Below, one piece after another: positions 1-64,000 of a DNA stretch of 64,000 nt. Source of the stretch: a virus. The stretch spans positions 1-64,000 of the IMG/VR virus record IMGVR_UViG_3300045988_139474, one strand, 5' to 3'. Under the pieces are notes generated by a model. That model was not told where the DNA came from. It saw nothing but the letters and a program-made list of their open reading frames with translations, and did no database searches. Numbering within the stretch: position 1 is the first letter of the stretch; every line of letters starts with the position of its first letter. A program made the translations under genes and the position numbers.

Positions 1-211
1 CATGATTGTCTTTCAGATATTGACGCTTGGCTGCTAGCAGATTCCTGAAGATACGGCGGATTAAGTAGGCTTGAATCGTCTTGCCCTCTTTCGTCTCACC
101 CATCTTGAGCATAAGGGCATGGTGTACCCTCACGGCCTCGAAAACTAGGTCATCATAGCTTGAGGTGATTGATAAGTCAGCCACTATCAATCCAGACAAC
201 CTTGCTCGCAT
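1..211 (-). CDS. hypothetical protein, 3' end runs off the window
   Basis: Minus-strand frame is open from 295 to the window edge. First ATG is at 211 (MRARLSGLIVADL...). Absent from the ORF track because it is truncated. Confidence 0.3.
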   Translation of the reverse strand, partial: MRARLSGLIVADLSITSSYDDLVFEAVRVHHALMLKMGETKEGKTIQAYLIRRIFRNLLAAKRQYLKDNH

Positions 212-295
212 AACAGGGTCAAATGAAGCAGCGTATCGGATAGAATCAAAGCCTGAGTCAAAAATGTATGGCTCAAGGCTCGATTCATTAGGCCT

Positions 296-1246
296 TCAGG
301 CTGGTTGTTTCAACCCAAACAAGTAATAGCCCACGGCATTGTAGTACTCAGCCTGTTCTTTCGGAATCTTGAAGAAAGGGTCAGTAATATCCGACAGGAA
401 ATATGCTCCACCGCCAACAATAAACAGGTTATCAACTTTGTCTAAAATGTCGCCAAACTGGTCTTCAATGATGACTTTCAAATTCCCGATGTAGTCCAAT
501 TTTGCTTCTTGGATGAAGCTTGCTACTTCATAACTCACACCTCTTCGTTTGAAGCTGCCTTCGTTCAGGATTTGTCGGGCTTCAGTCAGGGTCAGATTAA
601 GGCCGTGAGCCTCTTTGACCTTCTCAATCAATGCTGAAGCAATGACGATAGCACCTTGCTTCTCAATACCTCGCAGCATGTTTGCAGAAGTCTTACCATT
701 AACTACATGGCATACATCCAAAGTTAGAAAGCCCACGTCACACAAGACATAGTTCAATTGCGGGTTGAAGTCTTTGCTGACTTGTGGGAATGTAGCACCG
801 TATCGGTCGATAGTCAGCTTGCTGGCTGCGCCTTGAGGTAATACAATCACTCGTACATCCTTGCCTAAGCCTTTGAACAGGTTTTCTACCGTCTCTTTGT
901 AATAGCCTGAATTGCTAACTTGAGCGATAGACAACCCCAAGACAATGATATCAGGCACGGAGATGTCCAAGTCCTTGATAGCCTTGAGCAGGAACAGCGG
1001 TGTCGCTTTCTCAAGGCGTGAGTAGTCGGAGATGTCGATAATGGCTGAGTTTTGAATACCCAATGCTGCATCACCAACATAGAATGAACGGCCTTCGTGC
1101 TCAATCAAGTTCACGTCATTCACCAGCGCATTCTTTTCAACTTGTGCAACGGCTGAGGGAAACTTGAAGATGTTTTTGACGGAATTGCTGTCGCCATAGA
1201 CAACTTTTACATCGCCAAAGCCAGTATCAACTGCTAAAATATTCAT
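296..1246 (-). CDS. ParM/Alp-type actin-like ATPase
   Basis: 316 aa. Actin-fold motifs MNILAVDTGFGDVKV, LCDVGFLTLDV, FIVGGGA and C-terminal NAVGYYLFG are colinear with R1 ParM (IDDGSTNIK / IIDLGGTTLD / VIGGGAE / LVNGMYLIG). Confidence 0.8.
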   Translation of the reverse strand: MNILAVDTGFGDVKVVYGDSNSVKNIFKFPSAVAQVEKNALVNDVNLIEHEGRSFYVGDAALGIQNSAIIDISDYSRLEKATPLFLLKAIKDLDISVPDIIVLGLSIAQVSNSGYYKETVENLFKGLGKDVRVIVLPQGAASKLTIDRYGATFPQVSKDFNPQLNYVLCDVGFLTLDVCHVVNGKTSANMLRGIEKQGAIVIASALIEKVKEAHGLNLTLTEARQILNEGSFKRRGVSYEVASFIQEAKLDYIGNLKVIIEDQFGDILDKVDNLFIVGGGAYFLSDITDPFFKIPKEQAEYYNAVGYYLFGLKQPA

Positions 1247-1263
1247 ATTGTTTTGCCTTTCGT

Positions 1264-1572
1264 TTAAACGGTGAAATTCGCCATGCCTTCGTCAATCTTG
1301 GCCTCACGCTGATTGCCTTCTTCGCCCTCAGTTGACTCGAAGTAGTCATCTTTGACTGTCTTCTGGCCTTTCGGCTGATAAGCAGCAACTGGTTCCATCG
1401 GGGATTCCTCAGGCACTATTTGATGGCGGTGTGGTTCAAACAATCCTTGAGGTACAGTCGATACGGCCTTGACTTCGCCTTTGCGGAGGCTATGCGACTG
1501 ATTCTTGCCTGGTCGTACAAATTCGATATTGACGAATTCAATATCATCTTCGCACTCGATAGTGATTTTCAT
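1264..1572 (-). CDS. hypothetical protein, immediately upstream of the actin-like gene
   Basis: 102-aa ORF on the coding strand, 17 nt from the next start. No recognisable motif. Confidence 0.6.
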   Translation of the reverse strand: MKITIECEDDIEFVNIEFVRPGKNQSHSLRKGEVKAVSTVPQGLFEPHRHQIVPEESPMEPVAAYQPKGQKTVKDDYFESTEGEEGNQREAKIDEGMANFTV

Positions 1573-1582
1573 GTAATTCCTT

Positions 1583-1738
1583 TCATAGGTTAAATCCTGT
1601 AATGATCAAAATTGCGATTATGCAAGCAACATTCATACCACATAGCACCCAATAGGCCGTTGACCACTTTGATTTGACGGCAATAAAGCTGAAGATGCCT
1701 GCATAGATTGAATGAAGCAGAAGTAGCAAGTACAACAT
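1583..1738 (-). CDS. small membrane protein (51 aa, two hydrophobic helices)
   Basis: Hand-translated MLYLLLLLHSIYAGIFSFIAVKSKWSTAYWVLCGMNVACIIAILIITGFNL. ATG lies 5 nt after the ligase stop, preceded by GAGG. Below the track size cutoff. Confidence 0.45.
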   Translation of the reverse strand: MLYLLLLLHSIYAGIFSFIAVKSKWSTAYWVLCGMNVACIIAILIITGFNL

Positions 1739-1742
1739 CGCC

Positions 1743-3533
1743 TCAGCCTTTCAAGATTTCGCTGAATTCCGCCTCAGTTACAATCTTCACACCCAGCTTG
1801 CGGGCTTTTACAGCCTTGCTAGATTGTGCGTCTTTGTCGTCTGTTACCAGATAATGGGCTTTGTTGATAGCAACTTCTGCTACCTTGCTACCCCAGTCAG
1901 CCAGTAATTGATTGCGTGGTTTGCTAAGCTTGCCTGTAAGAGTAACAAAGATTTCGGCTTCCTCTTTCTTAGCAACTTCAGCCAGTACAACGTTGAAGCC
2001 AGTCTCAAAGGCGGATTTGATAAAGTCAAAATTCTCTTCAATAGACTTGGCTGGTACATATGTAGGCAATTCAGCTTCCAGTTCCTTCGGCAATCGGCCT
2101 AATTCTTTCATGCTTGTGAAGAAGTCTTTGCCTGTCTCGGCATAGTATGCGTTGATAATCGCGGTGGCTGTATCGCCTACACCATTTAGATTCATCGCTT
2201 GTAAGAATACAGGCAATGTAATTGTCTTGAGGTTATCCAGCAGTTCATTTCCACGTTGTATGAATGCGGGAGTCAAGACGGCTTCCAGATTGCGGCTATC
2301 AGAGTCAACCAGATTCTTCAGGGCTTGTAGGGTAGTCAGCTGAAAGTGCTCAATCATGGCGTCAATCTTAGCTTCAGCGAAGCCGAAAGGCGCAACAGCA
2401 GTCATCAAAGCCTTAACCATGACTGCTTCGCGGTCGAGTTCATAGGTCAGGTGAACGCCATCCCATTTAGTCGGTTTGCCGTTCCATGTTGTAGGAATGA
2501 TTGCTTCGGTAGATTTGATTGTACCGCACCAATCAGGAATGACTTCATTGGCTTTGGTCACTTGGATGATTGAGCCTTTGCCGATGTTGTTTTCCAAGAT
2601 AGCTTTGAAATTGAAGCCAGAGCACAAGCTGATAACGCTACCAGACATTTCAGTCGGTTGAATGCGGATGACTGGAATCAGACGGCCTTTGTCGGAGGCG
2701 TTAATCTCAACATCTAACACTTCGCATTCATACACTTGAGTAGGAAATTTGACGGCATAGCTGGAACCATCGGCGTTTTGAATAACAACACCGTCAGTCA
2801 AGAACGCATACGCATATTCAGGCTTGTAGTAGTTGAAGAGGCTATCCCCAGAGGTGCGGTCAAGAACCGCTCCAGCGATGAACCGTACAACGTCAAAATC
2901 TGCCGTTAATGCTTGTTTACGCTCAATTGCGTCACCAGCAATATCAGTCTCATAAGCGACAAATTCAATCAGCTCATTCAATTCATTAGGTTTAGCTGTA
3001 TTTGCAAGGCCTGCTACCATATTGCGCACGTTAGCATAGCCCTCAGCCAGTCGGTCTTTTCGGACTACCAGTTCACCGCGCACCCAACTAAGCTTGCCTG
3101 TTAACTCTTCGCTTAATTGCTGTGGAATGTTAGCTTTCGGCAGGTTAGCTGTAACATCATATCCGTATTGCCCGTCATTTCGGGTCAAGACATATTTCAG
3201 ACGGCCTTTGTCGTCATAATACGCAACGGCTGAGATTCCGTCCAGTTTTGAGGATATGCAGTCAACTTCTTCAGCATTGACTGCTTCAGCCCAAGCAGCC
3301 ATCGATTCATGTTTGCGCTTGCTTAACGAACCGACCGTGAAGGAATGTTTGTACTTCTTGAGGTGACTACCAGATTCAGCTTTGTTGCCCCAACCAATCG
3401 TCAAGACTTCTGAATCGGGCTTTTCGGCTCGAAGCTGCTCAACCAAAGCGTCAAATTCAGCGTCAGACATGATAGCTTCGCCATTGTAATAGGCTACAGC
3501 TGCCTGTTTGATTTTGCTTTCTAATGCGTTCAT
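1743..3533 (-). CDS. ligA: NAD-dependent DNA ligase
   Basis: 596 aa. Adenylation motif KxDG (SSKLDGISAV), LigA-like length and domain order, BRCT-like C-terminus (LTGKL...ARKLGVKIVTEAEF). Confidence 0.9.
   Translation of the reverse strand: MNALESKIKQAAVAYYNGEAIMSDAEFDALVEQLRAEKPDSEVLTIGWGNKAESGSHLKKYKHSFTVGSLSKRKHESMAAWAEAVNAEEVDCISSKLDGISAVAYYDDKGRLKYVLTRNDGQYGYDVTANLPKANIPQQLSEELTGKLSWVRGELVVRKDRLAEGYANVRNMVAGLANTAKPNELNELIEFVAYETDIAGDAIERKQALTADFDVVRFIAGAVLDRTSGDSLFNYYKPEYAYAFLTDGVVIQNADGSSYAVKFPTQVYECEVLDVEINASDKGRLIPVIRIQPTEMSGSVISLCSGFNFKAILENNIGKGSIIQVTKANEVIPDWCGTIKSTEAIIPTTWNGKPTKWDGVHLTYELDREAVMVKALMTAVAPFGFAEAKIDAMIEHFQLTTLQALKNLVDSDSRNLEAVLTPAFIQRGNELLDNLKTITLPVFLQAMNLNGVGDTATAIINAYYAETGKDFFTSMKELGRLPKELEAELPTYVPAKSIEENFDFIKSAFETGFNVVLAEVAKKEEAEIFVTLTGKLSKPRNQLLADWGSKVAEVAINKAHYLVTDDKDAQSSKAVKARKLGVKIVTEAEFSEILKG
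3196..3207 (-). other. exact 12-nt AG-type DNA uptake sequence AGGCCGTCTGAA
   Basis: Plus strand TTCAGACGGCCT, inside ligA. Confidence 0.7.
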
Positions 3534-3559
3534 ATAAAATCCTAGTGACAGGGTGTTGA

Positions 3560-3596
3560 TACCTTATATTCTCAACAACCAATCTTAATTTTTCGC
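3560..3596 (-). promoter_or_regulatory. class I phage promoter motif
   Basis: Minus strand GAAAAATTAAGATTGGTTGTTGAGAATATAAGG, ~55 nt upstream of the ligA ATG. Confidence 0.6.
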
Positions 3597-3633
3597 AAAA
3601 ATAAAAGCACCTAACTCAAGGAATCGGGTGCTC
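3597..3633 (-). terminator. rho-independent terminator
   Basis: Minus strand AGCACCC-loop-GGTGCT followed by TTTTATTTTTG, after 3644..4054. Confidence 0.65.
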
Positions 3634-3643
3634 AGCTATCTGG

Positions 3644-4054
3644 TCATTTGCTACATGTGTTCTGCATGCTTTTTGAGTACATGTCGTAGTCAGGAGTGAC
3701 TGTAATCGTGCTGCCTTCAGCCGTCTGAGAGTAGAAAGGATACTGCACTTTCATGTCTGCTAAGCAGCCTGTCTTCAACAGTTGAACGGTTACATGGAAT
3801 TCAGTCTTGAACTCCCTGCTTTCGGCTCGCTTGTATATCACTTTAGCAGGCTGAGACAACTCATTCAATTGCTTCTGGAAGTAGGATTCGGCCTTATTAG
3901 CTGCAAGCCCAGTCAGGATAATAGTTACAGTAGCAATAATCAACGCGCCGATTGGTCTATCTTTTCGTACAAGCAGGAAGATTGCAAGGACTGTTGCTAA
4001 AAATGCGCCTGCGATTACAATTGCAATCCATACGCCTTCTGGATTGAGAATCAT
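3644..4054 (-). CDS. N-terminally membrane-anchored protein, paralog of 4079..4480
   Basis: Starts MILNPEGVW followed by two hydrophobic helices. Same architecture and C-terminal Cys as its neighbour. Confidence 0.75.
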   Translation of the reverse strand: MILNPEGVWIAIVIAGAFLATVLAIFLLVRKDRPIGALIIATVTIILTGLAANKAESYFQKQLNELSQPAKVIYKRAESREFKTEFHVTVQLLKTGCLADMKVQYPFYSQTAEGSTITVTPDYDMYSKSMQNTCSK

Positions 4055-4078
4055 GTTGTTACTCCTTTGTTAGGTTGA

Positions 4079-4480
4079 TTACTTCTTGCAAGCGTGTTCT
4101 AAGGCTTGTTTGTAAAGTGGGAATGTAGGTCTCACGGTTATTGAACCACCTTCAACGACCTCCCTGTAGGAGTTGTAGGTCACTAGCATGTCTGACGTGC
4201 AACCATTCTTAAACGCTAGGGTCAGATAATACTTGTTACCGTATCTTGTAGGCTCAGCCCTCTTGTACTTAACGACCGCTGATTGGGTCAGGGCAGTCAG
4301 TTTAGACTGAAAATGCTTTTCAGCGCGCTCACCCAAGAACCAAACAGTTGAGAAGACAATAATGAAAGAAGCTACTGCCCAGAGTGGCTTGTCTTCTATA
4401 AAATACAGTGCTGTAAAGCCAGCGGACAAGAAAGATAGGATAAAGAATACAAGCCACACTCCTTCAGGATTAAGAATCAT
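4079..4480 (-). CDS. N-terminally membrane-anchored protein, paralog of 3644..4054
   Basis: Starts MILNPEGVW. Shares KRAE...GC..DM.V...Y......G.SITV.P with 3644..4054. Confidence 0.75.
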   Translation of the reverse strand: MILNPEGVWLVFFILSFLSAGFTALYFIEDKPLWAVASFIIVFSTVWFLGERAEKHFQSKLTALTQSAVVKYKRAEPTRYGNKYYLTLAFKNGCTSDMLVTYNSYREVVEGGSITVRPTFPLYKQALEHACKK

Positions 4481-4481
4481 T

Positions 4482-4748
4482 TTAAACCTCCCTCGTGTAA
4501 TGCAAGAAATTGCCGCCCAACTCTAGCTTGTAATGTCGGGTCGTTTCAGGAGCGTTAGCTAAAGCAAGAGCAATAAAAGGGTAACAGTCTTCAGGCAGGG
4601 CAAGGATTGTATCCTCATGCGCTAGGTACACTTTGTTGCCTGACCTTTTAAGGGATTTGATTGACGATACCGGCACCATATGTACCTCGTCAGGCGTAAT
4701 TATGTAAAGCACGCCATTATTTACTTTGGCTGAGTATGGAATATCCAT
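4482..4748 (-). CDS. hypothetical protein, single ~70-aa PH-like module (family E)
   Basis: NNGVLYIITPDEVHMVPVSSIKSL...CYPFIALALANAP matches modules in 4749..5285, 12760..13587, 15327..15935 and 15946..16215. Confidence 0.7.
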   Translation of the reverse strand: MDIPYSAKVNNGVLYIITPDEVHMVPVSSIKSLKRSGNKVYLAHEDTILALPEDCYPFIALALANAPETTRHYKLELGGNFLHYTREV

Positions 4749-5285
4749 TTAAATGTCCTTTTCATCGTAAGGTAGTGATTTCTGCACGTTTTGATAGGCC
4801 TTAACAATGGCTAGGTACATTTCCTCAGGGAATGAAGCTTTTGCGTATTTGCCCCAGTTCCAATATTCAATCTCGGTCTTGCCTTTCGTCAATTTGATTG
4901 TTTTGATACATGAGGCATAGAACCGCGTTGCGCCTTTCTCCGTAAATACCATGAGAATGTCGTCATCACTACCACGCATTTGTATATAAGTTGCGTAAGG
5001 CAAGGAAATTGGAGTTGTGGGCTCAGGTGCTTTCTCAATTTTAGCCGATTCAACCACTGGTCGGTTAGTCGCAGGTGCGCTAGATAAAGCGTCAGCAATC
5101 ATAGCATAGTATTCTCTAGGCAGCTTTATGGTTGAGCGACTGCGTGCGGCATTCGTATAAGTGACCCAAGTCTCGTCACCAGACATAGACAAAGTGATTG
5201 TTTTGGCTGGGAGTGTATACAGGTATGTAGGCGTAGCAATCCAGAGCCAGTTATTGTTCACTCTCGCATAAGGAGGATTCAACAT
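4749..5285 (-). CDS. hypothetical protein, two tandem family E modules
   Basis: NNNWLWIATPTYLYTLPAKTITLS...YYAMIADALSSAP, then ILMVFTEKGATRFYASCIKTIKL...MYLAIVKAYQNV. Confidence 0.75.
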   Translation of the reverse strand: MLNPPYARVNNNWLWIATPTYLYTLPAKTITLSMSGDETWVTYTNAARSRSTIKLPREYYAMIADALSSAPATNRPVVESAKIEKAPEPTTPISLPYATYIQMRGSDDDILMVFTEKGATRFYASCIKTIKLTKGKTEIEYWNWGKYAKASFPEEMYLAIVKAYQNVQKSLPYDEKDI

Positions 5286-5359
5286 TTCTCGGTTTCCTTT
5301 CTTCGTTACCCTCCCAACATCTGTAAGACGTCAGGAGGGATTACAGTCAATATTTCGGC

Positions 5360-6697
5360 TTATTGACGGATTTTCACGGTAGCAGGTACAGGAGCGGCAG
5401 GCACTTCACGCACTACAACCTCTCGTACAACTTCTTTGACTACAACAGGTTGAGCATGAGCTTTAGCAACACCGCCAAATACATAGCTCAGGCCGATAGC
5501 TGCGCCGAAATTACGGCGTGTGTCGTAGTTCAGGCCTGCCTTAGATACCCAACGACCGCTTTCAGAGATATGGCTAACGCCGACAGCAACTGCGCCCTCA
5601 TGTTTGAAACCGCCGACACCCATACCAATGGAGGATTGACCTGGTTGGTAGGCTTGAGGGATGATAGCAATAGCATTCGCGCCTGCTACGCCAGCACGGG
5701 ATTCACGGCGTTGGTCGTGCAAAGCTTTCTCAAAGCCATCTTGACGCGCCAAGAAGCCCTCAGTCAGTTTCTTCAATTCAGCAATCTGAACGTCTTGAGT
5801 TGTATTCCAATTGGTTTGCTGGTTGTTGTACTGGGTAGCAATAGCTTGTACCGTTTCAATCTTGGCTGAATTCTGCTCAATACGGATGGTGTTGTTAGAC
5901 ACCTGACCCGCAACCGCGTACAGCTGAGAACCGTTCACGGCATCAGTTGAAGTTGAGGTTACTTGACCCGCAGCAACGTTTTGCAATTGACGTTCATTAC
6001 CTTTAGAACCGAAAGAAACGGCTGAAGATGGGCGATGACCCGCAAATTTGCCGTATGTTACGCCATTGACTTCTGAAGTTACGGTTTGGGTGACGGTGCT
6101 AGTTGTAGAACCAAAGCCGACAGCCACGTCTTGGTAGTTTTTAGCATGAGCGTTTGTACCGATAGCGGTTGAGAATCGGGATTCCGCAGTCGCACCGCTA
6201 CCAATAGCAGTTGAAGATTGACCTTTAGCAACAGAGGCTTGACCGATAGCGGTAGAATAACCGCCCAAAGCGTTTGCGTGTTGACCGACTGCTACTGATA
6301 CTTCACCCTCAGCTGTAGCGTGAGAACCGCCTGCGAATGAGGCCTTGCCCTTAGCTTGAGTGGCTTTACCGATAGCCGTTGCGCTGTTACCAGTCACGCG
6401 TGAACCGCTACCGATAGCAACGGTCATATTTTCCTCAGAATAGGCCTTAAAGCCTGCTACCACGTTCATGTTACCATAGCTTTCGGCTTGCTGACCGATT
6501 ACAGTTGAAACTTTACCGCCAATTTGGTTGTTTCGACCGATATTTACATGGGATTGACCGACAACGAATTGGTCGTGACCTAATACTACATGGCCTGAGC
6601 CATATACTTCAGTCTTGCCAGTAACATTGACTATGTTTTCGGCCAATACAGGCATTGAGACGGCTGCGATAGCCAATGCGATTACAGAGTGTTTCAT
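5360..6697 (-). CDS. YadA-like trimeric autotransporter adhesin
   Basis: Sec signal MKHSVIALAIAAVSMPVLA; repeated head motifs (STAIG..A.A); neck NVAAGQ..STDAVNGSQLYAV; coiled-coil stalk; C-terminal Gly/Ala-rich beta-barrel anchor (GLNYD...GLSYVF). An extra ~35-aa V/E/P-rich tail follows. Confidence 0.85.
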   Translation of the reverse strand: MKHSVIALAIAAVSMPVLAENIVNVTGKTEVYGSGHVVLGHDQFVVGQSHVNIGRNNQIGGKVSTVIGQQAESYGNMNVVAGFKAYSEENMTVAIGSGSRVTGNSATAIGKATQAKGKASFAGGSHATAEGEVSVAVGQHANALGGYSTAIGQASVAKGQSSTAIGSGATAESRFSTAIGTNAHAKNYQDVAVGFGSTTSTVTQTVTSEVNGVTYGKFAGHRPSSAVSFGSKGNERQLQNVAAGQVTSTSTDAVNGSQLYAVAGQVSNNTIRIEQNSAKIETVQAIATQYNNQQTNWNTTQDVQIAELKKLTEGFLARQDGFEKALHDQRRESRAGVAGANAIAIIPQAYQPGQSSIGMGVGGFKHEGAVAVGVSHISESGRWVSKAGLNYDTRRNFGAAIGLSYVFGGVAKAHAQPVVVKEVVREVVVREVPAAPVPATVKIRQ

Positions 6698-6744
6698 AGT
6701 GTTTTCCTTTCGGGTTAATGTAGCACCATTACGGTGCGGGATTT

Positions 6745-7671
6745 TTAGTCAGTTGTAATAACCATGCCTTTTCGGGCTGCTTCGTCAAGATACCCTTGAT
6801 TTGAGTTAACAAATCGCAGGTAACTGTCGGCTTTCTTGTAGAACGCTTCAAACAACGCAACTACAAGCTCCCTTTGAGTTCTGCGGGCTTCGTCTAATGG
6901 CGGTGAGAAAAGATTGTAAATATGGCCTACAGCCTCTGCCATATTTTCGGTCATACCGCCTAAGGCTCGGAATAGTACTTTGCCGTCTTGATAGACAACA
7001 GGCCAGCATGAGCCGTTTCCGTATGGGTTATCAAGCACCATGAATTGCTTCGTGTCGGTAATAGTGCAGCCGTTAATCTCCAAACGCGGCATGTCGAGGA
7101 TAACTTCACCGCCGACAGTAGCATTGACAAGGTCGCAAGATACCTGTGCTGAGTCTTTCAGGGTGGACTGGATTAGCGTTGCACCGCGATATGCTCGTGA
7201 AACACCCGATACTCGACAGCCACTCACGTCTGAGCCGTTAATCTCGCTCATGCCCTCAATAGTGCTGCGTTGAACGACACTTTGATTGACGACCATTGAA
7301 CTGCCTTGAACCGTTGAACTTCCACGGACAATCGAATCAATCACGCTTGCGCTTCCTTTTACTGTACTGCCTTGTACTAAAGCATGGCCTGAGATAAATG
7401 CGTTATCCCAGATTCTAGCACCCTCAATAGCAGTGGCATCTTCAAAAATCCAAGATTCGCCACAAGGGGAAAGAACCTCTGGACTGTCGACAATACCGCC
7501 GATTGTTCCTTTCGGGATAAAGCCGTTGATATCTTTGAGTGCGCGGATACGGTAACGACCGCTAACATTTGTATGATTGAGTGAAATCAGCTCATACTTA
7601 TCACCCACTCGACAACCGTGCCACCCACCGTTGCCTTCTTGGACGTGTTGATGTAGGATTAACTTAGACAT
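6745..7671 (-). CDS. hypothetical protein with beta-helix-like repeats
   Basis: 308 aa. Iterated short repeats (GSTVKGSASVIDSIVRGSSTVQGSSMVVNQSVVQRSTIEG). Confidence 0.75.
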   Translation of the reverse strand: MSKLILHQHVQEGNGGWHGCRVGDKYELISLNHTNVSGRYRIRALKDINGFIPKGTIGGIVDSPEVLSPCGESWIFEDATAIEGARIWDNAFISGHALVQGSTVKGSASVIDSIVRGSSTVQGSSMVVNQSVVQRSTIEGMSEINGSDVSGCRVSGVSRAYRGATLIQSTLKDSAQVSCDLVNATVGGEVILDMPRLEINGCTITDTKQFMVLDNPYGNGSCWPVVYQDGKVLFRALGGMTENMAEAVGHIYNLFSPPLDEARRTQRELVVALFEAFYKKADSYLRFVNSNQGYLDEAARKGMVITTD

Positions 7672-7686
7672 TCATGTCTCCTATGA

Positions 7687-7968
7687 CTAATTAACTCGCA
7701 TGAGAGATTCCATATTTGTTTCGGCCTTTTTCTCTTCCTTTGAGGCTTCAACGGCTTTCGCACCCGCCACGAAGATTGCGAACATTTGAGCGGTATCCAA
7801 TTTGCGATAAGCAAAGAAGTCACCGCGCAATGGATGTTCTGCTTGTTCTTCTTCACTCATGGCGTAGTATTCCAGTTGAATCTCAGGGTCAAATCCCCAT
7901 TCTTCTGCTTTACGCACCATGAATTCTTCAAAGGCTTCCAGATATTTGTTAACACTCAAATCGTCCAT
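7687..7968 (-). CDS. hypothetical protein
   Basis: 93-aa ORF downstream of class I promoter 8005..8034. Confidence 0.65.
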   Translation of the reverse strand: MDDLSVNKYLEAFEEFMVRKAEEWGFDPEIQLEYYAMSEEEQAEHPLRGDFFAYRKLDTAQMFAIFVAGAKAVEASKEEKKAETNMESLMRVN

Positions 7969-8004
7969 TTCAATACTCCAGTGATAATTGGTTGTTTATA
8001 GGGT

Positions 8005-8034
8005 ATAGTCTCAATCGCCAATCTTAATTTTCTT
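8005..8034 (-). promoter_or_regulatory. class I phage promoter motif
   Basis: GAAAATTAAGATTGGCGATTGAGACTATACC, upstream of 7687..7968. Confidence 0.6.
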
Positions 8035-8035
8035 G

Positions 8036-8395
8036 TTACCAAGAAACTCTGTCAACCACCCGGCCGTAATACTGAATTGTATCCCAATCAATTTCAAAGC
8101 CGTCTGCCTTCAGCCTTTTAGCTAATTGCGCTTGGTCGATTATTGAGGCGATGTAGATAGTGGCGGAGGCTGATCCCTTCTTGTAATGATGATATGAATG
8201 GTCTAAATAAACCAGCTCAGAGTGTGCTCCAGAATCTTCCCATCTCAAGTCCAAGTCAGATGCGCCTTTAGCAGCGATTTCTTGTATGATGCCTAGTAGT
8301 CTTTCATACATCTCATCTGGAGCGCGTTTCTGGAATTCAGCTGTAGCTTGTCGGGCAATATCTGCGGCTTTCGGCTCGGATTTAAATTTTATCAT
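8036..8395 (-). CDS. family A small protein (~115-aa paralog family)
   Basis: Family pattern ...MYERLLGIIQEIAAKGASDLDLRW...LAKRLKADGFEIDW...VVDRVSW. Confidence 0.75.
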   Translation of the reverse strand: MIKFKSEPKAADIARQATAEFQKRAPDEMYERLLGIIQEIAAKGASDLDLRWEDSGAHSELVYLDHSYHHYKKGSASATIYIASIIDQAQLAKRLKADGFEIDWDTIQYYGRVVDRVSW

Positions 8396-8405
8396 ACTAT
8401 TCCTC

Positions 8406-8663
8406 CTAATTGTCTAACAAATCTTCAGGCGACGTAACAAATATGCAAACCAGAGAATTTGAGCCTTCTACAAACTCAAACCAAATGATTGCGTTATAAT
8501 TACCATACTTTCGGTAAAACTCTGCGGAGTTTTTACACTCACGTGCCTTGTAGTCGTCATCATACCAGTTATACATCTCACGGGCACGGCTCATCATAGG
8601 ATAAACATGGTCGATATGATATATGCTACCGTTCAACATCTCCATGGCTTCTTCGCTTGTCAT
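8406..8663 (-). CDS. hypothetical protein
   Basis: Start moved to ATG 8663 (MTSEEAMEML), preceded by AAGGAAG and directly after the upstream stop. Confidence 0.6.
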   Translation of the reverse strand: MTSEEAMEMLNGSIYHIDHVYPMMSRAREMYNWYDDDYKARECKNSAEFYRKYGNYNAIIWFEFVEGSNSLVCIFVTSPEDLLDN

Positions 8664-8673
8664 AATAGCTTCC

Positions 8674-9024
8674 TTATTTATCCCACATGATATAGCCTGC
8701 GAGTTCACACGTATCCCCCCAGTAATCGACTGTGAAGCCTTCCTCGCTCAACCAGCGGCATATTTGGCTGAAATCGACTGTTCCGTGATCAATATACACT
8801 TTAGCGAGAAGGCCATGATAACGGATGCGTTTAGTAGTAACTTTTATTTCCTCGTTGTAGTCATTATCCCACCAAACTTGTAAACCAGCTGCACCTTGAC
8901 TTGAGAATTCTTCAATAATAGACTTAAAACGGTCTTGAATGCTCATGCCTTGTTCTGCAATAGCTTTCTTGTAACAAGATTTGGTACGCTCACCAAAGCT
9001 TAGATTCTCTTTTGAGCTTTCCAT
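8674..9024 (-). CDS. family A small protein
   Basis: Start moved to ATG 9024 (MESSKENL; SD AAGGAAA). Pattern ...FKSIIEEFSSQGAAGLQVWW...WLSEEGFTVDYW...GYIMWDK. Confidence 0.7.
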   Translation of the reverse strand: MESSKENLSFGERTKSCYKKAIAEQGMSIQDRFKSIIEEFSSQGAAGLQVWWDNDYNEEIKVTTKRIRYHGLLAKVYIDHGTVDFSQICRWLSEEGFTVDYWGDTCELAGYIMWDK

Positions 9025-9034
9025 ACGATTTCCT

Positions 9035-9505
9035 TTAGAATAAATGACGCTCCCAGACTTCAACATAGTCTTTGACTTCATCTTCACTCACGTCAGGCTC
9101 GAAAACGTCTGGATTGTCTCCCTTGAGGTTGTATTCCTGCAATAGATGTCCTAAACGGTAGAATCCGCCGTTGTAGGCCACGATTGTATCGTCTTGAAGA
9201 GGGGTCAAACCTCCACAATCTCGGAGCGTAACAGCGCGCAGTTCATGGTCTGATAGTGTGAGGCTGCCGCCCAACTGTTGAAGACTATGGAATATTAAAG
9301 CCAAAGTTTCATACAGTGTAGGGTTATCACCAAATTCTTCGCTTTCTAGCAGATAGGTGAATATCTCATCGGAGCTTTCGGCTTGATAGTCAATCCAGAG
9401 AAAATGCGGAGCAAAGCTAGCATAAGTTTTAGATTCCAAAGGGATATCAGACACTAGCAGATTGAGCTCACTCATGCGGGTATCGCCATTAGGGTGTGAG
9501 GTCAT
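9035..9505 (-). CDS. hypothetical acidic protein
   Basis: 156-aa ORF behind class I promoter 9545..9572. Confidence 0.7.
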   Translation of the reverse strand: MTSHPNGDTRMSELNLLVSDIPLESKTYASFAPHFLWIDYQAESSDEIFTYLLESEEFGDNPTLYETLALIFHSLQQLGGSLTLSDHELRAVTLRDCGGLTPLQDDTIVAYNGGFYRLGHLLQEYNLKGDNPDVFEPDVSEDEVKDYVEVWERHLF

Positions 9506-9544
9506 GATTTAAATTCCTGTTAGAAAGGATTGATTGCATGAGAA

Positions 9545-9572
9545 ATGTCTCACGAACCAATCCTAATTTCGT
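9545..9572 (-). promoter_or_regulatory. class I phage promoter motif (variant)
   Basis: GAAATTAGGATTGGTTCGTGAGACATTTCT, upstream of 9035..9505. Confidence 0.5.
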
Positions 9573-9584
9573 CAATTTTCGGCC

Positions 9585-10223
9585 TTATTCGCAAAGTGCG
9601 TAGCTGAAGATTCTAGCACGAGGGTCAAAAGAGATGACGTTGTTATTGCCTTGCACTTCGTTGTTTTGACCGACCAGAATGACGGTATTATCATTGCCGA
9701 CAATCGTGTTATTGTCGCCGATACAAATAATCAGGTTATCTCTGCTCTCTTTATCGGTCACAAGGCTTTGAGAATTACCGCCAAGAATGATAATGCTGTC
9801 TGAGCCATCTTGGAGTGTGGTATCGCTTTTATAGCCTTGTACGGAGGCCACGCAGCCCAAGCCGTTCAATTTTACTTTTTGTTCGTCCATCGGAAAGGTC
9901 ACGGAATCATAAGTCAGTAGCATGTGCTCCTCAGGCTCAGCGCAAAACTCGCTGCCCATTGCTAGGGTGTCAGCAATCTTGCGAATAGCTCGGAGTGCAG
10001 TTTCACGTTCTCCCTCATCTTCACAACGGAGCGTTTGAACGGCATACGCTTTGATGAATTCAGCGACTGCTGGAGCATTGACTTCTAAGAAGCCTCCCCA
10101 AGTCACCATATGAATGCTGACTGATTTTTCTTGGCCATAACGTTGAACGAACCATTCATGCAAGCCTTTAGACAAGCGACTTACAGCATCGGCATTGACT
10201 CGTACATTAGTTTCAAACTTCAT
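9585..10223 (-). CDS. hypothetical protein with C-terminal beta-helix-like repeats
   Basis: Start moved to ATG 10223 (MKFETN; SD GGAG). Tail IIILGGNSQ...ICIGDNNTIVGNDNTVILVGQNNEVQGNNNVISF. Confidence 0.7.
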   Translation of the reverse strand: MKFETNVRVNADAVSRLSKGLHEWFVQRYGQEKSVSIHMVTWGGFLEVNAPAVAEFIKAYAVQTLRCEDEGERETALRAIRKIADTLAMGSEFCAEPEEHMLLTYDSVTFPMDEQKVKLNGLGCVASVQGYKSDTTLQDGSDSIIILGGNSQSLVTDKESRDNLIICIGDNNTIVGNDNTVILVGQNNEVQGNNNVISFDPRARIFSYALCE

Positions 10224-10261
10224 GATTCTGACTCCAGATAGAAAGATTGGTTGTATATAAT

Positions 10262-10292
10262 GTATTATCTCAACGACCAATCTTTATTTTTA
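10262..10292 (-). promoter_or_regulatory. class I phage promoter motif
   Basis: TAAAAATAAAGATTGGTCGTTGAGATAATACA, upstream of 9585..10223. Confidence 0.6.
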
Positions 10293-10299
10293 CGCCGTC

Positions 10300-10656
10300 T
10301 TAAAAATAGATTGAGCCAATGACTCTAGCACGCTCGTATGGGTGTTTGTACCGCCCCAGCTCAAAGTACTCATCTGTAATCCAGCCGTTGATTGCGTTCA
10401 TGTCCAATACGTGCATGTTGTAAACGGTTACAAACATTGTATCGCAAGTTTGACGGTCAATGGTTAGCACTACTGGTTTAGCAGCCCATTCATCCTCGCC
10501 GTCATAGGCCTCTGCAACCCAATTGATAGCTAGCTCACGGCAGCCAGCTTTCTCAGCTTTCTCGACACATTCTTCTAGAATCTTGAATACCTCGTATGAG
10601 CGCGCACGTCTGCTTATTGCTACCGCCTTGCGCACAATTTCAATTGTTGAGTTCAT
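10300..10656 (-). CDS. family A small protein (divergent member)
   Basis: Start moved to ATG 10656 (MNSTIEIV). Pattern ...VFKILEECVEKAEKAGCRELAINW... Confidence 0.65.
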   Translation of the reverse strand: MNSTIEIVRKAVAISRRARSYEVFKILEECVEKAEKAGCRELAINWVAEAYDGEDEWAAKPVVLTIDRQTCDTMFVTVYNMHVLDMNAINGWITDEYFELGRYKHPYERARVIGSIYF

Positions 10657-10671
10657 GTTTATTCCTAGCAA

Positions 10672-11463
10672 TTAAGCCATGAAGGGCAGTTTGTCGGCCT
10701 TAACGAATCGACCGTCATATGTGCGACAGTACCAAGTATCAGGTTCAAATAGAGGGTTAAACAACGCACCCAAGCTTTCTTCCTTAGAACGCACCTCACG
10801 CCTAGTGCCGTCAATCAATCGGATTTCAGTACCAACGGAGGCTTTGAAGTACAAGCCCAAGTGAATATGATTCAGTCCAGTCATAGTCAAGACATTTCCT
10901 GCGCCCTCCACGCTAACTACACCGCCACGTGTGATGGTAATCTCGTTATCGTTTCCACTGACTTTGATAACACTAAAATCGCCGATAGAATCAATGCGGT
11001 TTCCGTCACCGCGTACAACGGCTAAAGCCTGCCAGATAGGATTGAGGGCGATACGATTTCGCATGCCTTTGCTAAACAGCATGTTTTGGGTGCCAGATAC
11101 GCTGATAAAGCCTTTTGCGCTGTCTTCAAAACAAACACTAGCAACAGCATCAGGGGCAAAATGCGTGTAATCGACTTGCCCTTCAGAAGAGTCAACACCG
11201 TCACCAATGGTGAAATGTCGTTTGAAGCCGTCTTCATCCCGCAACTCTTCTAGGGCTTTAAATACGCCCAGTGTTTGCATCCCATAGCCTTCTGTTACAA
11301 CCATGTTAGCTAATACGCCGAAAAGCTCGGAGCGCGCCATAGCAGATTGTGTCAGAATGTCGGTGAGCAGCTTGCGGGATTTGTCACCCAAGAGGGATTG
11401 CGATGTAAGGTCAGCAAGACCGTCAGGCAGAAGCTCATGAATTAAGCTTTTAGTAATGTCCAT
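10672..11463 (-). CDS. hypothetical protein with beta-helix-like repeats
   Basis: 263 aa. VVRGDGNRIDSIGDFSVIKVSGNDNEITITRGGVVSVEGAGNVLTMTG. Confidence 0.75.
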   Translation of the reverse strand: MDITKSLIHELLPDGLADLTSQSLLGDKSRKLLTDILTQSAMARSELFGVLANMVVTEGYGMQTLGVFKALEELRDEDGFKRHFTIGDGVDSSEGQVDYTHFAPDAVASVCFEDSAKGFISVSGTQNMLFSKGMRNRIALNPIWQALAVVRGDGNRIDSIGDFSVIKVSGNDNEITITRGGVVSVEGAGNVLTMTGLNHIHLGLYFKASVGTEIRLIDGTRREVRSKEESLGALFNPLFEPDTWYCRTYDGRFVKADKLPFMA

Positions 11464-11605
11464 GATAGTTCCTAGTGATATGTTTCTCTGACCGCCTGCT
11501 AGGTATCCCTACAAGCGGTCAGTTAATTGATGATTAATCCTCTGAGAAATACAGGCCGTTTTCAACGAAGTAGCTGTCGCTGAGTTCTTCATCCCAGACT
11601 TTATC

Positions 11606-11950
11606 CTAGTCAATACATTTGCGGAGATAATCAGGCAATACATTCAAAGCAACGTTTTCCAGTTCCTCGCAGATTTCTTGAGCAAATTCGGCCTTGTCGG
11701 AGTATTTGCCCCGATATGCGTCCATGGCTGTACCCAAGTCAAAGATGCCTGTAGCTTCAAAGTAAGCTTCCATGATTTTGCGTTCATCACTTGAGGCTTC
11801 TTCCCATTCTTGAAGCTCATCAAAATACTTCTCAATGCTCAGGCCTTCTGGGTAGTCATCGGCTTCTTCGATACCGCCTGCCTCTTCAATTTCTTCGTAG
11901 TTGCTGAATTCAAACAGGTAGCACCATTCGCCGTTTACTTTGATAGCCAT
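11606..11950 (-). CDS. acidic protein, possible ArdA-like antirestriction protein
   Basis: Start moved to ATG 11950 (MAIKVNGEW; SD AAGGAG). Very acidic. C-terminal AY..A.G......AMDAYRGKYSDKAEFAQEICEEL...LPDYL resembles the ArdA C-terminal region. Confidence 0.45.
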   Translation of the reverse strand: MAIKVNGEWCYLFEFSNYEEIEEAGGIEEADDYPEGLSIEKYFDELQEWEEASSDERKIMEAYFEATGIFDLGTAMDAYRGKYSDKAEFAQEICEELENVALNVLPDYLRKCID

Positions 11951-11989
11951 GTTATTACTCCTTCTTTCGGGTTTAGTTGGTTCATACTT

Positions 11990-12020
11990 GTATATCGCAT
12001 GCGCCAGATTTAATTTTCTA
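11990..12020 (-). promoter_or_regulatory. class I phage promoter motif (variant)
   Basis: GAAAATTAAATCTGGCGCATGCGATATACAAG, directly after terminator 12031..12067. Confidence 0.55.
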
Positions 12021-12030
12021 AAATTTTTAG

Positions 12031-12067
12031 CAAAAATAAAACCTCCCAATCGAAAAGACTGGGAGGC
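12031..12067 (-). terminator. rho-independent terminator
   Basis: CCTCCCA-GTCTTTTCGAT-TGGGAGG followed by TTTTATTTTTG, after 12094..12294. Confidence 0.75.
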
Positions 12068-12093
12068 ATTCACGGTCAAGGTCGGTTGCGGTC

Positions 12094-12294
12094 TTACGCT
12101 TCCTTATCCGATTGATAATTCATCCATGTAACAACTAGTAGCAAGGCAATCATGAAAAGCAATAGCATGATTAGCAAACTTAACTCTAAAGCCGTGGACC
12201 AGGGCACGAAGCCGTTGATATTGGAATACATGTAGATGATACTACTTGTAAGCAACACCGCAGTGATAAAGCCCGATATTCCGCTGAAACTCAT
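12094..12294 (-). CDS. small membrane protein
   Basis: 66 aa with two hydrophobic helices. 4-nt overlap with the upstream gene; terminator directly downstream. Confidence 0.55.
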   Translation of the reverse strand: MSFSGISGFITAVLLTSSIIYMYSNINGFVPWSTALELSLLIMLLLFMIALLLVVTWMNYQSDKEA

Positions 12295-12746
12295 TGATTG
12301 CCTCTCATTTGAGATAAGACTACAACGGCTCTAGCAAGTGCCTCTTCCAAAGAAAGGTCATTCTTTGAAGCCTCACCGACAGGCTTGACGTCAGTTGAGG
12401 GTAGCTCTTCAAGCGGTTTGGTCGGAATTACCTTGACTTCAACCTCACCTGCTTCTGTTCCATTAGGCCAGAAAAACAGCGTGCTACTTATGGGGTCAAA
12501 TGTATAGTATGAACGGCCTTCTTTAAGGTCGTATTTTTGGTGTTTGTTCCAAGTCTTCAAGAAACGCTTATCGCTACTCAAAAGCCCAACCAAGATTGAC
12601 GGGTCTTTTTCGGCTACAGCACGACATAGTCGGCATAAGGCTTCTTCAGCACGCTCACCGCGTTTCTTCATCTTCTTCAGCTTTGCGAGTTCCTCAGGCC
12701 GAATATCAACATAGTCAATTGCAGGTAAATCTACAGTACAAGGCAT
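12291..12746 (-). CDS. hypothetical protein (family D motif KD.SIL..LLS.D..FL..W)
   Basis: AVAEKDPSILVGLLSSDKRFLKTWNKHQ is shared with 12760..13587 and 15327..15935. Confidence 0.7.
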   Translation of the reverse strand: MPCTVDLPAIDYVDIRPEELAKLKKMKKRGERAEEALCRLCRAVAEKDPSILVGLLSSDKRFLKTWNKHQKYDLKEGRSYYTFDPISSTLFFWPNGTEAGEVEVKVIPTKPLEELPSTDVKPVGEASKNDLSLEEALARAVVVLSQMRGNQ

Positions 12747-12759
12747 GATTATTGCTCCT

Positions 12760-13587
12760 TTACATATTAAAACATGACGGGTCAGGTGTAGCCTTAGACG
12801 GCATGTCTGATGGCTCTGTCTTGCTTACCAAGTCTAAAATCTCGGTCAAGAATCGGTAGAACGCGTCACCCTTGCCCTCTCGTTTGACGAAAGTGCGGCT
12901 GGTTGTATCCTTGCTTGAGTCAGCGAAGTAGTCAATATAAAACCAAGATTCACCATCTAGCTCGAAAGGCTTGCTGACTACTTTGATTGTATCAATCAAT
13001 ACGCCCTCCAACTTCGACACGATAGTTTCAACGTCTGCGGAGGCCGTCTGGATTCCGTCTTGTTTCGGTTTCTTAGCTTTCGTCTCGGTTGCTGCTTGTA
13101 AAGCCTTATCAACTTGAGTTTGGGATGAGTTGAAAGTTACAAGCTTTCCGTTTACCTTATCAAACAGGCTGTAAAGCTCCTTTCGTTGACAATTTTGTTT
13201 CTGTACTTCCTCCCAGAGTTCCAAGAAATACGAATCTTTGCTGAGGATTTCGACCAAGATTGTCTTATCTTTCTTAAACAGGATATGGCTGATAAGTTGT
13301 ACCGTGTTGAAAGCTCGCTGAACTTTTGGCTCGGTTACAAGCGTTGCTGCTTGTTTCTGACGGAGGCCAAGATTGACGCGGTCAATGACTTGCTTAGCTA
13401 TTCTACCGTTGCTGCGCTTGGGGCTAAAGTGGATGATGAATGGTCGTCCTTGTCTATTGAATCGGATAGTCGTGGCGTCATAGTCAAAAATGCTATTGAA
13501 GGGTACATGGACTGTTCTGCCGTCAGCCATCGGTACAACCAAAGAATAGCCGTCAGCTGAGGTGTAGGGTGCAAAAGCTTGAGTCAC
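12760..13587 (-). CDS. hypothetical protein (family E module plus family D motif)
   Basis: ISHILFKKDKTILVEILSKDSYFLELWEEVQKQN parallels ISDVLFEKDKSILIKLLSEDAHFLKIWREIQNRN in 15327..15935. Confidence 0.75.
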   Translation of the reverse strand: MTQAFAPYTSADGYSLVVPMADGRTVHVPFNSIFDYDATTIRFNRQGRPFIIHFSPKRSNGRIAKQVIDRVNLGLRQKQAATLVTEPKVQRAFNTVQLISHILFKKDKTILVEILSKDSYFLELWEEVQKQNCQRKELYSLFDKVNGKLVTFNSSQTQVDKALQAATETKAKKPKQDGIQTASADVETIVSKLEGVLIDTIKVVSKPFELDGESWFYIDYFADSSKDTTSRTFVKREGKGDAFYRFLTEILDLVSKTEPSDMPSKATPDPSCFNM

Positions 13588-13604
13588 AGGGATTCTTCCT
13601 TTCT

Positions 13605-14144
13605 TTAGATTGTAGCACTTGTAGGCTGAGTCGGAGCAAGAATTTGAGTTGTTGCTAGCATTTGGTTAATGCTCTCTTCAGTCGCTCGCACCCAATCATT
13701 ACCAGTATCAGGGAAAGCGTGAGTCAATTCGTTCAGTCCAGTTGAGTGTAAAACAACGTACTGGTCATGAATGCGCAGGCGGTTTCGGACAGCAGGTATA
13801 GCAATCTCAGCGCAAGCTTTCAACGGCTTACCACTAACAACGCCCAATACAATGACTGGGTTATCCCCAAGGGATTTCACGGCTTGACCGTTGCGCACTA
13901 GATTGATTGCATCTTCAGCACCAAAGGCTCGGTTGGCCAGTTCTTCATAAGCTACTTGAGCTTGATACGCAAATTCAAGGAGGGCAAAGGCTTCCTGACC
14001 GATTTTGCAGGATTTGAGGAAGCTATCAACGCAGTTTTCGGCTTGAAAAGTTGTAAGCGTGTCTTTGAATTCATGACGGCCATCAATATGCTTTGAGACT
14101 TGCTCGGCGAATTGTTGCCAGTTGTAATCGGCTTTGATATTCAT
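13605..14144 (-). CDS. hypothetical protein, paralog of 14162..14665
   Basis: NWQQFAEQVSKHIDG... versus LWNQFASKVEDYIDA.... Identical RBS context AAAGGAAGAATCCCTATGAA. Confidence 0.75.
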   Translation of the reverse strand: MNIKADYNWQQFAEQVSKHIDGRHEFKDTLTTFQAENCVDSFLKSCKIGQEAFALLEFAYQAQVAYEELANRAFGAEDAINLVRNGQAVKSLGDNPVIVLGVVSGKPLKACAEIAIPAVRNRLRIHDQYVVLHSTGLNELTHAFPDTGNDWVRATEESINQMLATTQILAPTQPTSATI

Positions 14145-14161
14145 AGGGATTCTTCCTTTCT

Positions 14162-14665
14162 TTAGGCTTCTGGTTTCTGTTCTAAGGCTTTGCGGATTTC
14201 TTCGTTGCTAGCAAGTCTCCATTCGCAGTACAGCTCAGGAAAGTTTTTGCGTACAGCAATCTGACCGTTTGGTAGGATAGTCAGATAATGCTTCTTGATA
14301 TCAGACATAGGTACACCGCCAGCAACGCTGTAATTAGCGTTGAGGAAGCCTGTCAATTGATCGCCACTAATCTCAGTCAGTACAAATAGAGGGTTAGCTT
14401 CAGAAGATATGCGGACGGCTCGACCTGCTTGTACGTGTTTGTAAGCAGTAGCGCGGTCAAAGAACGCTGCGTCATAAGCAATCTGGGCCAGTTGAGCCAG
14501 TCTCAAGAGTTGTTGAGAGGCTTCAGGGACTGGTAAGTTAGCCAGATTGTGGATTTCTTTCACACACTGGTCTAAGGTCATTAATTCGACAGTCGGAGGT
14601 TGCGCGTCAATGTAATCTTCGACTTTAGAAGCAAATTGATTCCAGAGTTTCGTTGAGAGTTTCAT
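14162..14665 (-). CDS. hypothetical protein, paralog of 13605..14144
   Basis: Start moved to ATG 14665 (MKLSTKLWNQF). ATGA overlap with the stop of 14662..14844. Confidence 0.75.
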   Translation of the reverse strand: MKLSTKLWNQFASKVEDYIDAQPPTVELMTLDQCVKEIHNLANLPVPEASQQLLRLAQLAQIAYDAAFFDRATAYKHVQAGRAVRISSEANPLFVLTEISGDQLTGFLNANYSVAGGVPMSDIKKHYLTILPNGQIAVRKNFPELYCEWRLASNEEIRKALEQKPEA

Positions 14666-14844
14666 AGGGATTCTTCCTTTCTGTATAGGCTCTTGAATCG
14701 AGGGTCTAGGCGCAATTGTTGTTCGATACGCTTGCGGTGTTCCTCTTGCGTCCATTTTCGCTTGCGCTCACTAGTCTTAGGGAGCCTGCGTGTTTCTCGT
14801 AGCATGTTTTGTCGGGTGTTCTGTTGTTTTGAATCATAGTTCAT
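14662..14844 (-). CDS. small highly basic protein
   Basis: 60 aa, Arg/Lys/Gln-rich. SD GAGGA upstream; stop overlaps the next start (ATGA). Confidence 0.5.
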   Translation of the reverse strand: MNYDSKQQNTRQNMLRETRRLPKTSERKRKWTQEEHRKRIEQQLRLDPRFKSLYRKEESL

Positions 14845-14892
14845 CAGTCTGAATCCTCAGGTTATGTTTGGTCGTCTAAATTTTCGCTCAGT

Positions 14893-15213
14893 TTACTCCC
14901 AACGAATAATATCAATACAGTCTCCGAATACCGTATGATAACACATCTCAACCTCGAAGCCGTCCTCACGTAAGCGGTCAACTACTGCTTGAACGTCAAA
15001 TTGCGTATCTACATTAATGTTTACAAAGATAAGTGAGCCAGTTCGGCGTAACAGGTCGGTATTTGTAACAGCTACTGTAGGCATGTCCAGCCCTGCAGAC
15101 CGCGTAAAGTCTAAACCTTTTGCGCCTAAGCTTGATGCCTCCTTAACAGCTTCGATAATGCCAACATAAACATCTTCTGTTAAGTTAGCTGGGGTCAGAT
15201 TTACTTTGTTCAT
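14893..15213 (-). CDS. family A small protein
   Basis: Start moved to ATG 15213 (MNKVNL; SD AGGAG). ...IIEAVKEASSLGAKGLDF...VVDRLREDGFEVEM...CIDIIRWE. Confidence 0.7.
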   Translation of the reverse strand: MNKVNLTPANLTEDVYVGIIEAVKEASSLGAKGLDFTRSAGLDMPTVAVTNTDLLRRTGSLIFVNINVDTQFDVQAVVDRLREDGFEVEMCYHTVFGDCIDIIRWE

Positions 15214-15249
15214 TTTGTTACTCCTGAAAGGTATTGTTTGGTTATACTT

Positions 15250-15280
15250 GTAAATCTCACTAGCCAATCTTAATTTTTAG
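15250..15280 (-). promoter_or_regulatory. class I phage promoter motif
   Basis: TAAAAATTAAGATTGGCTAGTGAGATTTACAAG, directly after terminator 15282..15316. Confidence 0.6.
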
Positions 15281-15281
15281 C

Positions 15282-15316
15282 AAAAAGAAAACCTCCTAAT
15301 CAAAAGACTAGGAGGC
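15282..15316 (-). terminator. rho-independent terminator
   Basis: CCTCCTA-GTCTTTTGAT-TAGGAGG followed by TTTTCTTTTTG, after 15327..15935. Confidence 0.75.
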
Positions 15317-15326
15317 CGTCTGGGAG

Positions 15327-15935
15327 CTAGTCCTGGTTGCGGGCTGCTTCTTGCGCTAAATGGTCGGCCAATACCTTAGCCAGCGCAGCCGATAAAGACA
15401 AGGAAGAGTTGCTTGCAGGGCATACTGGGCCAACTGTTACTGTCGGCTTTTCCTCAGTCTTTTTCATAGCGGATAACTTGCCGCAGGCTGTAAGCTCTTT
15501 GGTCTTTTCGTTGAAGGTGCACCAAAGCTCCCTGTGCAGAAAATTGCGGTTTTGAATTTCTCGCCAGATTTTCAGGAAGTGTGCATCTTCACTCAAAAGC
15601 TTGATTAGGATTGACTTGTCTTTCTCAAACAGGACATCGCTTATACGGCTTAATGTCTTGATAGTCTGCTCATTCAGCTCAGGTTCAACGGCTTCTTTCG
15701 GCGACAACTCAGGCTTTGAGGGCTGCTTAAGCTCATCTAGCAATTGCTTAGCTATTATGCCGTTGCTCGTCTCAGGGTCAAACAAAAGAGTTGAGGTTTT
15801 GCCTGTTGAATGGTCGATATAGTAGATGGAATCCTCTGTGTAAGATATAATGCTATCAATACAGATGCGCAAATCAGTGGAGGGTAAAATCAAATACGTG
15901 AGGCTATAGGACATAATAAAGGGTGTGTCGGACAT
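15327..15935 (-). CDS. hypothetical protein (family E module plus family D motif)
   Basis: See 12760..13587. N-terminal module LTYLILPSTDLRICIDSIISY. Confidence 0.75.
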   Translation of the reverse strand: MSDTPFIMSYSLTYLILPSTDLRICIDSIISYTEDSIYYIDHSTGKTSTLLFDPETSNGIIAKQLLDELKQPSKPELSPKEAVEPELNEQTIKTLSRISDVLFEKDKSILIKLLSEDAHFLKIWREIQNRNFLHRELWCTFNEKTKELTACGKLSAMKKTEEKPTVTVGPVCPASNSSLSLSAALAKVLADHLAQEAARNQD

Positions 15936-15945
15936 AGATGTCTCC

Positions 15946-16215
15946 TTAATTTACTTTGCTAACAGTTCCTGCTCTGAATTCCTGCAACCATCGTTTGCCC
16001 GCTAAGCAAGATTCCAGCGCATCGCGGATTGCTTGATAATACTCAAGGGCAAGGGTCAAGGTTGTTTCCTCACCGCCTCGAATATAGACAAGGCGCGTAT
16101 GCTCTTCATCCTTGCTAAGGCTTCGTATTGCATACAGGCGCATAGCATATGTTACGCCAGGTGTAAACACAAATAGCAAGTCCTTGCATATTTCAGCCAT
16201 CTTTGTACTTAACAT
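15946..16215 (-). CDS. hypothetical protein, single family E module
   Basis: LLFVFTPGVTYAMRLYAIRSLS...EYYQAIRDALES. Confidence 0.65.
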   Translation of the reverse strand: MLSTKMAEICKDLLFVFTPGVTYAMRLYAIRSLSKDEEHTRLVYIRGGEETTLTLALEYYQAIRDALESCLAGKRWLQEFRAGTVSKVN

Positions 16216-16231
16216 TTCAATTGCCCTATGA

Positions 16232-16849
16232 TTAATTGATCAATTTGTTGCGAAACTCGTCAAAGCCGTCAAACAAGACTTCTTTGATAGCCGTGCAGAC
16301 TTCTTGGCTTAGGCCTTCTGATTCTCGAATCTCAGGGACAATCACGGCAGGCACACCCTTTTCTTGAGAGGCGTTATACATCCAAGCGCAAACGTCCATT
16401 AATTCTTGGTCGACAGGGATATCATCCAAGTACAAGACAATATCGCCTGAGGCCAATTCTTTGCTACGCATCCAGCCAGCTGATTGGGCGAATCGGGTTG
16501 AGCCGTCTCCTGCAGTATTTCGCAAGCCGTCCACAACGTTCAATTCCAGAATGTCTGAGAAAAACGCCTTGTCTTCATCGCTCATATGGCGTCTGCCTAA
16601 GCTTGAGTACCAAGAAGAGATGATTACAACTTCGACATCCTTAATCATTCGGCGGTTCTTGATATCGTCAATCAGCGAATGAAGATTGCTCAAGAGGTCT
16701 CGTGAGATGATGTCGCCACGATTGCGTGAAGCAACTTTGAATTCTTGCTCAATTGCTTTGGTGTCCTTTGCGTCATACAAATCGCAATAGCGGTTGAACG
16801 CCTTGCGATTATTTAAGACACCATCAATATCCAGAAATACAACTAACAT
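16232..16849 (-). CDS. HAD-superfamily phosphatase-like protein
   Basis: N-terminal HAD motif I: MLVVFLDIDGVLNN (DxDGV). Confidence 0.75.
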   Translation of the reverse strand: MLVVFLDIDGVLNNRKAFNRYCDLYDAKDTKAIEQEFKVASRNRGDIISRDLLSNLHSLIDDIKNRRMIKDVEVVIISSWYSSLGRRHMSDEDKAFFSDILELNVVDGLRNTAGDGSTRFAQSAGWMRSKELASGDIVLYLDDIPVDQELMDVCAWMYNASQEKGVPAVIVPEIRESEGLSQEVCTAIKEVLFDGFDEFRNKLIN

Positions 16850-16892
16850 AATGATTCCTTACCCTTACTTTTCAGACATTTCACAGGTTCAA

Positions 16893-17477
16893 TTAGCATA
16901 TCCCTGTCGTCCATTCATGCACACCAGGGTTAAAGATTCTATCAAAGTCAGCGTTAAGGCTTATGCCTTTGCCGTTCAGGTGCGTGACGAAGATTGTTGG
17001 CAGTATTGGAAGCCCTCGAAATAAGAAGTCAACAACGTGTAGTCTTTCATACTTATCTACATATCCGCCGTCCAGAATAACCGCACGGCCTTGAGTATCA
17101 GGCTCATCTAAGTAGTATTCTGCAACCCATTCAATAGCTTTCTCAAAGCGTACAAGGCTATTGTTCGGCTCGTAGATGACGTCAGCATAGTCACACTCAC
17201 GCGCTTTGAGCAGGGCTTGAGTCGCTTCAATAACTCGTTCAGGGTCATGCGGTTCACTACTGCTCGGCATTACTACTAGCTTGGGGCGTAGTTCAAAAAC
17301 AGTCACGAAGTGTCGGAATATCTTGAAGACATCATCCAGAAGCGTCAGCGATATTGGTTTATCAGACAGCTCAGGAATCAGCTTGTAATCATCCAATTCG
17401 ACTTCGCCATTATCTACCTTATTACAAAATATCGGGTCGTTGAGTACTCCGTCTATCCCTAAGAATAGCATTAGCAT
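16893..17477 (-). CDS. HAD-like paralog lacking the nucleophile Asp
   Basis: Start moved to ATG 17477 (MLMLFLGIDGVLND; SD AGGAGG). Motif I reads GIDGV instead of DIDGV. Confidence 0.7.
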   Translation of the reverse strand: MLMLFLGIDGVLNDPIFCNKVDNGEVELDDYKLIPELSDKPISLTLLDDVFKIFRHFVTVFELRPKLVVMPSSSEPHDPERVIEATQALLKARECDYADVIYEPNNSLVRFEKAIEWVAEYYLDEPDTQGRAVILDGGYVDKYERLHVVDFLFRGLPILPTIFVTHLNGKGISLNADFDRIFNPGVHEWTTGIC

Positions 17478-17487
17478 TTCAGGCCTC

Positions 17488-17940
17488 CTACAAATAGCGA
17501 GAACCGACAACAGCGAAGCTATCTGGCGATTTAATTTCAGCATACCAAACACGGTGTCCATAGTAACCGTTATGGTGGTTGTAAACCGCAAAGTTCAAAT
17601 CGCCTTTGTCAGTCTCTACATCGAAGAACATACAGTCATCAATATCAATACCAGTACCAATGCCGTCATCTCCAATCCAGTCAATAAACTCCTTATTGCC
17701 TGAGCTTTCGACAAAGCTGATATTGCGCACTTCAGCACCAATATAGTCGTTGAAGTCTGTATCTTCTTGCCAGCTGATATAGCCGTATGACTCACAGCAT
17801 TGCTGACCGTCTTTGATACCGAAAAAGCTGGCTGTCCCATCTTCGTATTCAATCAACACACCGTCATACCAGCTGAAGCGGTCTGAGCCTGGGATATGGT
17901 AATGGTCTTTATGGGCGATTGCTTTGATAATTCGTTTCAT
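17488..17940 (-). CDS. hypothetical protein
   Basis: Start moved to ATG 17940 (MKRIIKAI; SD AGGAAG). Contains QQCCESYGY and HHNGYYGH. Confidence 0.7.
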   Translation of the reverse strand: MKRIIKAIAHKDHYHIPGSDRFSWYDGVLIEYEDGTASFFGIKDGQQCCESYGYISWQEDTDFNDYIGAEVRNISFVESSGNKEFIDWIGDDGIGTGIDIDDCMFFDVETDKGDLNFAVYNHHNGYYGHRVWYAEIKSPDSFAVVGSRYL

Positions 17941-17950
17941 GCTTCTTCCT

Positions 17951-18250
17951 TTACATGTAAGGGTCACGGCGATACAGGTTATAGCCCAATCTACTACAGG
18001 CGTGCTTTACAATATCATAAGAGGATTCCAAGATGAATTCACTCAATTCAAAACCTGAGCCGACAATGTATTCATCTTCTTTCTTACCGTACATCTGTTT
18101 GCTTAACGGTTTCTTCCATTCCCAGTAGAAGCCGTCAGTATCAACTCGTACAAGCCCTTTAGTTTGAAGCTCATAGACAAGGTGTTCTAGTGTATCGCCC
18201 CTAGCTGCTATGTCTCCATCACGGTTCAGTAGTACCAATTTAGTCTGCAT
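17951..18250 (-). CDS. hypothetical protein
   Basis: 99-aa ORF, tightly packed on the coding strand. Confidence 0.65.
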   Translation of the reverse strand: MQTKLVLLNRDGDIAARGDTLEHLVYELQTKGLVRVDTDGFYWEWKKPLSKQMYGKKEDEYIVGSGFELSEFILESSYDIVKHACSRLGYNLYRRDPYM

Positions 18251-18265
18251 GCTATAATCCTCGAA

Positions 18266-18703
18266 TTAGCCGTAAATCTGTTTGAGTACTTCTTCTGGCT
18301 GGGCTTCTGTATAGAAATGTTCGTCAGCCTCACCTGCTTTGCGGTAGGTGATTTCGCACTCTTGCCGCCCAGAATCAAAGCACCAAATCTGGATGCCGCT
18401 GATGTCGCAAACCTTAAACTTATGGTGCAACGGATAGCTAGGGATACAGGGATGAGGTTTACCTTGCAACTCAATCTCGGTTGAATTCAGCCCAAGCGGT
18501 TTGAACTGACCACCTACACCTAAGTGCGCGTCAATAGCTCGCTTCAACTCAAGCAGTTTGTCTCGGTCTAACCTGGTCACCTCACAACCTGAGTCAGATT
18601 TCACCTGGAAGTAGACAGAATTGAAATTGTCGGTAAATACGGACAGCAGTGAATCGTCATTGCTAGATGAGTCATCAAATAGCAGGTCTTTGATTTCGTT
18701 CAT
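18266..18703 (-). CDS. hypothetical protein
   Basis: Start moved to ATG 18703 (MNEIKDLL), 1 nt after the upstream stop. Confidence 0.7.
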   Translation of the reverse strand: MNEIKDLLFDDSSSNDDSLLSVFTDNFNSVYFQVKSDSGCEVTRLDRDKLLELKRAIDAHLGVGGQFKPLGLNSTEIELQGKPHPCIPSYPLHHKFKVCDISGIQIWCFDSGRQECEITYRKAGEADEHFYTEAQPEEVLKQIYG

Positions 18704-18704
18704 G

Positions 18705-19310
18705 TCAAATGTCCTTATAATCCCAGAATTCAATACACACTTTGTAGGTCTTAACAAAATTCTTCAGGCCTTCTTCGGAGTTGTAGTACAGGGATTTTTC
18801 TAAATCACCATACACTTTACCGTATTCTGGATGAGTCGCTTCAAATTCGTTAATCCAAGAAAATCCCGATTCATCGTTGATATCTGCGCGCAAAGTCCAG
18901 CCAGTTTGAAAGCGGTCACTCAAGCACATAGGATTCAAAGTGATTGCCGGACTCGTGCCGTATTCCCATTCTTTACCTAGTTCAAATCTCTTCAAGAAGT
19001 CTTTGCTGGAAATGCTAAATTCTGGCTCCGCCGATTGTTCAAAAAGGTCATCTGGCTCAGGAATCTTCCAGCTAACAATCATATCAACGCTATGGCTGTT
19101 AGCATCAGGTTCAGACAATATCACGTCATATTCGCAGCTTTCCAGATACAGCTTGAGTGGTTCGACGTATGGAGCCGCAACCCCATTCAGGATAGTTGAG
19201 TCTTCACCCGTCAAAGCCGCACTAGTCAATTCTGCTTTGACGCCTTCAATTACACCTGGCTCGTTCTTGACGAAAGCAGCCATTTCTCTCAAATCGTGAG
19301 CATTAATCAT
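18705..19310 (-). CDS. hypothetical protein carrying the family C domain
   Basis: C-terminal ~105 aa (PEFSISSKDFLKRFELGKEW...IEFWDYKDI) match the C-terminal half of 20073..20726. Confidence 0.75.
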   Translation of the reverse strand: MINAHDLREMAAFVKNEPGVIEGVKAELTSAALTGEDSTILNGVAAPYVEPLKLYLESCEYDVILSEPDANSHSVDMIVSWKIPEPDDLFEQSAEPEFSISSKDFLKRFELGKEWEYGTSPAITLNPMCLSDRFQTGWTLRADINDESGFSWINEFEATHPEYGKVYGDLEKSLYYNSEEGLKNFVKTYKVCIEFWDYKDI

Positions 19311-19365
19311 TCTTGTTTCCTTTGCTATTAGACGGCTGAGACAATCTTCAGCCGTCTCAAATTCT

Positions 19366-19677
19366 TTATGGGCGTTCGATTACATACAGGAATGCGATGT
19401 AGTATTCGTCATCCACAGCAATCGTTTTGCGTTTGTCTGCGTCATTCCATAATTCGCGGTAGTATTCCGCAGGAAAGATACACCACCCAGCTTCATCAAA
19501 TCGGCCTAATCTTTTCTCAACGACTGCAGTCATGTCTGCGATACTCAAGAAATTTTGACCGCTCAATTCTTCTACAATCTGGTGATGATTGCTATCGTCA
19601 GTCGCTGCAACCAAAACATAGTTGTCGATTTTAGGCATGATTACATCTGGCTGGTCGTTGTTAGTTTCGGGTTTCAT
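19366..19677 (-). CDS. family B small protein (~90-aa paralog family)
   Basis: Start moved to ATG 19677. YVLVAATDD...FLSIADMTAVVEKRLGRFDEAGWCIFPAEYYRELWN. Confidence 0.7.
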   Translation of the reverse strand: MKPETNNDQPDVIMPKIDNYVLVAATDDSNHHQIVEELSGQNFLSIADMTAVVEKRLGRFDEAGWCIFPAEYYRELWNDADKRKTIAVDDEYYIAFLYVIERP

Positions 19678-19678
19678 T

Positions 19679-19966
19679 TTATGCTGCCTCTCCAATAACA
19701 GGCTCTTCGCCGATATACATGTAAGTTGCTACGCTGTATTCGTGACCCCATTTGTGGCCTGCACGGTCTAATTCATCGTAGCGGTCAACAGGGTAAATAT
19801 CCCAAGTGTTTTCTTTAAATCTGCCCAAAACTTCTTTTACTTTCTCACGCATTTCTTCCATGTCTTTAAACCACAAACCGCCCAGTTGTTCTGTAGGGAT
19901 GATGGTTTTGAGTTCGTCAGAAGTTGCTACTACAACGAAAGTTTCATATTTAGCTTCAGAGTTCAT
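19679..19966 (-). CDS. family B small protein
   Basis: FVVVATSDE...FKDMEEMREKVKEVLGRFKENTWDIYPVDRYDEL. Confidence 0.7.
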   Translation of the reverse strand: MNSEAKYETFVVVATSDELKTIIPTEQLGGLWFKDMEEMREKVKEVLGRFKENTWDIYPVDRYDELDRAGHKWGHEYSVATYMYIGEEPVIGEAA

Positions 19967-20001
19967 TTTAGTTCCTTTTAGACTATCGGTTGTTCATACT
20001 T

Positions 20002-20030
20002 GTATATTGCATTCGCCAAATTTAATTTTC
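20002..20030 (-). promoter_or_regulatory. class I phage promoter motif (variant)
   Basis: GAAAATTAAATTTGGCGAATGCAATATACA, upstream of 19679..19966. Confidence 0.55.
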
Positions 20031-20072
20031 TAAATTTGGCGATTTATTAGCGTTCCACGTACAACCAAGTAG

Positions 20073-20726
20073 TTACAGGTCACCATAATCCCAAAATTCA
20101 ATACCGCTTCCAAAGGTATCCGCAAAACGTTTCAAGGCTTTCTCGGAGGTGTAGTACAGGGTCTTTTCTAAATCGCCACGCACTTTGCCGTATTTTGGAT
20201 GCTTAGCTAGAAAATCGCTAATCCAAGAAATACCAGCTTCTTCGATGACATCGGCATATAAAGTCCAGCCAGATTTTGAATTATATCCCCAGCAGTCAGG
20301 GTCTAAAGTGATTGCGGCACAAGGTGTACGCACCCAGCCTTCGGCCAGATTAAACTTCTTCAAGAAGTCTTCACCTGAAATCGAAAACTCAGGCTGTTTC
20401 GATTGAGAGGTCTCAGGGATTTCCTCGTGCTGAGGTGTATCAACGCTATGACTGTTAGCATCCACGTACATCCAAGTAGTTTGACGGTGGCCGTATTCTT
20501 TCAGGATTTCGGCTTTCTCTTCTTTCGTCATTTCTTTGTAACGTTCATTCGGCATAATCACCCATTGCGTTGAACGATAGAAACCTAACAGTTCCACGAC
20601 TTTTTCGTTCATTTCTGCAACACTCTTGAAACGCAGGCCAGCTAAGTCAACCACAGGGTTGAGATGTCGCATAACATTAGAAGCAGCTACGATTACATAT
20701 TCATCTTCACGGATTTCAGGTTTCAT
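20073..20726 (-). CDS. fusion of a family B module and the family C domain
   Basis: N-terminus YVIVAASN...FKSVAEMNEKVVELLGFYRSTQWVIMPNERYKEM. C-terminus PEFSISGEDFLKKFNLAEGW...IEFWDYGDL. Confidence 0.75.
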   Translation of the reverse strand: MKPEIREDEYVIVAASNVMRHLNPVVDLAGLRFKSVAEMNEKVVELLGFYRSTQWVIMPNERYKEMTKEEKAEILKEYGHRQTTWMYVDANSHSVDTPQHEEIPETSQSKQPEFSISGEDFLKKFNLAEGWVRTPCAAITLDPDCWGYNSKSGWTLYADVIEEAGISWISDFLAKHPKYGKVRGDLEKTLYYTSEKALKRFADTFGSGIEFWDYGDL

Positions 20727-20761
20727 TTTAGTTCCTTTAAGACTATCGGTTGTTCATACTT

Positions 20762-20791
20762 GTATATCGCATGAGCCAATCCTAATTTTTC
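20762..20791 (-). promoter_or_regulatory. class I phage promoter motif
   Basis: GAAAAATTAGGATTGGCTCATGCGATATACA, upstream of 20073..20726. Its leader is nearly identical to that of 20002..20030. Confidence 0.6.
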
Positions 20792-20808
20792 TGAAATCCG
20801 ATAATTTT

Positions 20809-21060
20809 TTACGGTGCACCAATCTCAAGAATGGCTGCATATGAAATATTTGGGTCAAATGCTGTACCGTCCCAGCCTGTACTATCATTCCAACGGCGGC
20901 AGAAGGCCGAAAGCTCTAACAACTCCCAATAGTCGTGCCCTAAGGTCTCTGCTACAACTTTATCGGCCGTATTTACGTCAGGATATTGATGAGAAGCCAA
21001 TTGGTCCATAACATACTCGCTTGTATCGCCTTCAGCGTCAGCAATCAAAATATATTTCAT
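20809..21060 (-). CDS. family B small protein
   Basis: MKYILIADAEGD...YPDVNTADKVVAETLGHDYWELLELSAFCRRWND. Confidence 0.7.
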   Translation of the reverse strand: MKYILIADAEGDTSEYVMDQLASHQYPDVNTADKVVAETLGHDYWELLELSAFCRRWNDSTGWDGTAFDPNISYAAILEIGAP

Positions 21061-21074
21061 GAGAATTTCTCCTT

Positions 21075-21329
21075 TTAGCTCTCGGATTCCTGCGTCTCAA
21101 TGACTACAGCATAAGTTGTGGTTGTATCGATAGTCATATCCAGCCAGTCAATCCCATTCCAGCGTTCGCAAAGCTCTTCAGGCGTAAACAGCTCCCAGTC
21201 AGAATCGCCCATGGCTTCTTCAATCGCTTCGCTGGCTGTTTGAATGCTAGGATATTTTACAGCGGAAAGCTGCTTCATCTTGTAAAAACGGTCATCACCG
21301 ATTGCTTCCGCAATCAAAATATGTTTCAT
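21075..21329 (-). CDS. family B small protein
   Basis: MKHILIAEAIGD...YPSIQTASEAIEEAMGDSDWELFTPEELCERWNG. Confidence 0.7.
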   Translation of the reverse strand: MKHILIAEAIGDDRFYKMKQLSAVKYPSIQTASEAIEEAMGDSDWELFTPEELCERWNGIDWLDMTIDTTTTYAVVIETQESES

Positions 21330-21706
21330 GAGAGTCTTCCTTCTTTTTCTTCAACCCAGATGATAGCGTCAATAACATCAATACCCTCATCTACCATTCG
21401 TATCCACAAGACAGTTAGCTTTTCTTTCTCCAAGCGTTCAGCCAGATTGTCCCAGTCAATCCAGTGTCCGATATTGACACAAACTTCGGCCAAACCGTCG
21501 ACAAGGTCACCAGGATTTATGAAAGTGGCATAGCCCTCACTAGCATCTTCAGCCTCAAACAAACTCAAGCCTCTAGCTCCGAATGCAGCTGCTTCTGTAA
21601 TACGCTCAACAATATCCTCGTACACGGCATCATTTATCTTAGCCTTAAAGCCTTGCAGAGCTTCACGCGCTACATCGCCAACGGCTTTGTGGGTTTCTTG
21701 TTCCAT
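21326..21706 (-). CDS. family A small protein
   Basis: ...VYEDIVERITEAAAFGARGLSLF...LAERLEKEKLTV...VIDAIIW. ATGA overlap with the next gene. Confidence 0.7.
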   Translation of the reverse strand: MEQETHKAVGDVAREALQGFKAKINDAVYEDIVERITEAAAFGARGLSLFEAEDASEGYATFINPGDLVDGLAEVCVNIGHWIDWDNLAERLEKEKLTVLWIRMVDEGIDVIDAIIWVEEKEGRLS

Positions 21707-21993
21707 TATTTACCTTTCCATTTCTTACGTTTCACTTTCAAGATTGCGAGATATGATGCTTGCGGGCTGATAAGTGATTTATCGCCGACAGCTGAATCAT
21801 TCCATAACTGTCGGAAAGCCTTAGCAGTGAATAGTTTGTAATAGCCAAACTCATTCGGATGGCCTAAAACTCGCTCAATCTCTGCCTTCATTTCAATCTT
21901 ATCAGGATAGCGTTTTGAAGACAGTTCATTCAAGACTTCCTCCGTCTTTTGCCCTACAACGCTCGGAGAAGCCACCAACATGTATGTAGCCAT
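21706..21993 (-). CDS. family B small protein
   Basis: MATYMLVASPS...YPDKIEMKAEIERVLGHPNEFGYYKLFTAKAFRQLWND. Confidence 0.7.
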   Translation of the reverse strand: MATYMLVASPSVVGQKTEEVLNELSSKRYPDKIEMKAEIERVLGHPNEFGYYKLFTAKAFRQLWNDSAVGDKSLISPQASYLAILKVKRKKWKGK

Positions 21994-22008
21994 GATATTT
22001 CCTCCTAT

Positions 22009-22350
22009 TTAGCTCCAGTCAATATGCTTGATTACCCAGTATAAATCGGGATGGTCGCCAATTCTGAGACTGCCGAATGAAGTTTTCATTAGGCGGTCAA
22101 ATATCGTGTCATGGTTGTACGCACGGCTATTGTAGATTTTCACCCTCATGACACTACCTTCAGGCCCACTACAAACCAAAACAGTATCTTCAGGATGTCT
22201 AGCAATCGTCCAGTCCAATTCTATCTTACAGCAACCATTATCCTTAGCTCGCTCAATCGCAGCCGTTAATGCTTCCCATAGTTCGTCTGTCTCTCGCTCC
22301 TCAATCCGTCTAAAGGCCGCAAGAATATCGCTAGGTCTAGCACTTTTCAT
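22009..22350 (-). CDS. family A small protein
   Basis: ...RRIEERETDELWEALTAAIERAKDNGCCKIELDW...VIKHIDWS. Confidence 0.7.
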   Translation of the reverse strand: MKSARPSDILAAFRRIEERETDELWEALTAAIERAKDNGCCKIELDWTIARHPEDTVLVCSGPEGSVMRVKIYNSRAYNHDTIFDRLMKTSFGSLRIGDHPDLYWVIKHIDWS

Positions 22351-22706
22351 TCAGGCTCTCCCCAAAGGATGTAATTGACGACTAAGCCTAATGATGGATG
22401 GTTGATACCTTCCAAAAGGAATCCGTCATCTTTCAAGCGTTGTTCCAACACGTCTCGGTTGATACTATGCGCGTTGTAAATCTTTGCTAGATATGTATAG
22501 GCTTCTGGCGGTTCAGTCGTATCTAAGATAATATCGCCCTCATGCCGTACAATCCGCCATTCCAAGTGCATGCGAGTACAGCATTTATCAGCGGCAAGCT
22601 TAATAGTTGAGGCCAGGTATCGGTACAATTCGTCTGTTTCGCGTTCCTTCGCACGATTGAGGATAGCACGGACATCTGCAGCTAATGGTGTTTGAGTATC
22701 AGTCAT
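22347..22706 (-). CDS. family A small protein
   Basis: Start moved to ATG 22706 (MTDTQTPL). ...NRAKERETDELYRYLASTIKLAADKCCTRMHLEW...LKDDGFLLEG...VVNYILW. Confidence 0.7.
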   Translation of the reverse strand: MTDTQTPLAADVRAILNRAKERETDELYRYLASTIKLAADKCCTRMHLEWRIVRHEGDIILDTTEPPEAYTYLAKIYNAHSINRDVLEQRLKDDGFLLEGINHPSLGLVVNYILWGEPE

Positions 22707-22710
22707 AATG

Positions 22711-23085
22711 CTATTGCTCCCGCCAAGAGATTGTTGAAACGACTTGACCGACCAAGTCTGCGTATTCGTGGAAAGTAAGCTCAAAGCCCTCTGCTTCTAA
22801 ACGCTTTGCCAGTTCAAGGCTATCGAAGCGGTTTGAGTCATAGATGATTACAAATTGCACACTCCCCACGCGGTTTCCGTCCTTATCGAGGATTGCACCC
22901 TTATCGGCGTGATGCGGACTAACCAGCCAAGTAAGATGCACGGTATGGCAACAGCGTTTAGCTGCCTCACGAATAACGTCAAGCAAGAGGTTATACAGCT
23001 TGTCCGTCTCTTTCTCACGTGCTTGCTTCAAGATTTTCAGTACCTGTTTTGCTTCAGGGATAAAGGATACTTGAGTGCCGGCCAT
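22711..23085 (-). CDS. family A small protein
   Basis: Start moved to ATG 23085 (MAGTQ; TAATG overlap). ...KQAREKETDKLYNLLLDVIREAAKRCCHTVHLTW...LEAEGFELTF...VVSTISW. Confidence 0.7.
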   Translation of the reverse strand: MAGTQVSFIPEAKQVLKILKQAREKETDKLYNLLLDVIREAAKRCCHTVHLTWLVSPHHADKGAILDKDGNRVGSVQFVIIYDSNRFDSLELAKRLEAEGFELTFHEYADLVGQVVSTISWREQ

Positions 23086-23432
23086 TATTTTGTCTCCCAA
23101 GAGATAACATCAATCACACGGCCTAAGCTAGAATGGTCATAGCAGCTAACGTTGAAACCGCCGTTCTCAAACCAGTTAATGAGGTCAGAGTGAGTAACCA
23201 GGTGTGAGCCGCAAACGTCAATTCGCATTTCACCGTTTTCAATCTTGCTATACTCTACATGAGGTACAGGGCTATTAAGGCCACCCCAATACACACTCAA
23301 TACTTTCAAGCCTCTGTTTGCGGCGTCAACGACATAGGCCATCAAAGTTTCGCAAACGTCTTGTGTATCTCGGTCTTGAGCTTTCTTCAGGATTTCACGG
23401 GCTTGTTCAGCAGTTACAGGGTTGAATTTCAT
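23085..23432 (-). CDS. family A small protein
   Basis: ...KKAQDRDTQDVCETLMAYVVDAANRGLKVLSVYW...FENGGFNVSC...VIDVISW. Two tandem class I promoters lie upstream. Confidence 0.75.
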   Translation of the reverse strand: MKFNPVTAEQAREILKKAQDRDTQDVCETLMAYVVDAANRGLKVLSVYWGGLNSPVPHVEYSKIENGEMRIDVCGSHLVTHSDLINWFENGGFNVSCYDHSSLGRVIDVISWETK

Positions 23433-23469
23433 GATGTTGACTCCTATTATTAAGTTTGGTTGTATAAGG

Positions 23470-23498
23470 TATTATCTCACAGTCCAATCTTAATTTTC
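23470..23498 (-). promoter_or_regulatory. class I phage promoter motif (proximal copy of a tandem pair)
   Basis: GAAAATTAAGATTGGACTGTGAGATAATACC, upstream of 23085..23432. Confidence 0.6.
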
Positions 23499-23537
23499 TG
23501 CGTTTTAGCTCGTATTGTTAAGATTGGCTGTATAAGG

Positions 23538-23566
23538 TATTATCTCAACGGCCAATCTTAATTTTC
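23538..23566 (-). promoter_or_regulatory. class I phage promoter motif (distal copy of a tandem pair)
   Basis: GAAAATTAAGATTGGCCGTTGAGATAATACC, abutting the stop of 23566..23826. Confidence 0.6.
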
Positions 23567-23826
23567 TATCTGTCGTAAAACGATTTTACCTTTGCAAATT
23601 TCTTGCGCGCTGAATCGTAGTTGATATTGAAGATAACGTGATTAGAATCTTTGTCTGTTAAGAAAATGACTTGCCCGCTAGGCGAAAATCCTACAACATA
23701 GTACACCTTGCCGATACGCAGACCTGTTCCGACCGTCATTTCATAGTCAACATTAGCACCCAGAAACTTGTAATACTTTCCTGCTTTCAAGTCTCTAATG
23801 CTAAGCAATTTTGCCGGTTTCTCCAT
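23566..23826 (-). CDS. hypothetical protein (module shared with the N-terminus of 27382..28026)
   Basis: KAGKYYKFLG...GKVYYVVGFSPSGQVIFLTDK versus GTKYYVVQVE...IFFVGYDMQGDLIFQS. Confidence 0.65.
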   Translation of the reverse strand: MEKPAKLLSIRDLKAGKYYKFLGANVDYEMTVGTGLRIGKVYYVVGFSPSGQVIFLTDKDSNHVIFNINYDSARKKFAKVKSFYDR

Positions 23827-23830
23827 CCTC

Positions 23831-24112
23831 TTAGCCCTCGCTACAAGTCATGTAGGCAATGAAGACCTGGTCTGGAATCTGATTTTTGGCTGCCGCTTCG
23901 TTGCGTAACTCGCAATAATAGGCTGCAGGAAAGATATTCCAGCCAGTCTCATCGAATCGTCCTAAGGCCTCCTCAACGCTATTAGTCATGTCGGCAATGC
24001 TTTCAAAGTGCCGCCCAGTCAACTTCGCCATATCCTCAGGTTTGACGCTTCCTGCATACGGATTGTAGGCCACCAAGATAAAGACAGCAGGCTTTTGAGT
24101 TTCATGGTTCAT
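23831..24112 (-). CDS. family B small protein
   Basis: FILVAYNP...FESIADMTNSVEEALGRFDETGWNIFPAAYYCELRNE. Confidence 0.7.
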   Translation of the reverse strand: MNHETQKPAVFILVAYNPYAGSVKPEDMAKLTGRHFESIADMTNSVEEALGRFDETGWNIFPAAYYCELRNEAAAKNQIPDQVFIAYMTCSEG

Positions 24113-24378
24113 TCGGTTTCTCCTTTATGATAAGCATGGCGCATAGCAGGGCTAATTTTGGATGTTGAAGGCTCTTTCTCTGGAGTCGTACAACGGATGT
24201 CGAATTGATTGCCCGCACTAGCAATTACATGGCATTCGGTTTGAGACGGCTCAGGGCTGCGGAGTGCAAACGACACTGGCAGGTAAATCGTCAAAAAGAA
24301 ACCGACTATCGCAAACACGGGCATAGCGACTTTTAGCACGAAGTCTTTGAGAAACTCCCAATAGAAACTTTTATTCAT
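24109..24378 (-). CDS. membrane-anchored small protein
   Basis: 89 aa with one hydrophobic helix (VAMPVFAIVGFFLTIYLPVSFAL). 4-nt overlaps on both sides. Confidence 0.6.
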   Translation of the reverse strand: MNKSFYWEFLKDFVLKVAMPVFAIVGFFLTIYLPVSFALRSPEPSQTECHVIASAGNQFDIRCTTPEKEPSTSKISPAMRHAYHKGETE

Positions 24379-24860
24379 TCGGCTTCCTCATCGTCCTTAG
24401 TCAACCATTCCATGATTACAAATGTGATGGCGGTAGTCAATTGCTCAATATTTGAGATGTCCTTCTGCTCAATTGCTTTTTCCATCAAAGGTTTCAGGAT
24501 TTTGGGTATGATTTCTTCAGGAGTAGCAACCAATTGCTGGCCTTTGTAGTCGCTGGAGAAATGCATCAGATTTAAGGCAGAATCCCAGCAAACGCCATCT
24601 TCCCAGTCAAAATAGTACACGGTGTCTTTATTTTGGAGGGCTTCGGCAGGATAGTCCATCGCTCGCAATTGTTTGATAACCATTGCGATAGCGCGGTAAT
24701 GCTCACGCGCTGCAGGGAGAAACTCGTCAACTTTGCTAAAGAACGCAGTTTCAACTGTATTGAAAATTTGCTGAGGCTTTAAGCCTAAAGAGGACATATC
24801 CTCAATAAGTTTAGCGCGTTTGGAACTGGCGTCCAGCAATTCTTTTGTATTATCGTCCAT
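24375..24860 (-). CDS. hypothetical protein
   Basis: 161-aa ORF on the coding strand. Confidence 0.7.
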   Translation of the reverse strand: MDDNTKELLDASSKRAKLIEDMSSLGLKPQQIFNTVETAFFSKVDEFLPAAREHYRAIAMVIKQLRAMDYPAEALQNKDTVYYFDWEDGVCWDSALNLMHFSSDYKGQQLVATPEEIIPKILKPLMEKAIEQKDISNIEQLTTAITFVIMEWLTKDDEEAE

Positions 24861-24872
24861 GATATTCCTCTC

Positions 24873-25298
24873 TTACAAATCATACCACAATTGCTCTACC
24901 AAATCAGGAGTTTCGGCTAACGCTTCATCCAGCATGATACTAAAGCGTTGAGCGATTTCAGGCGTGATTTCTTTCTCTTCCAAGAAGTCCTCATCATCGC
25001 CAAATACGCGGTCAATCAGTTTTTCACCTAAGATGTAAACCAGCTCATCGGCAACCCAACAAGGATTAGCATATTGTCCCTGGCTTGAATAATGTGACTC
25101 AGAATTTTCTATCACAGCTTCGATAGCCAAAAATGTTCCGATTTCAGCCAAATCTGCTTCGGCCTTCTGTTTATCGCCATAGATGTCTTGATAGACTTCA
25201 TAGGCAAAGTCCATACCAGCATACTTGCCGTGCAGGTCATGACCGTTCAAAGCGTCAATCAGCGTATTCTCTACTGTTTCAAAAAGTTTGGGTTTCAT
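24873..25298 (-). CDS. hypothetical acidic protein
   Basis: 141 aa, Asp/Glu-rich, behind class I promoter 25325..25357. Confidence 0.7.
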   Translation of the reverse strand: MKPKLFETVENTLIDALNGHDLHGKYAGMDFAYEVYQDIYGDKQKAEADLAEIGTFLAIEAVIENSESHYSSQGQYANPCWVADELVYILGEKLIDRVFGDDEDFLEEKEITPEIAQRFSIMLDEALAETPDLVEQLWYDL

Positions 25299-25324
25299 GA
25301 GATTTCCTCAGTTGTCTATTGATA

Positions 25325-25357
25325 CTGTAATATTGCGGTGACCAATTTTAATTTTTC
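25325..25357 (-). promoter_or_regulatory. class I phage promoter motif
   Basis: GAAAAATTAAAATTGGTCACCGCAATATTACAG, upstream of 24873..25298. Confidence 0.55.
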
Positions 25358-25360
25358 GGT

Positions 25361-25609
25361 TTAAAAGGTTTCTTTCATCCGCTTCGCCCAGTCAACTATT
25401 TCCCTACCCTCGTCACTGGAAGTGTCCAAGTGTTTTATAATGCTGTCTAATAGTGCAGCACAAGTAGGAAATTTGTCTGAGATGTAAGTAGTTTCCCAGG
25501 CATAGCCGTTCCATTCCAGGACTTCCAGACAATAACCCTTAGGGGTCACTTTGATAACGCAGTCAGTACCAGTTCCTGAGCTAAATTCACGTATATGTTT
25601 TGCCATCAC
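25361..25609 (-). CDS. hypothetical protein
   Basis: 82-aa ORF with a 4-nt overlap with the upstream gene. Confidence 0.65.
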   Translation of the reverse strand: MMAKHIREFSSGTGTDCVIKVTPKGYCLEVLEWNGYAWETTYISDKFPTCAALLDSIIKHLDTSSDEGREIVDWAKRMKETF

Positions 25610-25818
25610 TCAATCTCAACTTTGAATGCTTCGATTACCTTTTGTACACGATTTGCCAATTCTTCCAAATCGCCGGCATGAATAATCATAGCTTTTTCAT
25701 GGTAGTCGTTTCTAGTCTTAGTATCGCAAGGCAAATGAATCACGGCTGTAGCCATATCATTCTCATGGACTTTGGTTGAAGCAACAATCGGATATTTCAC
25801 ACGTTTGATTGTAGTCAT
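25606..25818 (-). CDS. hypothetical protein
   Basis: 70-aa ORF in a tight operon. Confidence 0.6.
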   Translation of the reverse strand: MTTIKRVKYPIVASTKVHENDMATAVIHLPCDTKTRNDYHEKAMIIHAGDLEELANRVQKVIEAFKVEIE

Positions 25819-25819
25819 G

Positions 25820-26014
25820 TTATTTGTTCCTCAGGAAAAGGCGTTTAATCCAAGAAAGGCGACACGGTACAGGCACTCTGACTACCAGTTCACCTTCATA
25901 AATCGCAGTTGCCTGCGCTCTGATTTTCAGTTTTGCTTGCTCGGCATTATCCGCGAACACGGAGGCCGACCATTCTTTACCACCAAATCGGTATTTGAAG
26001 AGATATTCTTGCAT
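25820..26014 (-). CDS. hypothetical protein
   Basis: 64-aa ORF in a tight operon. Confidence 0.55.
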   Translation of the reverse strand: MQEYLFKYRFGGKEWSASVFADNAEQAKLKIRAQATAIYEGELVVRVPVPCRLSWIKRLFLRNK

Positions 26015-26286
26015 TAGGCTTCCTCTTTACCCTCAATTTGGGCTGTAAAATAATCGCCCTCACCGTCAACGTATGAGTATTCAATATCTAACTCACAAGG
26101 CGCAAAGCCTTTCATTCTAGCGTGCATTTTGCAATAGCTTAGCACTTTGTCTGCAGACCAACGGCCTTTCAAGGTGACTGTACCGTTGCTAAACAGAAGC
26201 TGACGCGGAATGTATGTGCCACCAGCTGGTTTCAACTCAGGGAACAATACAATGGCTTTGATTTCAGTCCATTCTTGAGTTTTCAT
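26014..26286 (-). CDS. hypothetical protein
   Basis: 90-aa ORF behind class I promoter 26315..26352. Confidence 0.65.
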   Translation of the reverse strand: MKTQEWTEIKAIVLFPELKPAGGTYIPRQLLFSNGTVTLKGRWSADKVLSYCKMHARMKGFAPCELDIEYSYVDGEGDYFTAQIEGKEEA

Positions 26287-26314
26287 TTTGACTCTCCATA
26301 CTACTAAGTGTTGT

Positions 26315-26352
26315 TCATACTGTTATATCTCAATCACCAATCTTAATTTTTC
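26315..26352 (-). promoter_or_regulatory. class I phage promoter motif
   Basis: GAAAAATTAAGATTGGTGATTGAGATATAACAG, upstream of 26014..26286. Confidence 0.6.
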
Positions 26353-26366
26353 GGCCTTCAGAAAAA

Positions 26367-26483
26367 TTACCCAAATATTGAGTACAGCACCCAAGTAACG
26401 ATTAACATCCAGAAGATAGGAAAATCATCCATACACGCCGCAAGTACAAGGGCAGCAATGATAAGAATAGTGAAAACGTCCAT
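26367..26483 (-). CDS. small membrane protein (38 aa), paralog of 27176..27358
   Basis: Hand-translated MDVFTILIIAALVLAACMDDFPIFWMLIVTWVLYSIFG. Start overlaps the upstream stop (TGATG). LYSIFG compares with LLYAIFG. Confidence 0.4.
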   Translation of the reverse strand: MDVFTILIIAALVLAACMDDFPIFWMLIVTWVLYSIFG

Positions 26484-26800
26484 CAAAATTCTCCGCATTT
26501 ATCAGCATATTCTCGACTGCGCTCAAGATTGTGAGTGATTGTAAAGCGAGATTCCTGCACACGTCCGACTTCTTCATCGCACCGCTCAGCAATAAGCTCG
26601 GAGTTATACAACACGTTACTATAACGCGCACTGCAAGCCATAAATGCTTCCTCGTACACTTTAGCCTTAAGCAGCCACAATTGTCTCTCTTGGCACTTCA
26701 ACTTAAGTTCAGAAGGCGTCATGTGTCCGTCACTTGCTATTACCGCAATGGCTATGAGCATGAGCGTGAGGTAGCAAGCAATAAATATCTTAAAGTTCAT
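26483..26800 (-). CDS. signal-anchored protein ending YADKCGEF, paralog of 26797..27165
   Basis: Start moved to ATG 26800 (MNFKIFIACYL; ATGA overlap). N-terminal hydrophobic helix; C-terminus SREYADKCGEF. Confidence 0.65.
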   Translation of the reverse strand: MNFKIFIACYLTLMLIAIAVIASDGHMTPSELKLKCQERQLWLLKAKVYEEAFMACSARYSNVLYNSELIAERCDEEVGRVQESRFTITHNLERSREYADKCGEF

Positions 26801-27165
26801 TGAAACTCTCCGCATTTATCGGCATAGTTGTTAGTCCTGGTTAAGTACTCAGCAGATGAAACAGAAAAGACACCTGTCATAGAAAACGCACTGTCACGAC
26901 ACTCAGCTACAATGTCTGACTCATCGTCTGTACCTGTCGCAACACGGCGTGAACCTGATTGCATACATTGTAGGAAGACAGACTCACTCTGCTTCAATGT
27001 TTGTTTGATAGCTTTCCGTTTCACGCAGGTTTCTTGCAGCTTTTCGGCTTCTACCTTTCCGCTGTCGGCGGTGCGGCTATCTAAAAAGTACAGACTAGCA
27101 GCTGCTATAAGCAGACAGAATGCTAAGCTTGCGACAGCAGAAGCGATAATATGTTTTGGGTTCAT
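26797..27165 (-). CDS. signal-anchored protein ending YADKCGEFQ
   Basis: Start moved to ATG 27165 (MNPKHII; SD AAGGAG). N-terminal helix ASAVASLAFCLLIAAASLYFL; C-terminus NNYADKCGEFQ. Confidence 0.65.
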   Translation of the reverse strand: MNPKHIIASAVASLAFCLLIAAASLYFLDSRTADSGKVEAEKLQETCVKRKAIKQTLKQSESVFLQCMQSGSRRVATGTDDESDIVAECRDSAFSMTGVFSVSSAEYLTRTNNYADKCGEFQ

Positions 27166-27175
27166 GTCAAGCTCC

Positions 27176-27358
27176 TTACCAATAGTCATCGCACGCCACG
27201 GCGATAAAAACAAGCAATACAAACACGCCTAATCCCCACCAGCCAAATATTGCATACAACAGTATGAATATACCGCAAATCAAGAAGAATGAGGCTTCTT
27301 CTATTAGGACGGCCAGCGCGAGGGCTATCACCCATACAATAAGGTAGGTGTTATCCAT
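27176..27358 (-). CDS. small membrane protein
   Basis: 60 aa, almost entirely hydrophobic (two or three helices). Confidence 0.55.
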   Translation of the reverse strand: MDNTYLIVWVIALALAVLIEEASFFLICGIFILLYAIFGWWGLGVFVLLVFIAVACDDYW

Positions 27359-27381
27359 TTCAAATCCCTTAGCGTTCAGTT

Positions 27382-28026
27382 TTAATTCTTGAGTATGACG
27401 CGCACGACAGTCACATAGTTATCACTAGCTCCTGTTTCATCGTCATAGTCTCCGCCCAAATACTGGTACAGACTGAATTTGCGCGGTCGTCCGATAACTG
27501 GGTCATCATAAGTACAAGTGAAGTCCAAGTGAGACCACTCATAGATATGGCCGTGATCAGAGTCACTGCCTGAGAAAGTGTCTCGCTCAAGCGTGAATGT
27601 TCTGGGCGAGTCAGGAAGCATTACAATAAGCTTCTCAACCTCGTCAGGGATTCTGAAGTCAGGATAGCCCAAAGCCCTAATCCCCAGGCCTCCGTTCCAT
27701 CCTTGACCGCAGTATCTAACCAGTTTATTGCCCAGAAATACCTTTTCAACTGAGGGTGTTACGGGTTTTTGATTTGCTTCAGCCTTCGGGGCAGTTCTGC
27801 TCAACTGTAGTTGAATCCCCTTGTCGACTACGAAGCATTTTGAATTTGCGAGGCTTTGGAATATCAAATCCCCTTGCATATCATACCCTACAAAGAATAT
27901 TTGCTCATTAGGGCTCAAGCCTTGTCCGTCTTCAACTTGAACAACATAATATTTTGTACCTGATTTTGTTGTTTTCCATAATATTTCCTCTAATCCGAAT
28001 TTCAGAAATGCACTTGATAATCTCAT
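27382..28026 (-). CDS. hypothetical protein
   Basis: 214-aa ORF. N-terminal module is related to 23566..23826. Confidence 0.7.
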   Translation of the reverse strand: MRLSSAFLKFGLEEILWKTTKSGTKYYVVQVEDGQGLSPNEQIFFVGYDMQGDLIFQSLANSKCFVVDKGIQLQLSRTAPKAEANQKPVTPSVEKVFLGNKLVRYCGQGWNGGLGIRALGYPDFRIPDEVEKLIVMLPDSPRTFTLERDTFSGSDSDHGHIYEWSHLDFTCTYDDPVIGRPRKFSLYQYLGGDYDDETGASDNYVTVVRVILKN

Positions 28027-28043
28027 TTAACATTTTGGCGGTC

Positions 28044-28415
28044 TCACTCCTTAGGCCTTAAAGGATAAACAAGCGCGTCAAACTCTAGCTTGTCTTCTAT
28101 TGAGGCTGCGTGAACAATATCAATTATGTCAGTCTTGCCTTTGCCTGTAAAGTGGATAGGCATTTCCCACTCAGGCCACCATTCTGGTGTATCTGCAAAA
28201 GCAGCTGCCGTAAACTCTGGGACTTCTACAAAGCTGGAACCGTCCCAGTCATTATAGTCGTTCCAATTAGCCGTCCTCCGTATTGTCCCGCAAATAGTAG
28301 CGTGACAACCAGATAAAGGCCACTCGAATCGTACTTGGCAGGCATAAGTCTGAGTCGGTATGTCGATAAGCTCAAAAATCTTGAGAATGACGTAGGGTGA
28401 TTCATATTCAATCAT
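28044..28415 (-). CDS. hypothetical protein
   Basis: 123-aa ORF behind class I promoter 28440..28472. Confidence 0.7.
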   Translation of the reverse strand: MIEYESPYVILKIFELIDIPTQTYACQVRFEWPLSGCHATICGTIRRTANWNDYNDWDGSSFVEVPEFTAAAFADTPEWWPEWEMPIHFTGKGKTDIIDIVHAASIEDKLEFDALVYPLRPKE

Positions 28416-28439
28416 GCAGTCTCCTTAAGGGTGCTGTTA

Positions 28440-28472
28440 CCATAATATCTCAACAACCAATCTTAATTTTTA
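28440..28472 (-). promoter_or_regulatory. class I phage promoter motif
   Basis: TAAAAATTAAGATTGGTTGTTGAGATATTATGG. The TAA stop of 28463..29140 lies inside the motif. Confidence 0.6.
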
Positions 28473-29140
28473 CCTGATAATTCAGCCTTGACTAGCTCAT
28501 CAATCATCAAAGAATCATGAGGCTTCAGTTTATCAAGAATCCTCTTGTGCTCAGGCAATATAATCTTCTCAATCCTAGTCAAGTCAACAGTAGGGTTTTC
28601 AAGCAACATCGTTATATCGGCTAAATCGGGATAATCTCTGCCTGAGGATAGCTTCATTAGAATCAATCCCTCAATGCTAGCAATTCTAACTCCTGAATCT
28701 ACTTCGGCAGTCTTGTAGATATAGGATAAATATTTAACAGGCAAATTGATGAACTCAGGAGTCAATAAGTCAAGGGTAACTCCAGTTGATTTATGCTCAA
28801 TGTAATGACCGTTCAACACTTTGAACTTACTGCTTGCGCCAATCAATATTTTAGCCTTGCTAAGCCGATATTCAGACAAGAAGATAAAGTCAGCATCTTC
28901 GGTGCGCCTATTTCTGGCCCAGTAAGCAATCGCCATGCCTCCTACTAAAATCGGCTTATTCTTCCAGGGGATTCTTGAAAAGTCTTTGATAGCTTCCAGC
29001 ACCTCAGGGAATCCGTGAAGTGACTCAATCAAAGTCCTTTGACCAATGTTAGGGTATCTACATTTATTGGTGACTGTATTTACCCTGCCCATAGCCTCAT
29101 TAATCAGTTTAGTCCTAACCTTACGTTCAATCGGATTCAT
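28463..29140 (-). CDS. AbiEii/DUF1814-like nucleotidyltransferase-fold protein
   Basis: ILVGGMAIAYWARNRRTEDADFIFL fits the GG.A...R.T.D.DF signature of AbiEii-type NTases. 4-nt overlap with the upstream gene. Confidence 0.6.
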   Translation of the reverse strand: MNPIERKVRTKLINEAMGRVNTVTNKCRYPNIGQRTLIESLHGFPEVLEAIKDFSRIPWKNKPILVGGMAIAYWARNRRTEDADFIFLSEYRLSKAKILIGASSKFKVLNGHYIEHKSTGVTLDLLTPEFINLPVKYLSYIYKTAEVDSGVRIASIEGLILMKLSSGRDYPDLADITMLLENPTVDLTRIEKIILPEHKRILDKLKPHDSLMIDELVKAELSGKN

Positions 29141-29784
29141 AGCGATTGCCCTGACTCTTTAGTAATCCCAATCAAATAATTCTGGAATCCTGCGGAAGTT
29201 CCATACAGTTCATCACGCTGGTCATAAAAATCCGCTACTGACTCAAATTTGGTTGCTGACTTGGTCAGTTTATTCCTGTCAATCTTCCACACGGAATAGC
29301 CTAGATTAAACGCCATCTCACACAACTGAAGCCACATACCTGCGCCAGCTTGAGATTGCTCTTTGTCCGTTACAACAGAACCAGTTAGATTGAGAATATA
29401 GTTCAGCATAACATGTAGCGGAATACCTCGATACATATCATTTGACTTGTCTCTCCATACCAGCACCTGATTAGTAGGGACTTTAGGGAATCCCTTATAA
29501 GTGATGCCGTTAAGGGAGCGATAAGCTGCAAAATAGACAACTTCGCCCTCGCTATCAACTGCATAATAGGCCTTGTATTTGGTAGTAACTGGGGCATTGA
29601 TATACTTATCGACTTGATGGATATTAATACCAGAATTCACTTTGCCAACTACCTTGCCAAGCCCCTTATCATGAGCCATCTGAATTTGGTTCTTTACATG
29701 GTTGATTAACCTGTCAGGAATCTCACCAACATACTGAGGGCTCATTTCGTTTAATCCTTGAATTATTTTGGACACCTTATTCAT
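29137..29784 (-). CDS. hypothetical protein, possibly GNAT-like
   Basis: 215 aa. EQSQAGAGMWLQL loosely fits the acetyl-CoA Q/R-x-x-G-x-G/A motif. Co-transcribed with the NTase. Confidence 0.35.
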   Translation of the reverse strand: MNKVSKIIQGLNEMSPQYVGEIPDRLINHVKNQIQMAHDKGLGKVVGKVNSGINIHQVDKYINAPVTTKYKAYYAVDSEGEVVYFAAYRSLNGITYKGFPKVPTNQVLVWRDKSNDMYRGIPLHVMLNYILNLTGSVVTDKEQSQAGAGMWLQLCEMAFNLGYSVWKIDRNKLTKSATKFESVADFYDQRDELYGTSAGFQNYLIGITKESGQSL

Positions 29785-29797
29785 CTGCTACTCCCAA

Positions 29798-30481
29798 TTA
29801 CTTAGCTGAAACCGCAGCACCGCATAATACAACACTAGGATTGCCCGAAACTCGATATTTCATCAGATTCCGATACACTGGTGTAATATTAGGCATACTG
29901 TAATGCTCCTTGATAATACCGTTGAACAGGTACTTACCCATTGTATTAGGGATAGCCACACCGTTCTTGATAGTAGCAGGCTTATTACAATCTACCTCAG
30001 CATAAGTGATGACTTTGAGCTCATTGTATTTAGCAGCCAGTTTCTTTGAATAATCCTCTAAGGCCTTCCAACGGCCTGTATTCATCGAATGATTCTGAGG
30101 TACAATGTTAGTCATCAAAAAGGACTCACTAACAGTTGATAACTCAGACGAATTGCTACTAGCAGCCATATGTCCACGGTCATAGCCAGTTCTGGTGTAA
30201 TCTTTCGGTTGAGCTGAATACCAGCCTACACGATAATCGGCGCGGAAATTGTTAGTGCGTGGCGCATGATTCTTCGCTTCATAGCTAGACAGGGATTCAT
30301 AGGTGACTACAGGAATCTTGAGCTTTTTGTTAAAATAGGACACATATTCCTTATTGCACAACTTCACGACATTCAGGTTGTCGGTAATCTTCACATAATT
30401 ATCTGACTCAACGCATAATTCAGCAGCATTAGCAGACAACGCGAACATCAGCATAGTCATCGGTAACAATTTACATTTCAT
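29798..30481 (-). CDS. secreted DNA/RNA non-specific endonuclease (DRGH beta-beta-alpha-Me family)
   Basis: Signal peptide MKCKLLPMTMLMFALSANA; catalytic YDRGHMAAS and downstream NIVPQNHSMNTGRWKALE, as in NucA/EndoG-type nucleases. Confidence 0.85.
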   Translation of the reverse strand: MKCKLLPMTMLMFALSANAAELCVESDNYVKITDNLNVVKLCNKEYVSYFNKKLKIPVVTYESLSSYEAKNHAPRTNNFRADYRVGWYSAQPKDYTRTGYDRGHMAASSNSSELSTVSESFLMTNIVPQNHSMNTGRWKALEDYSKKLAAKYNELKVITYAEVDCNKPATIKNGVAIPNTMGKYLFNGIIKEHYSMPNITPVYRNLMKYRVSGNPSVVLCGAAVSAK

Positions 30482-30519
30482 AGGTCTAACTCCTTTAATT
30501 TGGGTGAAAGGTGCTGTTA

Positions 30520-30552
30520 CTGTAATATCGCAGCACCCAATCTTAATATCTA
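30520..30552 (-). promoter_or_regulatory. class I phage promoter motif (variant)
   Basis: GATATTAAGATTGGGTGCTGCGATATTACAG, upstream of the nuclease gene. Confidence 0.55.
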
Positions 30553-31227
30553 CCAGCGCCAGAGGAAGCTCAGAGGGATTACATTGGGATAGCCCAATTC
30601 ATCTTCACACTTGCACTTAACATACCAAGACAAACACTCGTTGTCGAAGGTAAAGCAAAAGACGGCTTGATAACGGCTGTAGTCAATATCAAACAGGCCT
30701 TTTATCTTCTCCCAAGCTTCTGCTTCGTCATAAGCCTCAGGCAATATCGACTTATCAAACAAGTTGCGATATTTCCACAAGTTGATAGCATTCGGCAGCT
30801 TCAAGTCCTCAGGGCTTGAGTAGATAACCAGCTGGTCGGAAAACTTAGCCAGAATCTGTACTGTCGTCAAATACAATTCCTGCATCTCGACCGACCGCGT
30901 GGAAGCAAAATCGCATAGCTCAATCAACTCCTCAGGAGGAATCCGAATGCCATTGGGCGTTCTACTCAAGAATGTATAAGCATACATGTCATGCTGATTG
31001 TCTCCGTACATCCGCCCATGAATCCGCTTCACGGCCATCTTGGACTTCTTGTGAAGCTTGAACTGCTTGCCGACCAATTCAATCGGGATAAACAGCTTAG
31101 TCTCGCTTTCGGACAATACGCCCCTATTGTTGACTACAATATTGCTGAAGTAGTCGGTGCTATTGTACTGAGTTACCCCTCGACACAAAATCTTGTTTTC
31201 CAGACAACGATAATGGATCAATCCCAT
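30550..31227 (-). CDS. hypothetical protein immediately downstream of the beta-prime gene
   Basis: 225-aa ORF. Its start abuts the beta-prime stop (TAAATG). Confidence 0.7.
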   Translation of the reverse strand: MGLIHYRCLENKILCRGVTQYNSTDYFSNIVVNNRGVLSESETKLFIPIELVGKQFKLHKKSKMAVKRIHGRMYGDNQHDMYAYTFLSRTPNGIRIPPEELIELCDFASTRSVEMQELYLTTVQILAKFSDQLVIYSSPEDLKLPNAINLWKYRNLFDKSILPEAYDEAEAWEKIKGLFDIDYSRYQAVFCFTFDNECLSWYVKCKCEDELGYPNVIPLSFLWRW

Positions 31228-34200
31228 TTATACTTCCTTTCTGTCGCAATCATGAATTAATTTGCCCATCATCAGTTTCTCAACTGGTAGATGTTGATAG
31301 CCGTCTGCATTCTTCACGCTGTTCTCAAGTGCTTGTCTAGCCCAACCAAAGCCTAATCGTTTCAAGATAGACGGATTTTGGGCGATTGAGTCAACAACTG
31401 TCCTGAACTTAGGATTAGGGTCATTAAATCCCCTGCTCCTCAGGAAGCTCTGGCCGTTGCTTAATACAGATACGTCACTCAAGCCCCTGACGATAACCTC
31501 AAGCAAGGTTGTATAGATATCAATGCCTGACTCGTCAAAGATTCTATGCAGTTCCATCAATACCGCTTTGGCTGACTGGTCGTAAGGCAAGTCATTAAAG
31601 CTCGTAGCAGGCTTGGCCTCAGACGAAGCAATATCAAGAAAGCTCGTTGCTTGCGCGCCTGTAGCCTTGATAAAGTCCGCAATTGCATTACCGACAGTGT
31701 ACTCCAAATCAGCCAAAGTCACACTGCCTGATGTATGTTTTCCTCTTAGGCCAGACTGGTTTAGAGGCTCGCCTGTACTAGTGCCAGCCATTACGCCGAT
31801 GCCTGTTCCTAGTCGGTAGAAGTCTTGAGTAGCAGGATTCAATCCACAACATACCGCGCAAAGGCCGTTATCATGTTCGCACATGATAGGACTGCGTACA
31901 ACAACTGTCTTCGGCAAGTCTTTCAGCATGTGCTTATACAAGATTGTACCGCGTTTCAAATCGCCCACAGGCTCGGCCAATACCTTGCCTTCAGCCTTTG
32001 AGGATTCTAGCTCTATACCTTTCTCAGCCTTACAGTCATGCGTTGTGATATTTAAATCCCTGCACAAGTTAACCAATTGACGCTCAAGATAGCCTGAGGC
32101 TGGTACCATGAAGCTGTTCATAGCCAAGCCACGTCTTGCTGGGCCGCAAGTCCGAATGTAGCTCAACACCGGCAATCCCTCGCTCAGGGCTTCTGGAATC
32201 GGCTCTTCCAAACCGCCTTGCATGGATGTTAACAAGCCTTTTGATACAATCATCTGACGGACTTGAACTGGCGTCACCCTAGCTCCTGAGTTAGCCATAG
32301 CAATCATGGAACTGTTCCTGTCTGTTGACTCGAACCAGTCTTTTACGGCCTTATTGATGTTCGTGTCCCAAGCCTTAATCCGTTCATCAAAGCCCATATC
32401 TTTCGGCAAGGCTTTGACTTCATCAATCAAGGCTTGTTGCTTGGCTGACTTCTTGACGTCATCATATGCTAAGGATAAACCAAACTTGGTTGACGTGCGG
32501 AACCAGAGGCGTTGAAGCTTCGTCAGATACTTGTGAGCATCATTACCATACTTGCGACATAACTCCAAGATGTATTTCTTCACGCCTTTCTTGTCTAACA
32601 CTTGAGTCGGTAGAATATCCGTCAATTCCCAATGGACTAATGCGCCCACGTTAGTCTTGAATCGCTGACCGTCAGTCGTCTTAACAATAATCCAGTCATC
32701 AAAAGCCAACAAGCCCTCATCATATCGGGTCAAGGCTTCCTTAGCCAGGCCGATGAATTTGACTTCCTCAGGCTCTTCAGCCAAAGCTCGTGTTAACAAC
32801 CATGAACCGACAATCTGCTCATGACCAGGTGAAGTTGATACCTTATCCCAAGCGGCAGCTGATAGCAAGTTGCGCTCGAATGATACGACCTCTTTCAATT
32901 CTTGGCAAGCCTCATCCGAAATATGGCGGTGAGTACTCATGGTGTCGCCGTCACAGTCTGCATTGAATGGAGCCATAGCAGCTGGCGGCATATGAATCGC
33001 CTTACCTGAAACAGGAATGACTTGAAAGGCCATTACAGAGTACATATGCAAGCTCGGTGCACGGTTCAAGATGATATATTCATCCTTAACAACACCCTCA
33101 ATAGCCTCCATCGTGTCTGGCGCCAATCGTTTGACCTGCGCTTGAGCCTTGCGGAAAGCCTTGATACTGGGTGTACCTTCTTTTCGGTGCTTTTGAGTGA
33201 GCCAATGAATGATATCAGGCTTAAACAACTCAAGCAGCATAGCATAAGGAATCCCCACGCTGTTGATAGGCATATCAGGAGCGGACAGAATGACTGAACG
33301 GCCTGAAAAATCGACCGTCTTGCCTAACAACGCGCCACGCGGTAATGAGCCCTCCTTACCCTTCAACTTCTCAATACGTGGAATCAGTTTGGCGTTACCA
33401 AATTCACCACCTTCGATAAATTGGATGTTAATCATCTTCTGAACGACACAAGAGGTCATCGACTTAACAACCTGAATCTGCTCAGGGGTCAAGCTATCGG
33501 AGGACATCAAAGCAGCCAGTTTACTCGATTCGCGGATAAGCCTTGAGTAAATCAAGTTTGTCTCGTCATAAAAGATTTTCTCATCAGCACGGCGCAACGG
33601 TCTAGCATCTGGAGGTGTCACGACAACGGTTGAGTTGATAAAAGACAGCAGGTTGTAACCAGCCTTCTGATACTTCTCAGACACCCCTGCATAGCTGAAT
33701 CGCAACGTCTCTACGCAATCAATGTTACGCTCCAACAAGTCGTACAGGCCTGAGATACCGCCTTTCAATTCAGGTGAATCGTCAATAATTAAGCAATAGC
33801 GTTTACCGTCTAGGCCGTACAACGCCCCAGCCGTGTTCTCTTCTAGCTCTAAATTCACTTCACCCAAAGATACCGCTTGCAGGGTTTCTGGTGTAACATC
33901 AATCAATTCCGCAAATGTCTTCAAGAACAACGGATTGATATAGTGGCAATTCAGCTCAATATGGCCGTAACGCTTGCTGCGCTCTTCAGCCTTAACATAG
34001 TCCACACCGCATACTTCGCAAGTCAGGATAGTGTCCGACTTCTTCGCTCTCGGATTATGATGACCGCAAGAACATGTATAGTCATGCTCTGGGCCAAAGA
34101 TATTCTCAGCATACAAGCCGTCTGGAATCGGCTTTGGGTGCTTGTAGTTGAAGTTGTACTTACCCATGTTTATCACTTCGCCATGGGACAACTCCCTAAT

Positions 34201-34236
34201 TCTTTCATCGCTGAGCAAAAACATTTTATCCTCCAA
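31228..34236 (-). CDS. compact RNA polymerase beta-prime (RpoC) homologue
   Basis: 1002 aa, colinear with E. coli RpoC: Zn ribbon (ENIFGPEHDYTCSCG...CEVCGV...RYGHIEL), GKTVDFSGRSVI...ELFKP, NRAPSLH...APFNADCDGDTM (Mg site NADFDGD), bridge helix SGYLERQLVNLCRD, trigger loop GVMAGTSTGEPLNQSGLRGKHTSG. Confidence 0.9.
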   Translation of the reverse strand: MEDKMFLLSDERIRELSHGEVINMGKYNFNYKHPKPIPDGLYAENIFGPEHDYTCSCGHHNPRAKKSDTILTCEVCGVDYVKAEERSKRYGHIELNCHYINPLFLKTFAELIDVTPETLQAVSLGEVNLELEENTAGALYGLDGKRYCLIIDDSPELKGGISGLYDLLERNIDCVETLRFSYAGVSEKYQKAGYNLLSFINSTVVVTPPDARPLRRADEKIFYDETNLIYSRLIRESSKLAALMSSDSLTPEQIQVVKSMTSCVVQKMINIQFIEGGEFGNAKLIPRIEKLKGKEGSLPRGALLGKTVDFSGRSVILSAPDMPINSVGIPYAMLLELFKPDIIHWLTQKHRKEGTPSIKAFRKAQAQVKRLAPDTMEAIEGVVKDEYIILNRAPSLHMYSVMAFQVIPVSGKAIHMPPAAMAPFNADCDGDTMSTHRHISDEACQELKEVVSFERNLLSAAAWDKVSTSPGHEQIVGSWLLTRALAEEPEEVKFIGLAKEALTRYDEGLLAFDDWIIVKTTDGQRFKTNVGALVHWELTDILPTQVLDKKGVKKYILELCRKYGNDAHKYLTKLQRLWFRTSTKFGLSLAYDDVKKSAKQQALIDEVKALPKDMGFDERIKAWDTNINKAVKDWFESTDRNSSMIAMANSGARVTPVQVRQMIVSKGLLTSMQGGLEEPIPEALSEGLPVLSYIRTCGPARRGLAMNSFMVPASGYLERQLVNLCRDLNITTHDCKAEKGIELESSKAEGKVLAEPVGDLKRGTILYKHMLKDLPKTVVVRSPIMCEHDNGLCAVCCGLNPATQDFYRLGTGIGVMAGTSTGEPLNQSGLRGKHTSGSVTLADLEYTVGNAIADFIKATGAQATSFLDIASSEAKPATSFNDLPYDQSAKAVLMELHRIFDESGIDIYTTLLEVIVRGLSDVSVLSNGQSFLRSRGFNDPNPKFRTVVDSIAQNPSILKRLGFGWARQALENSVKNADGYQHLPVEKLMMGKLIHDCDRKEV

Positions 34237-34891
34237 TCAAGTATTCAGCACGTTGGGATAGCCGTGTTCTGTATTTGGTAATGTAATTTCGCAATGGTTG
34301 TTCCTCGTCAGGCCTGAACCTGCTCTTCAACACCTCAATGTCCGAAAACTCAGACACTGTCTTACCCTTCAAGTCCATGAGGCTTTCTAGGGCTTCGACA
34401 ATTTCAATTATTGTTTCAGGCAATTCTGCCTTGATATCGTCATAATAGCCTGAATTCAGGATTATGACTGAAATGCAGCCTGTAATAACGTAGGCTTTTG
34501 TCTCTTCACCAATCGCAACTTTGGCGTGCTTCTCTGGCGTGTTGATTAATTCAGTCGAATACTCGACCAGTTCATCAATCAACATCTTCATCTCAATCGA
34601 ACTCCTGATTGCTGAGCTGATTCTGTATGATTCAAGCTGCTCTGATAACAGGTCTTGGCCTGTAAGTAAGGCCTTGTCCTGTATCTTCACGTCCAGTTGG
34701 GTCTGTATTATCTTAGCCTTATTGCAAGCCGTCTGATAGTTATCAAACACCCGATTGAGCAATGTATCCATTTCCCAAAGGTTGTCCGATTTCAAAGCTC
34801 GCATGTAGAAAGCAGGGTTGAAGAACTCGCTCAACTCCTGCCCTCCAATATCAAGGCCGTGTTGCATATGCACAGGGACTTTTGAAGACAT
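34226..34891 (-). CDS. hypothetical protein overlapping the beta-prime start by 11 nt
   Basis: 221-aa ORF, probably translationally coupled to the beta-prime gene. Confidence 0.7.
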   Translation of the reverse strand: MSSKVPVHMQHGLDIGGQELSEFFNPAFYMRALKSDNLWEMDTLLNRVFDNYQTACNKAKIIQTQLDVKIQDKALLTGQDLLSEQLESYRISSAIRSSIEMKMLIDELVEYSTELINTPEKHAKVAIGEETKAYVITGCISVIILNSGYYDDIKAELPETIIEIVEALESLMDLKGKTVSEFSDIEVLKSRFRPDEEQPLRNYITKYRTRLSQRAEYLIGG

Positions 34892-34897
34892 ACTCTG

Positions 34898-35218
34898 TTA
34901 TCCTAACAGGCTATCCAGTACACTCAAGTCAATCTCAGTCTCTGGCTTCTCAGCCTGTTGATTCTGCAAGTCAGTCAGTCGTTTAGACGTGCCTGTTTCC
35001 AAGCACTCCTTGATTTCCTGTCGGGTTGACGCTCCGACCTTAGGAAGTTTGGGAATGTCGTCAACGGTCTTGAAGTCGTGACCCAACTCAAACCAAGTTT
35101 CCAAGCTTTCAGCTGCAGCCTTGAAGCTAGCAGCACGGTGCTCATCGCCTTGCTTGTAATACAACTCACTCAATTCAGCCAAGTGATTCATAACGGCATC
35201 TGCGGTTTTGATATCCAT
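34898..35218 (-). CDS. stand-alone DNA polymerase beta 8-kDa (HhH / dRP-lyase-like) domain protein
   Basis: 106 aa. VMNHLAELSELYYKQGDEHRAASFKAAAESLE...IPKLPKVGASTRQEIKECLETGTSKRLTDL is colinear with human Pol beta residues ~20-90 (LTELANFE...AYRKAASVIAKY...[30 protein letters not shown]). Confidence 0.6.
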   Translation of the reverse strand: MDIKTADAVMNHLAELSELYYKQGDEHRAASFKAAAESLETWFELGHDFKTVDDIPKLPKVGASTRQEIKECLETGTSKRLTDLQNQQAEKPETEIDLSVLDSLLG

Positions 35219-35244
35219 AAAATAACCTCATTTTGCTACAATAG

Positions 35245-35276
35245 ATGATATTTCAGTCACCAACGTTAATTTTTGC
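35245..35276 (-). promoter_or_regulatory. class I phage promoter motif (variant)
   Basis: CAAAAATTAACGTTGGTGACTGAAATATCATC. The TAA stop of the DNA polymerase gene lies inside the motif. Confidence 0.5.
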
Positions 35277-38200
35277 GATATTTCACTTTGAACGTAGCTT
35301 TGGACTGCTGAATCGTTTTGCCCCACTCATACTTCAAGGCTTTACCAACGCCCCAAAGCTCCGACCAACCATAGTCCTGAGGTTCAGAGGTCTCAACCTC
35401 AATACCCTCCAAGTCATAGGTCTTGGATAGCTTCAGACGGCTTAACAGCCCATCAATTGCTATACTAGTGCCTTTGATAGTAACAGTCCTTTCATCCTGT
35501 TCTCTTGGCGTGAAGTCAATGCTGCAAAGGTCTCGACCGTTAGCAGCCAGTTCATAGTCAATTGAAACTGGGATTCCGACCGACTGACGAACACGGTTCA
35601 CCATTACCTCTTCCATACCCTCCAAGTACTCAAAGATTGTATCGACTGATGTTGAATCGTCATAAGCGTCATGGGTGAACGCATACGGCGCGCAATCATA
35701 GCCCTGTTTCTCGCAATACTCAAGGAACTGATACATGCTAGTGCCTGCCACCAAACTACCAAGTGATTGAATAATCTGGTTTTGGGCTTGACGGTATTTA
35801 GCACCGCCTCCTGCATTTACATCAATCGGCACTTTGTTCCCCAGCATAGTCGTAACATAGGCATTCGTGCGGTCAATCTCGGCATGAGCCTTATGAATGA
35901 ACTCCTTAATGCCTGGGAATTGCTTGAAGAACGCGTCAAAGATTGCCTGAGCTTTCTGAACGTCACCGCCTGTATTGTCAAAAGCAAAGGATTCCACACC
36001 CTTTCCATATAGGATTGAAAAACTGCATGCCTTGCTGAATCGCCTTTCTTCGCTGGTGATTTCAGCCTCAGGCTTCTCAAAGATTTTTGAAGCAGCATAT
36101 CGGTGAATGTCCTTACCGTCCAAAAATACCTGAATCAGATTGCGGTCACCTGTTACCCTTGCCAGCACTGTAACCTCAAGCGCAGAGTAGTCAGCATGAA
36201 CCAATACGTGATTAGGCCGTCTAGGAATCATGATGGCTCGCATTGGTGAACCCGCACTAATGCTATGGAATGCAGCTGACCAACGTCCACTGTTTGCGGC
36301 CAAAGAGTTAAACTCAACATTCGTCAGCAAGCTTCCTGTCCGTTTTTCTTCAGCCGTCAAACTTTCATACGGCTTCTTGCGGAGCCAAATATTGTCGCCA
36401 TAGGTAGTGTCTGTTGTATCTACCAAATGTACGCTGCCTCGACCTTGTACACCGTTGATATTGGCTGAGATGACTTTCAAGATTTTCTTGAGTAGAAACA
36501 AGTCAAACAACAGTTTGAACTCTTTTGTCCAAGTCTCAGGCTTGTCGGAATCGACACCCAAGTAGCGTGAGTGAATCTGATACTGATACTTAATGGTATC
36601 AGAAGCATAACGCCCGATATAATTGGGTAATTCCTCAATGGCGGTCTTCAACATGCTACCAATAAAATTAGCCGTCTTGTTCTTGTTGCCTTTGACATAA
36701 GCCGACAAGAAAGACAAAATGTCCTTAATGCTGTTGGACTTCAAGAAGTCATCACTCGGAAACACACTCATGACCTCAGGCAATCTACCCATCAAGTCGC
36801 TAGTCTCCAAGAATAGGTTGAGGATTACACCCAAGCGCAATTCCTCTGTTAAGTAGGTTTTCCAGAAAAAGTCTCTACTTGCCGCAGTATTGCTACCAGG
36901 ATTCCAGAACCTTTTCAGCCACTCAATCTCTTTCTCTGGTGTATCTACCAGCATGACTTTTTCTTTTTGCGTCTTGCCCGTATAGTACACGAAATTGAAT
37001 GGAATCTTTTGCTGCCCATAGGTAGCCCAATCCATAGCCAATTCAGGGCTGAGGTTAGCTTTGCAGGCCTCGATAATGTTGCGCATCAGCGGTACAGCCT
37101 CAGCATACATCTCTTGTTCCAAAGCATTAGCAGCATTCTCATCCCACATGAAGCCATGTAATTCAAACTTAACAGCCATCCACGGTTGACGCAGACAGAA
37201 ATGGTAGCTAGGCATCACCTCAGGATACTCAAGCTGATAGTGGTGAGCCAATACAACAGTGTAAGCAGCGTCAAGCGCGCAATACACACCCAGAATCGTC
37301 TTGGGAGTAGCACCCCAAGCAGAAGGGAAATGACGCAAGGCTTCAACGATTTCAGACGGCTCGAAATTTGCCTCAGCATACTCCAAGAACGCAAGAATGC
37401 CTGCGTTTCCACTCGCTCGCAACGTCTCAATATCGCCAGCATAACAAGCTTCTCGCAAGGCTGCGTTTCGACCGACTTTGCTTACAAACTTCTTGTACTC
37501 AGCCTGAAATTCCTTAACGTCAGCCTCCCAGATTGCAGCACCAAATTTCTTGCGCAGCAGGTCTTTCAGGCTGGAACGCTCAGCATTCACAGAAGCCATG
37601 ACTATCACGTCTTGGAACTTGTAAAACTTCTTAACAATTCGGAAAGCAACAGCAATCTCAAACGTGCAGTTGTATGTGTAAATGCGCTGATAATTGGCGT
37701 CCAAGAACGCCTCAAACGCTTTCAATGCTCGCTCAGACAACCCTTCAAAAGGTACATCATAGTGGTAGCCATAAGCATGATTGATGTCGGCGGAAAAGCT
37801 CAGGCCGATTTCAGTCAGCTTGAATCCCTCACTCATCGGCTCGACCGCGTTTGTCTCAAAGTCCAGCCCCAACTTGCCCTCTTGAGCCGTTAACACTTCC
37901 AACAGCTTCAGGAATTGCTCTTCACCGTCAATCTTGGTTGTCTTGATTTTCACTTGAGACTTGAACTCATGGAGATAATCAATCCGCTGACGATACTCAA
38001 TAGCATCTTCACCCGATTTAACCGTGAAATATGATTTGACGGCAGCAGCTGAGATTTCAGGTATCTCAAGCGTTGGGATAGCCTGAGACACTACCAGCTG
38101 AGACATCATCTTACCCTTACTGATTGACGGGAACAGGCAGTCAACGGCTGTACGACCGACGCAAATGACCTTTGTAATCCCCTGCTCTTTCAAGAAAGCC

Positions 38201-38409
38201 AAGATTTCTTCGCGGTCTTTGTTTGAGATTTCCTCGTTGATAGTCGTGAACTCAATCAGATACGGCAGGAAGCTCAGGGAATTGACTGTTGTGCGCATAA
38301 CGGCAGAGGCCGTCTCGCTAGATGTAAAACAGTCAGTCACTGTAATCGCTTGGTTGTCTAAGTTTGAAATGATGGCTGTCTTTGCTGATCCTAATTCTTT
38401 AATCCACAT
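35266..38409 (-). CDS. family A DNA polymerase with 3'-5' exonuclease domain and an extra ~170-aa N-terminal domain
   Basis: Exo I LGLDFETNAV; motif A HADYSALEVTVLA; motif B RRFSKACSFSILYGKG; motif C FTHDAYD. Confidence 0.9.
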   Translation of the reverse strand: MWIKELGSAKTAIISNLDNQAITVTDCFTSSETASAVMRTTVNSLSFLPYLIEFTTINEEISNKDREEILAFLKEQGITKVICVGRTAVDCLFPSISKGKMMSQLVVSQAIPTLEIPEISAAAVKSYFTVKSGEDAIEYRQRIDYLHEFKSQVKIKTTKIDGEEQFLKLLEVLTAQEGKLGLDFETNAVEPMSEGFKLTEIGLSFSADINHAYGYHYDVPFEGLSERALKAFEAFLDANYQRIYTYNCTFEIAVAFRIVKKFYKFQDVIVMASVNAERSSLKDLLRKKFGAAIWEADVKEFQAEYKKFVSKVGRNAALREACYAGDIETLRASGNAGILAFLEYAEANFEPSEIVEALRHFPSAWGATPKTILGVYCALDAAYTVVLAHHYQLEYPEVMPSYHFCLRQPWMAVKFELHGFMWDENAANALEQEMYAEAVPLMRNIIEACKANLSPELAMDWATYGQQKIPFNFVYYTGKTQKEKVMLVDTPEKEIEWLKRFWNPGSNTAASRDFFWKTYLTEELRLGVILNLFLETSDLMGRLPEVMSVFPSDDFLKSNSIKDILSFLSAYVKGNKNKTANFIGSMLKTAIEELPNYIGRYASDTIKYQYQIHSRYLGVDSDKPETWTKEFKLLFDLFLLKKILKVISANINGVQGRGSVHLVDTTDTTYGDNIWLRKKPYESLTAEEKRTGSLLTNVEFNSLAANSGRWSAAFHSISAGSPMRAIMIPRRPNHVLVHADYSALEVTVLARVTGDRNLIQVFLDGKDIHRYAASKIFEKPEAEITSEERRFSKACSFSILYGKGVESFAFDNTGGDVQKAQAIFDAFFKQFPGIKEFIHKAHAEIDRTNAYVTTMLGNKVPIDVNAGGGAKYRQAQNQIIQSLGSLVAGTSMYQFLEYCEKQGYDCAPYAFTHDAYDDSTSVDTIFEYLEGMEEVMVNRVRQSVGIPVSIDYELAANGRDLCSIDFTPREQDERTVTIKGTSIAIDGLLSRLKLSKTYDLEGIEVETSEPQDYGWSELWGVGKALKYEWGKTIQQSKATFKVKYRKN

Positions 38410-38421
38410 TAGGGTGGCCTC

Positions 38422-40146
38422 CTATTTGACAGGTAATTCTTTCATGGTGTTGAAAAACCAATTGGGCACGTAACGTTTGACTTGACCTAACAACCAGCCA
38501 AAGGTAGGGTCAAGCATGAAAGTGTATGATTTATCGGTTGACGAACGGACACCACGGCCTGAGCCTTGAATAATCGCCAAGACAGTTGCATAAGCATACC
38601 AACCTGCGTCCATGTCTTTCTTCTTAACGACCCAAGGGTCACCAAGGAACGGATAAGGACATTTCATGAAGATGTTTACAGCAGCCAAGCCCTTACCCAA
38701 GTCAACACCCTCTGTAATGCTTGGAGACACGCAGATAGTGCCTGGCTTCAAGATTTCCTTGAGTTTGCGTATCTCTTCTGTTGTCGGGATGAAGATACGG
38801 TCTTTCAAGGCTGAAAGCTCCTTGTACTTGTTCGCATTGACGTAGGATACCGAATGAATAATCACATTAGTGTCGGCTGGGTACTTGCTAATGATTGAGT
38901 CAATAATCTTGACGTAATCGGGAAAAGCTGATTCAAATGTATCCTTGTTCAGTTTCGGCATGCCTGTAACCGCAAAGAATGGTCTGTTCTCCAGCGGAAA
39001 GATGTAGTCACCATTGTAAACAAAGGTATCCTCATCACTCAAGCCTAAGCTATCCTTCACGCGCTCAGCAGTAGCAGACATGAAGATGATAGCTTGAGGA
39101 CGGCCAAACAATTGGTTGTAGTACTCACGCGGAATGAATACAGGCTTGAGGCTGAACTGGTATTTCTCCTTATCCCACTCAATTACCCATTCATCAAAGT
39201 TGCTACCAACCAATACATCCAGCTTGAACGCTAATGATGAGTAAGCATTCACTCTTGGCGTCAGGGTCTTTTCAATATCCCGATTCAAGGCCTTAGCCCA
39301 GTCAGCAATTTGACGGCCTTCTAAACTCGCTTGAATCGCCTCTGCTTTGATTTCATTCGTCTTACTCTCAATCTCAATATTAATTTTGCGCAGGGCTGAA
39401 CGTAAGGCTAAAGACACTTGAGAAGCATAGTGCTTAGTCAAGGCTTTGATTGAGGTAACAGGAACGCCTAAGCGGTCATCCAAATCCTCTTCATACTCAA
39501 GCAATTCTCTAGCCAGCTTGATAAGATTCAAGTCAAAGGCAATGCTAGCAATACAGGCTTCCTCAAAGTTGTGCGCCTCATCAACTACCAATAAGCCGTC
39601 TGTGTTGAAGAACTGGAAGCCTGTAAAGAAGAAGGCATAGTTCAGATTCTTCAGTTTGGAATGAATATAGGCTTGCTGCGCAGGACGATAGGAACACATA
39701 TTGTCTTCCTTAGAATAGCGACAATTAGCGTGATGTTTCTCGCTTCTTGGAATCCCTGTGTCTTCCTCTGTATAGCAATCAAAGTTAGTGGCTGAAATCA
39801 GCTTCTTCATACCATGAATCTGGAAGTCATCCATGTATTGATTTTGCAGCAAGATTGTCTTAGTCAGAATCAGCGACTCGTCTGCATACTTTGGGTCATC
39901 CTCTAAGGCTTGTTCTTGATACCTCTGAATCAGCTCAGTATAGACAGCGGAAATTTGAACCGCAACCCAAGATTTACCAGTACCAGTCTCAAGGCTCAAC
40001 ACTACTCGTTTCTTGTCCTTATTGAAGATAGCATCCAGAGACAGCATGATAGCTTCCAACTGGTGTGGACGGTATTGAAAATTGGGGAATCTAGCTTTCA
40101 AGATTTCCATGATTTCATTAGGTGTGACTAGATGGTCTAACAGCAT
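38422..40146 (-). CDS. DinG/XPD-like superfamily 2 DNA helicase
   Basis: Walker A LETGTGKSWVA; DEAH box LVVDEAHNF; Cys-rich insert between them (FDCY...HANCRYSKEDNMCSY), as in Fe-S helicases. Confidence 0.8.
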   Translation of the reverse strand: MLLDHLVTPNEIMEILKARFPNFQYRPHQLEAIMLSLDAIFNKDKKRVVLSLETGTGKSWVAVQISAVYTELIQRYQEQALEDDPKYADESLILTKTILLQNQYMDDFQIHGMKKLISATNFDCYTEEDTGIPRSEKHHANCRYSKEDNMCSYRPAQQAYIHSKLKNLNYAFFFTGFQFFNTDGLLVVDEAHNFEEACIASIAFDLNLIKLARELLEYEEDLDDRLGVPVTSIKALTKHYASQVSLALRSALRKINIEIESKTNEIKAEAIQASLEGRQIADWAKALNRDIEKTLTPRVNAYSSLAFKLDVLVGSNFDEWVIEWDKEKYQFSLKPVFIPREYYNQLFGRPQAIIFMSATAERVKDSLGLSDEDTFVYNGDYIFPLENRPFFAVTGMPKLNKDTFESAFPDYVKIIDSIISKYPADTNVIIHSVSYVNANKYKELSALKDRIFIPTTEEIRKLKEILKPGTICVSPSITEGVDLGKGLAAVNIFMKCPYPFLGDPWVVKKKDMDAGWYAYATVLAIIQGSGRGVRSSTDKSYTFMLDPTFGWLLGQVKRYVPNWFFNTMKELPVK

Positions 40147-41143
40147 TGTTCTTTTCCTTTGCTAAAGTTTGCAACCGTGTCAGCAGGCTCTGCAATTTCT
40201 CAGGGTCATCAGCCCACTTGACTAACATTCGGCCTAAATATTCCTCAGGGTCTTCATAAGCAGGCATTACATTGACTTTTGAGCAAGTCGGAAATGTCCG
40301 TTTAATCTTATGATACAACTTCCAGCTCAAATGCGTCTCATCCAGCAGGATATTGATTTTGCTAGGAGATATGCGACGCAACATAGCTATCTGAAGACTG
40401 GTGATTGTCGAACCGAAAACACACAACGGATTCGGCAATCCTAAAATTGTCGCAGCAATAGCGTCAAACACGCCCTCAACTAAGGTCACCTCGCAATATT
40501 CATTGTCGGGTCTGAAGACGTTAGTTGGGCTGTATAGATACTTGACGCCAGCTGGAATGTAGTATTTCATCTTGCCCTTCGGTTTATAGAAGCGCAGATT
40601 ATAGCTGATAACTCTCCCAAAGTAAAGGCTGGGTACAGTCACACCGCTGTCGGGTAATTGTCTGAAGCCAAAGTAGTCCGCCAGTTGAACGTAGAACGGA
40701 ATGCGTGAAGCAAGATAAGCCTTTGCGGTATCGTCCAGCGGTTGGAATAAGGCCGTGTAATCTATCGGCGGAATGTTATCAAAATTGAATGGCGTGTCTG
40801 TTACCATCTTGGACTTGAAAGCCGTCAAGACTGCGTCATACCGCACTTCTTCTAAAGGCCGTCCATCGTCCACGATACCGACTGCGTCACACTTAAAACA
40901 GTGTCCTACTTGCTTCTCGCGGTCAAAATAGAATTTGCCGTCATCATCTTCCTTGCCTCGTAATTCAAGGCAATAAGGGCAATCATACCTGTCGTGAGTC
41001 TCTGTTTGGCCGACAATATCATGGTCGTCAGGATTGAATACCTTCACCCTATGAGACAGCGCAGATTTCCTACTGGCTGCATAGCTCGGTATCTTCCTGC
41101 TGGCTTCGTCAACAGTGCGCCAAAGCTCTGTTATATTCGACAT
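40118..41143 (-). CDS. DnaG-type DNA primase (zinc finger plus TOPRIM)
   Basis: Zn finger CPYC...(18)...CFKC; TOPRIM LVEGVFDAIA and ILLDET. Confidence 0.8.
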   Translation of the reverse strand: MSNITELWRTVDEASRKIPSYAASRKSALSHRVKVFNPDDHDIVGQTETHDRYDCPYCLELRGKEDDDGKFYFDREKQVGHCFKCDAVGIVDDGRPLEEVRYDAVLTAFKSKMVTDTPFNFDNIPPIDYTALFQPLDDTAKAYLASRIPFYVQLADYFGFRQLPDSGVTVPSLYFGRVISYNLRFYKPKGKMKYYIPAGVKYLYSPTNVFRPDNEYCEVTLVEGVFDAIAATILGLPNPLCVFGSTITSLQIAMLRRISPSKINILLDETHLSWKLYHKIKRTFPTCSKVNVMPAYEDPEEYLGRMLVKWADDPEKLQSLLTRLQTLAKEKNNAVRPSSHT

Positions 41144-41194
41144 TATTGATTTATCCCTCCAATTGTACTTAAAAACGGCATCTGGCTTGCGTTA

Positions 41195-41236
41195 AAAAAG
41201 CCCTGATGAGCTTTGATATTTCACTCACCAGGGCTA
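41195..41236 (-). terminator. rho-independent terminator
   Basis: AGCCCTGGTGAG-loop-CTCATCAGGGCT followed by TTTTTT, after 41248..42444. Confidence 0.75.
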
Positions 41237-41243
41237 ATTTTTA
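41212..41243 (-). promoter_or_regulatory. class I-like promoter motif overlapping a terminator
   Basis: TAAAAATTAGCCCTGGTGAGTGAAATATCAAAG, upstream of the primase gene. Degenerate core. Confidence 0.4.
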
Positions 41244-41247
41244 GCAA

Positions 41248-42444
41248 TTACACTTTCTTGCGAACCATCTTATCAAACATTGGCGCCAACAACATAGCTT
41301 GAACGCGTGCAGCGTTGTATGGCTTATTAGTCTTAGCCAAGTCAAAGTAGTAGCGTGCAGCATCCTTAACAGAACCGCCGAAAACAGGGGATTTCTGAGC
41401 CAGATAGGTCTTAGCACGCATATTCAGCGCAACGCCGTTAACAATAACGCTCAACAGGTCTTTGGCTGATACTTTCTTGCCTTGCAAGTAGTCACCCAAA
41501 GCTTTCAGGCCGTCTCGATTCGTTGCAGCTTCTTTCAAGGCTTTGCCCTTAGATTGTTTCGATTCAGACAGAACCCATTTGATAGCATCTTCAACGGTGG
41601 AATAACCGCTGATTGCTTTCATGGCTGCTTGAACCTCTTTCTGAGCTGGGCCAATCTTGACGGTGCTTGAAATCAGGCCTTTAATCGGCTTGCCGTTGTT
41701 AGTGTCTTCAGCCTTAACGCCTGAATAGACGTGGGAAGCACTAACAGTATGGATACCTGCTTTCAAGATTTCCTCAACCTTGTCGGAAACCTCAAACCAT
41801 TCTTTCGGCGTTTCATTACCCAACAACTCTTCAACATCCAAGCCTGAGCCTGTTTGTTGCATAGCGCGTTTTGAGTTTGCGCCAATAGTATTGATGGTAG
41901 CGTCACTCGAAGCTCGAACACGCATGCCTGGGCCAGAACCAATCAGGAGATAGGTTGACAAGACGATAGCACCGTCATGGCCGACTTTAGCGTACAATTT
42001 CTTGAGTAAGTCAACCAGTTCATACTCTTTCTCCGTATCAACTTGAAGATTGCCGGTCACGAACATACCCTTGTCCAGATTCAAGTCAATCAGGCTATCC
42101 AGGTTGACGCTTGAGATGTCCTCATCGTCAATCTCTGAGCCTAAGTTCAGCTCAATGCCTGGATAGTCACCAGCACGTGAGTAGAAGTTGCGCGCCAAGT
42201 TCATAGCAGCCTCTTTACTCATGTACATGCGATACTCATAGTACAAGGCTTCAACAGGGTTTCGGGCTTCCTGAGCCAGTTTCTCATAACGCTTGCGCGC
42301 TTGGAGATAACGTTTCTTGCCTTCAGGTGTCGACATGTACTTATTCATCGTGTCAATCATCTCAGGCGAAAACATCTTATCAAAAGAGGCACTCTCACCA
42401 AACTTTGCAGCTTGAGCGATTGCACCCTTTAGTCTTTCAGTCAT
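41248..42444 (-). CDS. hypothetical protein (398 aa) followed by its own strong terminator
   Basis: Long ORF on the coding strand with no recognisable motif. Hairpin plus T-run at 41195..41236. Confidence 0.75.
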   Translation of the reverse strand: MTERLKGAIAQAAKFGESASFDKMFSPEMIDTMNKYMSTPEGKKRYLQARKRYEKLAQEARNPVEALYYEYRMYMSKEAAMNLARNFYSRAGDYPGIELNLGSEIDDEDISSVNLDSLIDLNLDKGMFVTGNLQVDTEKEYELVDLLKKLYAKVGHDGAIVLSTYLLIGSGPGMRVRASSDATINTIGANSKRAMQQTGSGLDVEELLGNETPKEWFEVSDKVEEILKAGIHTVSASHVYSGVKAEDTNNGKPIKGLISSTVKIGPAQKEVQAAMKAISGYSTVEDAIKWVLSESKQSKGKALKEAATNRDGLKALGDYLQGKKVSAKDLLSVIVNGVALNMRAKTYLAQKSPVFGGSVKDAARYYFDLAKTNKPYNAARVQAMLLAPMFDKMVRKKV

Positions 42445-43147
42445 TGTTGTCCTTTCGGGCTAAGACATCCAAGGCCGTCTCAATCAAAGCGATTCTGGCT
42501 TCTCGTGAGAATATGCCTGCGGCTGTATTAGCCTCATTCAGTACCAGCACTGAGAACAGGTTGCCTACTGTAATCAAATCAGCCGTGCAACCGTAAACAG
42601 CAATGGTCTGGTTGGTTATCGGATAGTTTTGGTTATACATCGCCAGAGCAGCCCGCACTTGAGATGAAAGCGTTGCAGCATAAGCAGCATAGTAGGCAGG
42701 TGAGCTTACTCGCATTCCATCATCTTCAGCCTTCTCAAGTCTTGGGGCAATCATAACCAACAGGTCAGACAGTCTCAAGCTATCGGAGGCCAATTGACTC
42801 AACTCATTGTCCTTTTCAATATCTGCATTGAACGGAGCGTTATGCATGCTGTAATAAGCAAGGCTATCAAACACGCTCCTGTCCGATACAAAACCTGAGC
42901 CGAAATTGCGGAACAGCTCATAGCGATTCTTGATTAGCAACTCTTGGAACGCTATGCCCTTTTCAGGTTCATTGGCTGCTAATCGTAAAATGTCCTGATG
43001 CGTCTTAGTGCCTTCAGGCATATGGTCTCGACTAGCGAAGCGCGCAACAGGCACGCCATGCTTCTCCGACCAATCAGTCATCAGTGTCGTCTTTCCTGCT
43101 CCGTGTGAGCCGCAGATAACGACCTTAAAATCCTTGTAATTTTTCAT
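42437..43147 (-). CDS. P-loop NTPase, candidate (deoxy)nucleoside monophosphate kinase
   Basis: Walker A VICGSHGAGKTTL near the N-terminus. 236 aa. Overlaps both neighbours within the nucleotide-metabolism operon. Confidence 0.55.
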   Translation of the reverse strand: MKNYKDFKVVICGSHGAGKTTLMTDWSEKHGVPVARFASRDHMPEGTKTHQDILRLAANEPEKGIAFQELLIKNRYELFRNFGSGFVSDRSVFDSLAYYSMHNAPFNADIEKDNELSQLASDSLRLSDLLVMIAPRLEKAEDDGMRVSSPAYYAAYAATLSSQVRAALAMYNQNYPITNQTIAVYGCTADLITVGNLFSVLVLNEANTAAGIFSREARIALIETALDVLARKDNND

Positions 43148-43706
43148 ATAAATAATTTTCCGTTAAGAAAGCCTCACCAATAGCCAGCAAGTCTTTATCC
43201 AGCATCTGGTATTTCTTGAATGTTGTCTCTTGAATCTTCGCTACATTAGCCCAATCAAATTCACCGTCTGGTGTCTTGTCCTTGTAGCCTCGCAAATTAA
43301 GCTCTTCTACAATCTCATGCTCAACCGCCAATAAATCGGCTAATTTGACGATGAACTTGGTAACATCAGATACTTCAGACACGCCTAAGTCAGCAAGCAC
43401 CTTGTCCTCAATAACGCCCAAGGCCTTAACCAAATCAGGGTTTTCTCGTTTGACTACATACTTAACATCGCCAGTAACGACTTCAGGCAAATCATGACTT
43501 GCAGCATACTGGACGATTTCAAACTTCAAGTCATCCGTGAACGTGATACCGTGTTGGGCATAGAAGTCGATGATATCAAGGCAGATAGCCACTACCTCAG
43601 CATGGTGCTGAGATAAAGAACGGCGGTGTGCTCGAACGTTAACACCAGACCAACGGTCAACGTGATGAGAGGCTTTTGTTAAATCGAAGAAATTGTTGTA
43701 AGTCAT
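43125..43706 (-). CDS. HD-domain phosphohydrolase (YfbR-like 5'-deoxynucleotidase)
   Basis: H...HD...D metal ligands: SQHHAEVV...AASHDLPEVVTGD. Confidence 0.75.
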   Translation of the reverse strand: MTYNNFFDLTKASHHVDRWSGVNVRAHRRSLSQHHAEVVAICLDIIDFYAQHGITFTDDLKFEIVQYAASHDLPEVVTGDVKYVVKRENPDLVKALGVIEDKVLADLGVSEVSDVTKFIVKLADLLAVEHEIVEELNLRGYKDKTPDGEFDWANVAKIQETTFKKYQMLDKDLLAIGEAFLTENYLYEKLQGF

Positions 43707-43734
43707 GATATTTGTCCTATATGTAAACGATATG

Positions 43735-44892
43735 TTATTTGATTGGGCAGAACATGTCTGAGTGTTTAAAGGCTGTCTTCAAGTCAGAATTGACGATATT
43801 GTCTAAGGCTTCAAGCATCAATCCCTCTAACTCGGCCTTATCGCTTTCGGTTGTTGTCTTGGTCCAGATTTTACGAATCATTTCATAAGCAAGAATCGCC
43901 AGATAGTCCTTAACCAAAGAAGAATTTTGGAAGACAGTGCGATTAGTCAAGCCTAAGGCGATTTCCAGCAGCTTGTGAGGGACATGACGGTTGACGTACA
44001 AGAATGAAATTGCATTAGTCATGAACACCCTTACAGCATTGACGAATTCATCAGCTGTTTCAAACGGTGCAAGATAGCCCGTCAGATTATCCAGTCCAGG
44101 ATAAGACAAAGCAACCTTGTTATCCAAGACGGCCTTGAATTGCTTCTCAGCCAAATTATTGCCCTTCTCAACTGCTACTGGGTCGTTAGCCAGATACACG
44201 TGCAGATTGTTTGAGAACAGCGTGTAATTACCAATTCCCTCAGCAAATTCCTCAGGGTGTTTTTGGTGTAAGTACAGAGCAGTCAGTTCCTGCAGGAAGC
44301 TGAACTCAAAGAAGTTGATAGTAAACACACCATAGCTGACGTCATTTGACCGATTGATTACAGTCACATCAAGCTGTTTCGTCTCTTGATTGACGTCAAA
44401 GTACAGCATGTTATTACATGACCTGTCCTTGATATGCGGTGTTCCATGATTGAATTTGATAGCGTCATACGATTCTTGGGCTGGGTCAAAGATACTCAAG
44501 ACGGCTTGACGGGTCTGAGGGTTGGCCTCAAGATACTTGATAACGCCAGCCCATTGATTATGCTGATACAACATTGGGCCATAGGCTCTAGTCCATGTAA
44601 CGCCATCGTCTGAATACAAAGGTGCGCGGTGTAGGAAGTATTCCAACCAGCCTGAAATTACCTTAGAACCCGATAACACCCAAAAGGTCTCTGCAATAGC
44701 AGCAGCGATTGAGTTATTGCGTCCGTCAAGTGTAACATAACGCTCTTTTGGGTTAGTAACGCAGATTGTAGCTCGCTTTACGGCCTTAGTTGTACCCTTC
44801 TCAGATTGAGTTACTGCGCCGTGAGAGTCAATCAATCTCGCAGCTTGGATATACGCGTCATTTACATTCAACGCATTGATTAAGTGTGGCAT
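43735..44892 (-). CDS. thymidylate-synthase-fold enzyme (ThyA or dUMP hydroxymethylase homologue)
   Basis: Start moved to ATG 44892 (MPHLINAL; SD AAAGGA). Colinear with ThyA: RQAVLSIFDP, nucleophile Cys in DRSCNNMLYFDV (ThyA APCHAFFQFYV), INRSNDVSYGVFTINFF (QRSCDVFLGLPFNIAS, Asn kept), NNLHVY (GDTHLY). Confidence 0.8.
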   Translation of the reverse strand: MPHLINALNVNDAYIQAARLIDSHGAVTQSEKGTTKAVKRATICVTNPKERYVTLDGRNNSIAAAIAETFWVLSGSKVISGWLEYFLHRAPLYSDDGVTWTRAYGPMLYQHNQWAGVIKYLEANPQTRQAVLSIFDPAQESYDAIKFNHGTPHIKDRSCNNMLYFDVNQETKQLDVTVINRSNDVSYGVFTINFFEFSFLQELTALYLHQKHPEEFAEGIGNYTLFSNNLHVYLANDPVAVEKGNNLAEKQFKAVLDNKVALSYPGLDNLTGYLAPFETADEFVNAVRVFMTNAISFLYVNRHVPHKLLEIALGLTNRTVFQNSSLVKDYLAILAYEMIRKIWTKTTTESDKAELEGLMLEALDNIVNSDLKTAFKHSDMFCPIK

Positions 44893-44914
44893 GGTTATCC
44901 TTTCTGTTTGCCTG

Positions 44915-44978
44915 TTCATTATACACAAAGAACGATAAGGCCGAAAAACGCATTCACGAAGAAATTATTTTTCGGCCA
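44915..44978 (-). promoter_or_regulatory. class II promoter-like repeat (sigma70-like, perfect TATAAT)
   Basis: Minus strand GAATGCGTTTTTCGGCCTTATCGTTCTTTGTGTATAATGAAC, upstream of the ThyA-fold gene. Overlaps hairpin GGCCGAAAAA..TTTTTCGGCC, which may terminate dcd. Confidence 0.5.
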
Positions 44979-44983
44979 GTTAG

Positions 44984-45544
44984 CTAGACAGTAGAATCTT
45001 CTGAGAGGACAGCTGCCGATACGGCGTTGTACCCTTGATAGTGTCCGTTGTATCCGTCTGCTTCTAGCAACGGAATATCCAGCTGGTTGAACTTGAGCTG
45101 ACCTATACGCTGGCCAGCCTTCAACACGATAGGATACGGCGCGGAATTATACAATTCAAGAGTGACTGAGCCGTTGAAGCCTGGGTCAATGAAGCCTGCT
45201 AGTTGATGTTCCAACCCGACACGGCCTAATCTTGACTTCAAGCAAAAGTCAGCACATATATCCAGAGGGATTGAAAAGATTTCCGCAGTATGAGCCAGAA
45301 TGAACTGTTGAGGCTGGAGGGTGAATGTTCCTCCCTCCTCAAGCTTAACCCAGTCAAAGTATTCCTCATTGCCTTCCAGCCAGCTTTTCAACGGCTCGGA
45401 TTTACCATTGGGAACCATTAGCTCACAACCAAGAGTTACATCCAAGCTTGCAGGATTGATTAGCTTGCGCAGGTCAAATACATCTCTGTTCTCAACCAGC
45501 CCTTTAGTAATCAACCGCTCGATATTGTAGCGCGACAGAATCAT
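44984..45544 (-). CDS. dcd: dCTP deaminase family protein
   Basis: KSRLGRVGLEHQLAGFIDPGFNGSVTLELYNSAPYPIVLKAGQRIGQLKF parallels E. coli Dcd SSLARLGL...[34 protein letters not shown]. Confidence 0.85.
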   Translation of the reverse strand: MILSRYNIERLITKGLVENRDVFDLRKLINPASLDVTLGCELMVPNGKSEPLKSWLEGNEEYFDWVKLEEGGTFTLQPQQFILAHTAEIFSIPLDICADFCLKSRLGRVGLEHQLAGFIDPGFNGSVTLELYNSAPYPIVLKAGQRIGQLKFNQLDIPLLEADGYNGHYQGYNAVSAAVLSEDSTV

Positions 45545-45545
45545 G

Positions 45546-46280
45546 TTATTCTCCAGTCAGGATACGGTGAACGGACAAGGCTTGGAATTGAGCGTCAGTC
45601 AAAGCGTTATGAGCAGCATCTACAGGAGGTCTAACTCGCGCAATCTTAGGAAACAACAGGGTGGCTGTACGCATATCAAACACGTGATAGTATTCCCAAG
45701 GCACTTCATGACCTAGAATCTGAAGCCAAGCAGAAATGATTGAGATGTCGTATCCACTGCCATTTCCCCAGACACCAATATCCTCTGAGATAACATTAGG
45801 CTCACCAGCTGCTGCTTTCTCGCCAATCAGACGGCGCAAGGCTTCTTTGCACTTGCGGAAATACTCAAGGAATACCAATGCAGCATCTTCGTGCGACATT
45901 GTACCTGATAAAGCTTCGTTTCTGACTTCAGTATTCTGACTGCGCCACCAATTCAAGGTATCTTCATCATGAGTAAAGCGTGAGTCCAGAGCAGGTCTGA
46001 TTTTGATATAGCCGTCTGGAATCAGTCCTTTCAAGACACCCATAGTAGCAATACCAATAGTCAGAATCTGTACGCCATCTCTACCTTTCGATGGACGGCC
46101 TACAGTCTCTAAGTCAATCATCAAATGCGCAGAAGGCATCTTATTGTCGGTGAACTGTTTAAGGACTGGGACGTGAGCCAGACCAGGGTATTTCACCATA
46201 CCTTCAGGCGTTTCCCTGTCCTTTTCCGTGATCAGAATTTCAAGGCAAGCAGGGTCTTGGCTAGTGAACGAATGCAGCAT
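45546..46280 (-). CDS. DEDDh 3'-5' exonuclease
   Basis: Start moved to ATG 46280 (MLHSFTSQ; SD GGGAGGG). Exo I MIDLETVG, Exo II GNGSGYDISI, Exo III HNALTDAQ. Confidence 0.75.
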   Translation of the reverse strand: MLHSFTSQDPACLEILITEKDRETPEGMVKYPGLAHVPVLKQFTDNKMPSAHLMIDLETVGRPSKGRDGVQILTIGIATMGVLKGLIPDGYIKIRPALDSRFTHDEDTLNWWRSQNTEVRNEALSGTMSHEDAALVFLEYFRKCKEALRRLIGEKAAAGEPNVISEDIGVWGNGSGYDISIISAWLQILGHEVPWEYYHVFDMRTATLLFPKIARVRPPVDAAHNALTDAQFQALSVHRILTGE

Positions 46281-46665
46281 AAATAGCCCTCCCTGCGAAG
46301 TACAGACCAACCAGCAATACAACCGCAATAATCGCAATATGCAATTTGTTGAACTCGCTAGTGTCTAACAATCCTTTAGGCTGTTCCGCTTCGGTCTTCG
46401 CCAAGTCCTTCAAAGCCAATGCTGAACGGTACAAGTCATAGCTACCAGACAAACTGTCTGCGGCCTTACTGGCTGTAAAGCAATCGTAAGCCAGTTGAGT
46501 CAGGTCGGTAGGAATATTCAGTGTACGACCACTTGCGGAAAGCTCGGTCAGGCTTTGAATAGCAGCTTCTTCCAAGATAGTCCGATTAGCCTGCTTGAGT
46601 ACACGGTGAGCAGCCAATAACAAGGCAGCTTGCTCAGCGGTCAAATTTGGATACACAACAATCAT
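46261..46665 (-). CDS. hypothetical protein with C-terminal membrane helix
   Basis: 134 aa. C-terminus HIAIIAVVLLVGLYFAGRAIYAAFV. Confidence 0.65.
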   Translation of the reverse strand: MIVVYPNLTAEQAALLLAAHRVLKQANRTILEEAAIQSLTELSASGRTLNIPTDLTQLAYDCFTASKAADSLSGSYDLYRSALALKDLAKTEAEQPKGLLDTSEFNKLHIAIIAVVLLVGLYFAGRAIYAAFVH

Positions 46666-46668
46666 ATA

Positions 46669-47100
46669 TCACTCCTTGTCGGTAATCCCATACGGCAATA
46701 CAAGTCGAATGATTGCGGGTATAGGGATTCTAAACATCTTGTTGACCTCAGTCAAGTCCTCAGTCTTCACTAGCAGGTCAGTCGTTTTCGGGTCAACATC
46801 TACACGCAAGTTGCTTACGGCAAATGGTGTCTGTATTCTAGCTCGGTGAATTGGTGTTCCCAGTTCAGTCATCGGCTCGAATCGGCCTAACGCTTCCAAT
46901 GGCGCCAGCCCTAATCGGTTACAAGCAACCTTAGACAACAGCAATATCTCTTCTGCGTCTGCCTCAGGATACTCAGCAAAGATTTTGGGCAGTTCAAGGT
47001 CTGTATATTGCTTATCATCAATCTTTACAAGAAAGCCTGTTACTGTCTTCTCAAGCGTCATAGTGAAGCCTGTTGAACCGCAATTATCAAACTTAATCAT
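46669..47100 (-). CDS. hypothetical protein
   Basis: 143-aa ORF in a tight operon. Confidence 0.7.
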   Translation of the reverse strand: MIKFDNCGSTGFTMTLEKTVTGFLVKIDDKQYTDLELPKIFAEYPEADAEEILLLSKVACNRLGLAPLEALGRFEPMTELGTPIHRARIQTPFAVSNLRVDVDPKTTDLLVKTEDLTEVNKMFRIPIPAIIRLVLPYGITDKE

Positions 47101-47474
47101 GCTACTTTCATCCCCTTCGCTCGGAGTGACTCAATCATCTCCTTGTCGATAGCGTCAATCTGGTCTTGGTACATGATTGGGATTGAGCTCAGCTTCAAAC
47201 GGAAACTCAATGCGCCCAAGTCCTGCTCCAGATAAACGAAGCGCAGGCCGTCTCGGTCGAAACGATAGCCGATGACTTCATTTGTACCAGCCGTTCCTGC
47301 GAAATGCAATTCACCAGAGTTATTGAGTACATCACGCGCTTCTGTAAACTGTTGCATAGTCAGGCGTGTTGAGCTCAAGTCAGTAAAAATCAGGTTTCGG
47401 GCTTCGTGTAAGCCTTTTGCTTTCACCAGCCAATCAAAGAATCGGGGGAAATTGTTATTGCTAGTGATTTTCAT
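47097..47474 (-). CDS. hypothetical protein
   Basis: 125-aa ORF with 4-nt overlaps on both sides. Confidence 0.7.
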   Translation of the reverse strand: MKITSNNNFPRFFDWLVKAKGLHEARNLIFTDLSSTRLTMQQFTEARDVLNNSGELHFAGTAGTNEVIGYRFDRDGLRFVYLEQDLGALSFRLKLSSIPIMYQDQIDAIDKEMIESLRAKGMKVA

Positions 47475-47770
47475 GACTCAACCTTATCGAATCTATGGAA
47501 TTCTTCAAACCATACACCATAGTGTCGGGATATAAAGGCATGGTCAAACAACTCAACAAACTTCAAGTCTCTATTGACTTGCGGTTCATAAGGGCTGAAA
47601 TAACAGCTTCTCAAGCTCAGGTTGTCGTGATGGTTAAGGTATTTTCCAAATGGGATCATTTGAGCGGGCAGGCAATAAATAACCACATGCTTGCCTTCAG
47701 CTAAAAGGCGTTCAGCCTCTTGTAGCATGCGTTCTGTACGGCCTGTTTGTCTGTTAGGGTCTTGAAACAT
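47471..47770 (-). CDS. hypothetical protein
   Basis: 99-aa ORF in a tight operon. Confidence 0.65.
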   Translation of the reverse strand: MFQDPNRQTGRTERMLQEAERLLAEGKHVVIYCLPAQMIPFGKYLNHHDNLSLRSCYFSPYEPQVNRDLKFVELFDHAFISRHYGVWFEEFHRFDKVES

Positions 47771-47772
47771 AG

Positions 47773-48516
47773 TCAGTTCCTTTCATAAGGTTTTGCTTGA
47801 AAAACATAAACGATTGATTCTAACCAATCAACAATCTCAGGATTCAACGGCATAGTTTTGAATCCGCATCTGTATAGCATTGCGGAATCGTAGATTTCAA
47901 TAGGCAATCGGACAGGCAAAGTCTCAAAGCCTGCTTGAGCGGTTTTCATCTTATCAACAATTGCTTTTGAATTATGATAAGCCTGTTTCGTGCTGAATGG
48001 GACGGTCGGTTGCTCATAGCCGATGTCGTGACCAAACAATTCCTTATAGACGGCGTACATGTCGACACCTAAGGAATACGCACGCGCAATATAGACAGCT
48101 ACTGTATCTTGATTAGGACTCAGCGCAATCATCCCTTGAACATTCTTCGTACTGGCTGCTGCAATACAAGTAGCACCTTTCAAATTCCAGAAGTCGTCAA
48201 GCTGCGACACCTCTTTCCATTTCACATAAATATATGGCTTCTCAGCTGTAATCAATTTCAAGTTAAGGCAGACAATAGCAATCAGAAAAGTAAACGCAAT
48301 GCTGAAAGCAGCCCAATCACCCTTTAGGAGCGCGTTACAGGCCGTGAACGCAGAAATGATTGAAAACGATATGGCTGCTGGTTGTTCCCAGATAGCCGAC
48401 CAATCAATCCGCGTTTTCACGATACGCATTGACTTGAGTGAGACAGCATGGTTGAAAGTCTCAGCTGTAAGCAGCTTTCCAGTCTGCACGTCAAAAATAA
48501 ATTTGTTGATAGACAT
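47773..48516 (-). CDS. membrane protein
   Basis: 247 aa with two central hydrophobic helices (PAAISFSIISAFTACNALL / FSIAFTFLIAIVCLNL). Confidence 0.7.
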   Translation of the reverse strand: MSINKFIFDVQTGKLLTAETFNHAVSLKSMRIVKTRIDWSAIWEQPAAISFSIISAFTACNALLKGDWAAFSIAFTFLIAIVCLNLKLITAEKPYIYVKWKEVSQLDDFWNLKGATCIAAASTKNVQGMIALSPNQDTVAVYIARAYSLGVDMYAVYKELFGHDIGYEQPTVPFSTKQAYHNSKAIVDKMKTAQAGFETLPVRLPIEIYDSAMLYRCGFKTMPLNPEIVDWLESIVYVFQAKPYERN

Positions 48517-48563
48517 TTTGAGTTTCCTTTTTCACTGGGTCTAGTGCGAATTTTACTTAATGG

Positions 48564-49388
48564 TTATCTGAGAACATGATATCTTTTTATCTGCTTCAGA
48601 AATTCGATTTGTTCGGTTGTAGGCTTGAGTAATCCCATGAAAGCGGCACCGCTGTAGTAAAAATGCGAGTTGTGCCTACGGTCTCTTAAGGAATACTTGT
48701 CAAGAAGTACATAATAAAACACAGGATTAAAGTTTTTATCGAAAATACGCAATTTAGCTACATAGTCTCTTAACTCGATGGTGACTGGGAATAAAAGCCT
48801 ATCAGTAAAAGCACCCTTTTCAGCTACTTCAAATGTTCTTGAGTAATAAAACTTTTCGTCTGCAGTTAGCTTTAAAATGTCTTCGCCTGACCTGCTGAAA
48901 ACACAAATGCCATAATTGCCCAAGGCAGGCATTTGTGTTAAGTCTTTAGTGACTTCAAAAATCCTTATGTGAGTCTTGCCCTTAGTCGGCCAAGAAGTAT
49001 TCCTATGACTTTCATCCGCTTTAATAATGAGACCATTATAAAAGTTTTGAATAGAAAGGACTGAATAAGGGTCATCCGTCATATTTTGTATGAAGAATGC
49101 GCGTGGTTTCATTAGGCCTTGTATTAAATATTGATAATTGATATTAGCTGTAAGCTCAGGGTGTTTTTCTCTAATCTTATTAAAGAATTTAAGGTGCTTG
49201 CCGTGAACTGTTAAATCAAAAAATCCTCCTGAATAGTTTTCAGGCAAGTCTTTAGAATCAACTGTTGACCTGTCAAACTCAAAATTTTTTAATCTGGCGT
49301 AATCTACATCCAATTCGTATATTCTGGAAAGAACCCATGGAGTGTCTCTATCCGCAGCATCAACGCCGTCTATCTCAATACCATACAT
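48564..49388 (-). CDS. hypothetical protein (AT-rich module, gene 2)
   Basis: 274-aa ORF. Sampled 60-nt lines are 32-37% GC. 19-nt overlap with gene 1. Confidence 0.7.
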   Translation of the reverse strand: MYGIEIDGVDAADRDTPWVLSRIYELDVDYARLKNFEFDRSTVDSKDLPENYSGGFFDLTVHGKHLKFFNKIREKHPELTANINYQYLIQGLMKPRAFFIQNMTDDPYSVLSIQNFYNGLIIKADESHRNTSWPTKGKTHIRIFEVTKDLTQMPALGNYGICVFSRSGEDILKLTADEKFYYSRTFEVAEKGAFTDRLLFPVTIELRDYVAKLRIFDKNFNPVFYYVLLDKYSLRDRRHNSHFYYSGAAFMGLLKPTTEQIEFLKQIKRYHVLR

Positions 49389-49900
49389 CCTATTACCCCT
49401 CTTGATACCATATATGTGTCTGCCTGAACTACTCTTGAGCCTGTAACAGGTATTTTCGGGTAATCCTCAAGGATTTCTCTTTTTTGACCTGTATCAAAAA
49501 TTATATTGTATTCTGGATTGTTCCAATTAGCTCTATTGTAATTTGTAGGCAATAACACTTGCTGAGGGTGAACGAATCCTCCAAAATCGGTTTTCCCTAT
49601 CTCGTTGCTGTTAACATTAGCAAGTTTTAGTATCTTGAGCCCTTGCCCCTCGACATTCAGCACAAGATAATCCTGTATGCTATCATATTTCTCATTTAGC
49701 TGAAACGGATTAGAATATACAATGAACTTCTCACCAAATTCTATTTCAGGAAGATTTGGGACGATACCGACATCAATGACCTTCGGATACCCCCCCCGCA
49801 ACATTACAGATGAGACCGTAACAATATGCTCAGTTATTGATTTGATATCAAATTGATTTCTGAATTCTAAGTCAGAAAGATACAAGCCGTAGCCTGGCAT
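49370..49900 (-). CDS. hypothetical protein (AT-rich module, gene 1)
   Basis: 176-aa ORF preceded by a 456-nt non-coding structured region, not by a class I promoter. Confidence 0.7.
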   Translation of the reverse strand: MPGYGLYLSDLEFRNQFDIKSITEHIVTVSSVMLRGGYPKVIDVGIVPNLPEIEFGEKFIVYSNPFQLNEKYDSIQDYLVLNVEGQGLKILKLANVNSNEIGKTDFGGFVHPQQVLLPTNYNRANWNNPEYNIIFDTGQKREILEDYPKIPVTGSRVVQADTYMVSRGVIGCMVLR

Positions 49901-49951
49901 ATCTTTTCCTTTCTTAAAGTTTGAGATTGATTGAAAAAGATTTCCTCTTTA

Positions 49952-50058
49952 GGAATCGCCCTAACCCTGTTGCTAGCAGAAGCGTTGGAGAGTGAACGCT
50001 GACCTAGCATACTGCATGGAGGTAGGAGAGGTAATTGATACAAGGTCAAAGCGATTCC
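49952..50058. ncRNA. candidate structured RNA element (three nested helices); strand unresolved
   Basis: GGAATCGC 49952-59 pairs with GCGATTCC 50051-58. Inside it, TGCTAG 49971-76 pairs with CTAGCA 50004-09. Inside that, AGCGTT 49981-86 pairs with AACGCT 49995-50000. Confidence 0.3.
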
Positions 50059-50356
50059 GAAAAAGAACTGGTTACCATTATCCAGCGTCACTGAGCTTTC
50101 GCCATGACGGATTTTCTATACATTAAGTCTGGAGTGATAGTAGGCTTTATTTTACTTTGCGCCTACCAGACAAAGTTCAGGAGTCAACTTGCTCAGCACA
50201 GCCAGCTAGAAAATAGGCTAAACTAACAGGCTGCACTCAACAGGTTTAACTGTTGAAAAACAAAAGGAACTTAATATGCTAAAACAAGGCCAATATTACC
50301 ATTTATGTCTCCCGCATATTGGCGGACGGGATATGCAACCCCTTGCAGAAAATCAA

Positions 50357-50980
50357 TCAGCTACAGATTTCAGTCATCATAGCTTTATACAGCTGGTTTC
50401 TTTTGCGAACAGATTCAATTGAGTCGTTCATAAATACAGGATGTTTGTCGACAATTATTTCCGCAATTTCGCTCGGAGTTTTCGAACAAAATTCATAGTC
50501 AATCATCCTAGTATGACCGTCAACTACCAGATAGCTCTTGCCTTCTCCCCATGCAGACCATTTAAAGAAGTCACAATCTAGTCCGTCTAACAAATAGGCA
50601 TTGTCCTTGTCTTCAATGTAAAAGTATGTTATGCCTCTTCTCCCTCTAATAGGCAGATGCATCACAAAATACGGATTTACGCATGAATCTAACAAGGCCT
50701 TTGGCTCTACTGGAACTTTCTTGTAAGAAGCTCCCTCCATAAATACTACACCGACGAAGACGATAAGCAAACTCAGGCCAATTATTAGCAGCAACATAGC
50801 TTCAGGCGCAAATTGGGTTTTGGTAAAATACCAGCCTATCAAAACACAAGCTGCCATAATAACCCCAGCCCCTATGACCCCAGTATTGAGTACATACGTG
50901 TGCCATCTCGTTGAGGATTTGCTGTAATACGCTCGAAACTCGCCTGTTTGACGGTTCATTTTCAGTAGCGTATCAGTCAT
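50357..50980 (-). CDS. membrane protein
   Basis: Start moved to ATG 50980 (MTDTLLKMNRQ; SD GGAG; 8-nt overlap). Two hydrophobic helices, then a soluble domain. Confidence 0.7.
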   Translation of the reverse strand: MTDTLLKMNRQTGEFRAYYSKSSTRWHTYVLNTGVIGAGVIMAACVLIGWYFTKTQFAPEAMLLLIIGLSLLIVFVGVVFMEGASYKKVPVEPKALLDSCVNPYFVMHLPIRGRRGITYFYIEDKDNAYLLDGLDCDFFKWSAWGEGKSYLVVDGHTRMIDYEFCSKTPSEIAEIIVDKHPVFMNDSIESVRKRNQLYKAMMTEICS

Positions 50981-51563
50981 TGAGTGACTCCATGTATTTT
51001 GCAAACTCTTCTGAGTCGGAGCTTTGAGCAGGCTCAATCGCGTCATAGTATTTTGAAGTGCCCTCTACAGTCACGGACAATTCTTTGATAAACTCGTCAA
51101 CATCCATGTTAACATCACGGAAATTGTTGATTGAGATACCGGCAGAAATACGGCTTCGCTCAAATTTCAATTCGTCAATCTTCGCAAGGATTGAAGATTT
51201 TGATTCCTCCCAAGAGTCAATCTGGGATTGAATGCGTGCCAAGAAGTCTTGTTTCTTACCTAACAACACTTTAATGCGGAATGCTTCACGCGCTTTGCGA
51301 GGGTCTTTAGATTCAGCTGCGCGCAACTCTTGCTCCAGTCCTTTCAAGATACTTGTATGCTGCTTCACTTGTTCTTGAGTATCCGACTCAACGGACTTGA
51401 GTTGGGCTTGCTCGATACAAATGCTCTTGAGATGTTTATTCAGCTTGTCGATTTCACCCTGAATATACTGTTTCGCTGCGGAAGAATCAGAGCTAATCAT
51501 GTCCTTAACAGCACCGTTAGTTTTAGAAGTGAAAATGGCTTTTACAGCTTTAAATACGTTCAT
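50973..51563 (-). CDS. coiled-coil protein, possibly PspA/IM30-like
   Basis: N-terminus MNVFKAVKAIFTSKTNGAVKDM resembles PspA [22 protein letters not shown]. The rest is long heptad-rich helix. Confidence 0.4.
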   Translation of the reverse strand: MNVFKAVKAIFTSKTNGAVKDMISSDSSAAKQYIQGEIDKLNKHLKSICIEQAQLKSVESDTQEQVKQHTSILKGLEQELRAAESKDPRKAREAFRIKVLLGKKQDFLARIQSQIDSWEESKSSILAKIDELKFERSRISAGISINNFRDVNMDVDEFIKELSVTVEGTSKYYDAIEPAQSSDSEEFAKYMESLND

Positions 51564-51599
51564 TTGATATGTCTCCTGACTAGGTTGATAATAGGTAGC

Positions 51600-51631
51600 T
51601 TTAAATCTCGCTCACCAATTTTAATTTTTAA
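51600..51631 (-). promoter_or_regulatory. class I phage promoter motif
   Basis: TAAAAATTAAAATTGGTGAGCGAGATTTAAAG, upstream of 50973..51563. Confidence 0.55.
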
Positions 51632-51663
51632 GCTTTCCGCAAGAATCTTAGCGTTGAGACACT

Positions 51664-51834
51664 TTATGTCGCTTCGCGCAAGACTTTCAAGGCTGAAGCG
51701 TCAACATTGTAGCGTTTCAGCAACATCTTTTTAACAGATGACTTGCTAGGCAATTCATTCGGGTCAACTGTAATCTTGTCTTCAATCAGCTTTGCGCCTT
51801 GTTGAATCTTGAAATACCAAGTTTGAAACATCAT
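51664..51834 (-). CDS. hypothetical small protein
   Basis: Track ORF 51664..51915 overlaps the tRNA. Start moved to ATG 51834 (MMFQTWYF; SD GAGGAAG). Confidence 0.5.
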   Translation of the reverse strand: MMFQTWYFKIQQGAKLIEDKITVDPNELPSKSSVKKMLLKRYNVDASALKVLREAT

Positions 51835-51857
51835 GACTTCCTCAATCGTTATTAATC

Positions 51858-51935
51858 TGGTGGGTGCCGCAGGACTCGAACCTGTCTGCCTACCGTTTAT
51901 GAGACGGCTGCTCATACCTCATGAGCTTGACACCC
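51858..51935 (-). tRNA. tRNA with anticodon CAT (elongator Met or Ile2), CCA encoded
   Basis: Minus strand folds as a cloverleaf: GGGTGTC AA GCTC ATGAGGTAT GAGC A GCCGT CTCATAA ACGGT AGGCAG ACAGG TTCGAGT CCTGC GGCACCC A CCA. 7-bp acceptor, T-loop TTCGAGT. One A-C mismatch in the T stem, and A instead of U at position 8. Confidence 0.8.
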
Positions 51936-51981
51936 TCTGCTTAATCTGGTGCTTGGGATACTTTATCGCTCAAGCTATGAC

Positions 51982-52012
51982 TGTATATTCTGTTCACCAA
52001 TTCTAATTTTTA
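51982..52012 (-). promoter_or_regulatory. class I phage promoter motif driving the tRNA
   Basis: TAAAAATTAGAATTGGTGAACAGAATATACAG, ~45 nt upstream of the tRNA 5' end. Confidence 0.55.
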
Positions 52013-52028
52013 TGAATCGGCGAAATTT

Positions 52029-52406
52029 TCATTTCAAGTCCAATTCTTCTTTCACGCGTTTGACTACATCTGGAACAAAACCGTCCAAGACTTCAGCCGC
52101 ATCAGAAAGAATGTAAGTGTCAAAACGCATTTGCAATTCTTTCAAGGCCGTGCTAGTTTTGCGTTTACCGCCTTCTGAATTGAAAATATCAACCATTGTC
52201 TCTGCTACTGCTTGAGACAGATAGTAATTTGTCTGATGAATAGCACCCTCAAGGATTTCCATGCGGGTCTCATAGGCTTTAGTCTCAGCAATAACCTCAT
52301 CTCGTATTGCGTCTGGGATTCGTTCCAAGATAGCCAAAGCCAATTTGTTATCGGCGCATTCGGCTTCTCTACGAAGCTCCTCTAAAGTCATATTGCTGAA
52401 ATACAC
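52029..52406 (-). CDS. hypothetical protein
   Basis: 125-aa ORF behind class I promoter 52436..52466. GTG at 52406 or ATG 15 nt downstream. Confidence 0.7.
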   Translation of the reverse strand: MYFSNMTLEELRREAECADNKLALAILERIPDAIRDEVIAETKAYETRMEILEGAIHQTNYYLSQAVAETMVDIFNSEGGKRKTSTALKELQMRFDTYILSDAAEVLDGFVPDVVKRVKEELDLK

Positions 52407-52435
52407 GGTGTTTCCTTAAAAGTGCTATTCATAAG

Positions 52436-52466
52436 CTGATATTCCATCAGCCAATCTTAATTTTTA
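52436..52466 (-). promoter_or_regulatory. class I phage promoter motif
   Basis: TAAAAATTAAGATTGGCTGATGGAATATCAGC, upstream of 52029..52406. Confidence 0.6.
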
Positions 52467-52669
52467 ATTGACCACTTCTGCTCAAGAACTAAGGCGCACA
52501 GCCCAAGCATACGGTCGGTTGTCGTCTTGAGATAAACAAGTTTTCCGCTAGGATAAGCATACAAGTCACCTGTTTCTTGAATGCTTAACACTGTTGCTTG
52601 AATGCCGTATGAGTCAGACACTACTTGAGTGCCCTCTCGCAGTTCATCAATCCTTAGCATTGCCGTCAT
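52457..52669 (-). CDS. hypothetical small protein
   Basis: Start placed at ATG 52669 (or 52660), overlapping the end of the upstream gene. Its stop lies inside class I promoter 52436..52466. Confidence 0.5.
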   Translation of the reverse strand: MTAMLRIDELREGTQVVSDSYGIQATVLSIQETGDLYAYPSGKLVYLKTTTDRMLGLCALVLEQKWSIKN

Positions 52670-53330
52670 TGTGCTTGTAGAAGGCTTCATAGGCCTTGTA
52701 AACAGAATCAACGGTCACTTCGGATAACCCCTCAGCCAGACGCAAGGCTTGGGCGTTATCTTCAAGGCCGTTCACGAATTTGCGATATGTACCGTCATTG
52801 TAGCCGTTATTCTGGCGGAATCTGTTCAACGCATTCTTGACGACATATCGGGTGTACAACTCATCAAAACCCATTCCGATTCGTTGGCAAAGACGCAAAA
52901 ATTGCTTCACGGTATCGGGGCTTCGATTAATCATGGAATTGATGAACGGTGTAACATTCTTGTCGTATTCAGTATTGAGTTTGAGTGGCTTCTCTTCTAC
53001 ACCGTCAACCACAAATGCGATATGATGTCCCAACGGTCTCACGCGGTCTTCAAAGTCAAATTGCGCGGTCGGTCGGAATAACAACTCAGGCTCAATCAGG
53101 TCAGACAACAAGAAGTGCCAGATATCAACCAGTTCAGTCTTAGCATTCTCAATATCAATCTCCTGTTGCTTCCACCATTTGTAGCCTACTGATTCAAGGT
53201 ATTCACCTGTTTCAGCAATGATTGCATTAGCCCAAGAATTGCCCTTAGCATACCATTCTGCGCCCTGCGTTACAACATTGTTCTCGTGCTGCAATCGTAG
53301 CATCGTCAGCACTTTATTGAGTGTGTTCAT
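52647..53330 (-). CDS. all-alpha NTP pyrophosphohydrolase of the dimeric dUTPase family
   Basis: LQHENNVV...EWYAKGNSWANAIIAETGEYLESVGYKWWKQQ...ELVDIWHFLLS matches the dimeric dUTPase / dCTPase-type helical core. Confidence 0.7.
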   Translation of the reverse strand: MNTLNKVLTMLRLQHENNVVTQGAEWYAKGNSWANAIIAETGEYLESVGYKWWKQQEIDIENAKTELVDIWHFLLSDLIEPELLFRPTAQFDFEDRVRPLGHHIAFVVDGVEEKPLKLNTEYDKNVTPFINSMINRSPDTVKQFLRLCQRIGMGFDELYTRYVVKNALNRFRQNNGYNDGTYRKFVNGLEDNAQALRLAEGLSEVTVDSVYKAYEAFYKHNDGNAKD

Positions 53331-53345
53331 AGTTTTCCTTTCGGT

Positions 53346-54275
53346 CTATCGTTTATGCTTGATAAGTATTCGTTTGTAGATTTCTTTACCGCCAATCGTA
53401 ACAGCCATATCAATATCCTCCGCCCAACCTTTAGGACGGCCATGGTTGTTCGAACAGCCAATCACTTCAAATTGGTCGGGATTATGTTTGAGAAAGAATG
53501 TAATAGGTACACCCATCACGCCATCATAGTCATGCGGGATGTTAGCAACTTTAGATACCTCAATAGCATCATAGTTGTCGTACTTCGGATGAGTTTCAGG
53601 GCTGTAGGCTTGTTGAAGAACCAACTTCTCAGGCCGTTTAGCATGGTCTAGGTTAGTGAACCAACTAACATTGCCTAGACTTCGCCACTTTCGGCCTTCC
53701 TCATCTTGACGATAACGTGTTGCTTTCGGCTCGTAGTAATCAGGCACTAAGAACTCCATATCATTCTTATTCGCACCTGCCCACATCTTATTGTCTCGCA
53801 ACAATTGAAAGATTCCATTATATGCAAAGGCATTCTGGTTACCAATTATCAAGAACTTCTTGTTATATTCAACCAATTGCGCTACATATTCCCGAAACAG
53901 AGAAAATGGCGGATTGGTTACAACAATGTCCGCTTGTTTCAGCAACTCGACGCACTCATCGCTGCGAAAGTCTCCGTCACCTTTCAACGGCTCGATTACC
54001 GCATTGCCCTCACCCCAGTATTCCGCCCGAACACCGTGCTCAGAATTTTCAGTTTTGTAACCGCTCGCAATCAGCTTCTTCAAGCCCAGCTGTTTGAAGT
54101 TGTCGAAGAAGTAACGAAAGAAGTTGCTAGCATTCGGGTCATCGCAATTGCAGTAAACAACTTTGGCCTTGAAATGTTGTTTGTAATGCTGCAATTCCTT
54201 TTCAATATCCGACAGCTGAGTGTAAAATTCATCATTCTCGTTTACTTTGGCTGCGTTGAGGAATTTATTAGTCAT
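53346..54275 (-). CDS. N6-adenine DNA methyltransferase (EcoRI-methylase-like family)
   Basis: N-terminal NDEFYTQLSDIEKEL and catalytic motif IV VVTNPPFSLF. Confidence 0.8.
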   Translation of the reverse strand: MTNKFLNAAKVNENDEFYTQLSDIEKELQHYKQHFKAKVVYCNCDDPNASNFFRYFFDNFKQLGLKKLIASGYKTENSEHGVRAEYWGEGNAVIEPLKGDGDFRSDECVELLKQADIVVTNPPFSLFREYVAQLVEYNKKFLIIGNQNAFAYNGIFQLLRDNKMWAGANKNDMEFLVPDYYEPKATRYRQDEEGRKWRSLGNVSWFTNLDHAKRPEKLVLQQAYSPETHPKYDNYDAIEVSKVANIPHDYDGVMGVPITFFLKHNPDQFEVIGCSNNHGRPKGWAEDIDMAVTIGGKEIYKRILIKHKR

Positions 54276-54335
54276 ACCAAATCCCTTGTGTGTTCATAGT
54301 GGCTTCCTTTCTTGTTTCCTGCGGTTGTTCCGCTT

Positions 54336-54402
54336 CTCACAATACACAAAGAACGAAAGGGCGCAAAAGCGCATTTATTTTAAAATATTTTCGATTTTTC
54401 TA
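54336..54402 (-). promoter_or_regulatory. class II promoter-like repeat
   Basis: AAATGCGCTTTTGCGCCCTTTCGTTCTTTGTGTATTGTGAG (TTGCGC-16-TATTGT), upstream of the methyltransferase gene. Confidence 0.45.
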
Positions 54403-54467
54403 TAAGTCGTTGTTTTGCTTAAGAAGAAAGTTTATTCAGGCTTCAGTCTCTGCTCTTGACTGAACCC

Positions 54468-54535
54468 ACTCACAATACACAAAGCACCGTGAGATGAAAA
54501 AGCGCATTTAGCGGAAAATATTTTTCGATTTTCTT
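54468..54535 (-). promoter_or_regulatory. class II promoter-like repeat
   Basis: AAATGCGCTTTTTCATCTCACGGTGCTTTGTGTATTGTGAG. Second copy, 130 nt upstream of the first. Confidence 0.45.
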
Positions 54536-54590
54536 GCAGCATTTTCGGAGCGGTCGGAGGGCTGGGTAGAGGGGACAGCATGCACTGCTA

Positions 54591-54765
54591 ATTTGCAATA
54601 TGAATCTTGTAACGGTTGGGATTCCGTACATAAAGACAAGATTTTGACTAAAAATTTCCTTGCGAAAACAATCGACTATCCACGAAATATACGATTTCAA
54701 TGTCATAGATGTGATACACAATATACACACAAGTATTATATATCTAATAATTAATAAAACAGACA
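54591..54765 (+). repeat. ~170-bp repeat unit U1 (plus orientation)
   Basis: TTGCAATATGAATCTTGTAACGGTTGGGATTCCGTACATAAAG..GATTTTGACTAAAAATTTCC..CTATCCACGAAATATACGATTTCAATGTCATAGATGTGATAC, then AT-rich TATTATATATCTAAT. Confidence 0.85.
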
Positions 54766-54968
54766 CTCACCCCAATATCCGTGAGACTGCTACAGCCATG
54801 AGAGTGAAATCAGTCATTCATCCTTCTGCTGAGTCTCTCTTCTTACAATCATGAGCCCAAGCAAGGATTCCTCCGACCGAAAACAAGCATACACTGAGAT
54901 TGAAACAAGGACTGTTCTGCTTGCGTTGTGATGATTGAGCAAGCTAGAACTGAAACCAGTCAAGCAGT
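54766..54968 (+). ncRNA. candidate non-coding transcript L1 downstream of U1
   Basis: No credible ORF. Shares blocks (ACAGCCATGAG, CATCCTTCTGCTGA, GACTGTTCTGC.TGCGT, CTCCGACCG) with the minus-strand leaders downstream of U4 and U5. Confidence 0.3.
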
Positions 54969-55170
54969 CATGAATCTTGAGGCGTGAGCTACTGATTTGA
55001 AAACTGAAGCCTGTAGGGAACAGGAATCGGAACATAAATACAGGATTTTGGCTAAAAATTTCCCTGATTTATTAGAAACTTATCCACGAAATATACGATT
55101 TCAATGTCATAGATGTGATACAAATAGATAACACACAAGTATATATAGATTATAGAAAGAAAACAGACAC
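54969..55170 (+). repeat. ~170-bp repeat unit U2 (plus orientation)
   Basis: ..GGAATCGGAACATAAATACAGGATTTTGGCTAAAAATTTCCCTGATTTATTAGAAACTTATCCACGAAATATACGATTTCAATGTCATAGATGTGATAC, then TATATATAGATTAT. Confidence 0.85.
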
Positions 55171-55310
55171 TGATATTCTTCTGCTGCACACTCACTCAAC
55201 TAAGGAATCAGACGGCCTAAAGACTGAAATCAATCATCATGAAAGATTCTTCTCAATCCTGCTGAAGCATGAAAACAGCCCTGCTGTGTTACCAGAGGGC
55301 TGATGTTTTC
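55171..55310 (+). ncRNA. candidate ~140-nt non-coding transcript L2 downstream of U2
   Basis: Runs from the AT-rich end of U2 to the terminator hairpin 55276-55302. Only a motif-less 62-codon ORF overlaps it. Confidence 0.3.
55271..55310. terminator. bidirectional terminator hairpin
   Basis: CAGCCCT (55276-82) pairs with AGGGCTG (55296-302). A T-run follows on both strands (plus ATGTTTTCGG; minus TTTTCATGC). It lies between convergent units. Confidence 0.6.
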
Positions 55311-55444
55311 GGCCTGATTAAAATTAAGCCAAAATTCCGCGAAAATTAGCTGGGTCGGGATTCTGCCCAAGTCGTTTACCATTCAAGGTCGCTAAAATCG
55401 AAACTAGACTGCTCTGCGCTTGAATACGGCTGTGAAGCTTAAAA

Positions 55445-55951
55445 TTAGCGACTTAAGAATTCTCTGCTGGAGGCCTGTTTGGCTTCGTCTAGCAACTTGT
55501 ACGCCAATTTTCGGCCTGCTGTACTAATGGCCAGCTTGACGGTCGGTGCGAGATTGGGTTCATATGCTCCGTCCATAGTCTTGATGTAGCAGATTCTGAA
55601 ATTCAACTGTTGATTAGCAGCTGTCTGTCTCAAGATACTTTCAAATGCTGGCGGGGTCATGATTTCATACACCGACAAGACGATTGACCGCAACAACTCT
55701 GCATTCGTCTCATCCAGCCGTACATTCAACAATTCCTGGGGCAACTGGATGTATCTGTCCAAGTCCAGCGGTCGGATACCGCAGGGGATGTTAATCAGAT
55801 TGCTTTCAGGCAACAGCTTGTTGTATTCCTCAATTGATGAAAACAGCTTGGCGGATAGCCTGTTCTGCCAATAGCGTGATGATTTCATGTAGTGCAGCTG
55901 CTCTTCTGAAAGCTCAGCCCATTGTTCCTTGACGGGTCTCAATAACGTCAT
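55445..55951 (-). CDS. hypothetical protein
   Basis: 168-aa ORF. Last gene before the bidirectional terminator 55271..55310. Confidence 0.7.
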   Translation of the reverse strand: MTLLRPVKEQWAELSEEQLHYMKSSRYWQNRLSAKLFSSIEEYNKLLPESNLINIPCGIRPLDLDRYIQLPQELLNVRLDETNAELLRSIVLSVYEIMTPPAFESILRQTAANQQLNFRICYIKTMDGAYEPNLAPTVKLAISTAGRKLAYKLLDEAKQASSREFLSR

Positions 55952-56253
55952 GATTCCTCCCTCCCAAAATTGGGGTGACGCAATCTTCTTGGGACATTGT
56001 ATCTCGGAGCAAACTGAGGGTCACCAACAGCAACAGCCGTCCAGTATCCGTTGCGCTGAACTATCTGGTATTTGCAACCTAGCTCAACATCGCCAAATCG
56101 GCCAGCTAGAAACTCGAATAGCAACTGGTGAGCTTTAGTCATAGCTTGAGGTGTCGTAACGTTAGGAACAGCCGATATAGCCCGATAGCCGTCAAGTAGC
56201 TTGACTTCTGTATCGGGGTCTATCTCAACCGTCATAATCTCGTGAAACAGCAT
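55948..56253 (-). CDS. hypothetical protein
   Basis: Start moved to ATG 56253 (MLFHEIMTVE; SD AAGGAG). Confidence 0.65.
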   Translation of the reverse strand: MLFHEIMTVEIDPDTEVKLLDGYRAISAVPNVTTPQAMTKAHQLLFEFLAGRFGDVELGCKYQIVQRNGYWTAVAVGDPQFAPRYNVPRRLRHPNFGREES

Positions 56254-56263
56254 GTACGACTCC

Positions 56264-56428
56264 TTACTGGCGGTTGTGTTGTTTCCATAGTGCAAACATA
56301 TCATCCCATGAACCTAATTCCATGAGCAATACGCTGAATTCAACTGGCTTACCGTCAATCAGGTACATGCCAGGACATGTTCTGTTCAGGTGTTCGTTGA
56401 ATTGGGTTGTTTGATTTGCGTTCATCAT
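56264..56428 (-). CDS. hypothetical small protein (54 aa)
   Basis: Hand-translated MMNANQTTQFNEHLNRTCPGMYLIDGKPVEFSVLLMELGSWDDMFALWKQHNRQ. ATGA overlap with the upstream stop. Confidence 0.45.
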   Translation of the reverse strand: MMNANQTTQFNEHLNRTCPGMYLIDGKPVEFSVLLMELGSWDDMFALWKQHNRQ

Positions 56429-56880
56429 TTGCCTCCTAAAGATTGAATGGCCTGGTTGAAGTCGATAGCTAGCTGTACGGCCTTAACAACTAGCTCCTTG
56501 TTAGTCATCCTGCTGTACTCACCTGAGGTAACCATGCTATTGAGCAAGACATTAGCCCTTGACTCAACAGACTTGTCAGACGGTAGGATAGCGGTATTGT
56601 AATCAATCTGACTAGCAGCCCAGATAGTCTCAATCTGAGCATGCTTGAAAGAGATAGGCTGGCCTGAATAGCTCTTGCCTGTCTTCTCACGAATCTTGAA
56701 GACACCATAGCAGTAGCAATCATCAATGCTAATCTGATTGACGGCCAGTATGCAGTCTGAACCTGCTAACTGGACGAAGAACCATGCACCGTGACTACAA
56801 GTCATATACTTCCAAGTGCTGAAATCTCTGGCTGCTGTTCCCTCGTCTGGGACAGTCGTGATTCTGTTAACAACTTGCAT
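56425..56880 (-). CDS. hypothetical protein
   Basis: 151-aa ORF in a tight operon. Confidence 0.7.
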   Translation of the reverse strand: MQVVNRITTVPDEGTAARDFSTWKYMTCSHGAWFFVQLAGSDCILAVNQISIDDCYCYGVFKIREKTGKSYSGQPISFKHAQIETIWAASQIDYNTAILPSDKSVESRANVLLNSMVTSGEYSRMTNKELVVKAVQLAIDFNQAIQSLGGK

Positions 56881-56881
56881 T

Positions 56882-57130
56882 TCAGCCTCCTTTCGTCCAG
56901 TTATCCTGTTCTGGATGATATGGAATCTTTTTCCTGAGCGGGCCAGGGGCAGTAGGTTGAGTTGACTTACGCGGCAACTGCTTAACCACTAGGCCAAGAT
57001 GCTTCTGCATTTTATGCATCTGCTCATACAACTCGTCAATTTCCTGACGTTGCTCTCTTACTTGACGGCGCAAGCTTCTCAGCTCAATATCTATCGACTT
57101 CAGGTCAAATTCTAATTCTGACTGTTTCAT
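56882..57130 (-). CDS. small coiled-coil protein
   Basis: Start moved to ATG 57130 (MKQSELEFDL). Heptad-rich, Arg/Gln-rich helix. Confidence 0.6.
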   Translation of the reverse strand: MKQSELEFDLKSIDIELRSLRRQVREQRQEIDELYEQMHKMQKHLGLVVKQLPRKSTQPTAPGPLRKKIPYHPEQDNWTKGG

Positions 57131-57144
57131 CTTCAGCCTACCTT

Positions 57145-58641
57145 TCAATTAACGCGTTCGTGTATCGTCTTGAATTTTACAATCAGCCCATTATCGGCCT
57201 TGAAATGTCTCGGCTTAATCCATGTCATAGCAGCTGTAGCCAAATTATTGAACAGCAGAATCTCCATGACTACCTTGCCTAGCTCTAGTGTCGCTAAAGC
57301 AAACTGTTTGTCTTTCTCACGCTTCATCTCAATCAGATGAAAGGTCTTTTCGGCCTTTAGCTCTTCATAAATCTCATGCTGCAACTTAGTGCCTGGAACT
57401 TTCGGAGTGCGTTGCAAGGCTTCTTTCAAGTATGATTGAGTCGGTAATGTCGCATAGCCCTCAACCGTGATATTGACACTCGGCACTTCGATATATGGCT
57501 GAGGCTCTGCAAAAGGCTCAGAAACCGTTTTTGGCTTATAGAAGCCGTTAGCGTCAACGCCGTATCCCGACAACTCATAGTATGGCGAAGGCGTTTTGAG
57601 CTTATCCTCGTCTCGTTTTGACAGGATAAATCGGATTACTTCCAATTCTGCTTTTAGTCGGTAGGCGTTCATATAAACCGCTTTGATACCGTCAAAATCA
57701 TTCGGCTTCAAGTCTTCTTGACTGACGATATCAAGCCCGCACAGAGGGATATGTACTTCATCATCACGCACCTTGTACACATACCCATTCTCATCCAGAT
57801 AAGGCAGCAATTCCTTGCTTGTAACCAATGTCGGCATATTCAGTTTGCCGTCTCGGATAATCGACAGATTGCGATAAACACGGACAACATGTTTCTTGCC
57901 GTTAGGTTGAGTAAGGATAGCGTCAGCTGCATACATCAGATTGAGGTTAGCGCGTGAACGATTCGGCACGATTTCAACACGGTACAGTTTGTCTCGGACA
58001 ATATCAACTGTTTCACCCTGCCAGTCGGTCGTTTCGGCCTTAGCTCGCTGAGTTATCACTTTTGACTTGTAGGGGTTCACCAATGCCTTATGCTCAATAA
58101 TAGCAGCCATGAGGTTCATGAGTGTCTTCTTGTTTGAGTAAGCCAGCACTTTATCTTCGCAAGGCTTTTCGGCTTCCTCTTCGCTTTGAGTATCACCCAA
58201 GATAGCTTCAATCGCCTTATCGGGATTCTGCAATGCTTCTGAGCTCAACACGAAATTAGCTAAGTCTTTGCGACGCAGATTGTAGGCGCAAACATTAGCA
58301 GCTGAAACAGGTCTGCGTTTGAAGATAGCAACAGCAATCTTACGGATGACGCTATCAGGCACATCTTTACAATTCATGTAAACAGCTTCAGGCGCACCCA
58401 ACAGGCTTGAGAAAGACTTGCCCTTGTAATTGCGACTGCGGTATTGACGCGGAATCAGAAACAATTTGGCAGTATCTGACTGAGCCAAGTCTTTGAGGTC
58501 AGTAGCAAATTCCATTTCATCTAGGTCAATGCCTGAAATGCTACTGTCTGTTGTTTGCAGTTTGAATCGGGTATCAGCATCCATTAGGACAGCTTCAAAC
58601 CGTACACCTGAAAGCTGTATCAGGAAGAGTGTTGGGTTCAT
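57145..58641 (-). CDS. hypothetical protein (498 aa)
   Basis: Long ORF behind class I promoter 58672..58703. No recognisable motif. Confidence 0.75.
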   Translation of the reverse strand: MNPTLFLIQLSGVRFEAVLMDADTRFKLQTTDSSISGIDLDEMEFATDLKDLAQSDTAKLFLIPRQYRSRNYKGKSFSSLLGAPEAVYMNCKDVPDSVIRKIAVAIFKRRPVSAANVCAYNLRRKDLANFVLSSEALQNPDKAIEAILGDTQSEEEAEKPCEDKVLAYSNKKTLMNLMAAIIEHKALVNPYKSKVITQRAKAETTDWQGETVDIVRDKLYRVEIVPNRSRANLNLMYAADAILTQPNGKKHVVRVYRNLSIIRDGKLNMPTLVTSKELLPYLDENGYVYKVRDDEVHIPLCGLDIVSQEDLKPNDFDGIKAVYMNAYRLKAELEVIRFILSKRDEDKLKTPSPYYELSGYGVDANGFYKPKTVSEPFAEPQPYIEVPSVNITVEGYATLPTQSYLKEALQRTPKVPGTKLQHEIYEELKAEKTFHLIEMKREKDKQFALATLELGKVVMEILLFNNLATAAMTWIKPRHFKADNGLIVKFKTIHERVN

Positions 58642-58671
58642 AATTCATCACCTATCTGTCGGGTTGTAGGT

Positions 58672-58703
58672 TGTTATCTTTCAACAGCCAGTGGTAATTT
58701 TTA
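58672..58703 (-). promoter_or_regulatory. class I-like promoter motif (degenerate)
   Basis: TAAAAATTACCACTGGCTGTTGAAAGATAACAAC, upstream of 57145..58641. Confidence 0.4.
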
Positions 58704-58979
58704 AATCAGTCGTTGTTGTCCTGCTTTCAAGTACCAAGTCAGTACTCCTGCAGACACGCAGAGGAAAGACTCAACGGCTCGTTGTTTTGAGAGTGTAGCG
58801 AAGTTAGCAGGGTCGCAGAACATGATTTCAGGCTCATCTGCCTCAGGGTATTTCAGCTTCACAAGAAACAAGTTATCCTCAAGTTCATGTTCAGAAAAGA
58901 CTTCAGTCATTTCAGGTAATGTTTGCTCAACCATCAATTGATGTTTGAAGCGTGGTAGCAGTGTATTGTTCATTCGCAT
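58701..58979 (-). CDS. hypothetical protein
   Basis: 92-aa ORF behind class I promoter 59012..59042 and repeat unit U3. Confidence 0.65.
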   Translation of the reverse strand: MRMNNTLLPRFKHQLMVEQTLPEMTEVFSEHELEDNLFLVKLKYPEADEPEIMFCDPANFATLSKQRAVESFLCVSAGVLTWYLKAGQQRLI

Positions 58980-59011
58980 GTTTGTTATTTCCTTGTCTGG
59001 TTATTCATGAT

Positions 59012-59042
59012 TTATAGTCTCAGCAACCAATTATAATTTTTA
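59012..59042 (-). promoter_or_regulatory. class I phage promoter motif (variant)
   Basis: TAAAAATTATAATTGGTTGCTGAGACTATAAATC, upstream of 58701..58979. Confidence 0.55.
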
Positions 59043-59169
59043 TCAGCCCTGTCAGCACAGGGTTCAGTCGGTCGGATAGCTGAGGATTGAGATTTCAGTT
59101 TCATGGCTGTTAGTCGATTAAGTGGTGATTGAGGTCTGATTGTGAGGGCTGAGGAATGATTGTTTTCCG

Positions 59170-59335
59170 TCTAGTTAATATAATATAGAACGTTGTATTT
59201 GGGTTTGGTATCACATCTATGAGTTTGGAATTGGATATTTCGTTGATAACTCGTTGAAATAAAGCAGGAATTTTTAGCCAAAATCTTGGTTTTATGTACG
59301 GAATCCCAACTATTACAAGATTCAGTTTCCAATTC
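59170..59335 (-). repeat. ~170-bp repeat unit U3 (minus orientation, most diverged)
   Basis: The reverse complement aligns with U1/U2: ..GAATCTTGTAATAGTTGGGATTCCGTACATAAAACCAAGATTTTGGCTAAAAATTCC..TTATCAACGAAATATCCAATTCCAAACTCATAGATGTGATAC. Confidence 0.8.
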
Positions 59336-59350
59336 CTGCTATTGCGTTGC

Positions 59351-60169
59351 TTAAAGCTCTGAATTAGTCATGCTTGAGTCGATGTAATTCAGCACAGGCC
59401 GTCTCAGCTTCTCACTCACTGTACCAGAAGTCATCTCAGCTTGCTGTCCTGGTACAGGCTTGTCGCTTGAGGGCTTCTTGTAGTTGCGTTTGTTCTTCTG
59501 AGCTCGTTTGAACTCTTCCTTATCAATCCCTAGCTTCTTCTGCAAGTCCTCTTGAACTTCACCCCATGTAAGGGACTTACCCTCAGCCAGATAGCCGTCA
59601 TAGATTTTAGCATAAGTCTTAGACAGGCCTAAAGCAGGGTCAGACACTTTGATTTCTCGCAACAGTTTATCCTTGTCAACCAGGCCTGCTTTCATGTAGG
59701 TTACGAAGTCTGTCTGTGATTGAAGCTTCTGAGGAGCAGCAACCAGCCACATGAGTGCAAGGTCTAATGGCTGAGCAACTGGGACTTTGACTCCAAACAT
59801 CATGCGCGGTTTAGCTCGGTGAACGGCTGAGGCGTAAGGGTCAAAGCCGATATTGAACAGCAGGTCATAAGTCTTAGTCTTACCACCGCCTTGAGCAGCT
59901 TTCATCTGATACTGCCCAGCACCTACTTCCTTGAAGTCAAATTCGTCTGCTAAGGCTTCCATGACTTCATCTTCGTCTGAGATGACTAGCAAGTCTAGGT
60001 CTTGAGTTGCTCTCGGTTTGGGTGCATATTCGTTGTAGGCTAATCCACCCACGATACAGTACTCAAAGTCATTCTCAGTCATGACTGCTATCAGTCGCTT
60101 GAACTGGGACTTGAAGTCTTTGTAGCCTAATGCTTCATATGCTTTGAGTAGCTCGGCACTTCTGGACAT
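59351..60169 (-). CDS. AbiEii-like nucleotidyltransferase-fold protein with basic C-terminal tail
   Basis: CIVGGLAYNEYAPKPRATQDLDLLVI fits the same GG.A...R.T.D.D signature as 28463..29140. Lys-rich tail (KRAQKNKRNYKKPSSDK). Confidence 0.55.
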   Translation of the reverse strand: MSRSAELLKAYEALGYKDFKSQFKRLIAVMTENDFEYCIVGGLAYNEYAPKPRATQDLDLLVISDEDEVMEALADEFDFKEVGAGQYQMKAAQGGGKTKTYDLLFNIGFDPYASAVHRAKPRMMFGVKVPVAQPLDLALMWLVAAPQKLQSQTDFVTYMKAGLVDKDKLLREIKVSDPALGLSKTYAKIYDGYLAEGKSLTWGEVQEDLQKKLGIDKEEFKRAQKNKRNYKKPSSDKPVPGQQAEMTSGTVSEKLRRPVLNYIDSSMTNSEL

Positions 60170-60256
60170 ACATTTCCTTTCAATTTTGAAAACTGGCTAA
60201 AATCGCCAAAATTAACGCGGTTAGAACGCTGCTTGGGCGAATGCTTGCTCAACTCG

Positions 60257-60640
60257 TTAAAAGTTGCTCTCGGTCGCTGCTAGGCCGTCTATTACGCGTT
60301 TGCGGTAAATCCTCATCACTCGGTCTTGAACAACGTCTCCGTGACAGGGATGAGGGCTACACCAGCAGAAAAGTCGGATATCATAGCCTTTCAGCAATTC
60401 TTCAACTAATCTACTGATAATCTTGTATTCTCTTGATTGGGTATCAGCCAGCTGCTTATCAAGATATTCAGCATACAAAGGGATACACTTGCCTCTTCCA
60501 TGTTCTTCAACAGTGAAAGGATTTCCTAAGCCTAATGCTTCATAAGGCGGTGTTGAGCCCCTTCCTATGTAATACTGTTTAACTTGAGGATTCTGGTCGT
60601 AGCTCATCTTGCGGATATTTTCAACTGTAATCCTGCTCAT
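60257..60640 (-). CDS. DUF4326-like protein
   Basis: YYIGRGS...LGNPF...YAEYL...RLFCWCSPHPCHGDVV fits the DUF4326 pattern (YvGR...GNPf...L.C.C.p..CHgdvl). Confidence 0.6.
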   Translation of the reverse strand: MSRITVENIRKMSYDQNPQVKQYYIGRGSTPPYEALGLGNPFTVEEHGRGKCIPLYAEYLDKQLADTQSREYKIISRLVEELLKGYDIRLFCWCSPHPCHGDVVQDRVMRIYRKRVIDGLAATESNF

Positions 60641-60659
60641 ATTGTCCCTCCTTGAGTCT

Positions 60660-60689
60660 TGATATCTGTTCAGCCAATTCTAATTTTTC
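60660..60689 (-). promoter_or_regulatory. class I phage promoter motif (variant)
   Basis: GAAAAATTAGAATTGGCTGAACAGATATCAAG, upstream of 60257..60640. Confidence 0.55.
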
Positions 60690-60905
60690 AGTCAGTTCAG
60701 TCTCAGGTTTCGTGTTAACATGACTGATTGAGAGCTCAGTCAGCAGAAGGATGTATGATTGTTTTCATCTCTAGGCTGACCAATCATCAGTCAGCCAGAC
60801 GGTCTAAGCTAGGGATTTTCGGCTCATGACTGTTAGTTTCCTTGTTCTTCTGATTCTAGCCTGCTACTCACACACGCAGGCAGAACAGTCTCATGTTTTT
60901 CATTC

Positions 60906-61000
60906 TCATGGTTTGAGATTCTGTTTTCAATTTCATGATTTCAGCCTCATGGCTTGAGATTCTGTTTTCAATTTCATGATTTCAGTCTCATGGCTGTTTG
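60906..61000. repeat. 41-nt direct tandem repeat, ~2.3 copies
   Basis: TCATGG(T/C)TTGAGATTCTGTTTTCAATTTCATGATTTCAG(C/T)C at 60906-60946 and 60947-60987. A partial third copy starts at 60988. Confidence 0.85.
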
Positions 61001-61044
61001 TTAGATTGAGGATTTCTATGCATGACTGTTCTCAAGTCTCAAAG

Positions 61045-61212
61045 ATTAATTTATTAGTTATATAATACCTGTGGTGTTGATATTGTATCACATCTATGAC
61101 ATTGAAATCGTATATTTCGTGGATAACTCGTTGTAACTCAATAGAAATTTTTAGACAAAATCTTGGACTTATGTACGGAATCTTGGCGGGTACAGAATCT
61201 AGATTGCAGTTT
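61045..61212 (-). repeat. ~170-bp repeat unit U4 (minus orientation)
   Basis: Reverse complement: ..GATTCCGTACATAAGTCCAAGATTTTGTCTAAAAATTTC..TTATCCACGAAATATACGATTTCAATGTCATAGATGTGATAC, then GGTATTATATAACTAAT. Confidence 0.85.
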
Positions 61213-61424
61213 CTGTATCCCAGCAGCAAGATTCATCAGTCAATCATTGATTTCCCTCTAATTGCTCAAGCAAGGATTTCAGTTTGTTCCCTTCCTGCTG
61301 ACTCAGGCTCCATACGGTCGGAGAAAGCCTCAGCAGTCTCAAATTTCTGTTTTTCATGCTCATGGCTGTAAAGTCTCAATTCAGGGCTTGGTTGAGTGTT
61401 GAAGAGGGTGTCAGGGTTGTTATT

Positions 61425-61592
61425 CTTCTATTAGATAATATATAATCTGTGGTTGTGTATTTGTATCACATCTATGACATTGAAATCGTATATTTCGTGG
61501 ATAAGTTTCTAATAAATCAGGGGAATTTTTAGACAAAATCCTGTCTTTATGTTCCGATTCCCAGCCGTTACAAGATTCATATTGCAAATCAG
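61425..61592 (-). repeat. ~170-bp repeat unit U5 (minus orientation)
   Basis: Reverse complement: TTGCAATATGAATCTTGTAACGGCTGGGAATCGGAACATAAAGACAGGATTTTGTCTAAAAATTCCCCTGATTTATTAGAAACTTATCCACGAAATATACGATTTCAATGTCATAGATGTGATAC. Confidence 0.85.
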
Positions 61593-61594
61593 CA

Positions 61595-61631
61595 ATAAAA
61601 AAGCCCTGCTAGCATGAAACTAACAGGGCTG
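61595..61631 (-). terminator. rho-independent terminator
   Basis: AGCCCTG-loop-CAGGGCT followed by TTTTTTATTG on the minus strand, after 61653..61943. Confidence 0.75.
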
Positions 61632-61652
61632 GGGTTGGGGTATGACTGTAGG

Positions 61653-61943
61653 CTAACGGAACAGCTCAGGGTGAGCTATCTCAAGGTCGATACAAGTGTT
61701 GCGGTAGTCAGGGTCAATGAAGGCATCTACTGACTCATTGCCCTCTTCGTCCACGATTGTCCGTTTCAAGCCTAAGACTGCTGAGTGTGTATTATTCATG
61801 TAATACTCTTCCATTACAATCAGCTTCTCACCATCACGGGATTCCACTTGGTCTTGAGAAAACTCGCAGTCAAGATTGCCGGCATATCGCTCTAACTCGG
61901 AAAGCTCGCATTCTACCATCACGTCATCTAATTGCTCATCCAT
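61653..61943 (-). CDS. small, very acidic protein
   Basis: 96 aa, roughly a quarter Asp/Glu. Followed by terminator 61595..61631. Confidence 0.65.
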   Translation of the reverse strand: MDEQLDDVMVECELSELERYAGNLDCEFSQDQVESRDGEKLIVMEEYYMNNTHSAVLGLKRTIVDEEGNESVDAFIDPDYRNTCIDLEIAHPELFR

Positions 61944-61959
61944 GCTTACGCTCCGTTGA

Positions 61960-63084
61960 TTATTCAGGTTTACCTTCTACAACTTTACCAGAGTGTACAC
62001 CCAATACGGTATAAGCGCAAGTGCGGGCTTTCTGGCCGTTGTAGTCGGTCGGTACAGACACGAAGTCCTCAGGAGCAACAGACACCTCAAGGATTACGCT
62101 GTCTCGGCCACTGCCATATTGCTCAGCGTATTCCAACGCGCCGACATGTAAGCCATGAGAACAGGTCTGATCTGGGTCATCGTTGACTTCTTCACGCGGC
62201 ATGGTAATAGTTGCGCCGATTTTGTTCTTAATCTTGTTTGAGTACAAGTCATACAAGTCTGGTCGTACAGCCTTGTAAGCCAAGACTGAGCCGTCTTCAC
62301 GCAATTTGATACAGTTATGCTCCAAGAACATGAACAGGGTCTCAAACACGCGTTTGCTAGGGTTCTTCGCCAGACGGTTGAAGAAGGCAATCACTCGGTC
62401 GGAATCCTCAGGCTGAGAAGCCAGTACAGGTTTGATAGTGCTGTAAACTTCTTCAGGGACTTTCTTGTCTTGAATATACAATACGCCGTCTTTTACAACC
62501 CAGCCATCAATTCCTAAGCTGTCCGCAATTTCAGCGACTGTAGCGGATTCAAAGTAAACAGCCAATTGCTCAGGTTTGAAGTTTTCACTAGCAACCAATT
62601 CTTCAATCTCTTTGAATGATGGTTCAGCAGTCGTAAAGACTTTAGTGGCGATGTCTGAGCCTAATTCACGGAACAGGTACACGGTTGAGGTGAACATGCT
62701 GTAGGAATATTTCGGCTTTGGTGCGGCCTTTTTAGCCTTAGATTTTGCCTTCGGTTTTGCTTTAGATTTGGGCGCGGATTTGTCCTTGGTATTCCCTACA
62801 GAAGCCGTATTTTTGGCCTCAGAAGCTGAACGTTTTGTTGGGGCTTTACCAGCCACTTTTTTCGATTTAGTTGATTTTCGGGCTTTTGTAGGGCGGTCTG
62901 CTTTCGGTTTGTCGGGTGCTGGGGTATCAGCTGTTTCAGGGTTTTGTCGGGCTAACTCGGCATAACGGCGCAGGGAGCGGTCTGAAACGCCAGACTGCTC
63001 AACAAATTCTTTCTTGGTACCAGCTTCGACAGCCGCAATGTAATCACGGCCAAGCTGGATGCGTTGTTCAGTTGTTAATTTCAT
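61960..63084 (-). CDS. putative DNA-binding protein (N-terminal HTH, Lys/Ala/Pro-rich linker, conserved C-terminal domain)
   Basis: Start moved to ATG 63084 (MKLTTEQR). HTH-like SGVSDRSLRRYAELARQ; histone-H1-like KAKPKAKSKAKKAAPKPK linker. Confidence 0.6.
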   Translation of the reverse strand: MKLTTEQRIQLGRDYIAAVEAGTKKEFVEQSGVSDRSLRRYAELARQNPETADTPAPDKPKADRPTKARKSTKSKKVAGKAPTKRSASEAKNTASVGNTKDKSAPKSKAKPKAKSKAKKAAPKPKYSYSMFTSTVYLFRELGSDIATKVFTTAEPSFKEIEELVASENFKPEQLAVYFESATVAEIADSLGIDGWVVKDGVLYIQDKKVPEEVYSTIKPVLASQPEDSDRVIAFFNRLAKNPSKRVFETLFMFLEHNCIKLREDGSVLAYKAVRPDLYDLYSNKIKNKIGATITMPREEVNDDPDQTCSHGLHVGALEYAEQYGSGRDSVILEVSVAPEDFVSVPTDYNGQKARTCAYTVLGVHSGKVVEGKPE

Positions 63085-63156
63085 GGTGTTTTGTCCTTTG
63101 ATCAAGAGGATTATTCAACAGCCTCAATCTACAACAGACTGAGGCTCAGAATTCAG

Positions 63157-63375
63157 TTATGCGGGCTTGCAGATAGGAAACCAACGGTCATGTTTGGTGT
63201 CGTAGAATTTACCGTTATTCTGGAAGAACATAGCATTCGTTACAGCCAGAGGCGCATTCAGTTCACGGCGGTCTTTCAATTTTGCTAACGCCCAAGCTTT
63301 GAATTCATCGGTCAGGTCAGACACTTTGAGATTGAAGCTTTCGGCGATTTGGCGGAGGGTTGTTTGCGGTTTCAT
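63157..63375 (-). CDS. hypothetical small protein
   Basis: Start moved to ATG 63375 (MKPQTTLRQI; SD AAGGAAA), downstream of class I promoter 63420..63446. Confidence 0.6.
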   Translation of the reverse strand: MKPQTTLRQIAESFNLKVSDLTDEFKAWALAKLKDRRELNAPLAVTNAMFFQNNGKFYDTKHDRWFPICKPA

Positions 63376-63419
63376 ATTGATTTCCTTTAAGTAGGTTGAG
63401 ATACCATGTTTATAAGCTG

Positions 63420-63446
63420 ATATCTCAACCGCCAATCTTAATTTTC
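63420..63446 (-). promoter_or_regulatory. class I phage promoter motif
   Basis: GAAAATTAAGATTGGCGGTTGAGATATCAGC, upstream of 63157..63375. Confidence 0.6.
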
Positions 63447-63923
63447 TGCTTTCTTAGTGACTTCTAAGCCGTGTTTGTCCATGTAGGTGTTGAAGCTTTC
63501 GGGCAGGTGTAGTCGGAGGACATTTTCAGGCTTCTTCACGTATTCTTTCAGCCATTCGGTCGCTTCAGCTACTGTTTTCTCAAAGTCGAAGCCAATCAAT
63601 TCGTCACGCATCGCAGTATGGTTTAGGCCGTCTGAATAGCAAGTCAGCATGAATTTGCTTCGCAGCAGAATGCTAAGATTGCCACGGATATGCCAAACAT
63701 CAATAGGCAGCTCAGGGACTAACTTCAGTAGCAGGTCTCCTGCATAGAAGCCTTTTGATTTTACAAACTCACGGTACTCGTTTGCATAAGGCTTCAAGTC
63801 AATATCCCGCAGATGTTTACCACCAATCTTAATCAGGGCTTCATGCATAGTCTTAGGGAATTCAATTTGAGTGAATCCCAAGTCTTTCAGCACTCTAGCT
63901 TTATCCCAGTCATATCTCGACAT
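63438..63923 (-). CDS. hypothetical protein; may extend upstream beyond the window
   Basis: The frame stays open from 63923 to 64000 (..NNRSEYIRDTKRFFFFAPSETKQ-MSRYDW) and no SD precedes ATG 63923. Its stop TAA lies inside the class I motif. Confidence 0.6.
   Translation of the reverse strand: MSRYDWDKARVLKDLGFTQIEFPKTMHEALIKIGGKHLRDIDLKPYANEYREFVKSKGFYAGDLLLKLVPELPIDVWHIRGNLSILLRSKFMLTCYSDGLNHTAMRDELIGFDFEKTVAEATEWLKEYVKKPENVLRLHLPESFNTYMDKHGLEVTKKAEN
63625..63636 (+). other. exact 12-nt AG-type DNA uptake sequence AGGCCGTCTGAA
   Basis: Plus strand AGGCCGTCTGAA, inside 63438..63923. Confidence 0.7.
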
Positions 63924-64000
63924 CTGCTTAGTTTCAGACGGCGCAAAGAAGAAAAAGCGTTTTGTGTCTCGGATGTACTCTGACCTGTTATTGCCGCAGT

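Follow-up and report, generated by a model that had tools for sequence, protein, structure and literature searches.

A repeated 38-base motif upstream of early and middle gene clusters in a probable Neisseria phage is very probably a promoter

The DNA analysed here (henceforth the window) comprises 64,000 nucleotides, positions 1 to 64,000 of IMG/VR record IMGVR_UViG_3300045988_139474, and represents the early/middle arm of an uncultivated phage with a genome of ~154 kb known from human oral or gut metagenomes. All but ~15–20 kb of this genome was covered in the analysis; its early arm is encoded on one strand and its late arm on the other. Because the phage DNA is ~40-fold enriched in the Neisseria DNA uptake sequence, a commensal Neisseria is the probable host; the phage is no relative of T4. 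Gene clusters in the window are preceded by a 38-base signal present in 23 copies (Table 1; copies are named by the plus-strand start of their core), with the consensus (R)AAAATTA-ARA-TTGG, N4, TG-A-R-ATAT-n-A, N3, TAT-R-AA. Among the early genes headed by these copies are ORFan arrays, rIIA/rIIB, and an ArdA-like protein; other copies immediately precede the primase-helicase-DNA polymerase genes (41228), the RNA polymerase beta' operon (35260), and a nucleotide-metabolism block (51615).

The window was scanned for the motif on both strands, using a weight matrix of 40 columns built from the sites. The 23 copies scored between 23.5 and 52.3 bits and all other positions at most 12 bits, with a plus-strand maximum of 3.6. 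Given this clean gap, the original prediction had found all copies without false ones; the motif was present at each listed position, 22 starts were right, and one was off by one base (30537 instead of 30536). The 14-mer CCAATCTTAATTTT, by comparison, had been described as near-invariant, which was overstated, as it was exact at 9 sites only (0 expected). The truly invariant part is AAATTA-N3-YTGG, which matched 21 times on the minus strand and never on the plus strand (0.17 expected), and the two sites outside this pattern carry a single-base change in the A/T box (AAATAA at 10277, ATATTA at 30537). The third block, TAT-R-AA, said to follow often, occurred in roughly three quarters of copies.

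Conservation was determined on 59 distinct site variants from sister strains. It sets in abruptly at column 7 and fades past column 44, with A9, A11, T12, A14, G20, G21, and A30 never varying; at orthologous sites, mismatches amounted to 0–6% in columns 7–21 vs 12–19% in the flanks. The −10-like hexamer reads RATAWn, with T at the first position in none of the 59 variants and T at the −7-like position in just 44%. Across 185,579 species genomes, the motif pattern was absent except for six scattered single hits.

All copies lie on the minus (gene) strand (23/23, with 0/23 on the opposite strand), against an expectation of fewer than 1, and are intergenic or reach merely into the final codons of the gene upstream. 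AAATTA lies 46–69 nt from the next start codon at 20 of the 23 sites (start codon at motif columns 55–78), the exceptions being 97 nt at 41228, 132 nt at 23552, and 74 nt to tRNA-Met at 51997; both the gene orientation and the start-codon spacing had been predicted. A copy is present in nearly every intergenic gap of more than 60 nt located at the head of a gene cluster. Strong intrinsic terminators are located directly upstream of copies 3579, 12004, and 15264, so that the genes beyond them need a new transcription start, and the motif is the sole conserved element in these gaps. Two tandem pairs were found, one at 23.5 kb and one just past the window's left end; in the latter, the upstream copy forms a hairpin followed by a T-run. 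The surveyed early arm (roughly 85 kb) holds ~29 copies, and matrix scanning of ~46 kb of the structural (late) arm yielded none (best score 5.2). The proposed assignment to a distinct temporal class thus stands insofar as the motif occurs in the early/middle arm alone. The argument from its scarcity at 35–51 kb does not, as this region is one long, tightly packed operon and not a different class; 41228, the one degenerate copy that had been placed at 35.3–51.6 kb, was recovered.

Table 1 Motif copies and associated features in the window
Feature	Position (strand)	Score (bits)	Remarks
Motif copy 3579	3556..3593 (-)	45.0	Adjoins intrinsic terminator; 58 nt to NAD-ligase start
Copy 3579 hairpin	within 3556..3593 (-)		Overlaps −10-like box
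Intrinsic terminator	3597..3633 (-)		GAGCACC...GGTGCT then T-run; immediately upstream of copy 3579
Motif copy 8018	7995..8032 (-)	44.6	Heads operon including YadA-like gene
Motif copy 9557	9534..9571 (-)	23.5	Weakest; strong hairpin, z = −5.3
Motif copy 10277	10254..10291 (-)	44.4	AAATAA replaces AAATTA; 9-bp inverted repeat AAAGATTGG/CCAATCTTT
Motif copy 12004	11981..12018 (-)	40.0	Directly downstream of terminator 12041-12067
Intrinsic terminator	12041..12067 (-)		11-bp stem + T-run; just upstream of copy 12004
Motif copy 15264	15241..15278 (-)	46.9	Directly downstream of terminator 15290-15317
Intrinsic terminator	15290..15317 (-)		12-bp stem + T-run; just upstream of copy 15264
Motif copy 20016	19993..20030 (-)	42.7	Downstream leader nearly identical to that of copy 20776
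Motif copy 20776	20753..20790 (-)	46.8	
Motif copy 23484	23461..23498 (-)	37.5	Tandem pair, downstream member; 68 nt apart
Motif copy 23552	23529..23566 (-)	44.4	Tandem pair, upstream member; 11-bp inverted repeat TTAAGATTGGC/GCCAATCTTAA
Motif copy 25342	25319..25356 (-)	43.5	
Motif copy 26337	26314..26351 (-)	52.3	Best match
Motif copy 28457	28434..28471 (-)	44.9	Breakpoint of cassette transposition between strains
Motif copy 30537	30514..30551 (-)	36.7	GGTGCTG/CAGCACC hairpin; breakpoint of same transposition as 28457
RNA polymerase beta' gene, bacterial-type	31228..34224 (-)		998 aa; active-site NADCDGD; both zinc motifs
Motif copy 35260	35237..35274 (-)	32.1	Heads operon: 106-aa gene, 221-aa gene, beta', 225-aa gene
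Motif copy 41228	41205..41242 (-)	27.3	Degenerate; before primase-helicase-DNA polymerase genes
Copy 41228 hairpin	within 41205..41242 (-)		Box is 5' arm of 11-bp hairpin, then T6; hence a putative terminator/promoter composite
Motif copy 51615	51592..51629 (-)	36.7	Heads ~10 kb nucleotide-metabolism operon
Motif copy 51997	51974..52011 (-)	26.6	74 nt upstream of tRNA-Met (51858-51935)
Motif copy 52451	52428..52465 (-)	44.0	GCTGAT/ATCAGC hairpin over −10-like box
Motif copy 58688	58665..58702 (-)	29.2	Degenerate, CCACTGG; hairpin perfect in sister strain L130
Motif copy 59027	59004..59041 (-)	39.2	
Motif copy 60674	60651..60688 (-)	29.9	Shine-Dalgarno AAGGAGG from motif column 42
Motif copy 63432	63409..63446 (-)	48.7	Upstream of 72-aa gene + rIIB; 10-bp hairpin GGTTGAGATA/TATCTCAACC

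Hairpins, which had gone unnoticed in the original prediction, overlap about half of the motif copies. Segments of 58 nt around the sites fold better than shuffled sequences (mean z = −1.48 vs −0.03 in controls), and hairpins are kept at orthologous sites with compensating changes. The stems vary among copies in register and length and often leave the invariant bases (AAATTA, TTGG, A30) unpaired or do not reach them. These hairpins would probably damp read-through from upstream. Between strains, one cassette transposition was detected with breakpoints exactly on copies 28457 and 30537, and the repeated copies probably double as crossover points for the shuffling of gene cassettes.

The phage encodes one bacterial-type beta', likewise missed before; neither a beta nor a second set was detected. 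This beta' may be part of the enzyme reading the phage promoters and, provided that the motif acts as a promoter, is itself expressed from copy 35260. As the gene lies downstream of this copy, a beta'-containing enzyme cannot be the first to read it, unless it or a factor is injected, or other promoters come into play before. A distant relative, Escherichia phage vB_EcoM_IME392, has the replication module and the beta' gene in common with the Neisseria phage, and in both phages a bacterial-type beta' was present and beta was not detected. IME392 carries a motif of ~37 nt (CCGCTCTTTT-N7-8-AAAGGCTGTTAA-N2-TG) in ~27 copies, exclusively on the early-arm strand and 37–43 nt upstream of start codons, which bears no likeness to E. 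coli promoters and of which no published description was found in the literature. The two phages are thus alike in having the early arm on one strand and the late arm on the other, the replication module, beta', and a conserved intergenic motif in the same positions. They differ in that the motif sequences are entirely unrelated and that the beta' of IME392 is split, its two halves being encoded in reversed order.

A TTGACA-type −35 element was absent from the motif copies at the normal distance, as originally stated, and at any other allowed spacing, and, together with the hexamer RATAWn (never T first), this bears out the claim that they are no plain sigma-70 promoters. Canonical sigma-70 sites are not enriched in the window and do not include the motif copies; a few separate sites carry a canonical TATAAT (e.g., 44934), so host-type signals look different from the motif in the window. 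A minor second promoter-like class, absent from the original prediction, also occurs there.

The recurrence of the motif, its strand bias, position, and conservation, and its absence from the late arm are observations; a promoter function, a start-site position, and the identity of what reads the motif are inferred from the DNA sequence. The motif very probably serves as promoter of the phage's early and middle genes, a reading well supported by position, strand, spacing, the terminator-then-motif order, and the absence from the late arm. Each copy would restart transcription of one tightly packed gene cluster. The geometry would suit a multisubunit, sigma-type initiation complex, in which the invariant AAATTA-N3-TTGG box at about −33 to −21 would substitute for a −35 element, TG-n-RATAWn would occupy the extended −10 place, and TAT-R-AA, ~7 nt further on, would mark the putative start site; the Shine-Dalgarno sequence at column 42 of copy 60674 bounds how far downstream transcription can start. 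As the box resembles no host −35 and the hexamer departs from the host consensus, the motif is probably read by a phage-supplied factor, the candidates being a sigma-like protein or an activator that works on host RNA polymerase and, alternatively, a polymerase with the phage's own beta'. A lytic-phage early/middle promoter that requires a phage-specified component for recognition, the host sigma-70 holoenzyme alone being insufficient, is assigned a probability of roughly 0.6. Searches with Pfam and PHROGs among ~100 window proteins and the flanking regions seen found no sigma, activator, or beta gene, and the proposed phage sigma was thus left without a homolog there.

The same negative result would fit host-only early promoters, a reading considered unlikely, in which the unaided Neisseria sigma-70 holoenzyme recognises the motif as an extended −10 (TG-n-GATATt), the A-tract is a UP-like element, and conservation stems from tuning plus recombination, as for T4 early promoters and the promoter-early stem-loops (PeSLs). 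With TG one base before the hexamer and an invariant A at the −11-like position, then T and A, TG-n-RATAW does resemble an extended −10 for which the host holoenzyme alone might suffice. The genes under the motif are typical early genes and, since it heads these and the beta' gene as well, some time-zero polymerase must read it; PeSLs, moreover, share this anatomy and have host-type promoters (PMC2839356). Against this reading stand the missing −35 at every allowed spacing, a hexamer without an initial T and with T in just 44% at the −7-like position, and a most conserved part, AAATTA-N3-TTGG, without counterpart in sigma-70 recognition, as well as the canonical TATAAT at separate sites (44934) and an IME392 motif unrecognisable to E. 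coli sigma-70.

An RNA-level element without promoter activity (a processing site, 3'-end stabiliser, or terminator inside polycistronic transcripts) could account for the folding bias, the compensating changes, and the hairpin-then-T-run form of 41228 and of the upstream tandem copy left of the window. It is very unlikely, as only about half of the copies form a hairpin, with stems of variable register and length, the invariant bases frequently remain unpaired or fall outside them, and the sharp 5' edge and fixed start-codon distance suit a DNA-level signal; furthermore, three copies come after complete terminators, where no upstream RNA should remain for processing. Likewise very unlikely is a protein-binding site without promoter activity, whether it served a phage repressor or partition protein as operator or acted as a dedicated recombination linker for cassette exchange. 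Several copies show partial dyad symmetry (TTAAGATTGG...CCAATCTTAA) and the transposition breakpoints fall exactly on two copies, but the dyad is confined to a minority, the motif is asymmetric, strictly of one orientation, and at a fixed distance from the start codon, and crossover at repeated promoters is a known by-product of PeSLs, for which no separate function is needed. A promoter for a single-subunit (T7- or N4-like) RNA polymerase, with AATTAA at −17 to −12 and a start at the G of TGAGA, is extremely improbable. The T3 and K11 promoters (AATTAA/AATTAG...GGGAGA) resemble the motif superficially, and ~15–20 kb of the genome lay outside coverage. Such a polymerase gene is nevertheless missing from the early arm and from ~46 kb of the late arm, the four bases before the proposed start are unconserved, unlike in T7-type promoters, and the conserved downstream TAT-R-AA block would be left unexplained.

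Among known systems, the middle promoters of T4 (sigma appropriation by MotA/AsiA) also pair a −10-type element with a conserved box near −30 in place of the −35 and are interspersed through the prereplicative arm. The core of the MotA box is TGCTT. The proposed MotA analogy fails in that the upstream box found here is unrelated to the MotA box and lies closer to the −10, reaching −21, and no MotA or AsiA homolog was found by Pfam and PHROGs among the ~100 window proteins; nor is a separate class of abundant host-type early promoters evident in the Neisseria phage, unlike in T4. PeSLs of the T4-type phages RB49, phi1, PST, and nt-1 (Arbiol et al. 2010, PMC2839356; Comeau et al. 2014, PMC4122927) are likewise repeated intergenic cassettes of ~40–100 bp, concentrated among small ORFan genes, with the shared order of upstream stop codon, A/T-rich stretch, promoter, stem-loop (often over the −10 box; here at about half of the copies), Shine-Dalgarno, and start codon. 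Both act, or here probably act, as crossover points for cassette shuffling; mini-circle intermediates were seen with PeSLs, and one transposition with breakpoints on two copies was seen here. The Neisseria phage motif further differs by its missing −35 and non-consensus hexamer. Jumbo phages that encode multisubunit RNA polymerases (phiKZ, AR9, PhiR1-37) differ in that their motifs are ~10 nt and centred at −10 (vs ~38 nt in three blocks), that an injected virion polymerase reads their early motifs, and that they possess split, highly divergent beta/beta' in two full sets vs one bacterial-type beta' here (review, PMC7598289). According to the review, each of these phages has a conserved motif of its own upstream of early operons, which proved to be the early promoter in all cases with mapped transcripts (PMC7598289). 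As in the Neisseria phage, the motif is A/T-rich, highly conserved, and lineage-specific, differs from phage to phage, and can be found bioinformatically, and large-subunit homologs of RNA polymerase are phage-encoded.

All 23 positions at which the original prediction had placed the motif carry it on the minus strand, 22 of them exactly and one displaced by a single base (30537 instead of 30536). The exact 14-mer occurs nine times in the window (0 expected), and all 21 occurrences of the invariant skeleton AAATTA-N3-YTGG are on the minus strand, against 0.17 expected from a second-order Markov simulation. Scored with a weight matrix of 40 columns derived from the sites themselves, the 23 sites reached 23.5–52.3 bits and all other positions on both strands of the window at most 12 (plus-strand maximum 3.6); given this gap, the list of copies is taken to be complete and clean. 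In the column numbering used here, the first A of AAATTA occupies column 9. Conservation sets in abruptly at column 7 and fades past column 44, and A9, A11, T12, A14, G20, G21, and A30 are constant across the 59 distinct site variants of all strains. Between orthologous sites (18 pairs only), mismatches amount to 0–6% in columns 7–21 versus 12–19% in the flanks. Across 185,579 species genomes, the two-block pattern gave six scattered single matches and was otherwise absent. Scanning IMG/VR with the bare 14-mer yielded more than 117 chance matches and was uninformative, and the longer two-block pattern retrieved sister strains only. Literature searches with the motif string located nothing relevant.

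The motif had been predicted to be a promoter, and we agree with a probability of about 0.85, based on terminators upstream of copies, a copy ahead of a tRNA gene, tandem pairs, the edges of conservation, and the restriction to the early/middle arm. The approximately 110 genes of the window all lie on the minus strand and are tightly clustered, and each copy is intergenic or reaches at most into the final codons of the gene before it. In 20 of the 23 copies, the start codon is found at columns 55–78, the exceptions being 23552 (upstream member of one of two tandem pairs), 51997 (74 nt ahead of a tRNA-Met), and 41228. Copies 3579, 12004, and 15264 each have a strong intrinsic terminator immediately upstream, hence the genes downstream need a fresh transcription start, and in the gaps behind these three terminators the motif is the sole conserved element. 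It was also found past both window ends on the same arm. In about 46 kb of the structural arm, which runs convergently, no copy was found (best matrix score 5.2); the genes of that arm encode a giant tail fibre, baseplate, VgrG-like spike, sheath, and gp23-like capsid. As for the distinct temporal class that had been proposed, the class boundary lies between the early/middle and the structural arm, and the scarcity of copies at 35–51 kb reflects one long operon, itself headed by motif copies, rather than a different class. The motif supplies a ready operon map of the early arm. An Rfam search of the window returned tRNA only.

In copy 60674, the Shine–Dalgarno sequence begins at column 42, so that transcription there has to start at or before about column 42. 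The putative start was placed at columns 40–43, inside TAT-R-AA, at a pyrimidine–purine junction, which would put TG at about −16/−15, the hexamer RATAWn at about −13 to −8, TTGG at about −24 to −21, and AAATTA at about −33 to −28. With the start site inferred in this way, the elements are arranged as in extended −10 promoters used by multisubunit sigma-type enzymes, with a conserved box taking the place of the −35 and extending nearly to the −10. The TG of the extended −10 stands exactly one base before the hexamer (T26 in 44 and G27 in 50 of 59 variants). Other layouts were rejected. Taking TTGG as the −35 and TAT-R-AA as the −10 leaves a 15-bp spacer and would move the start downstream of the Shine–Dalgarno sequence of 60674; sigma-54 and sigma-28 types as well as the SPO1 late promoter (GATATT), judged by their consensus sequences, misfit in spacing. 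A T7-type single-subunit RNA polymerase promoter calls for unbroken conservation from −17 to +6 and for a phage gene encoding such a polymerase; the conserved blocks are split by the unconserved N4 and N3 spacers, and a single-subunit polymerase gene was not found in the genome regions seen.

Blocks of the motif (in columns) and coordinates of further features in the window and in sister strains
Feature	Location	Description
Motif block 1	columns 7–21	(R)AAAATTA-A-R-A-TTGG; then N4
Motif block 2	columns 26–35	TG-A-R-A-T-A-W-n-A; then N3
Motif block 3	columns 39–44	TAT-R-AA
Second, minor promoter-like class	44921–44950, 54342–54370, 54475–54500 (−)	hairpin, then CTT(T/A)TCGTTCTTTGTGTAT(A/T)(A/G)TGA
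Phage RNA polymerase beta' gene	31228–34224 (−)	998 aa; active site NADCDGD; both zinc motifs
Gap in tightly packed nucleotide-metabolism operon	49901–50356	456 nt; no ORF, motif copy, or Rfam match
ThyA-like enzyme, dCTP deaminase, dUTPase	43735–44892, 44984–45544, 52647–53330	
Thymidine hypermodification genes	L222 (sister strain, upstream of the right end of the window) 2451–5636	amino acid:DNA transferase, HMUD2, 5-hmdU DNA kinase
Neisseria DNA uptake sequence	3205, 35441, 37360, 63627, 63942	GCCGTCTGAA
EcoRI-type adenine methyltransferase	53346–54275 (−)	Pfam E = 1.7e-124; cleanly absent from sister strain L130
YadA-like trimeric autotransporter adhesin and actin-like ParM/ALP protein	5360–6697 (−) and 296–1246 (−)	adhesin with head, stalk, and anchor domains
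Repeat family, both orientations	~54640–54790, 55045–55190 (−); 59140–59360, 61015–61240, 61390–61620 (+)	about 150–200 nt; also at L134 15.3–17 kb and L219 7.2–7.4 kb (further loci)
Region of differing cassette order	window 28053–30550; L215 (sister strain) 14118–17714	
Variable segment	27370–28052	missing or replaced in L215

The window corresponds to the early/middle arm of a phage that is uncultivated and has a genome of about 154 kb. Its proteins have exact matches on ENA contig ERZ27263344 k119_126914 and in assemblies of run ERR589712, and sister strains (80–99% identity) are present in IMG/VR samples 7000000351 and 3300045988; when 8 kb were compared by megablast with 50,697 phage records, no near-identical phage emerged. 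The replication and nucleotide genes encode a ribonucleotide reductase, a ThyA-like enzyme, dCTP deaminase, dUTPase, primase, helicase, a family-A DNA polymerase, and an NAD-dependent ligase, and other genes encode rIIA, rIIB, an actin-like protein, a YadA-like adhesin, and the 998-aa RNA polymerase beta'. The Neisseria DNA uptake sequence was counted five times in 64 kb (0.12 expected), and the 8-mer core of this sequence 17 times (about 2 expected); among the 12-mer forms, the most frequent is AGGCCGTCTGAA, the dialect of commensal Neisseria. Based on this enrichment and dialect, the host is taken to be a commensal oral Neisseria, and the phage is a large, apparently lytic one. To our knowledge, almost no lytic phages of Neisseria have been described, and a literature search on them located nothing relevant. 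The thymidine hypermodification genes of the sister strain adjoin topoisomerase II genes. Thymidine is probably hypermodified in the phage DNA, and this could affect how its T-rich promoters are recognised.

Members of the repeat family consist of TAGATAATATATAA..TGTG, followed by TGTATCACATCTATGACATTGAAATCGTATATTTCGTGGATAA and then by a hairpin AATCCTGTA...TACAGGATT. In relatives, the family fills the inter-arm region and precedes the giant tail-fibre gene. Small ORFs called within it are probably spurious, and possible identities of the repeats are small-RNA genes, late promoters, or a mobile element.

Regarding the enzyme that reads the motif, we favour with some reserve the need for a phage-specified component, and consider it unlikely that the host holoenzyme reads the motif alone. 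Canonical sigma-70 promoters carry a TTGACA-like −35 at 16–18 bp from the −10 and a TATAAT with conserved T-12, A-11, and T-7. The equivalent of A-11 is indeed invariant here (59/59 variants); against the host enzyme, the motif offers no −35 at any allowed spacing (17 bp upstream of RATAWn lies an A5 tract that is not TTGACA-like), the first base of the hexamer is G or A in all 59 variants and never the consensus T, and a T at the −7-like position is found in only 26 of them (44%). The window shows no enrichment of canonical sigma-70 sites, and a sigma-70 scan misses the motif copies. Elsewhere in the window, a proper TATAAT preceded by TGTG is present at 44934, with variants at 54355 and 54488, so that host-type signals look different in this genome. 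The site at 44934 belongs to the minor promoter-like class, which precedes the ThyA-like gene and, as a tandem duplicate, the EcoRI-like methylase gene; the sites of this class may be host-type promoters. The most telling point is that Escherichia phage vB_EcoM_IME392 (henceforth IME392), a distant relative infecting E. coli, has a non-host motif set of its own. With the −35 missing and a hexamer that never begins with T, the motif is not plain sigma-70, as the original prediction had held. Its analogy with T4 MotA middle promoters fails on box sequence as well as gene content. The MotA box has the consensus (a/t)(a/t)(a/t)TGCTT(t/c)A and is centred near −30; the box here is AAATTA-ARA-TTGG, without the TGCTT core, and neither MotA nor AsiA was matched by Pfam or PHROGs among about 100 window proteins, a search that very divergent analogs may escape. 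Sigma, activator, and beta genes were likewise not detected by Pfam (about 100 window proteins) or PHROGs (about 40), and PDB sequence searches with two proteins of unknown function (498 and 398 aa) and a 1130-aa late protein returned nothing relevant.

Judged from its sequence, the phage beta' is a genuine bacterial-type subunit, being 28.6% identical to residues 21–950 of E. coli RpoC (E = 1e-79), with bacterial beta' chains as its best PDB matches throughout. An E. coli RpoB query found no match in the window, its flanks, the approximately 46 kb of late arm, or the complete 116 kb IME392 genome, and walking along the late arm in four steps for a beta gene met only tail, baseplate, sheath, and capsid genes; a beta gene was thus undetected in about 135 kb of this lineage (genome about 154 kb). 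A more specific and rather improbable version of the phage-specified reading is a hybrid RNA polymerase, made of phage beta' and host beta, alpha, and omega, that reads the motif as its own promoter class. The phage beta' would displace host beta' and join the host subunits, the partnering with host beta being suggested by the lack of a detectable phage beta in the lineage or in IME392, and a phage-specific initiation factor or contacts of beta' itself would recognise TTGG (about −24 to −21) and RATAW. This could also be an adaptation to DNA with hypermodified thymidine, an idea that derives from the biosynthesis genes just upstream of the window. The phage protein has E, T, and M in place of the E. 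coli clamp-helix residues R275, E295, and A302, which are key sigma-70 contacts; these substitutions hint at a different initiation partner. The beta' operon is itself headed by motif copy 35260, so that a beta'-containing enzyme could not be the only one to read the motif at first, unless beta' or its partner factor were injected or a few host-type promoters fired earlier. Two small genes abutting beta' are ORFans; for the abutting 221-aa gene, only near-identical homologs were found, and its single-sequence AlphaFold model (pLDDT 43.6) was unusable.

In two sister strains, the tblastn match to the 2997-bp beta' gene spans 4224 bp (L214) and 3441 bp (L215), and the insertions may be an intron or intein. 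The gene is split in IME392 and in Ralstonia phage RP13, with its halves in reversed order in IME392; in the stretches of RP13 examined (30–80 kb and 95–130 kb), only beta' fragments are annotated. The clade, in which a single bacterial-type beta' gene and no detectable beta are found, includes the cultured E. coli phages IME392 and EP_H11 as well as RP13. Host, polymerase gene, and promoter sets together give a concrete handle on the role of the lone phage beta' and on the reader of such promoters, and as IME392 infects E. coli, both are directly testable there.

IME392 and the phage studied here share the replication module, the ligase, and the beta' gene. The IME392 motif, CCGCTCTTTT-N7-8-AAAGGCTGTTAA-N2-TG, is unrelated to the window motif and unlike the well-known E. 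coli promoter; its approximately 27 copies lie on the early-arm strand only, 37–43 nt ahead of start codons, with none in the structural arm of IME392. Conversely, the window motif gave chance-level partial matches only in IME392. Sigma-70 sites before the IME392 beta' genes numbered 19 versus 30.8 expected from shuffled sequence, with one weak candidate among them. A publication describing the IME392 motif was not found, and a search for literature on transcription in IME392, RP13, and RHph_TM30 located nothing relevant. Taken together, the two motifs indicate that at least two members of the clade have private, sharply defined, non-host promoter sets. Among 80 loci (920 kb) with a conserved 208-aa late-arm protein of unknown function, the motif was present in the three closest strains only, and the remaining loci appear to be other phages sharing that single gene. 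Four human-microbiome viral contigs of 141–176 kb (L233, L234, L236, and L239) share a 203-aa late-arm protein adjoining the tail-sheath gene at 64–67% identity, and appear to be a sister group with early-arm promoters that could be compared with the motif. Sister-group contigs of 172–176 kb include IMGVR_UViG_7000000305_000024.

Folding of 58-nt windows around the sites was significantly better than that of shuffled sequences, with a mean z of −1.48 versus −0.03 for controls. Clear hairpins with arms flanking the −10-like box are present in about 11 of the 23 copies, and at orthologous sites several persist with compensating changes, e.g., TGTTGA/TCAACA at the ligase site in the window versus TGATAC/GTATCA in a sister strain. 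Because their 5′ arm precedes the inferred start, the hairpins could act only on read-through RNA or on DNA, and a role as attenuator or insulator fits. Full hairpin-plus-T-run terminators surround the motif at copy 41228 and at L125 position 11328 (the upstream copy of a tandem pair left of the window); the 22 other window copies are without a T-run, and the reading of the motif as an intrinsic terminator was rejected. Motif copies are dense among the ORFans at 3.5–30.5 kb. In sister strain L215, a cassette comprising the motif and a 123-aa gene (28053–28474 in the window) is relocated, with junctions exactly at copies 30537 and 28457, as a single case.

Phage-specific promoter sets are already known, and the motif is a new example rather than a new principle; what is of note is its setting, namely a Neisseria phage whose beta' gene stands alone and whose thymidine is probably hypermodified. 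Jumbo phages encoding multisubunit polymerases are likewise reported to have private promoter sets (PMC7598289). Early promoters of the jumbo-phage virion RNA polymerase combine a conserved, lineage-specific motif ahead of early operons with a transcription start some 10 nt past the motif centre. The motif here and its positions fit, its start site being putative; jumbo phages, however, carry two beta/beta'-like sets, one of them packaged in the virion, whereas only one beta' was found here in about 135 kb searched. The closest likeness in behaviour is to the promoter-early stem-loop (PeSL) cassettes of T4-type phages, which are defined by hairpins and recombination between copies (PMC2839356, PMC4122927). 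Both the association with ORFans and, in a single case, recombination between motif copies were found here, and a stem-loop lies at or near the promoter, although in about 11 of 23 copies and not universally. Whereas PeSL promoters match the host consensus, the motif does not. It is a phage-specific promoter set with PeSL-like behaviour, of a known kind in an unusual setting, and represents a second, independent instance of PeSL-like promoter cassettes as recombination linkers.

Follow-up and report, generated by a model that had tools for sequence, protein, structure and literature searches.

Immunity genes at CDI and Rhs loci are typically arranged as tandem arrays of small, diverged paralogues that share a conserved scaffold. 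Large eukaryotic DNA viruses offer a related picture, as the MGF110/360/505 families of ASFV, the host-range families of poxviruses and the so-called genomic accordions combine tandem and dispersed paralogues in variable regions, with copy-number differences between strains. Among phages, small genes devoid of enzymatic signatures are found in anti-CRISPR loci, in the host-takeover module of the Bacillus phage SPO1 and among the early genes of T4 and T5, and amplification of anti-defence loci has been reported for phage T6 (PMC13096335). The family described here shares these features of the viral and phage systems. It is encoded by an uncultivated phage with a genome of ~150 kb, and was analysed in a 64-kb stretch of that genome, hereafter the window. 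Its nine paralogues constitute a multigene family evolving by birth and death, and we tentatively propose that they are dispensable, non-enzymatic binders that interact with the host, possibly in anti-defence.

All nine genes, designated m1 to m9, are intact ORFs of the minus strand. Five are dispersed: m1 (8036..8395, 119 aa, E 1.5e-20), m2 (8674..9024, 116 aa, E 1.4e-8), m3 (10300..10656, 118 aa, E 1.6e-13), m4 (14893..15213, 106 aa, E 1e-12) and m5 (21326..21706, 126 aa, E 3.2e-13). The others form a tandem array that opens with m9 (23085..23432, 115 aa, E 2.2e-16), continues with m8 (22711..23085, 124 aa, E 9.9e-22) and m7 (22347..22706, 119 aa, E 4.6e-22), and ends with m6 (22009..22350, 113 aa, E 2.3e-16). 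These E-values derive from leave-one-out HMM searches of the window's 631 six-frame ORFs, in which the omitted member always ranked next after the eight training members (E 1.4e-8 to 4.6e-22) and no other ORF of the window obtained any score at E<50; no tenth copy was found among the same ORFs. Independent public gene calls give equal lengths for m2 (P0003, which is identical), m3 (P0004) and m4 (P0005), and 119 aa for P0001, the orthologue of m1.

The sequence-only reading had grouped these ORFs into one family, which is borne out by pairwise phmmer comparisons, the links of which join all nine members into a single network; the consensus motifs listed at that time recur in alignments A1 and A3. 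Disjoint subgroup alignments matched one another in hhalign over nearly their full length, with probabilities of 99.5% (E 3e-23), 98.9% (E 1.5e-17) and 96.8% (E 2.6e-10), the m3 subgroup reaching 96.8% and 98.9% against the other two. The objection that the similarity is one of composition only therefore fails, and we regard the nine proteins as homologous, with a similarity far above chance at paralogue-to-paralogue identities of 12-36%. The number of copies, which had been presented as exceptional, does make this the largest family of the window, but an unrelated eight-member family is interleaved with the nine copies and paralogue families take in 29 of the 106 window genes. Homology to the interleaved family of ~90-aa proteins was rejected (hhalign probability 0.2%).

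Every copy is preceded by a Shine-Dalgarno-like motif 5-10 nt 5' of its ATG. Start-stop overlaps, previously attributed to all of the last four genes, exist at the m9/m8 (TAATG) and m7/m6 (ATGA) junctions, but m8 and m7 are separated by a 4-nt spacer (TAG, CATT, ATG). Outside the array, m5 has genes of the unrelated X family on both sides, and the TAATG and ATGA junctions, read from coordinates and upstream sequence, predict its translational coupling to both. The array genes are apparently coupled in translation, and the Trp-x-Glu codons (TGGGAG) conserved at the C-terminus of one copy would provide the Shine-Dalgarno sequence of the following copy. On the same strand, two tandem copies of a promoter-like motif (AAAATTAAGATTGG...TGAGATAAT..., repeat family D1) lie directly upstream of m9 at 23453..23565. 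This phage-wide motif occurs 24 times against 4.4 expected, and 23 of the 24 occurrences are on the coding strand. Upstream of m4 (15233..15317, minus strand), a terminator-like hairpin (15290-15317) is followed by the promoter-like motif (15233-15277), of which m4 is the first downstream gene. A near-identical hairpin and motif at 11943..12067 (minus strand, repeats D3 and D13) head an apparent transcription unit in which m3 is third, after a co-oriented ArdA-like gene and the gene of a 263-aa protein, and the motif at 9545..9569 (minus strand, repeat D4) heads the genes for a 156-aa protein, m2, a 100-aa protein and m1. The family would share its transcription, driven by this phage-specific promoter-like motif, with the block for replication and nucleotide metabolism.

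The family is an orphan, without known relatives and without a recognizable fold. In Pfam-A, PHROGs v4, NCBIfam and PADLOC, no family was matched by more than one of the nine, or of 35, sequences scanned, no known defence or anti-defence family was matched by the members, and the best curated matches are scattered, each involving one member (E>=0.0025). The family profile retrieved nothing usable from PDB sequences, the best match (E 0.024) spanning one helix only. Among 1.84 billion proteins, 38 representatives were found, about 33 of them genuine; two large, repetitive proteins, P0032 and P0039, were discarded as spurious. A second, word-indexed search with a 35-sequence profile made no additions, and neither tblastn with m1 and m8 (E<=1, 50,697 deposited phage records) nor a megablast search of deposited phages with the region produced a match. 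The phage belongs to an uncultivated clade of large phages, with RP13 and YerA41 as distant relatives. A search for its host with PolA found no relatives across 185,579 species genomes; its YadA-like gene is 30-42% identical to proteobacterial plasmid genes, with no match in E. coli.

AlphaFold modelled m1 with confidence (pLDDT 90.6, pTM 0.79) and m8 at pLDDT 79.9, predicting a 32-residue N-terminal helix, a second helix and four main beta-strands. Against the PDB, all Foldseek matches of both models had E>0.2 and TM<0.4; in BFVD, the best match, obtained with m8 (E 5e-3), is an uncharacterised protein, and the other weak matches are uncharacterised small phage proteins. The strongly conserved columns are hydrophobic or Gly without exception, the family alignment contains no invariant polar residue or catalytic signature, and direct reading of the nine sequences revealed no signal peptide, hydrophobic N-terminus or membrane segment. 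The products are apparently small (106-126 aa), soluble, non-enzymatic alpha/beta proteins of the cytoplasm. Hydrophobic core residues would hold the scaffold constant, while the remaining positions and the beta1-beta2 loop, 18 to 28 residues long across members, would be free to vary.

Copy number differs between related phages, with nine copies in the window, eight in L013, seven plus a remnant in L015, six in L001, which is devoid of the 12.5-kb segment carrying m1-m4, and about four in L010. A near-identical relative (L003), which overlaps the right end of the window by blastn, has two further copies just past that end, and the phage total is probably at least eleven, two of them beyond the window. 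In L010, m7 is missing, little of m8 survives (in chimera P0007), one copy is frameshifted, and two adjacent members are joined in a two-domain ORF of 224 aa, a fusion known from a single 8x-coverage contig. Member by member, m2 has further homologues at 74-84% identity and m4 has orthologues at 85-97% (P0005, P0006 and P0013), m6 is 99% identical to P0002 and 61% to its L001 orthologue, and identities are 61-73% for orthologues of m7, 67% for m8 in L001 and 65-76% for m9 in relatives. Orthologues share 61-67% of their residues, whereas core genes (ligase, actin-like protein and others) reach 90-96%; in the pairs at 63-67% identity, dN is 0.26-0.28 against 0.02-0.07, and amino-acid change is 4-10 times faster than in core genes. 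For the array genes dS is saturated, so that recombination with distantly related alleles, and not rapid evolution, may account for their high divergence. Orthologue dN/dS is 0.09-0.18, and the family genes are therefore functional, with purifying selection overall. The array order already existed when the lineages of the window phage and L001 separated, and the duplications are old rather than recent amplifications. A variable region, copy-number differences, pseudogenes, fusions and purifying selection on retained copies together characterize what is best described as a lineage-restricted multigene family under birth-and-death evolution.

The family is also found in L011, an unrelated phage with an SU10-type portal and a different PolA, which has two to three tandem copies and in which six further accessory genes from the window, among them the ArdA-like one, also have homologues. 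As in anti-defence loci, these are small accessory genes that vary among related phages and are exchanged horizontally. Gain, loss, fusion and inter-phage swapping of copies suggest a set of host-protein binders. The sequence-only reading had proposed a diversified binder rather than a housekeeping function; scaffold-only conservation, variable copy number, fast divergence and exchange partly support this, but no anti-defence family matches. Each paralogue would bind a different host protein stoichiometrically, thereby blocking or redirecting a target that could be a component of a defence system or an object of takeover, and the repertoire would be reshuffled as hosts vary, when copies are duplicated, deleted or fused and when co-infecting phages exchange them.

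Several observations count against binders. The few substitutions between the window and L002 show no excess of nonsynonymous change, with 6 synonymous to 4 nonsynonymous in the family and 52 to 41 in its neighbours, and orthologue substitutions are spread over the whole protein rather than localised on one surface. Moreover, a Pfam scan of 30 neighbouring proteins, which matched only HAD_SAK_2, DUF7448, a weak ArdA and a weak beta-roll, found no Aca-type HTH regulator, and the members have no similarity to characterised anti-defence proteins.

Conserved array order, coupled expression and the two-domain fusion are equally compatible with subunits of a single complex. Under that alternative, which we consider unlikely, the paralogues as a whole, or failing that the four to six of the array, would assemble into one hetero-oligomeric phage machine such as an accessory factor of the phage's own RNA polymerase, replisome or DNA-modification machinery. 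The order m9-m8-m7-m6 is indeed the same in the window as in L001, L013 and L015, although their amino-acid divergence is 33-39%, start-stop overlaps and in-gene Shine-Dalgarno sequences suggest a coupled translation that could match product amounts, the genes share a strand block with those for RNAP, PolA, helicase and primase, and the L010 fusion is a 'Rosetta-stone' hint, albeit one from a single contig. Counting against such a complex are the absence of m7 and most of m8 and the frameshifted copy in L010, the range from about four to nine or more copies in close relatives, the five members scattered among unrelated genes, and an unrelated phage that has another polymerase and carries only two to three copies. 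The same losses, fusions and frameshifts, together with the absence of any known function in family searches, could point to functionless or nearly neutral ORFan duplicates kept by drift in a recombination-prone region. We find this barely credible, given the low dN/dS, a fold-defining core retained at identities down to 12%, an intact Shine-Dalgarno motif and ATG in every copy, and retention of the family by two unrelated phage lineages.

It is quite improbable that the proteins are instead immunity- or antitoxin-like, neutralising toxins of host abortive infection, contact-dependent systems or competing phages. Their tandem arrangement and conserved scaffold resemble immunity-gene arrays, they are soluble and mildly acidic, and one neighbouring gene has a weak PHROG match to 'toxin of TA system' (E 1.2e-4); against this, no member matches the Imm, SUKH or CdiI families of Pfam, the best PADLOC hit is a non-significant, single-member HicA-like match (E 0.04), and none of the thirty neighbours scanned is a toxin-domain gene. 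We deem very improbable a role as DNA or nucleic-acid mimics, or as nucleic-acid-binding proteins, acting on restriction or other DNA-targeting enzymes in the manner of Ocr and ArdA. Such a role would suit m5, the most acidic member (pI 4.30, net charge -16), and m4 (pI 4.45), the ArdA-like gene of the region, and the R3H and KH domains among the weak top Foldseek matches. Those matches are all non-significant, however, and across a pI range of 4.3-6.2 only m4 and m5 fall below 4.5, the other seven of nine having a pI of 5.0-6.2 and a net charge of just -2 to -6; the family as a whole shows neither a pI of about 4 nor an ArdA profile match, and no member is net positive, contrary to expectation for a nucleic-acid binder.

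A more ambitious version of the binder proposal, which we regard as doubtful, is that a new fold gives phages an inhibitor scaffold open to diversification, with a different defence component or allelic variant neutralised by each paralogue. Unrelated phages of the same host would trade the repertoire, and the family would be the phage equivalent of the host-range multigene families known from large DNA viruses of eukaryotes. Should the paralogues prove to be specific inhibitors, a single genome would offer 9-11 naturally diversified variants of one new scaffold, on the sequence of which target specificity could be mapped, and new mechanisms of anti-defence or takeover could emerge. Should they instead belong to a single complex, they would be the sign of a hitherto unknown accessory machine of these phages. 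The family is also a clear phage case of multigene birth and death, in which arrays expand, copies fuse, form chimeras or decay into pseudogenes, and genes pass from one phage lineage to another.

Compared with ArdA and Ocr, the family likewise comprises small acidic proteins of phage or mobile-element origin that probably act stoichiometrically, and an ArdA-like gene shares the apparent unit of m3, but it has no sequence or fold similarity to them and most members are just mildly acidic. With the orphan immunity arrays of bacterial polymorphic-toxin systems (CDI, Rhs and the Imm/SUKH families) it has in common that the paralogues are small and diverged and that their scaffold is conserved while their surfaces vary, although no toxin module is adjacent, no immunity family matches and the operon lies in a phage replication region. 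Like phage takeover and anti-defence clusters, it lies tightly spaced downstream of recurring phage promoter-like motifs in a region that varies between relatives, is exchanged between unrelated phages and has an ArdA-like gene nearby. Such clusters bring together mostly unrelated genes, whereas one fold recurs here in 9-11 ancient paralogues at 12-36% identity, with neither an Aca-type regulator nor a characterised anti-defence match. As in the T6 amplification (PMC13096335), copy number changes within a variable region, but the duplications are old here. Finally, the ASFV and poxvirus families have an unrelated fold, and any host-range or immunity role of the phage family would be putative; its fusions, deletions and pseudogenes nonetheless indicate birth-and-death evolution, as in these families of large DNA viruses.

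The nine open reading frames that the sequence-only reading had assigned to one family of 115-aa proteins (m1 at 8036..8395 to m9 at 23085..23432) are all intact on the minus strand, which carries nearly all transcription of the window. A Shine-Dalgarno sequence of the AGGA/GGAG type precedes all nine, 5-10 nt before the ATG, and the lengths of m2, m3 and m4, as well as those of the orthologues of several other members, are the same in public gene calls. Identity among the paralogues is 12-36%, and their homology was assessed by three independent tests. All-against-all phmmer joined them into one network. Leave-one-out HMMs searched against the 631 six-frame ORFs of the window always ranked the omitted member next after the eight training sequences (E 1.4e-8 to 4.6e-22). 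Finally, hhalign of disjoint subgroup alignments connected, near full length, the array (m9-m8-m7-m6, consecutive at 22009-23432) with the dispersed group at 99.5%, and the m3 group with each of the other two at 98.9% and 96.8%. All three tests being positive, the proposed common ancestry therefore stands, profile-profile comparison included. The full HMM retrieved no tenth ORF at E<50 among the same 631 ORFs.

The linkage of the array by start-stop overlaps, also proposed from the sequence, holds for m9/m8 (TAATG) and m7/m6 (ATGA) but not for m8/m7, where the junction reads TAG-CATT-ATG. At all three junctions, the next copy has its ribosome-binding site in the codons of the upstream copy's conserved C-terminal Trp-x-Glu (TGGGAG and variants). 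Past the array, the coupled chain takes in an unrelated ~90-aa gene and m5 and then continues. Upstream of ribosome-binding sites and ATGs, at a distance of 20-40 nt, lies a conserved ~45-nt intergenic motif, AAAAATTAAGATTGG-N4-TGAGATAT-ACA-GTAT..., present in about 20 copies window-wide (24 matches versus 4.4 expected), with the minus strand as coding strand for all matches but one. Minus-strand copies end at ~3591, 8030, 9569, 10289, 12016, 15276, 20028, 20788, 23496, 23564, 25354, 26349, 28469, 30549, 35272, 51627, 52009, 52463, 59039, 60686 and 63444. A canonical sigma-70 promoter would be spaced differently, and the motif probably represents a phage promoter class. If so, the nine genes belong to four transcription units: two tandem motifs followed by m9, m8, m7, m6, X, m5, X and X, where X denotes members of a second, ~90-aa family; a hairpin and motif followed by m4 and subsequent genes; a hairpin and motif followed by an ArdA-like gene, a 263-aa protein gene and m3; and a motif followed by genes for a 156-aa protein, m2, a 100-aa protein and m1. 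The two hairpins (12041-12067 and 15290-15317, minus strand) are near-identical and terminator-like (GCCTCC-AGTC-TTTT-GATT-GGAGG, then a T-run); each lies directly upstream of a promoter-like motif, and the pairs look like boundaries of terminator-promoter cassettes.

Comparison with related phages reveals a family under purifying selection, genuine and functional, that undergoes high turnover. The ~142-kb relative L001 has kept the array order, with an m9-like gene followed by m8, m7 and m6 orthologues, yet these are only 63-67% identical to those of the window, versus 90-96% for the ligase, the YadA-like protein, the actin-like protein and a 225-aa protein. The corresponding dN values are 0.26-0.28 and 0.02-0.07, with dN/dS at 0.09-0.18 and dS saturated for the array genes. 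Differences between orthologues are distributed along the whole protein. The more distant L001 lacks window positions 7766-20328 (12.5 kb), which hold m1-m4, while the near-identical L002 lacks 18580-20645 (2,066 bp), a segment that ends in or near paralogous genes (repeat D2, 18746-18907 and 20114-20275). Window and L002 differ by 6 synonymous and 4 nonsynonymous substitutions in the family and by 52 and 41 elsewhere, too few to reveal selection. Copy number ranges from nine in the window to eight in L013 (six of them in one contiguous array), seven plus a split remnant in L015 and six in L001. In L010, two adjacent copies are merged into a single 224-aa two-domain ORF, a chimera has ~30 codons from the start of the m8 orthologue fused to the m6 orthologue, with m7 deleted, and an m2-like copy is frameshifted. 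L003, which matches the right end of the window at 93-99% nucleotide identity, carries two more adjacent members (10001-10806 of that contig), at a place equivalent to 1.5-2.3 kb past window position 64000; at least eleven members are therefore probable for the genome of the window phage. These extra copies adjoin an HATPase_c gene upstream of rIIB, with a Tad2-like (anti-Thoeris family) gene ~5 kb further on.

Transfer between phage lineages is equally apparent. L011, an unrelated phage whose portal is of the SU10 type and which shows no detectable similarity in PolA, harbors two tandem members that are clear and a third that is weak, together with homologues of the X family, of the ArdA-like gene and of four other accessory genes of the window. 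This sharing indicates an accessory gene pool common to, and exchangeable between, phages.

In the window, the family likewise sits among accessory genes. The eight X-family members (18705-19310, 19366-19695, 19679-19966, 20073-20726, 20809-21060, 21075-21329, 21706-21993 and 23831-24112, all minus strand) are interleaved with it at 18705-24112; two longer copies have a C-terminal domain in common. Homology of X to the 115-aa family was ruled out (hhalign probability 0.2%), and neither the members scanned against Pfam nor the single member scanned against PHROGs gave a match. Altogether, paralogue families take in 29 of the 106 window genes, concentrated at 3.6-27 kb, with further groups of 2-3 genes at 3644-4480, 4482-5285 with 15946-16215, 12291-13587 with 15327-15935, 13605-14755, 16232-17591 and 26483-27189; a HAD_SAK_2-like pair among these groups was spotted by eye. 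The ArdA-like gene (11606-11950, minus strand), which appears co-transcribed with m3, has an acidic product (a longer 157-aa ORF, 11606-12079, has a net charge of -16). ArdA was the sole Pfam match in two of three homologues (among them one of the two from other contigs), scoring 20-25 bits where the threshold is 27, which makes this identity only suggestive. Three proteins rich in short Gly/Asn/Val repeats adjoin m1 and m3 (6745-7671, 9585-10280 and 10672-11463, minus strand); they look like beta-helices or beta-rolls, with weak matches to DUF3060 and an antifreeze beta-roll family, and their kinship, seen by eye, had no phmmer support at E<1e-3.

The window also codes for an NAD-dependent ligase, a YadA-like adhesin, a beta-prime-like RNA polymerase subunit, PolA, a helicase, a primase-like protein, thymidylate-synthase-like and thymidylate-kinase-like enzymes, an exonuclease and rIIB. 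Among cultured phages, Ralstonia phage RP13 has the PolA closest to that of the window (34.5% identity). A group of phages of ~150 kb whose thymidine is hypermodified has been proposed, with RP13 as a member (PMC12686479); the distance is too great to establish that the window phage belongs there. The YadA-like trimeric autotransporter adhesin (5360-6697, minus strand), complete with head repeats, stalk and membrane anchor, lies inside the replication-region block and is 90% identical in L001 and 30-42% identical to proteobacterial plasmid genes. An actin-like gene (296-1246, minus strand; ALP_N / MreB-like_C, assigned by Pfam from the 96%-identical L001 orthologue) possibly has a role in segregation or serves as a cytoskeleton element. 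The RNA polymerase subunit (31228-34236, minus strand) has 1002 aa in the window versus 1147 aa in L001 and L010, with an Intein_splicing match in L010, a faint one in L001 and weak to faint PT-HINT matches; the presence of an intein therefore seems to vary between relatives. A dispersed ~135-180-nt repeat with the highly conserved core TTATCCACGAAATATACGATTTCAATGTCATAGATGTGATAC occurs mostly in gaps between larger ORFs, in one orientation at 54578-54811 and 54982-55173 and in the other at 59156-59338, 61033-61215 and 61411-61593; it had no Rfam match and only weak predicted structure.

The AlphaFold model of m1, built from a 35-sequence alignment (pLDDT 90.6, pTM 0.79), predicts a compact fold in which a 32-residue N-terminal helix leads into beta1; a variable excursion containing short strands connects this strand to beta2, after which come a second helix and a beta3-beta4 hairpin. 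The m8 model agrees. Conservation is confined to this scaffold. All columns of entropy below 1.4 bits are hydrophobic or glycine, the excursion between beta1 and beta2 is 18 to 28 residues long, and just four polar positions are semi-conserved (D87, R94, D/E98 and H107 in m1), all around the helix2-beta3 turn. No polar residue is invariant in the alignment, and the family therefore bears no catalytic signature. None of the nine members, whose pI is 4.3-6.2, shows a hydrophobic N-terminus or a segment of membrane type. Pfam, PHROGs, NCBIfam and PADLOC yielded single-member noise and no known family, the family profile matched no PDB sequence, and Foldseek with the m1 and m8 models gave no match below E 0.2 or above TM 0.4 among PDB chains; in BFVD, the m8 model had marginal matches only, to uncharacterised proteins. 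HMMER, run in full on 1.84 billion representative proteins, returned 38 matches, ~33 of them genuine, all short and unannotated. Word-indexed searches of 5.8 billion clusters returned 15-16, exclusively from metagenomic contigs (the longest 142-154 kb), the few with a source label being Caudoviricetes or Herelleviridae, and tblastn against 50,697 deposited phage genomes found no family match. The family is thus an orphan whose predicted fold lacks detectable relatives, both being new to the libraries searched.

What these proteins do can be proposed tentatively. The leading candidate, still somewhat short of an even chance, is that they modulate or inhibit host proteins, possibly defence systems; they would work through binding rather than catalysis, and single copies would be dispensable. 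The main competing explanation, that the paralogues build a hetero-oligomeric phage assembly, finds favor in the conserved order of the array, in its coupled translation and in the two-copy fusion of L010, but the loss of m7 and m8 in L010, the scattering of copies and the set of only 2-3 in the unrelated L011 speak against it, and we regard it as unlikely. Less likely roles are those of immunity-like proteins or of DNA mimics, and the same applies to neutral ORFans.

Modulation of host proteins remains our preferred reading, and the phenomenon itself is of a recognised kind, combining a variable block of small accessory genes with a viral multigene family; what is unusual in this case is how large and how old the set of paralogues is.
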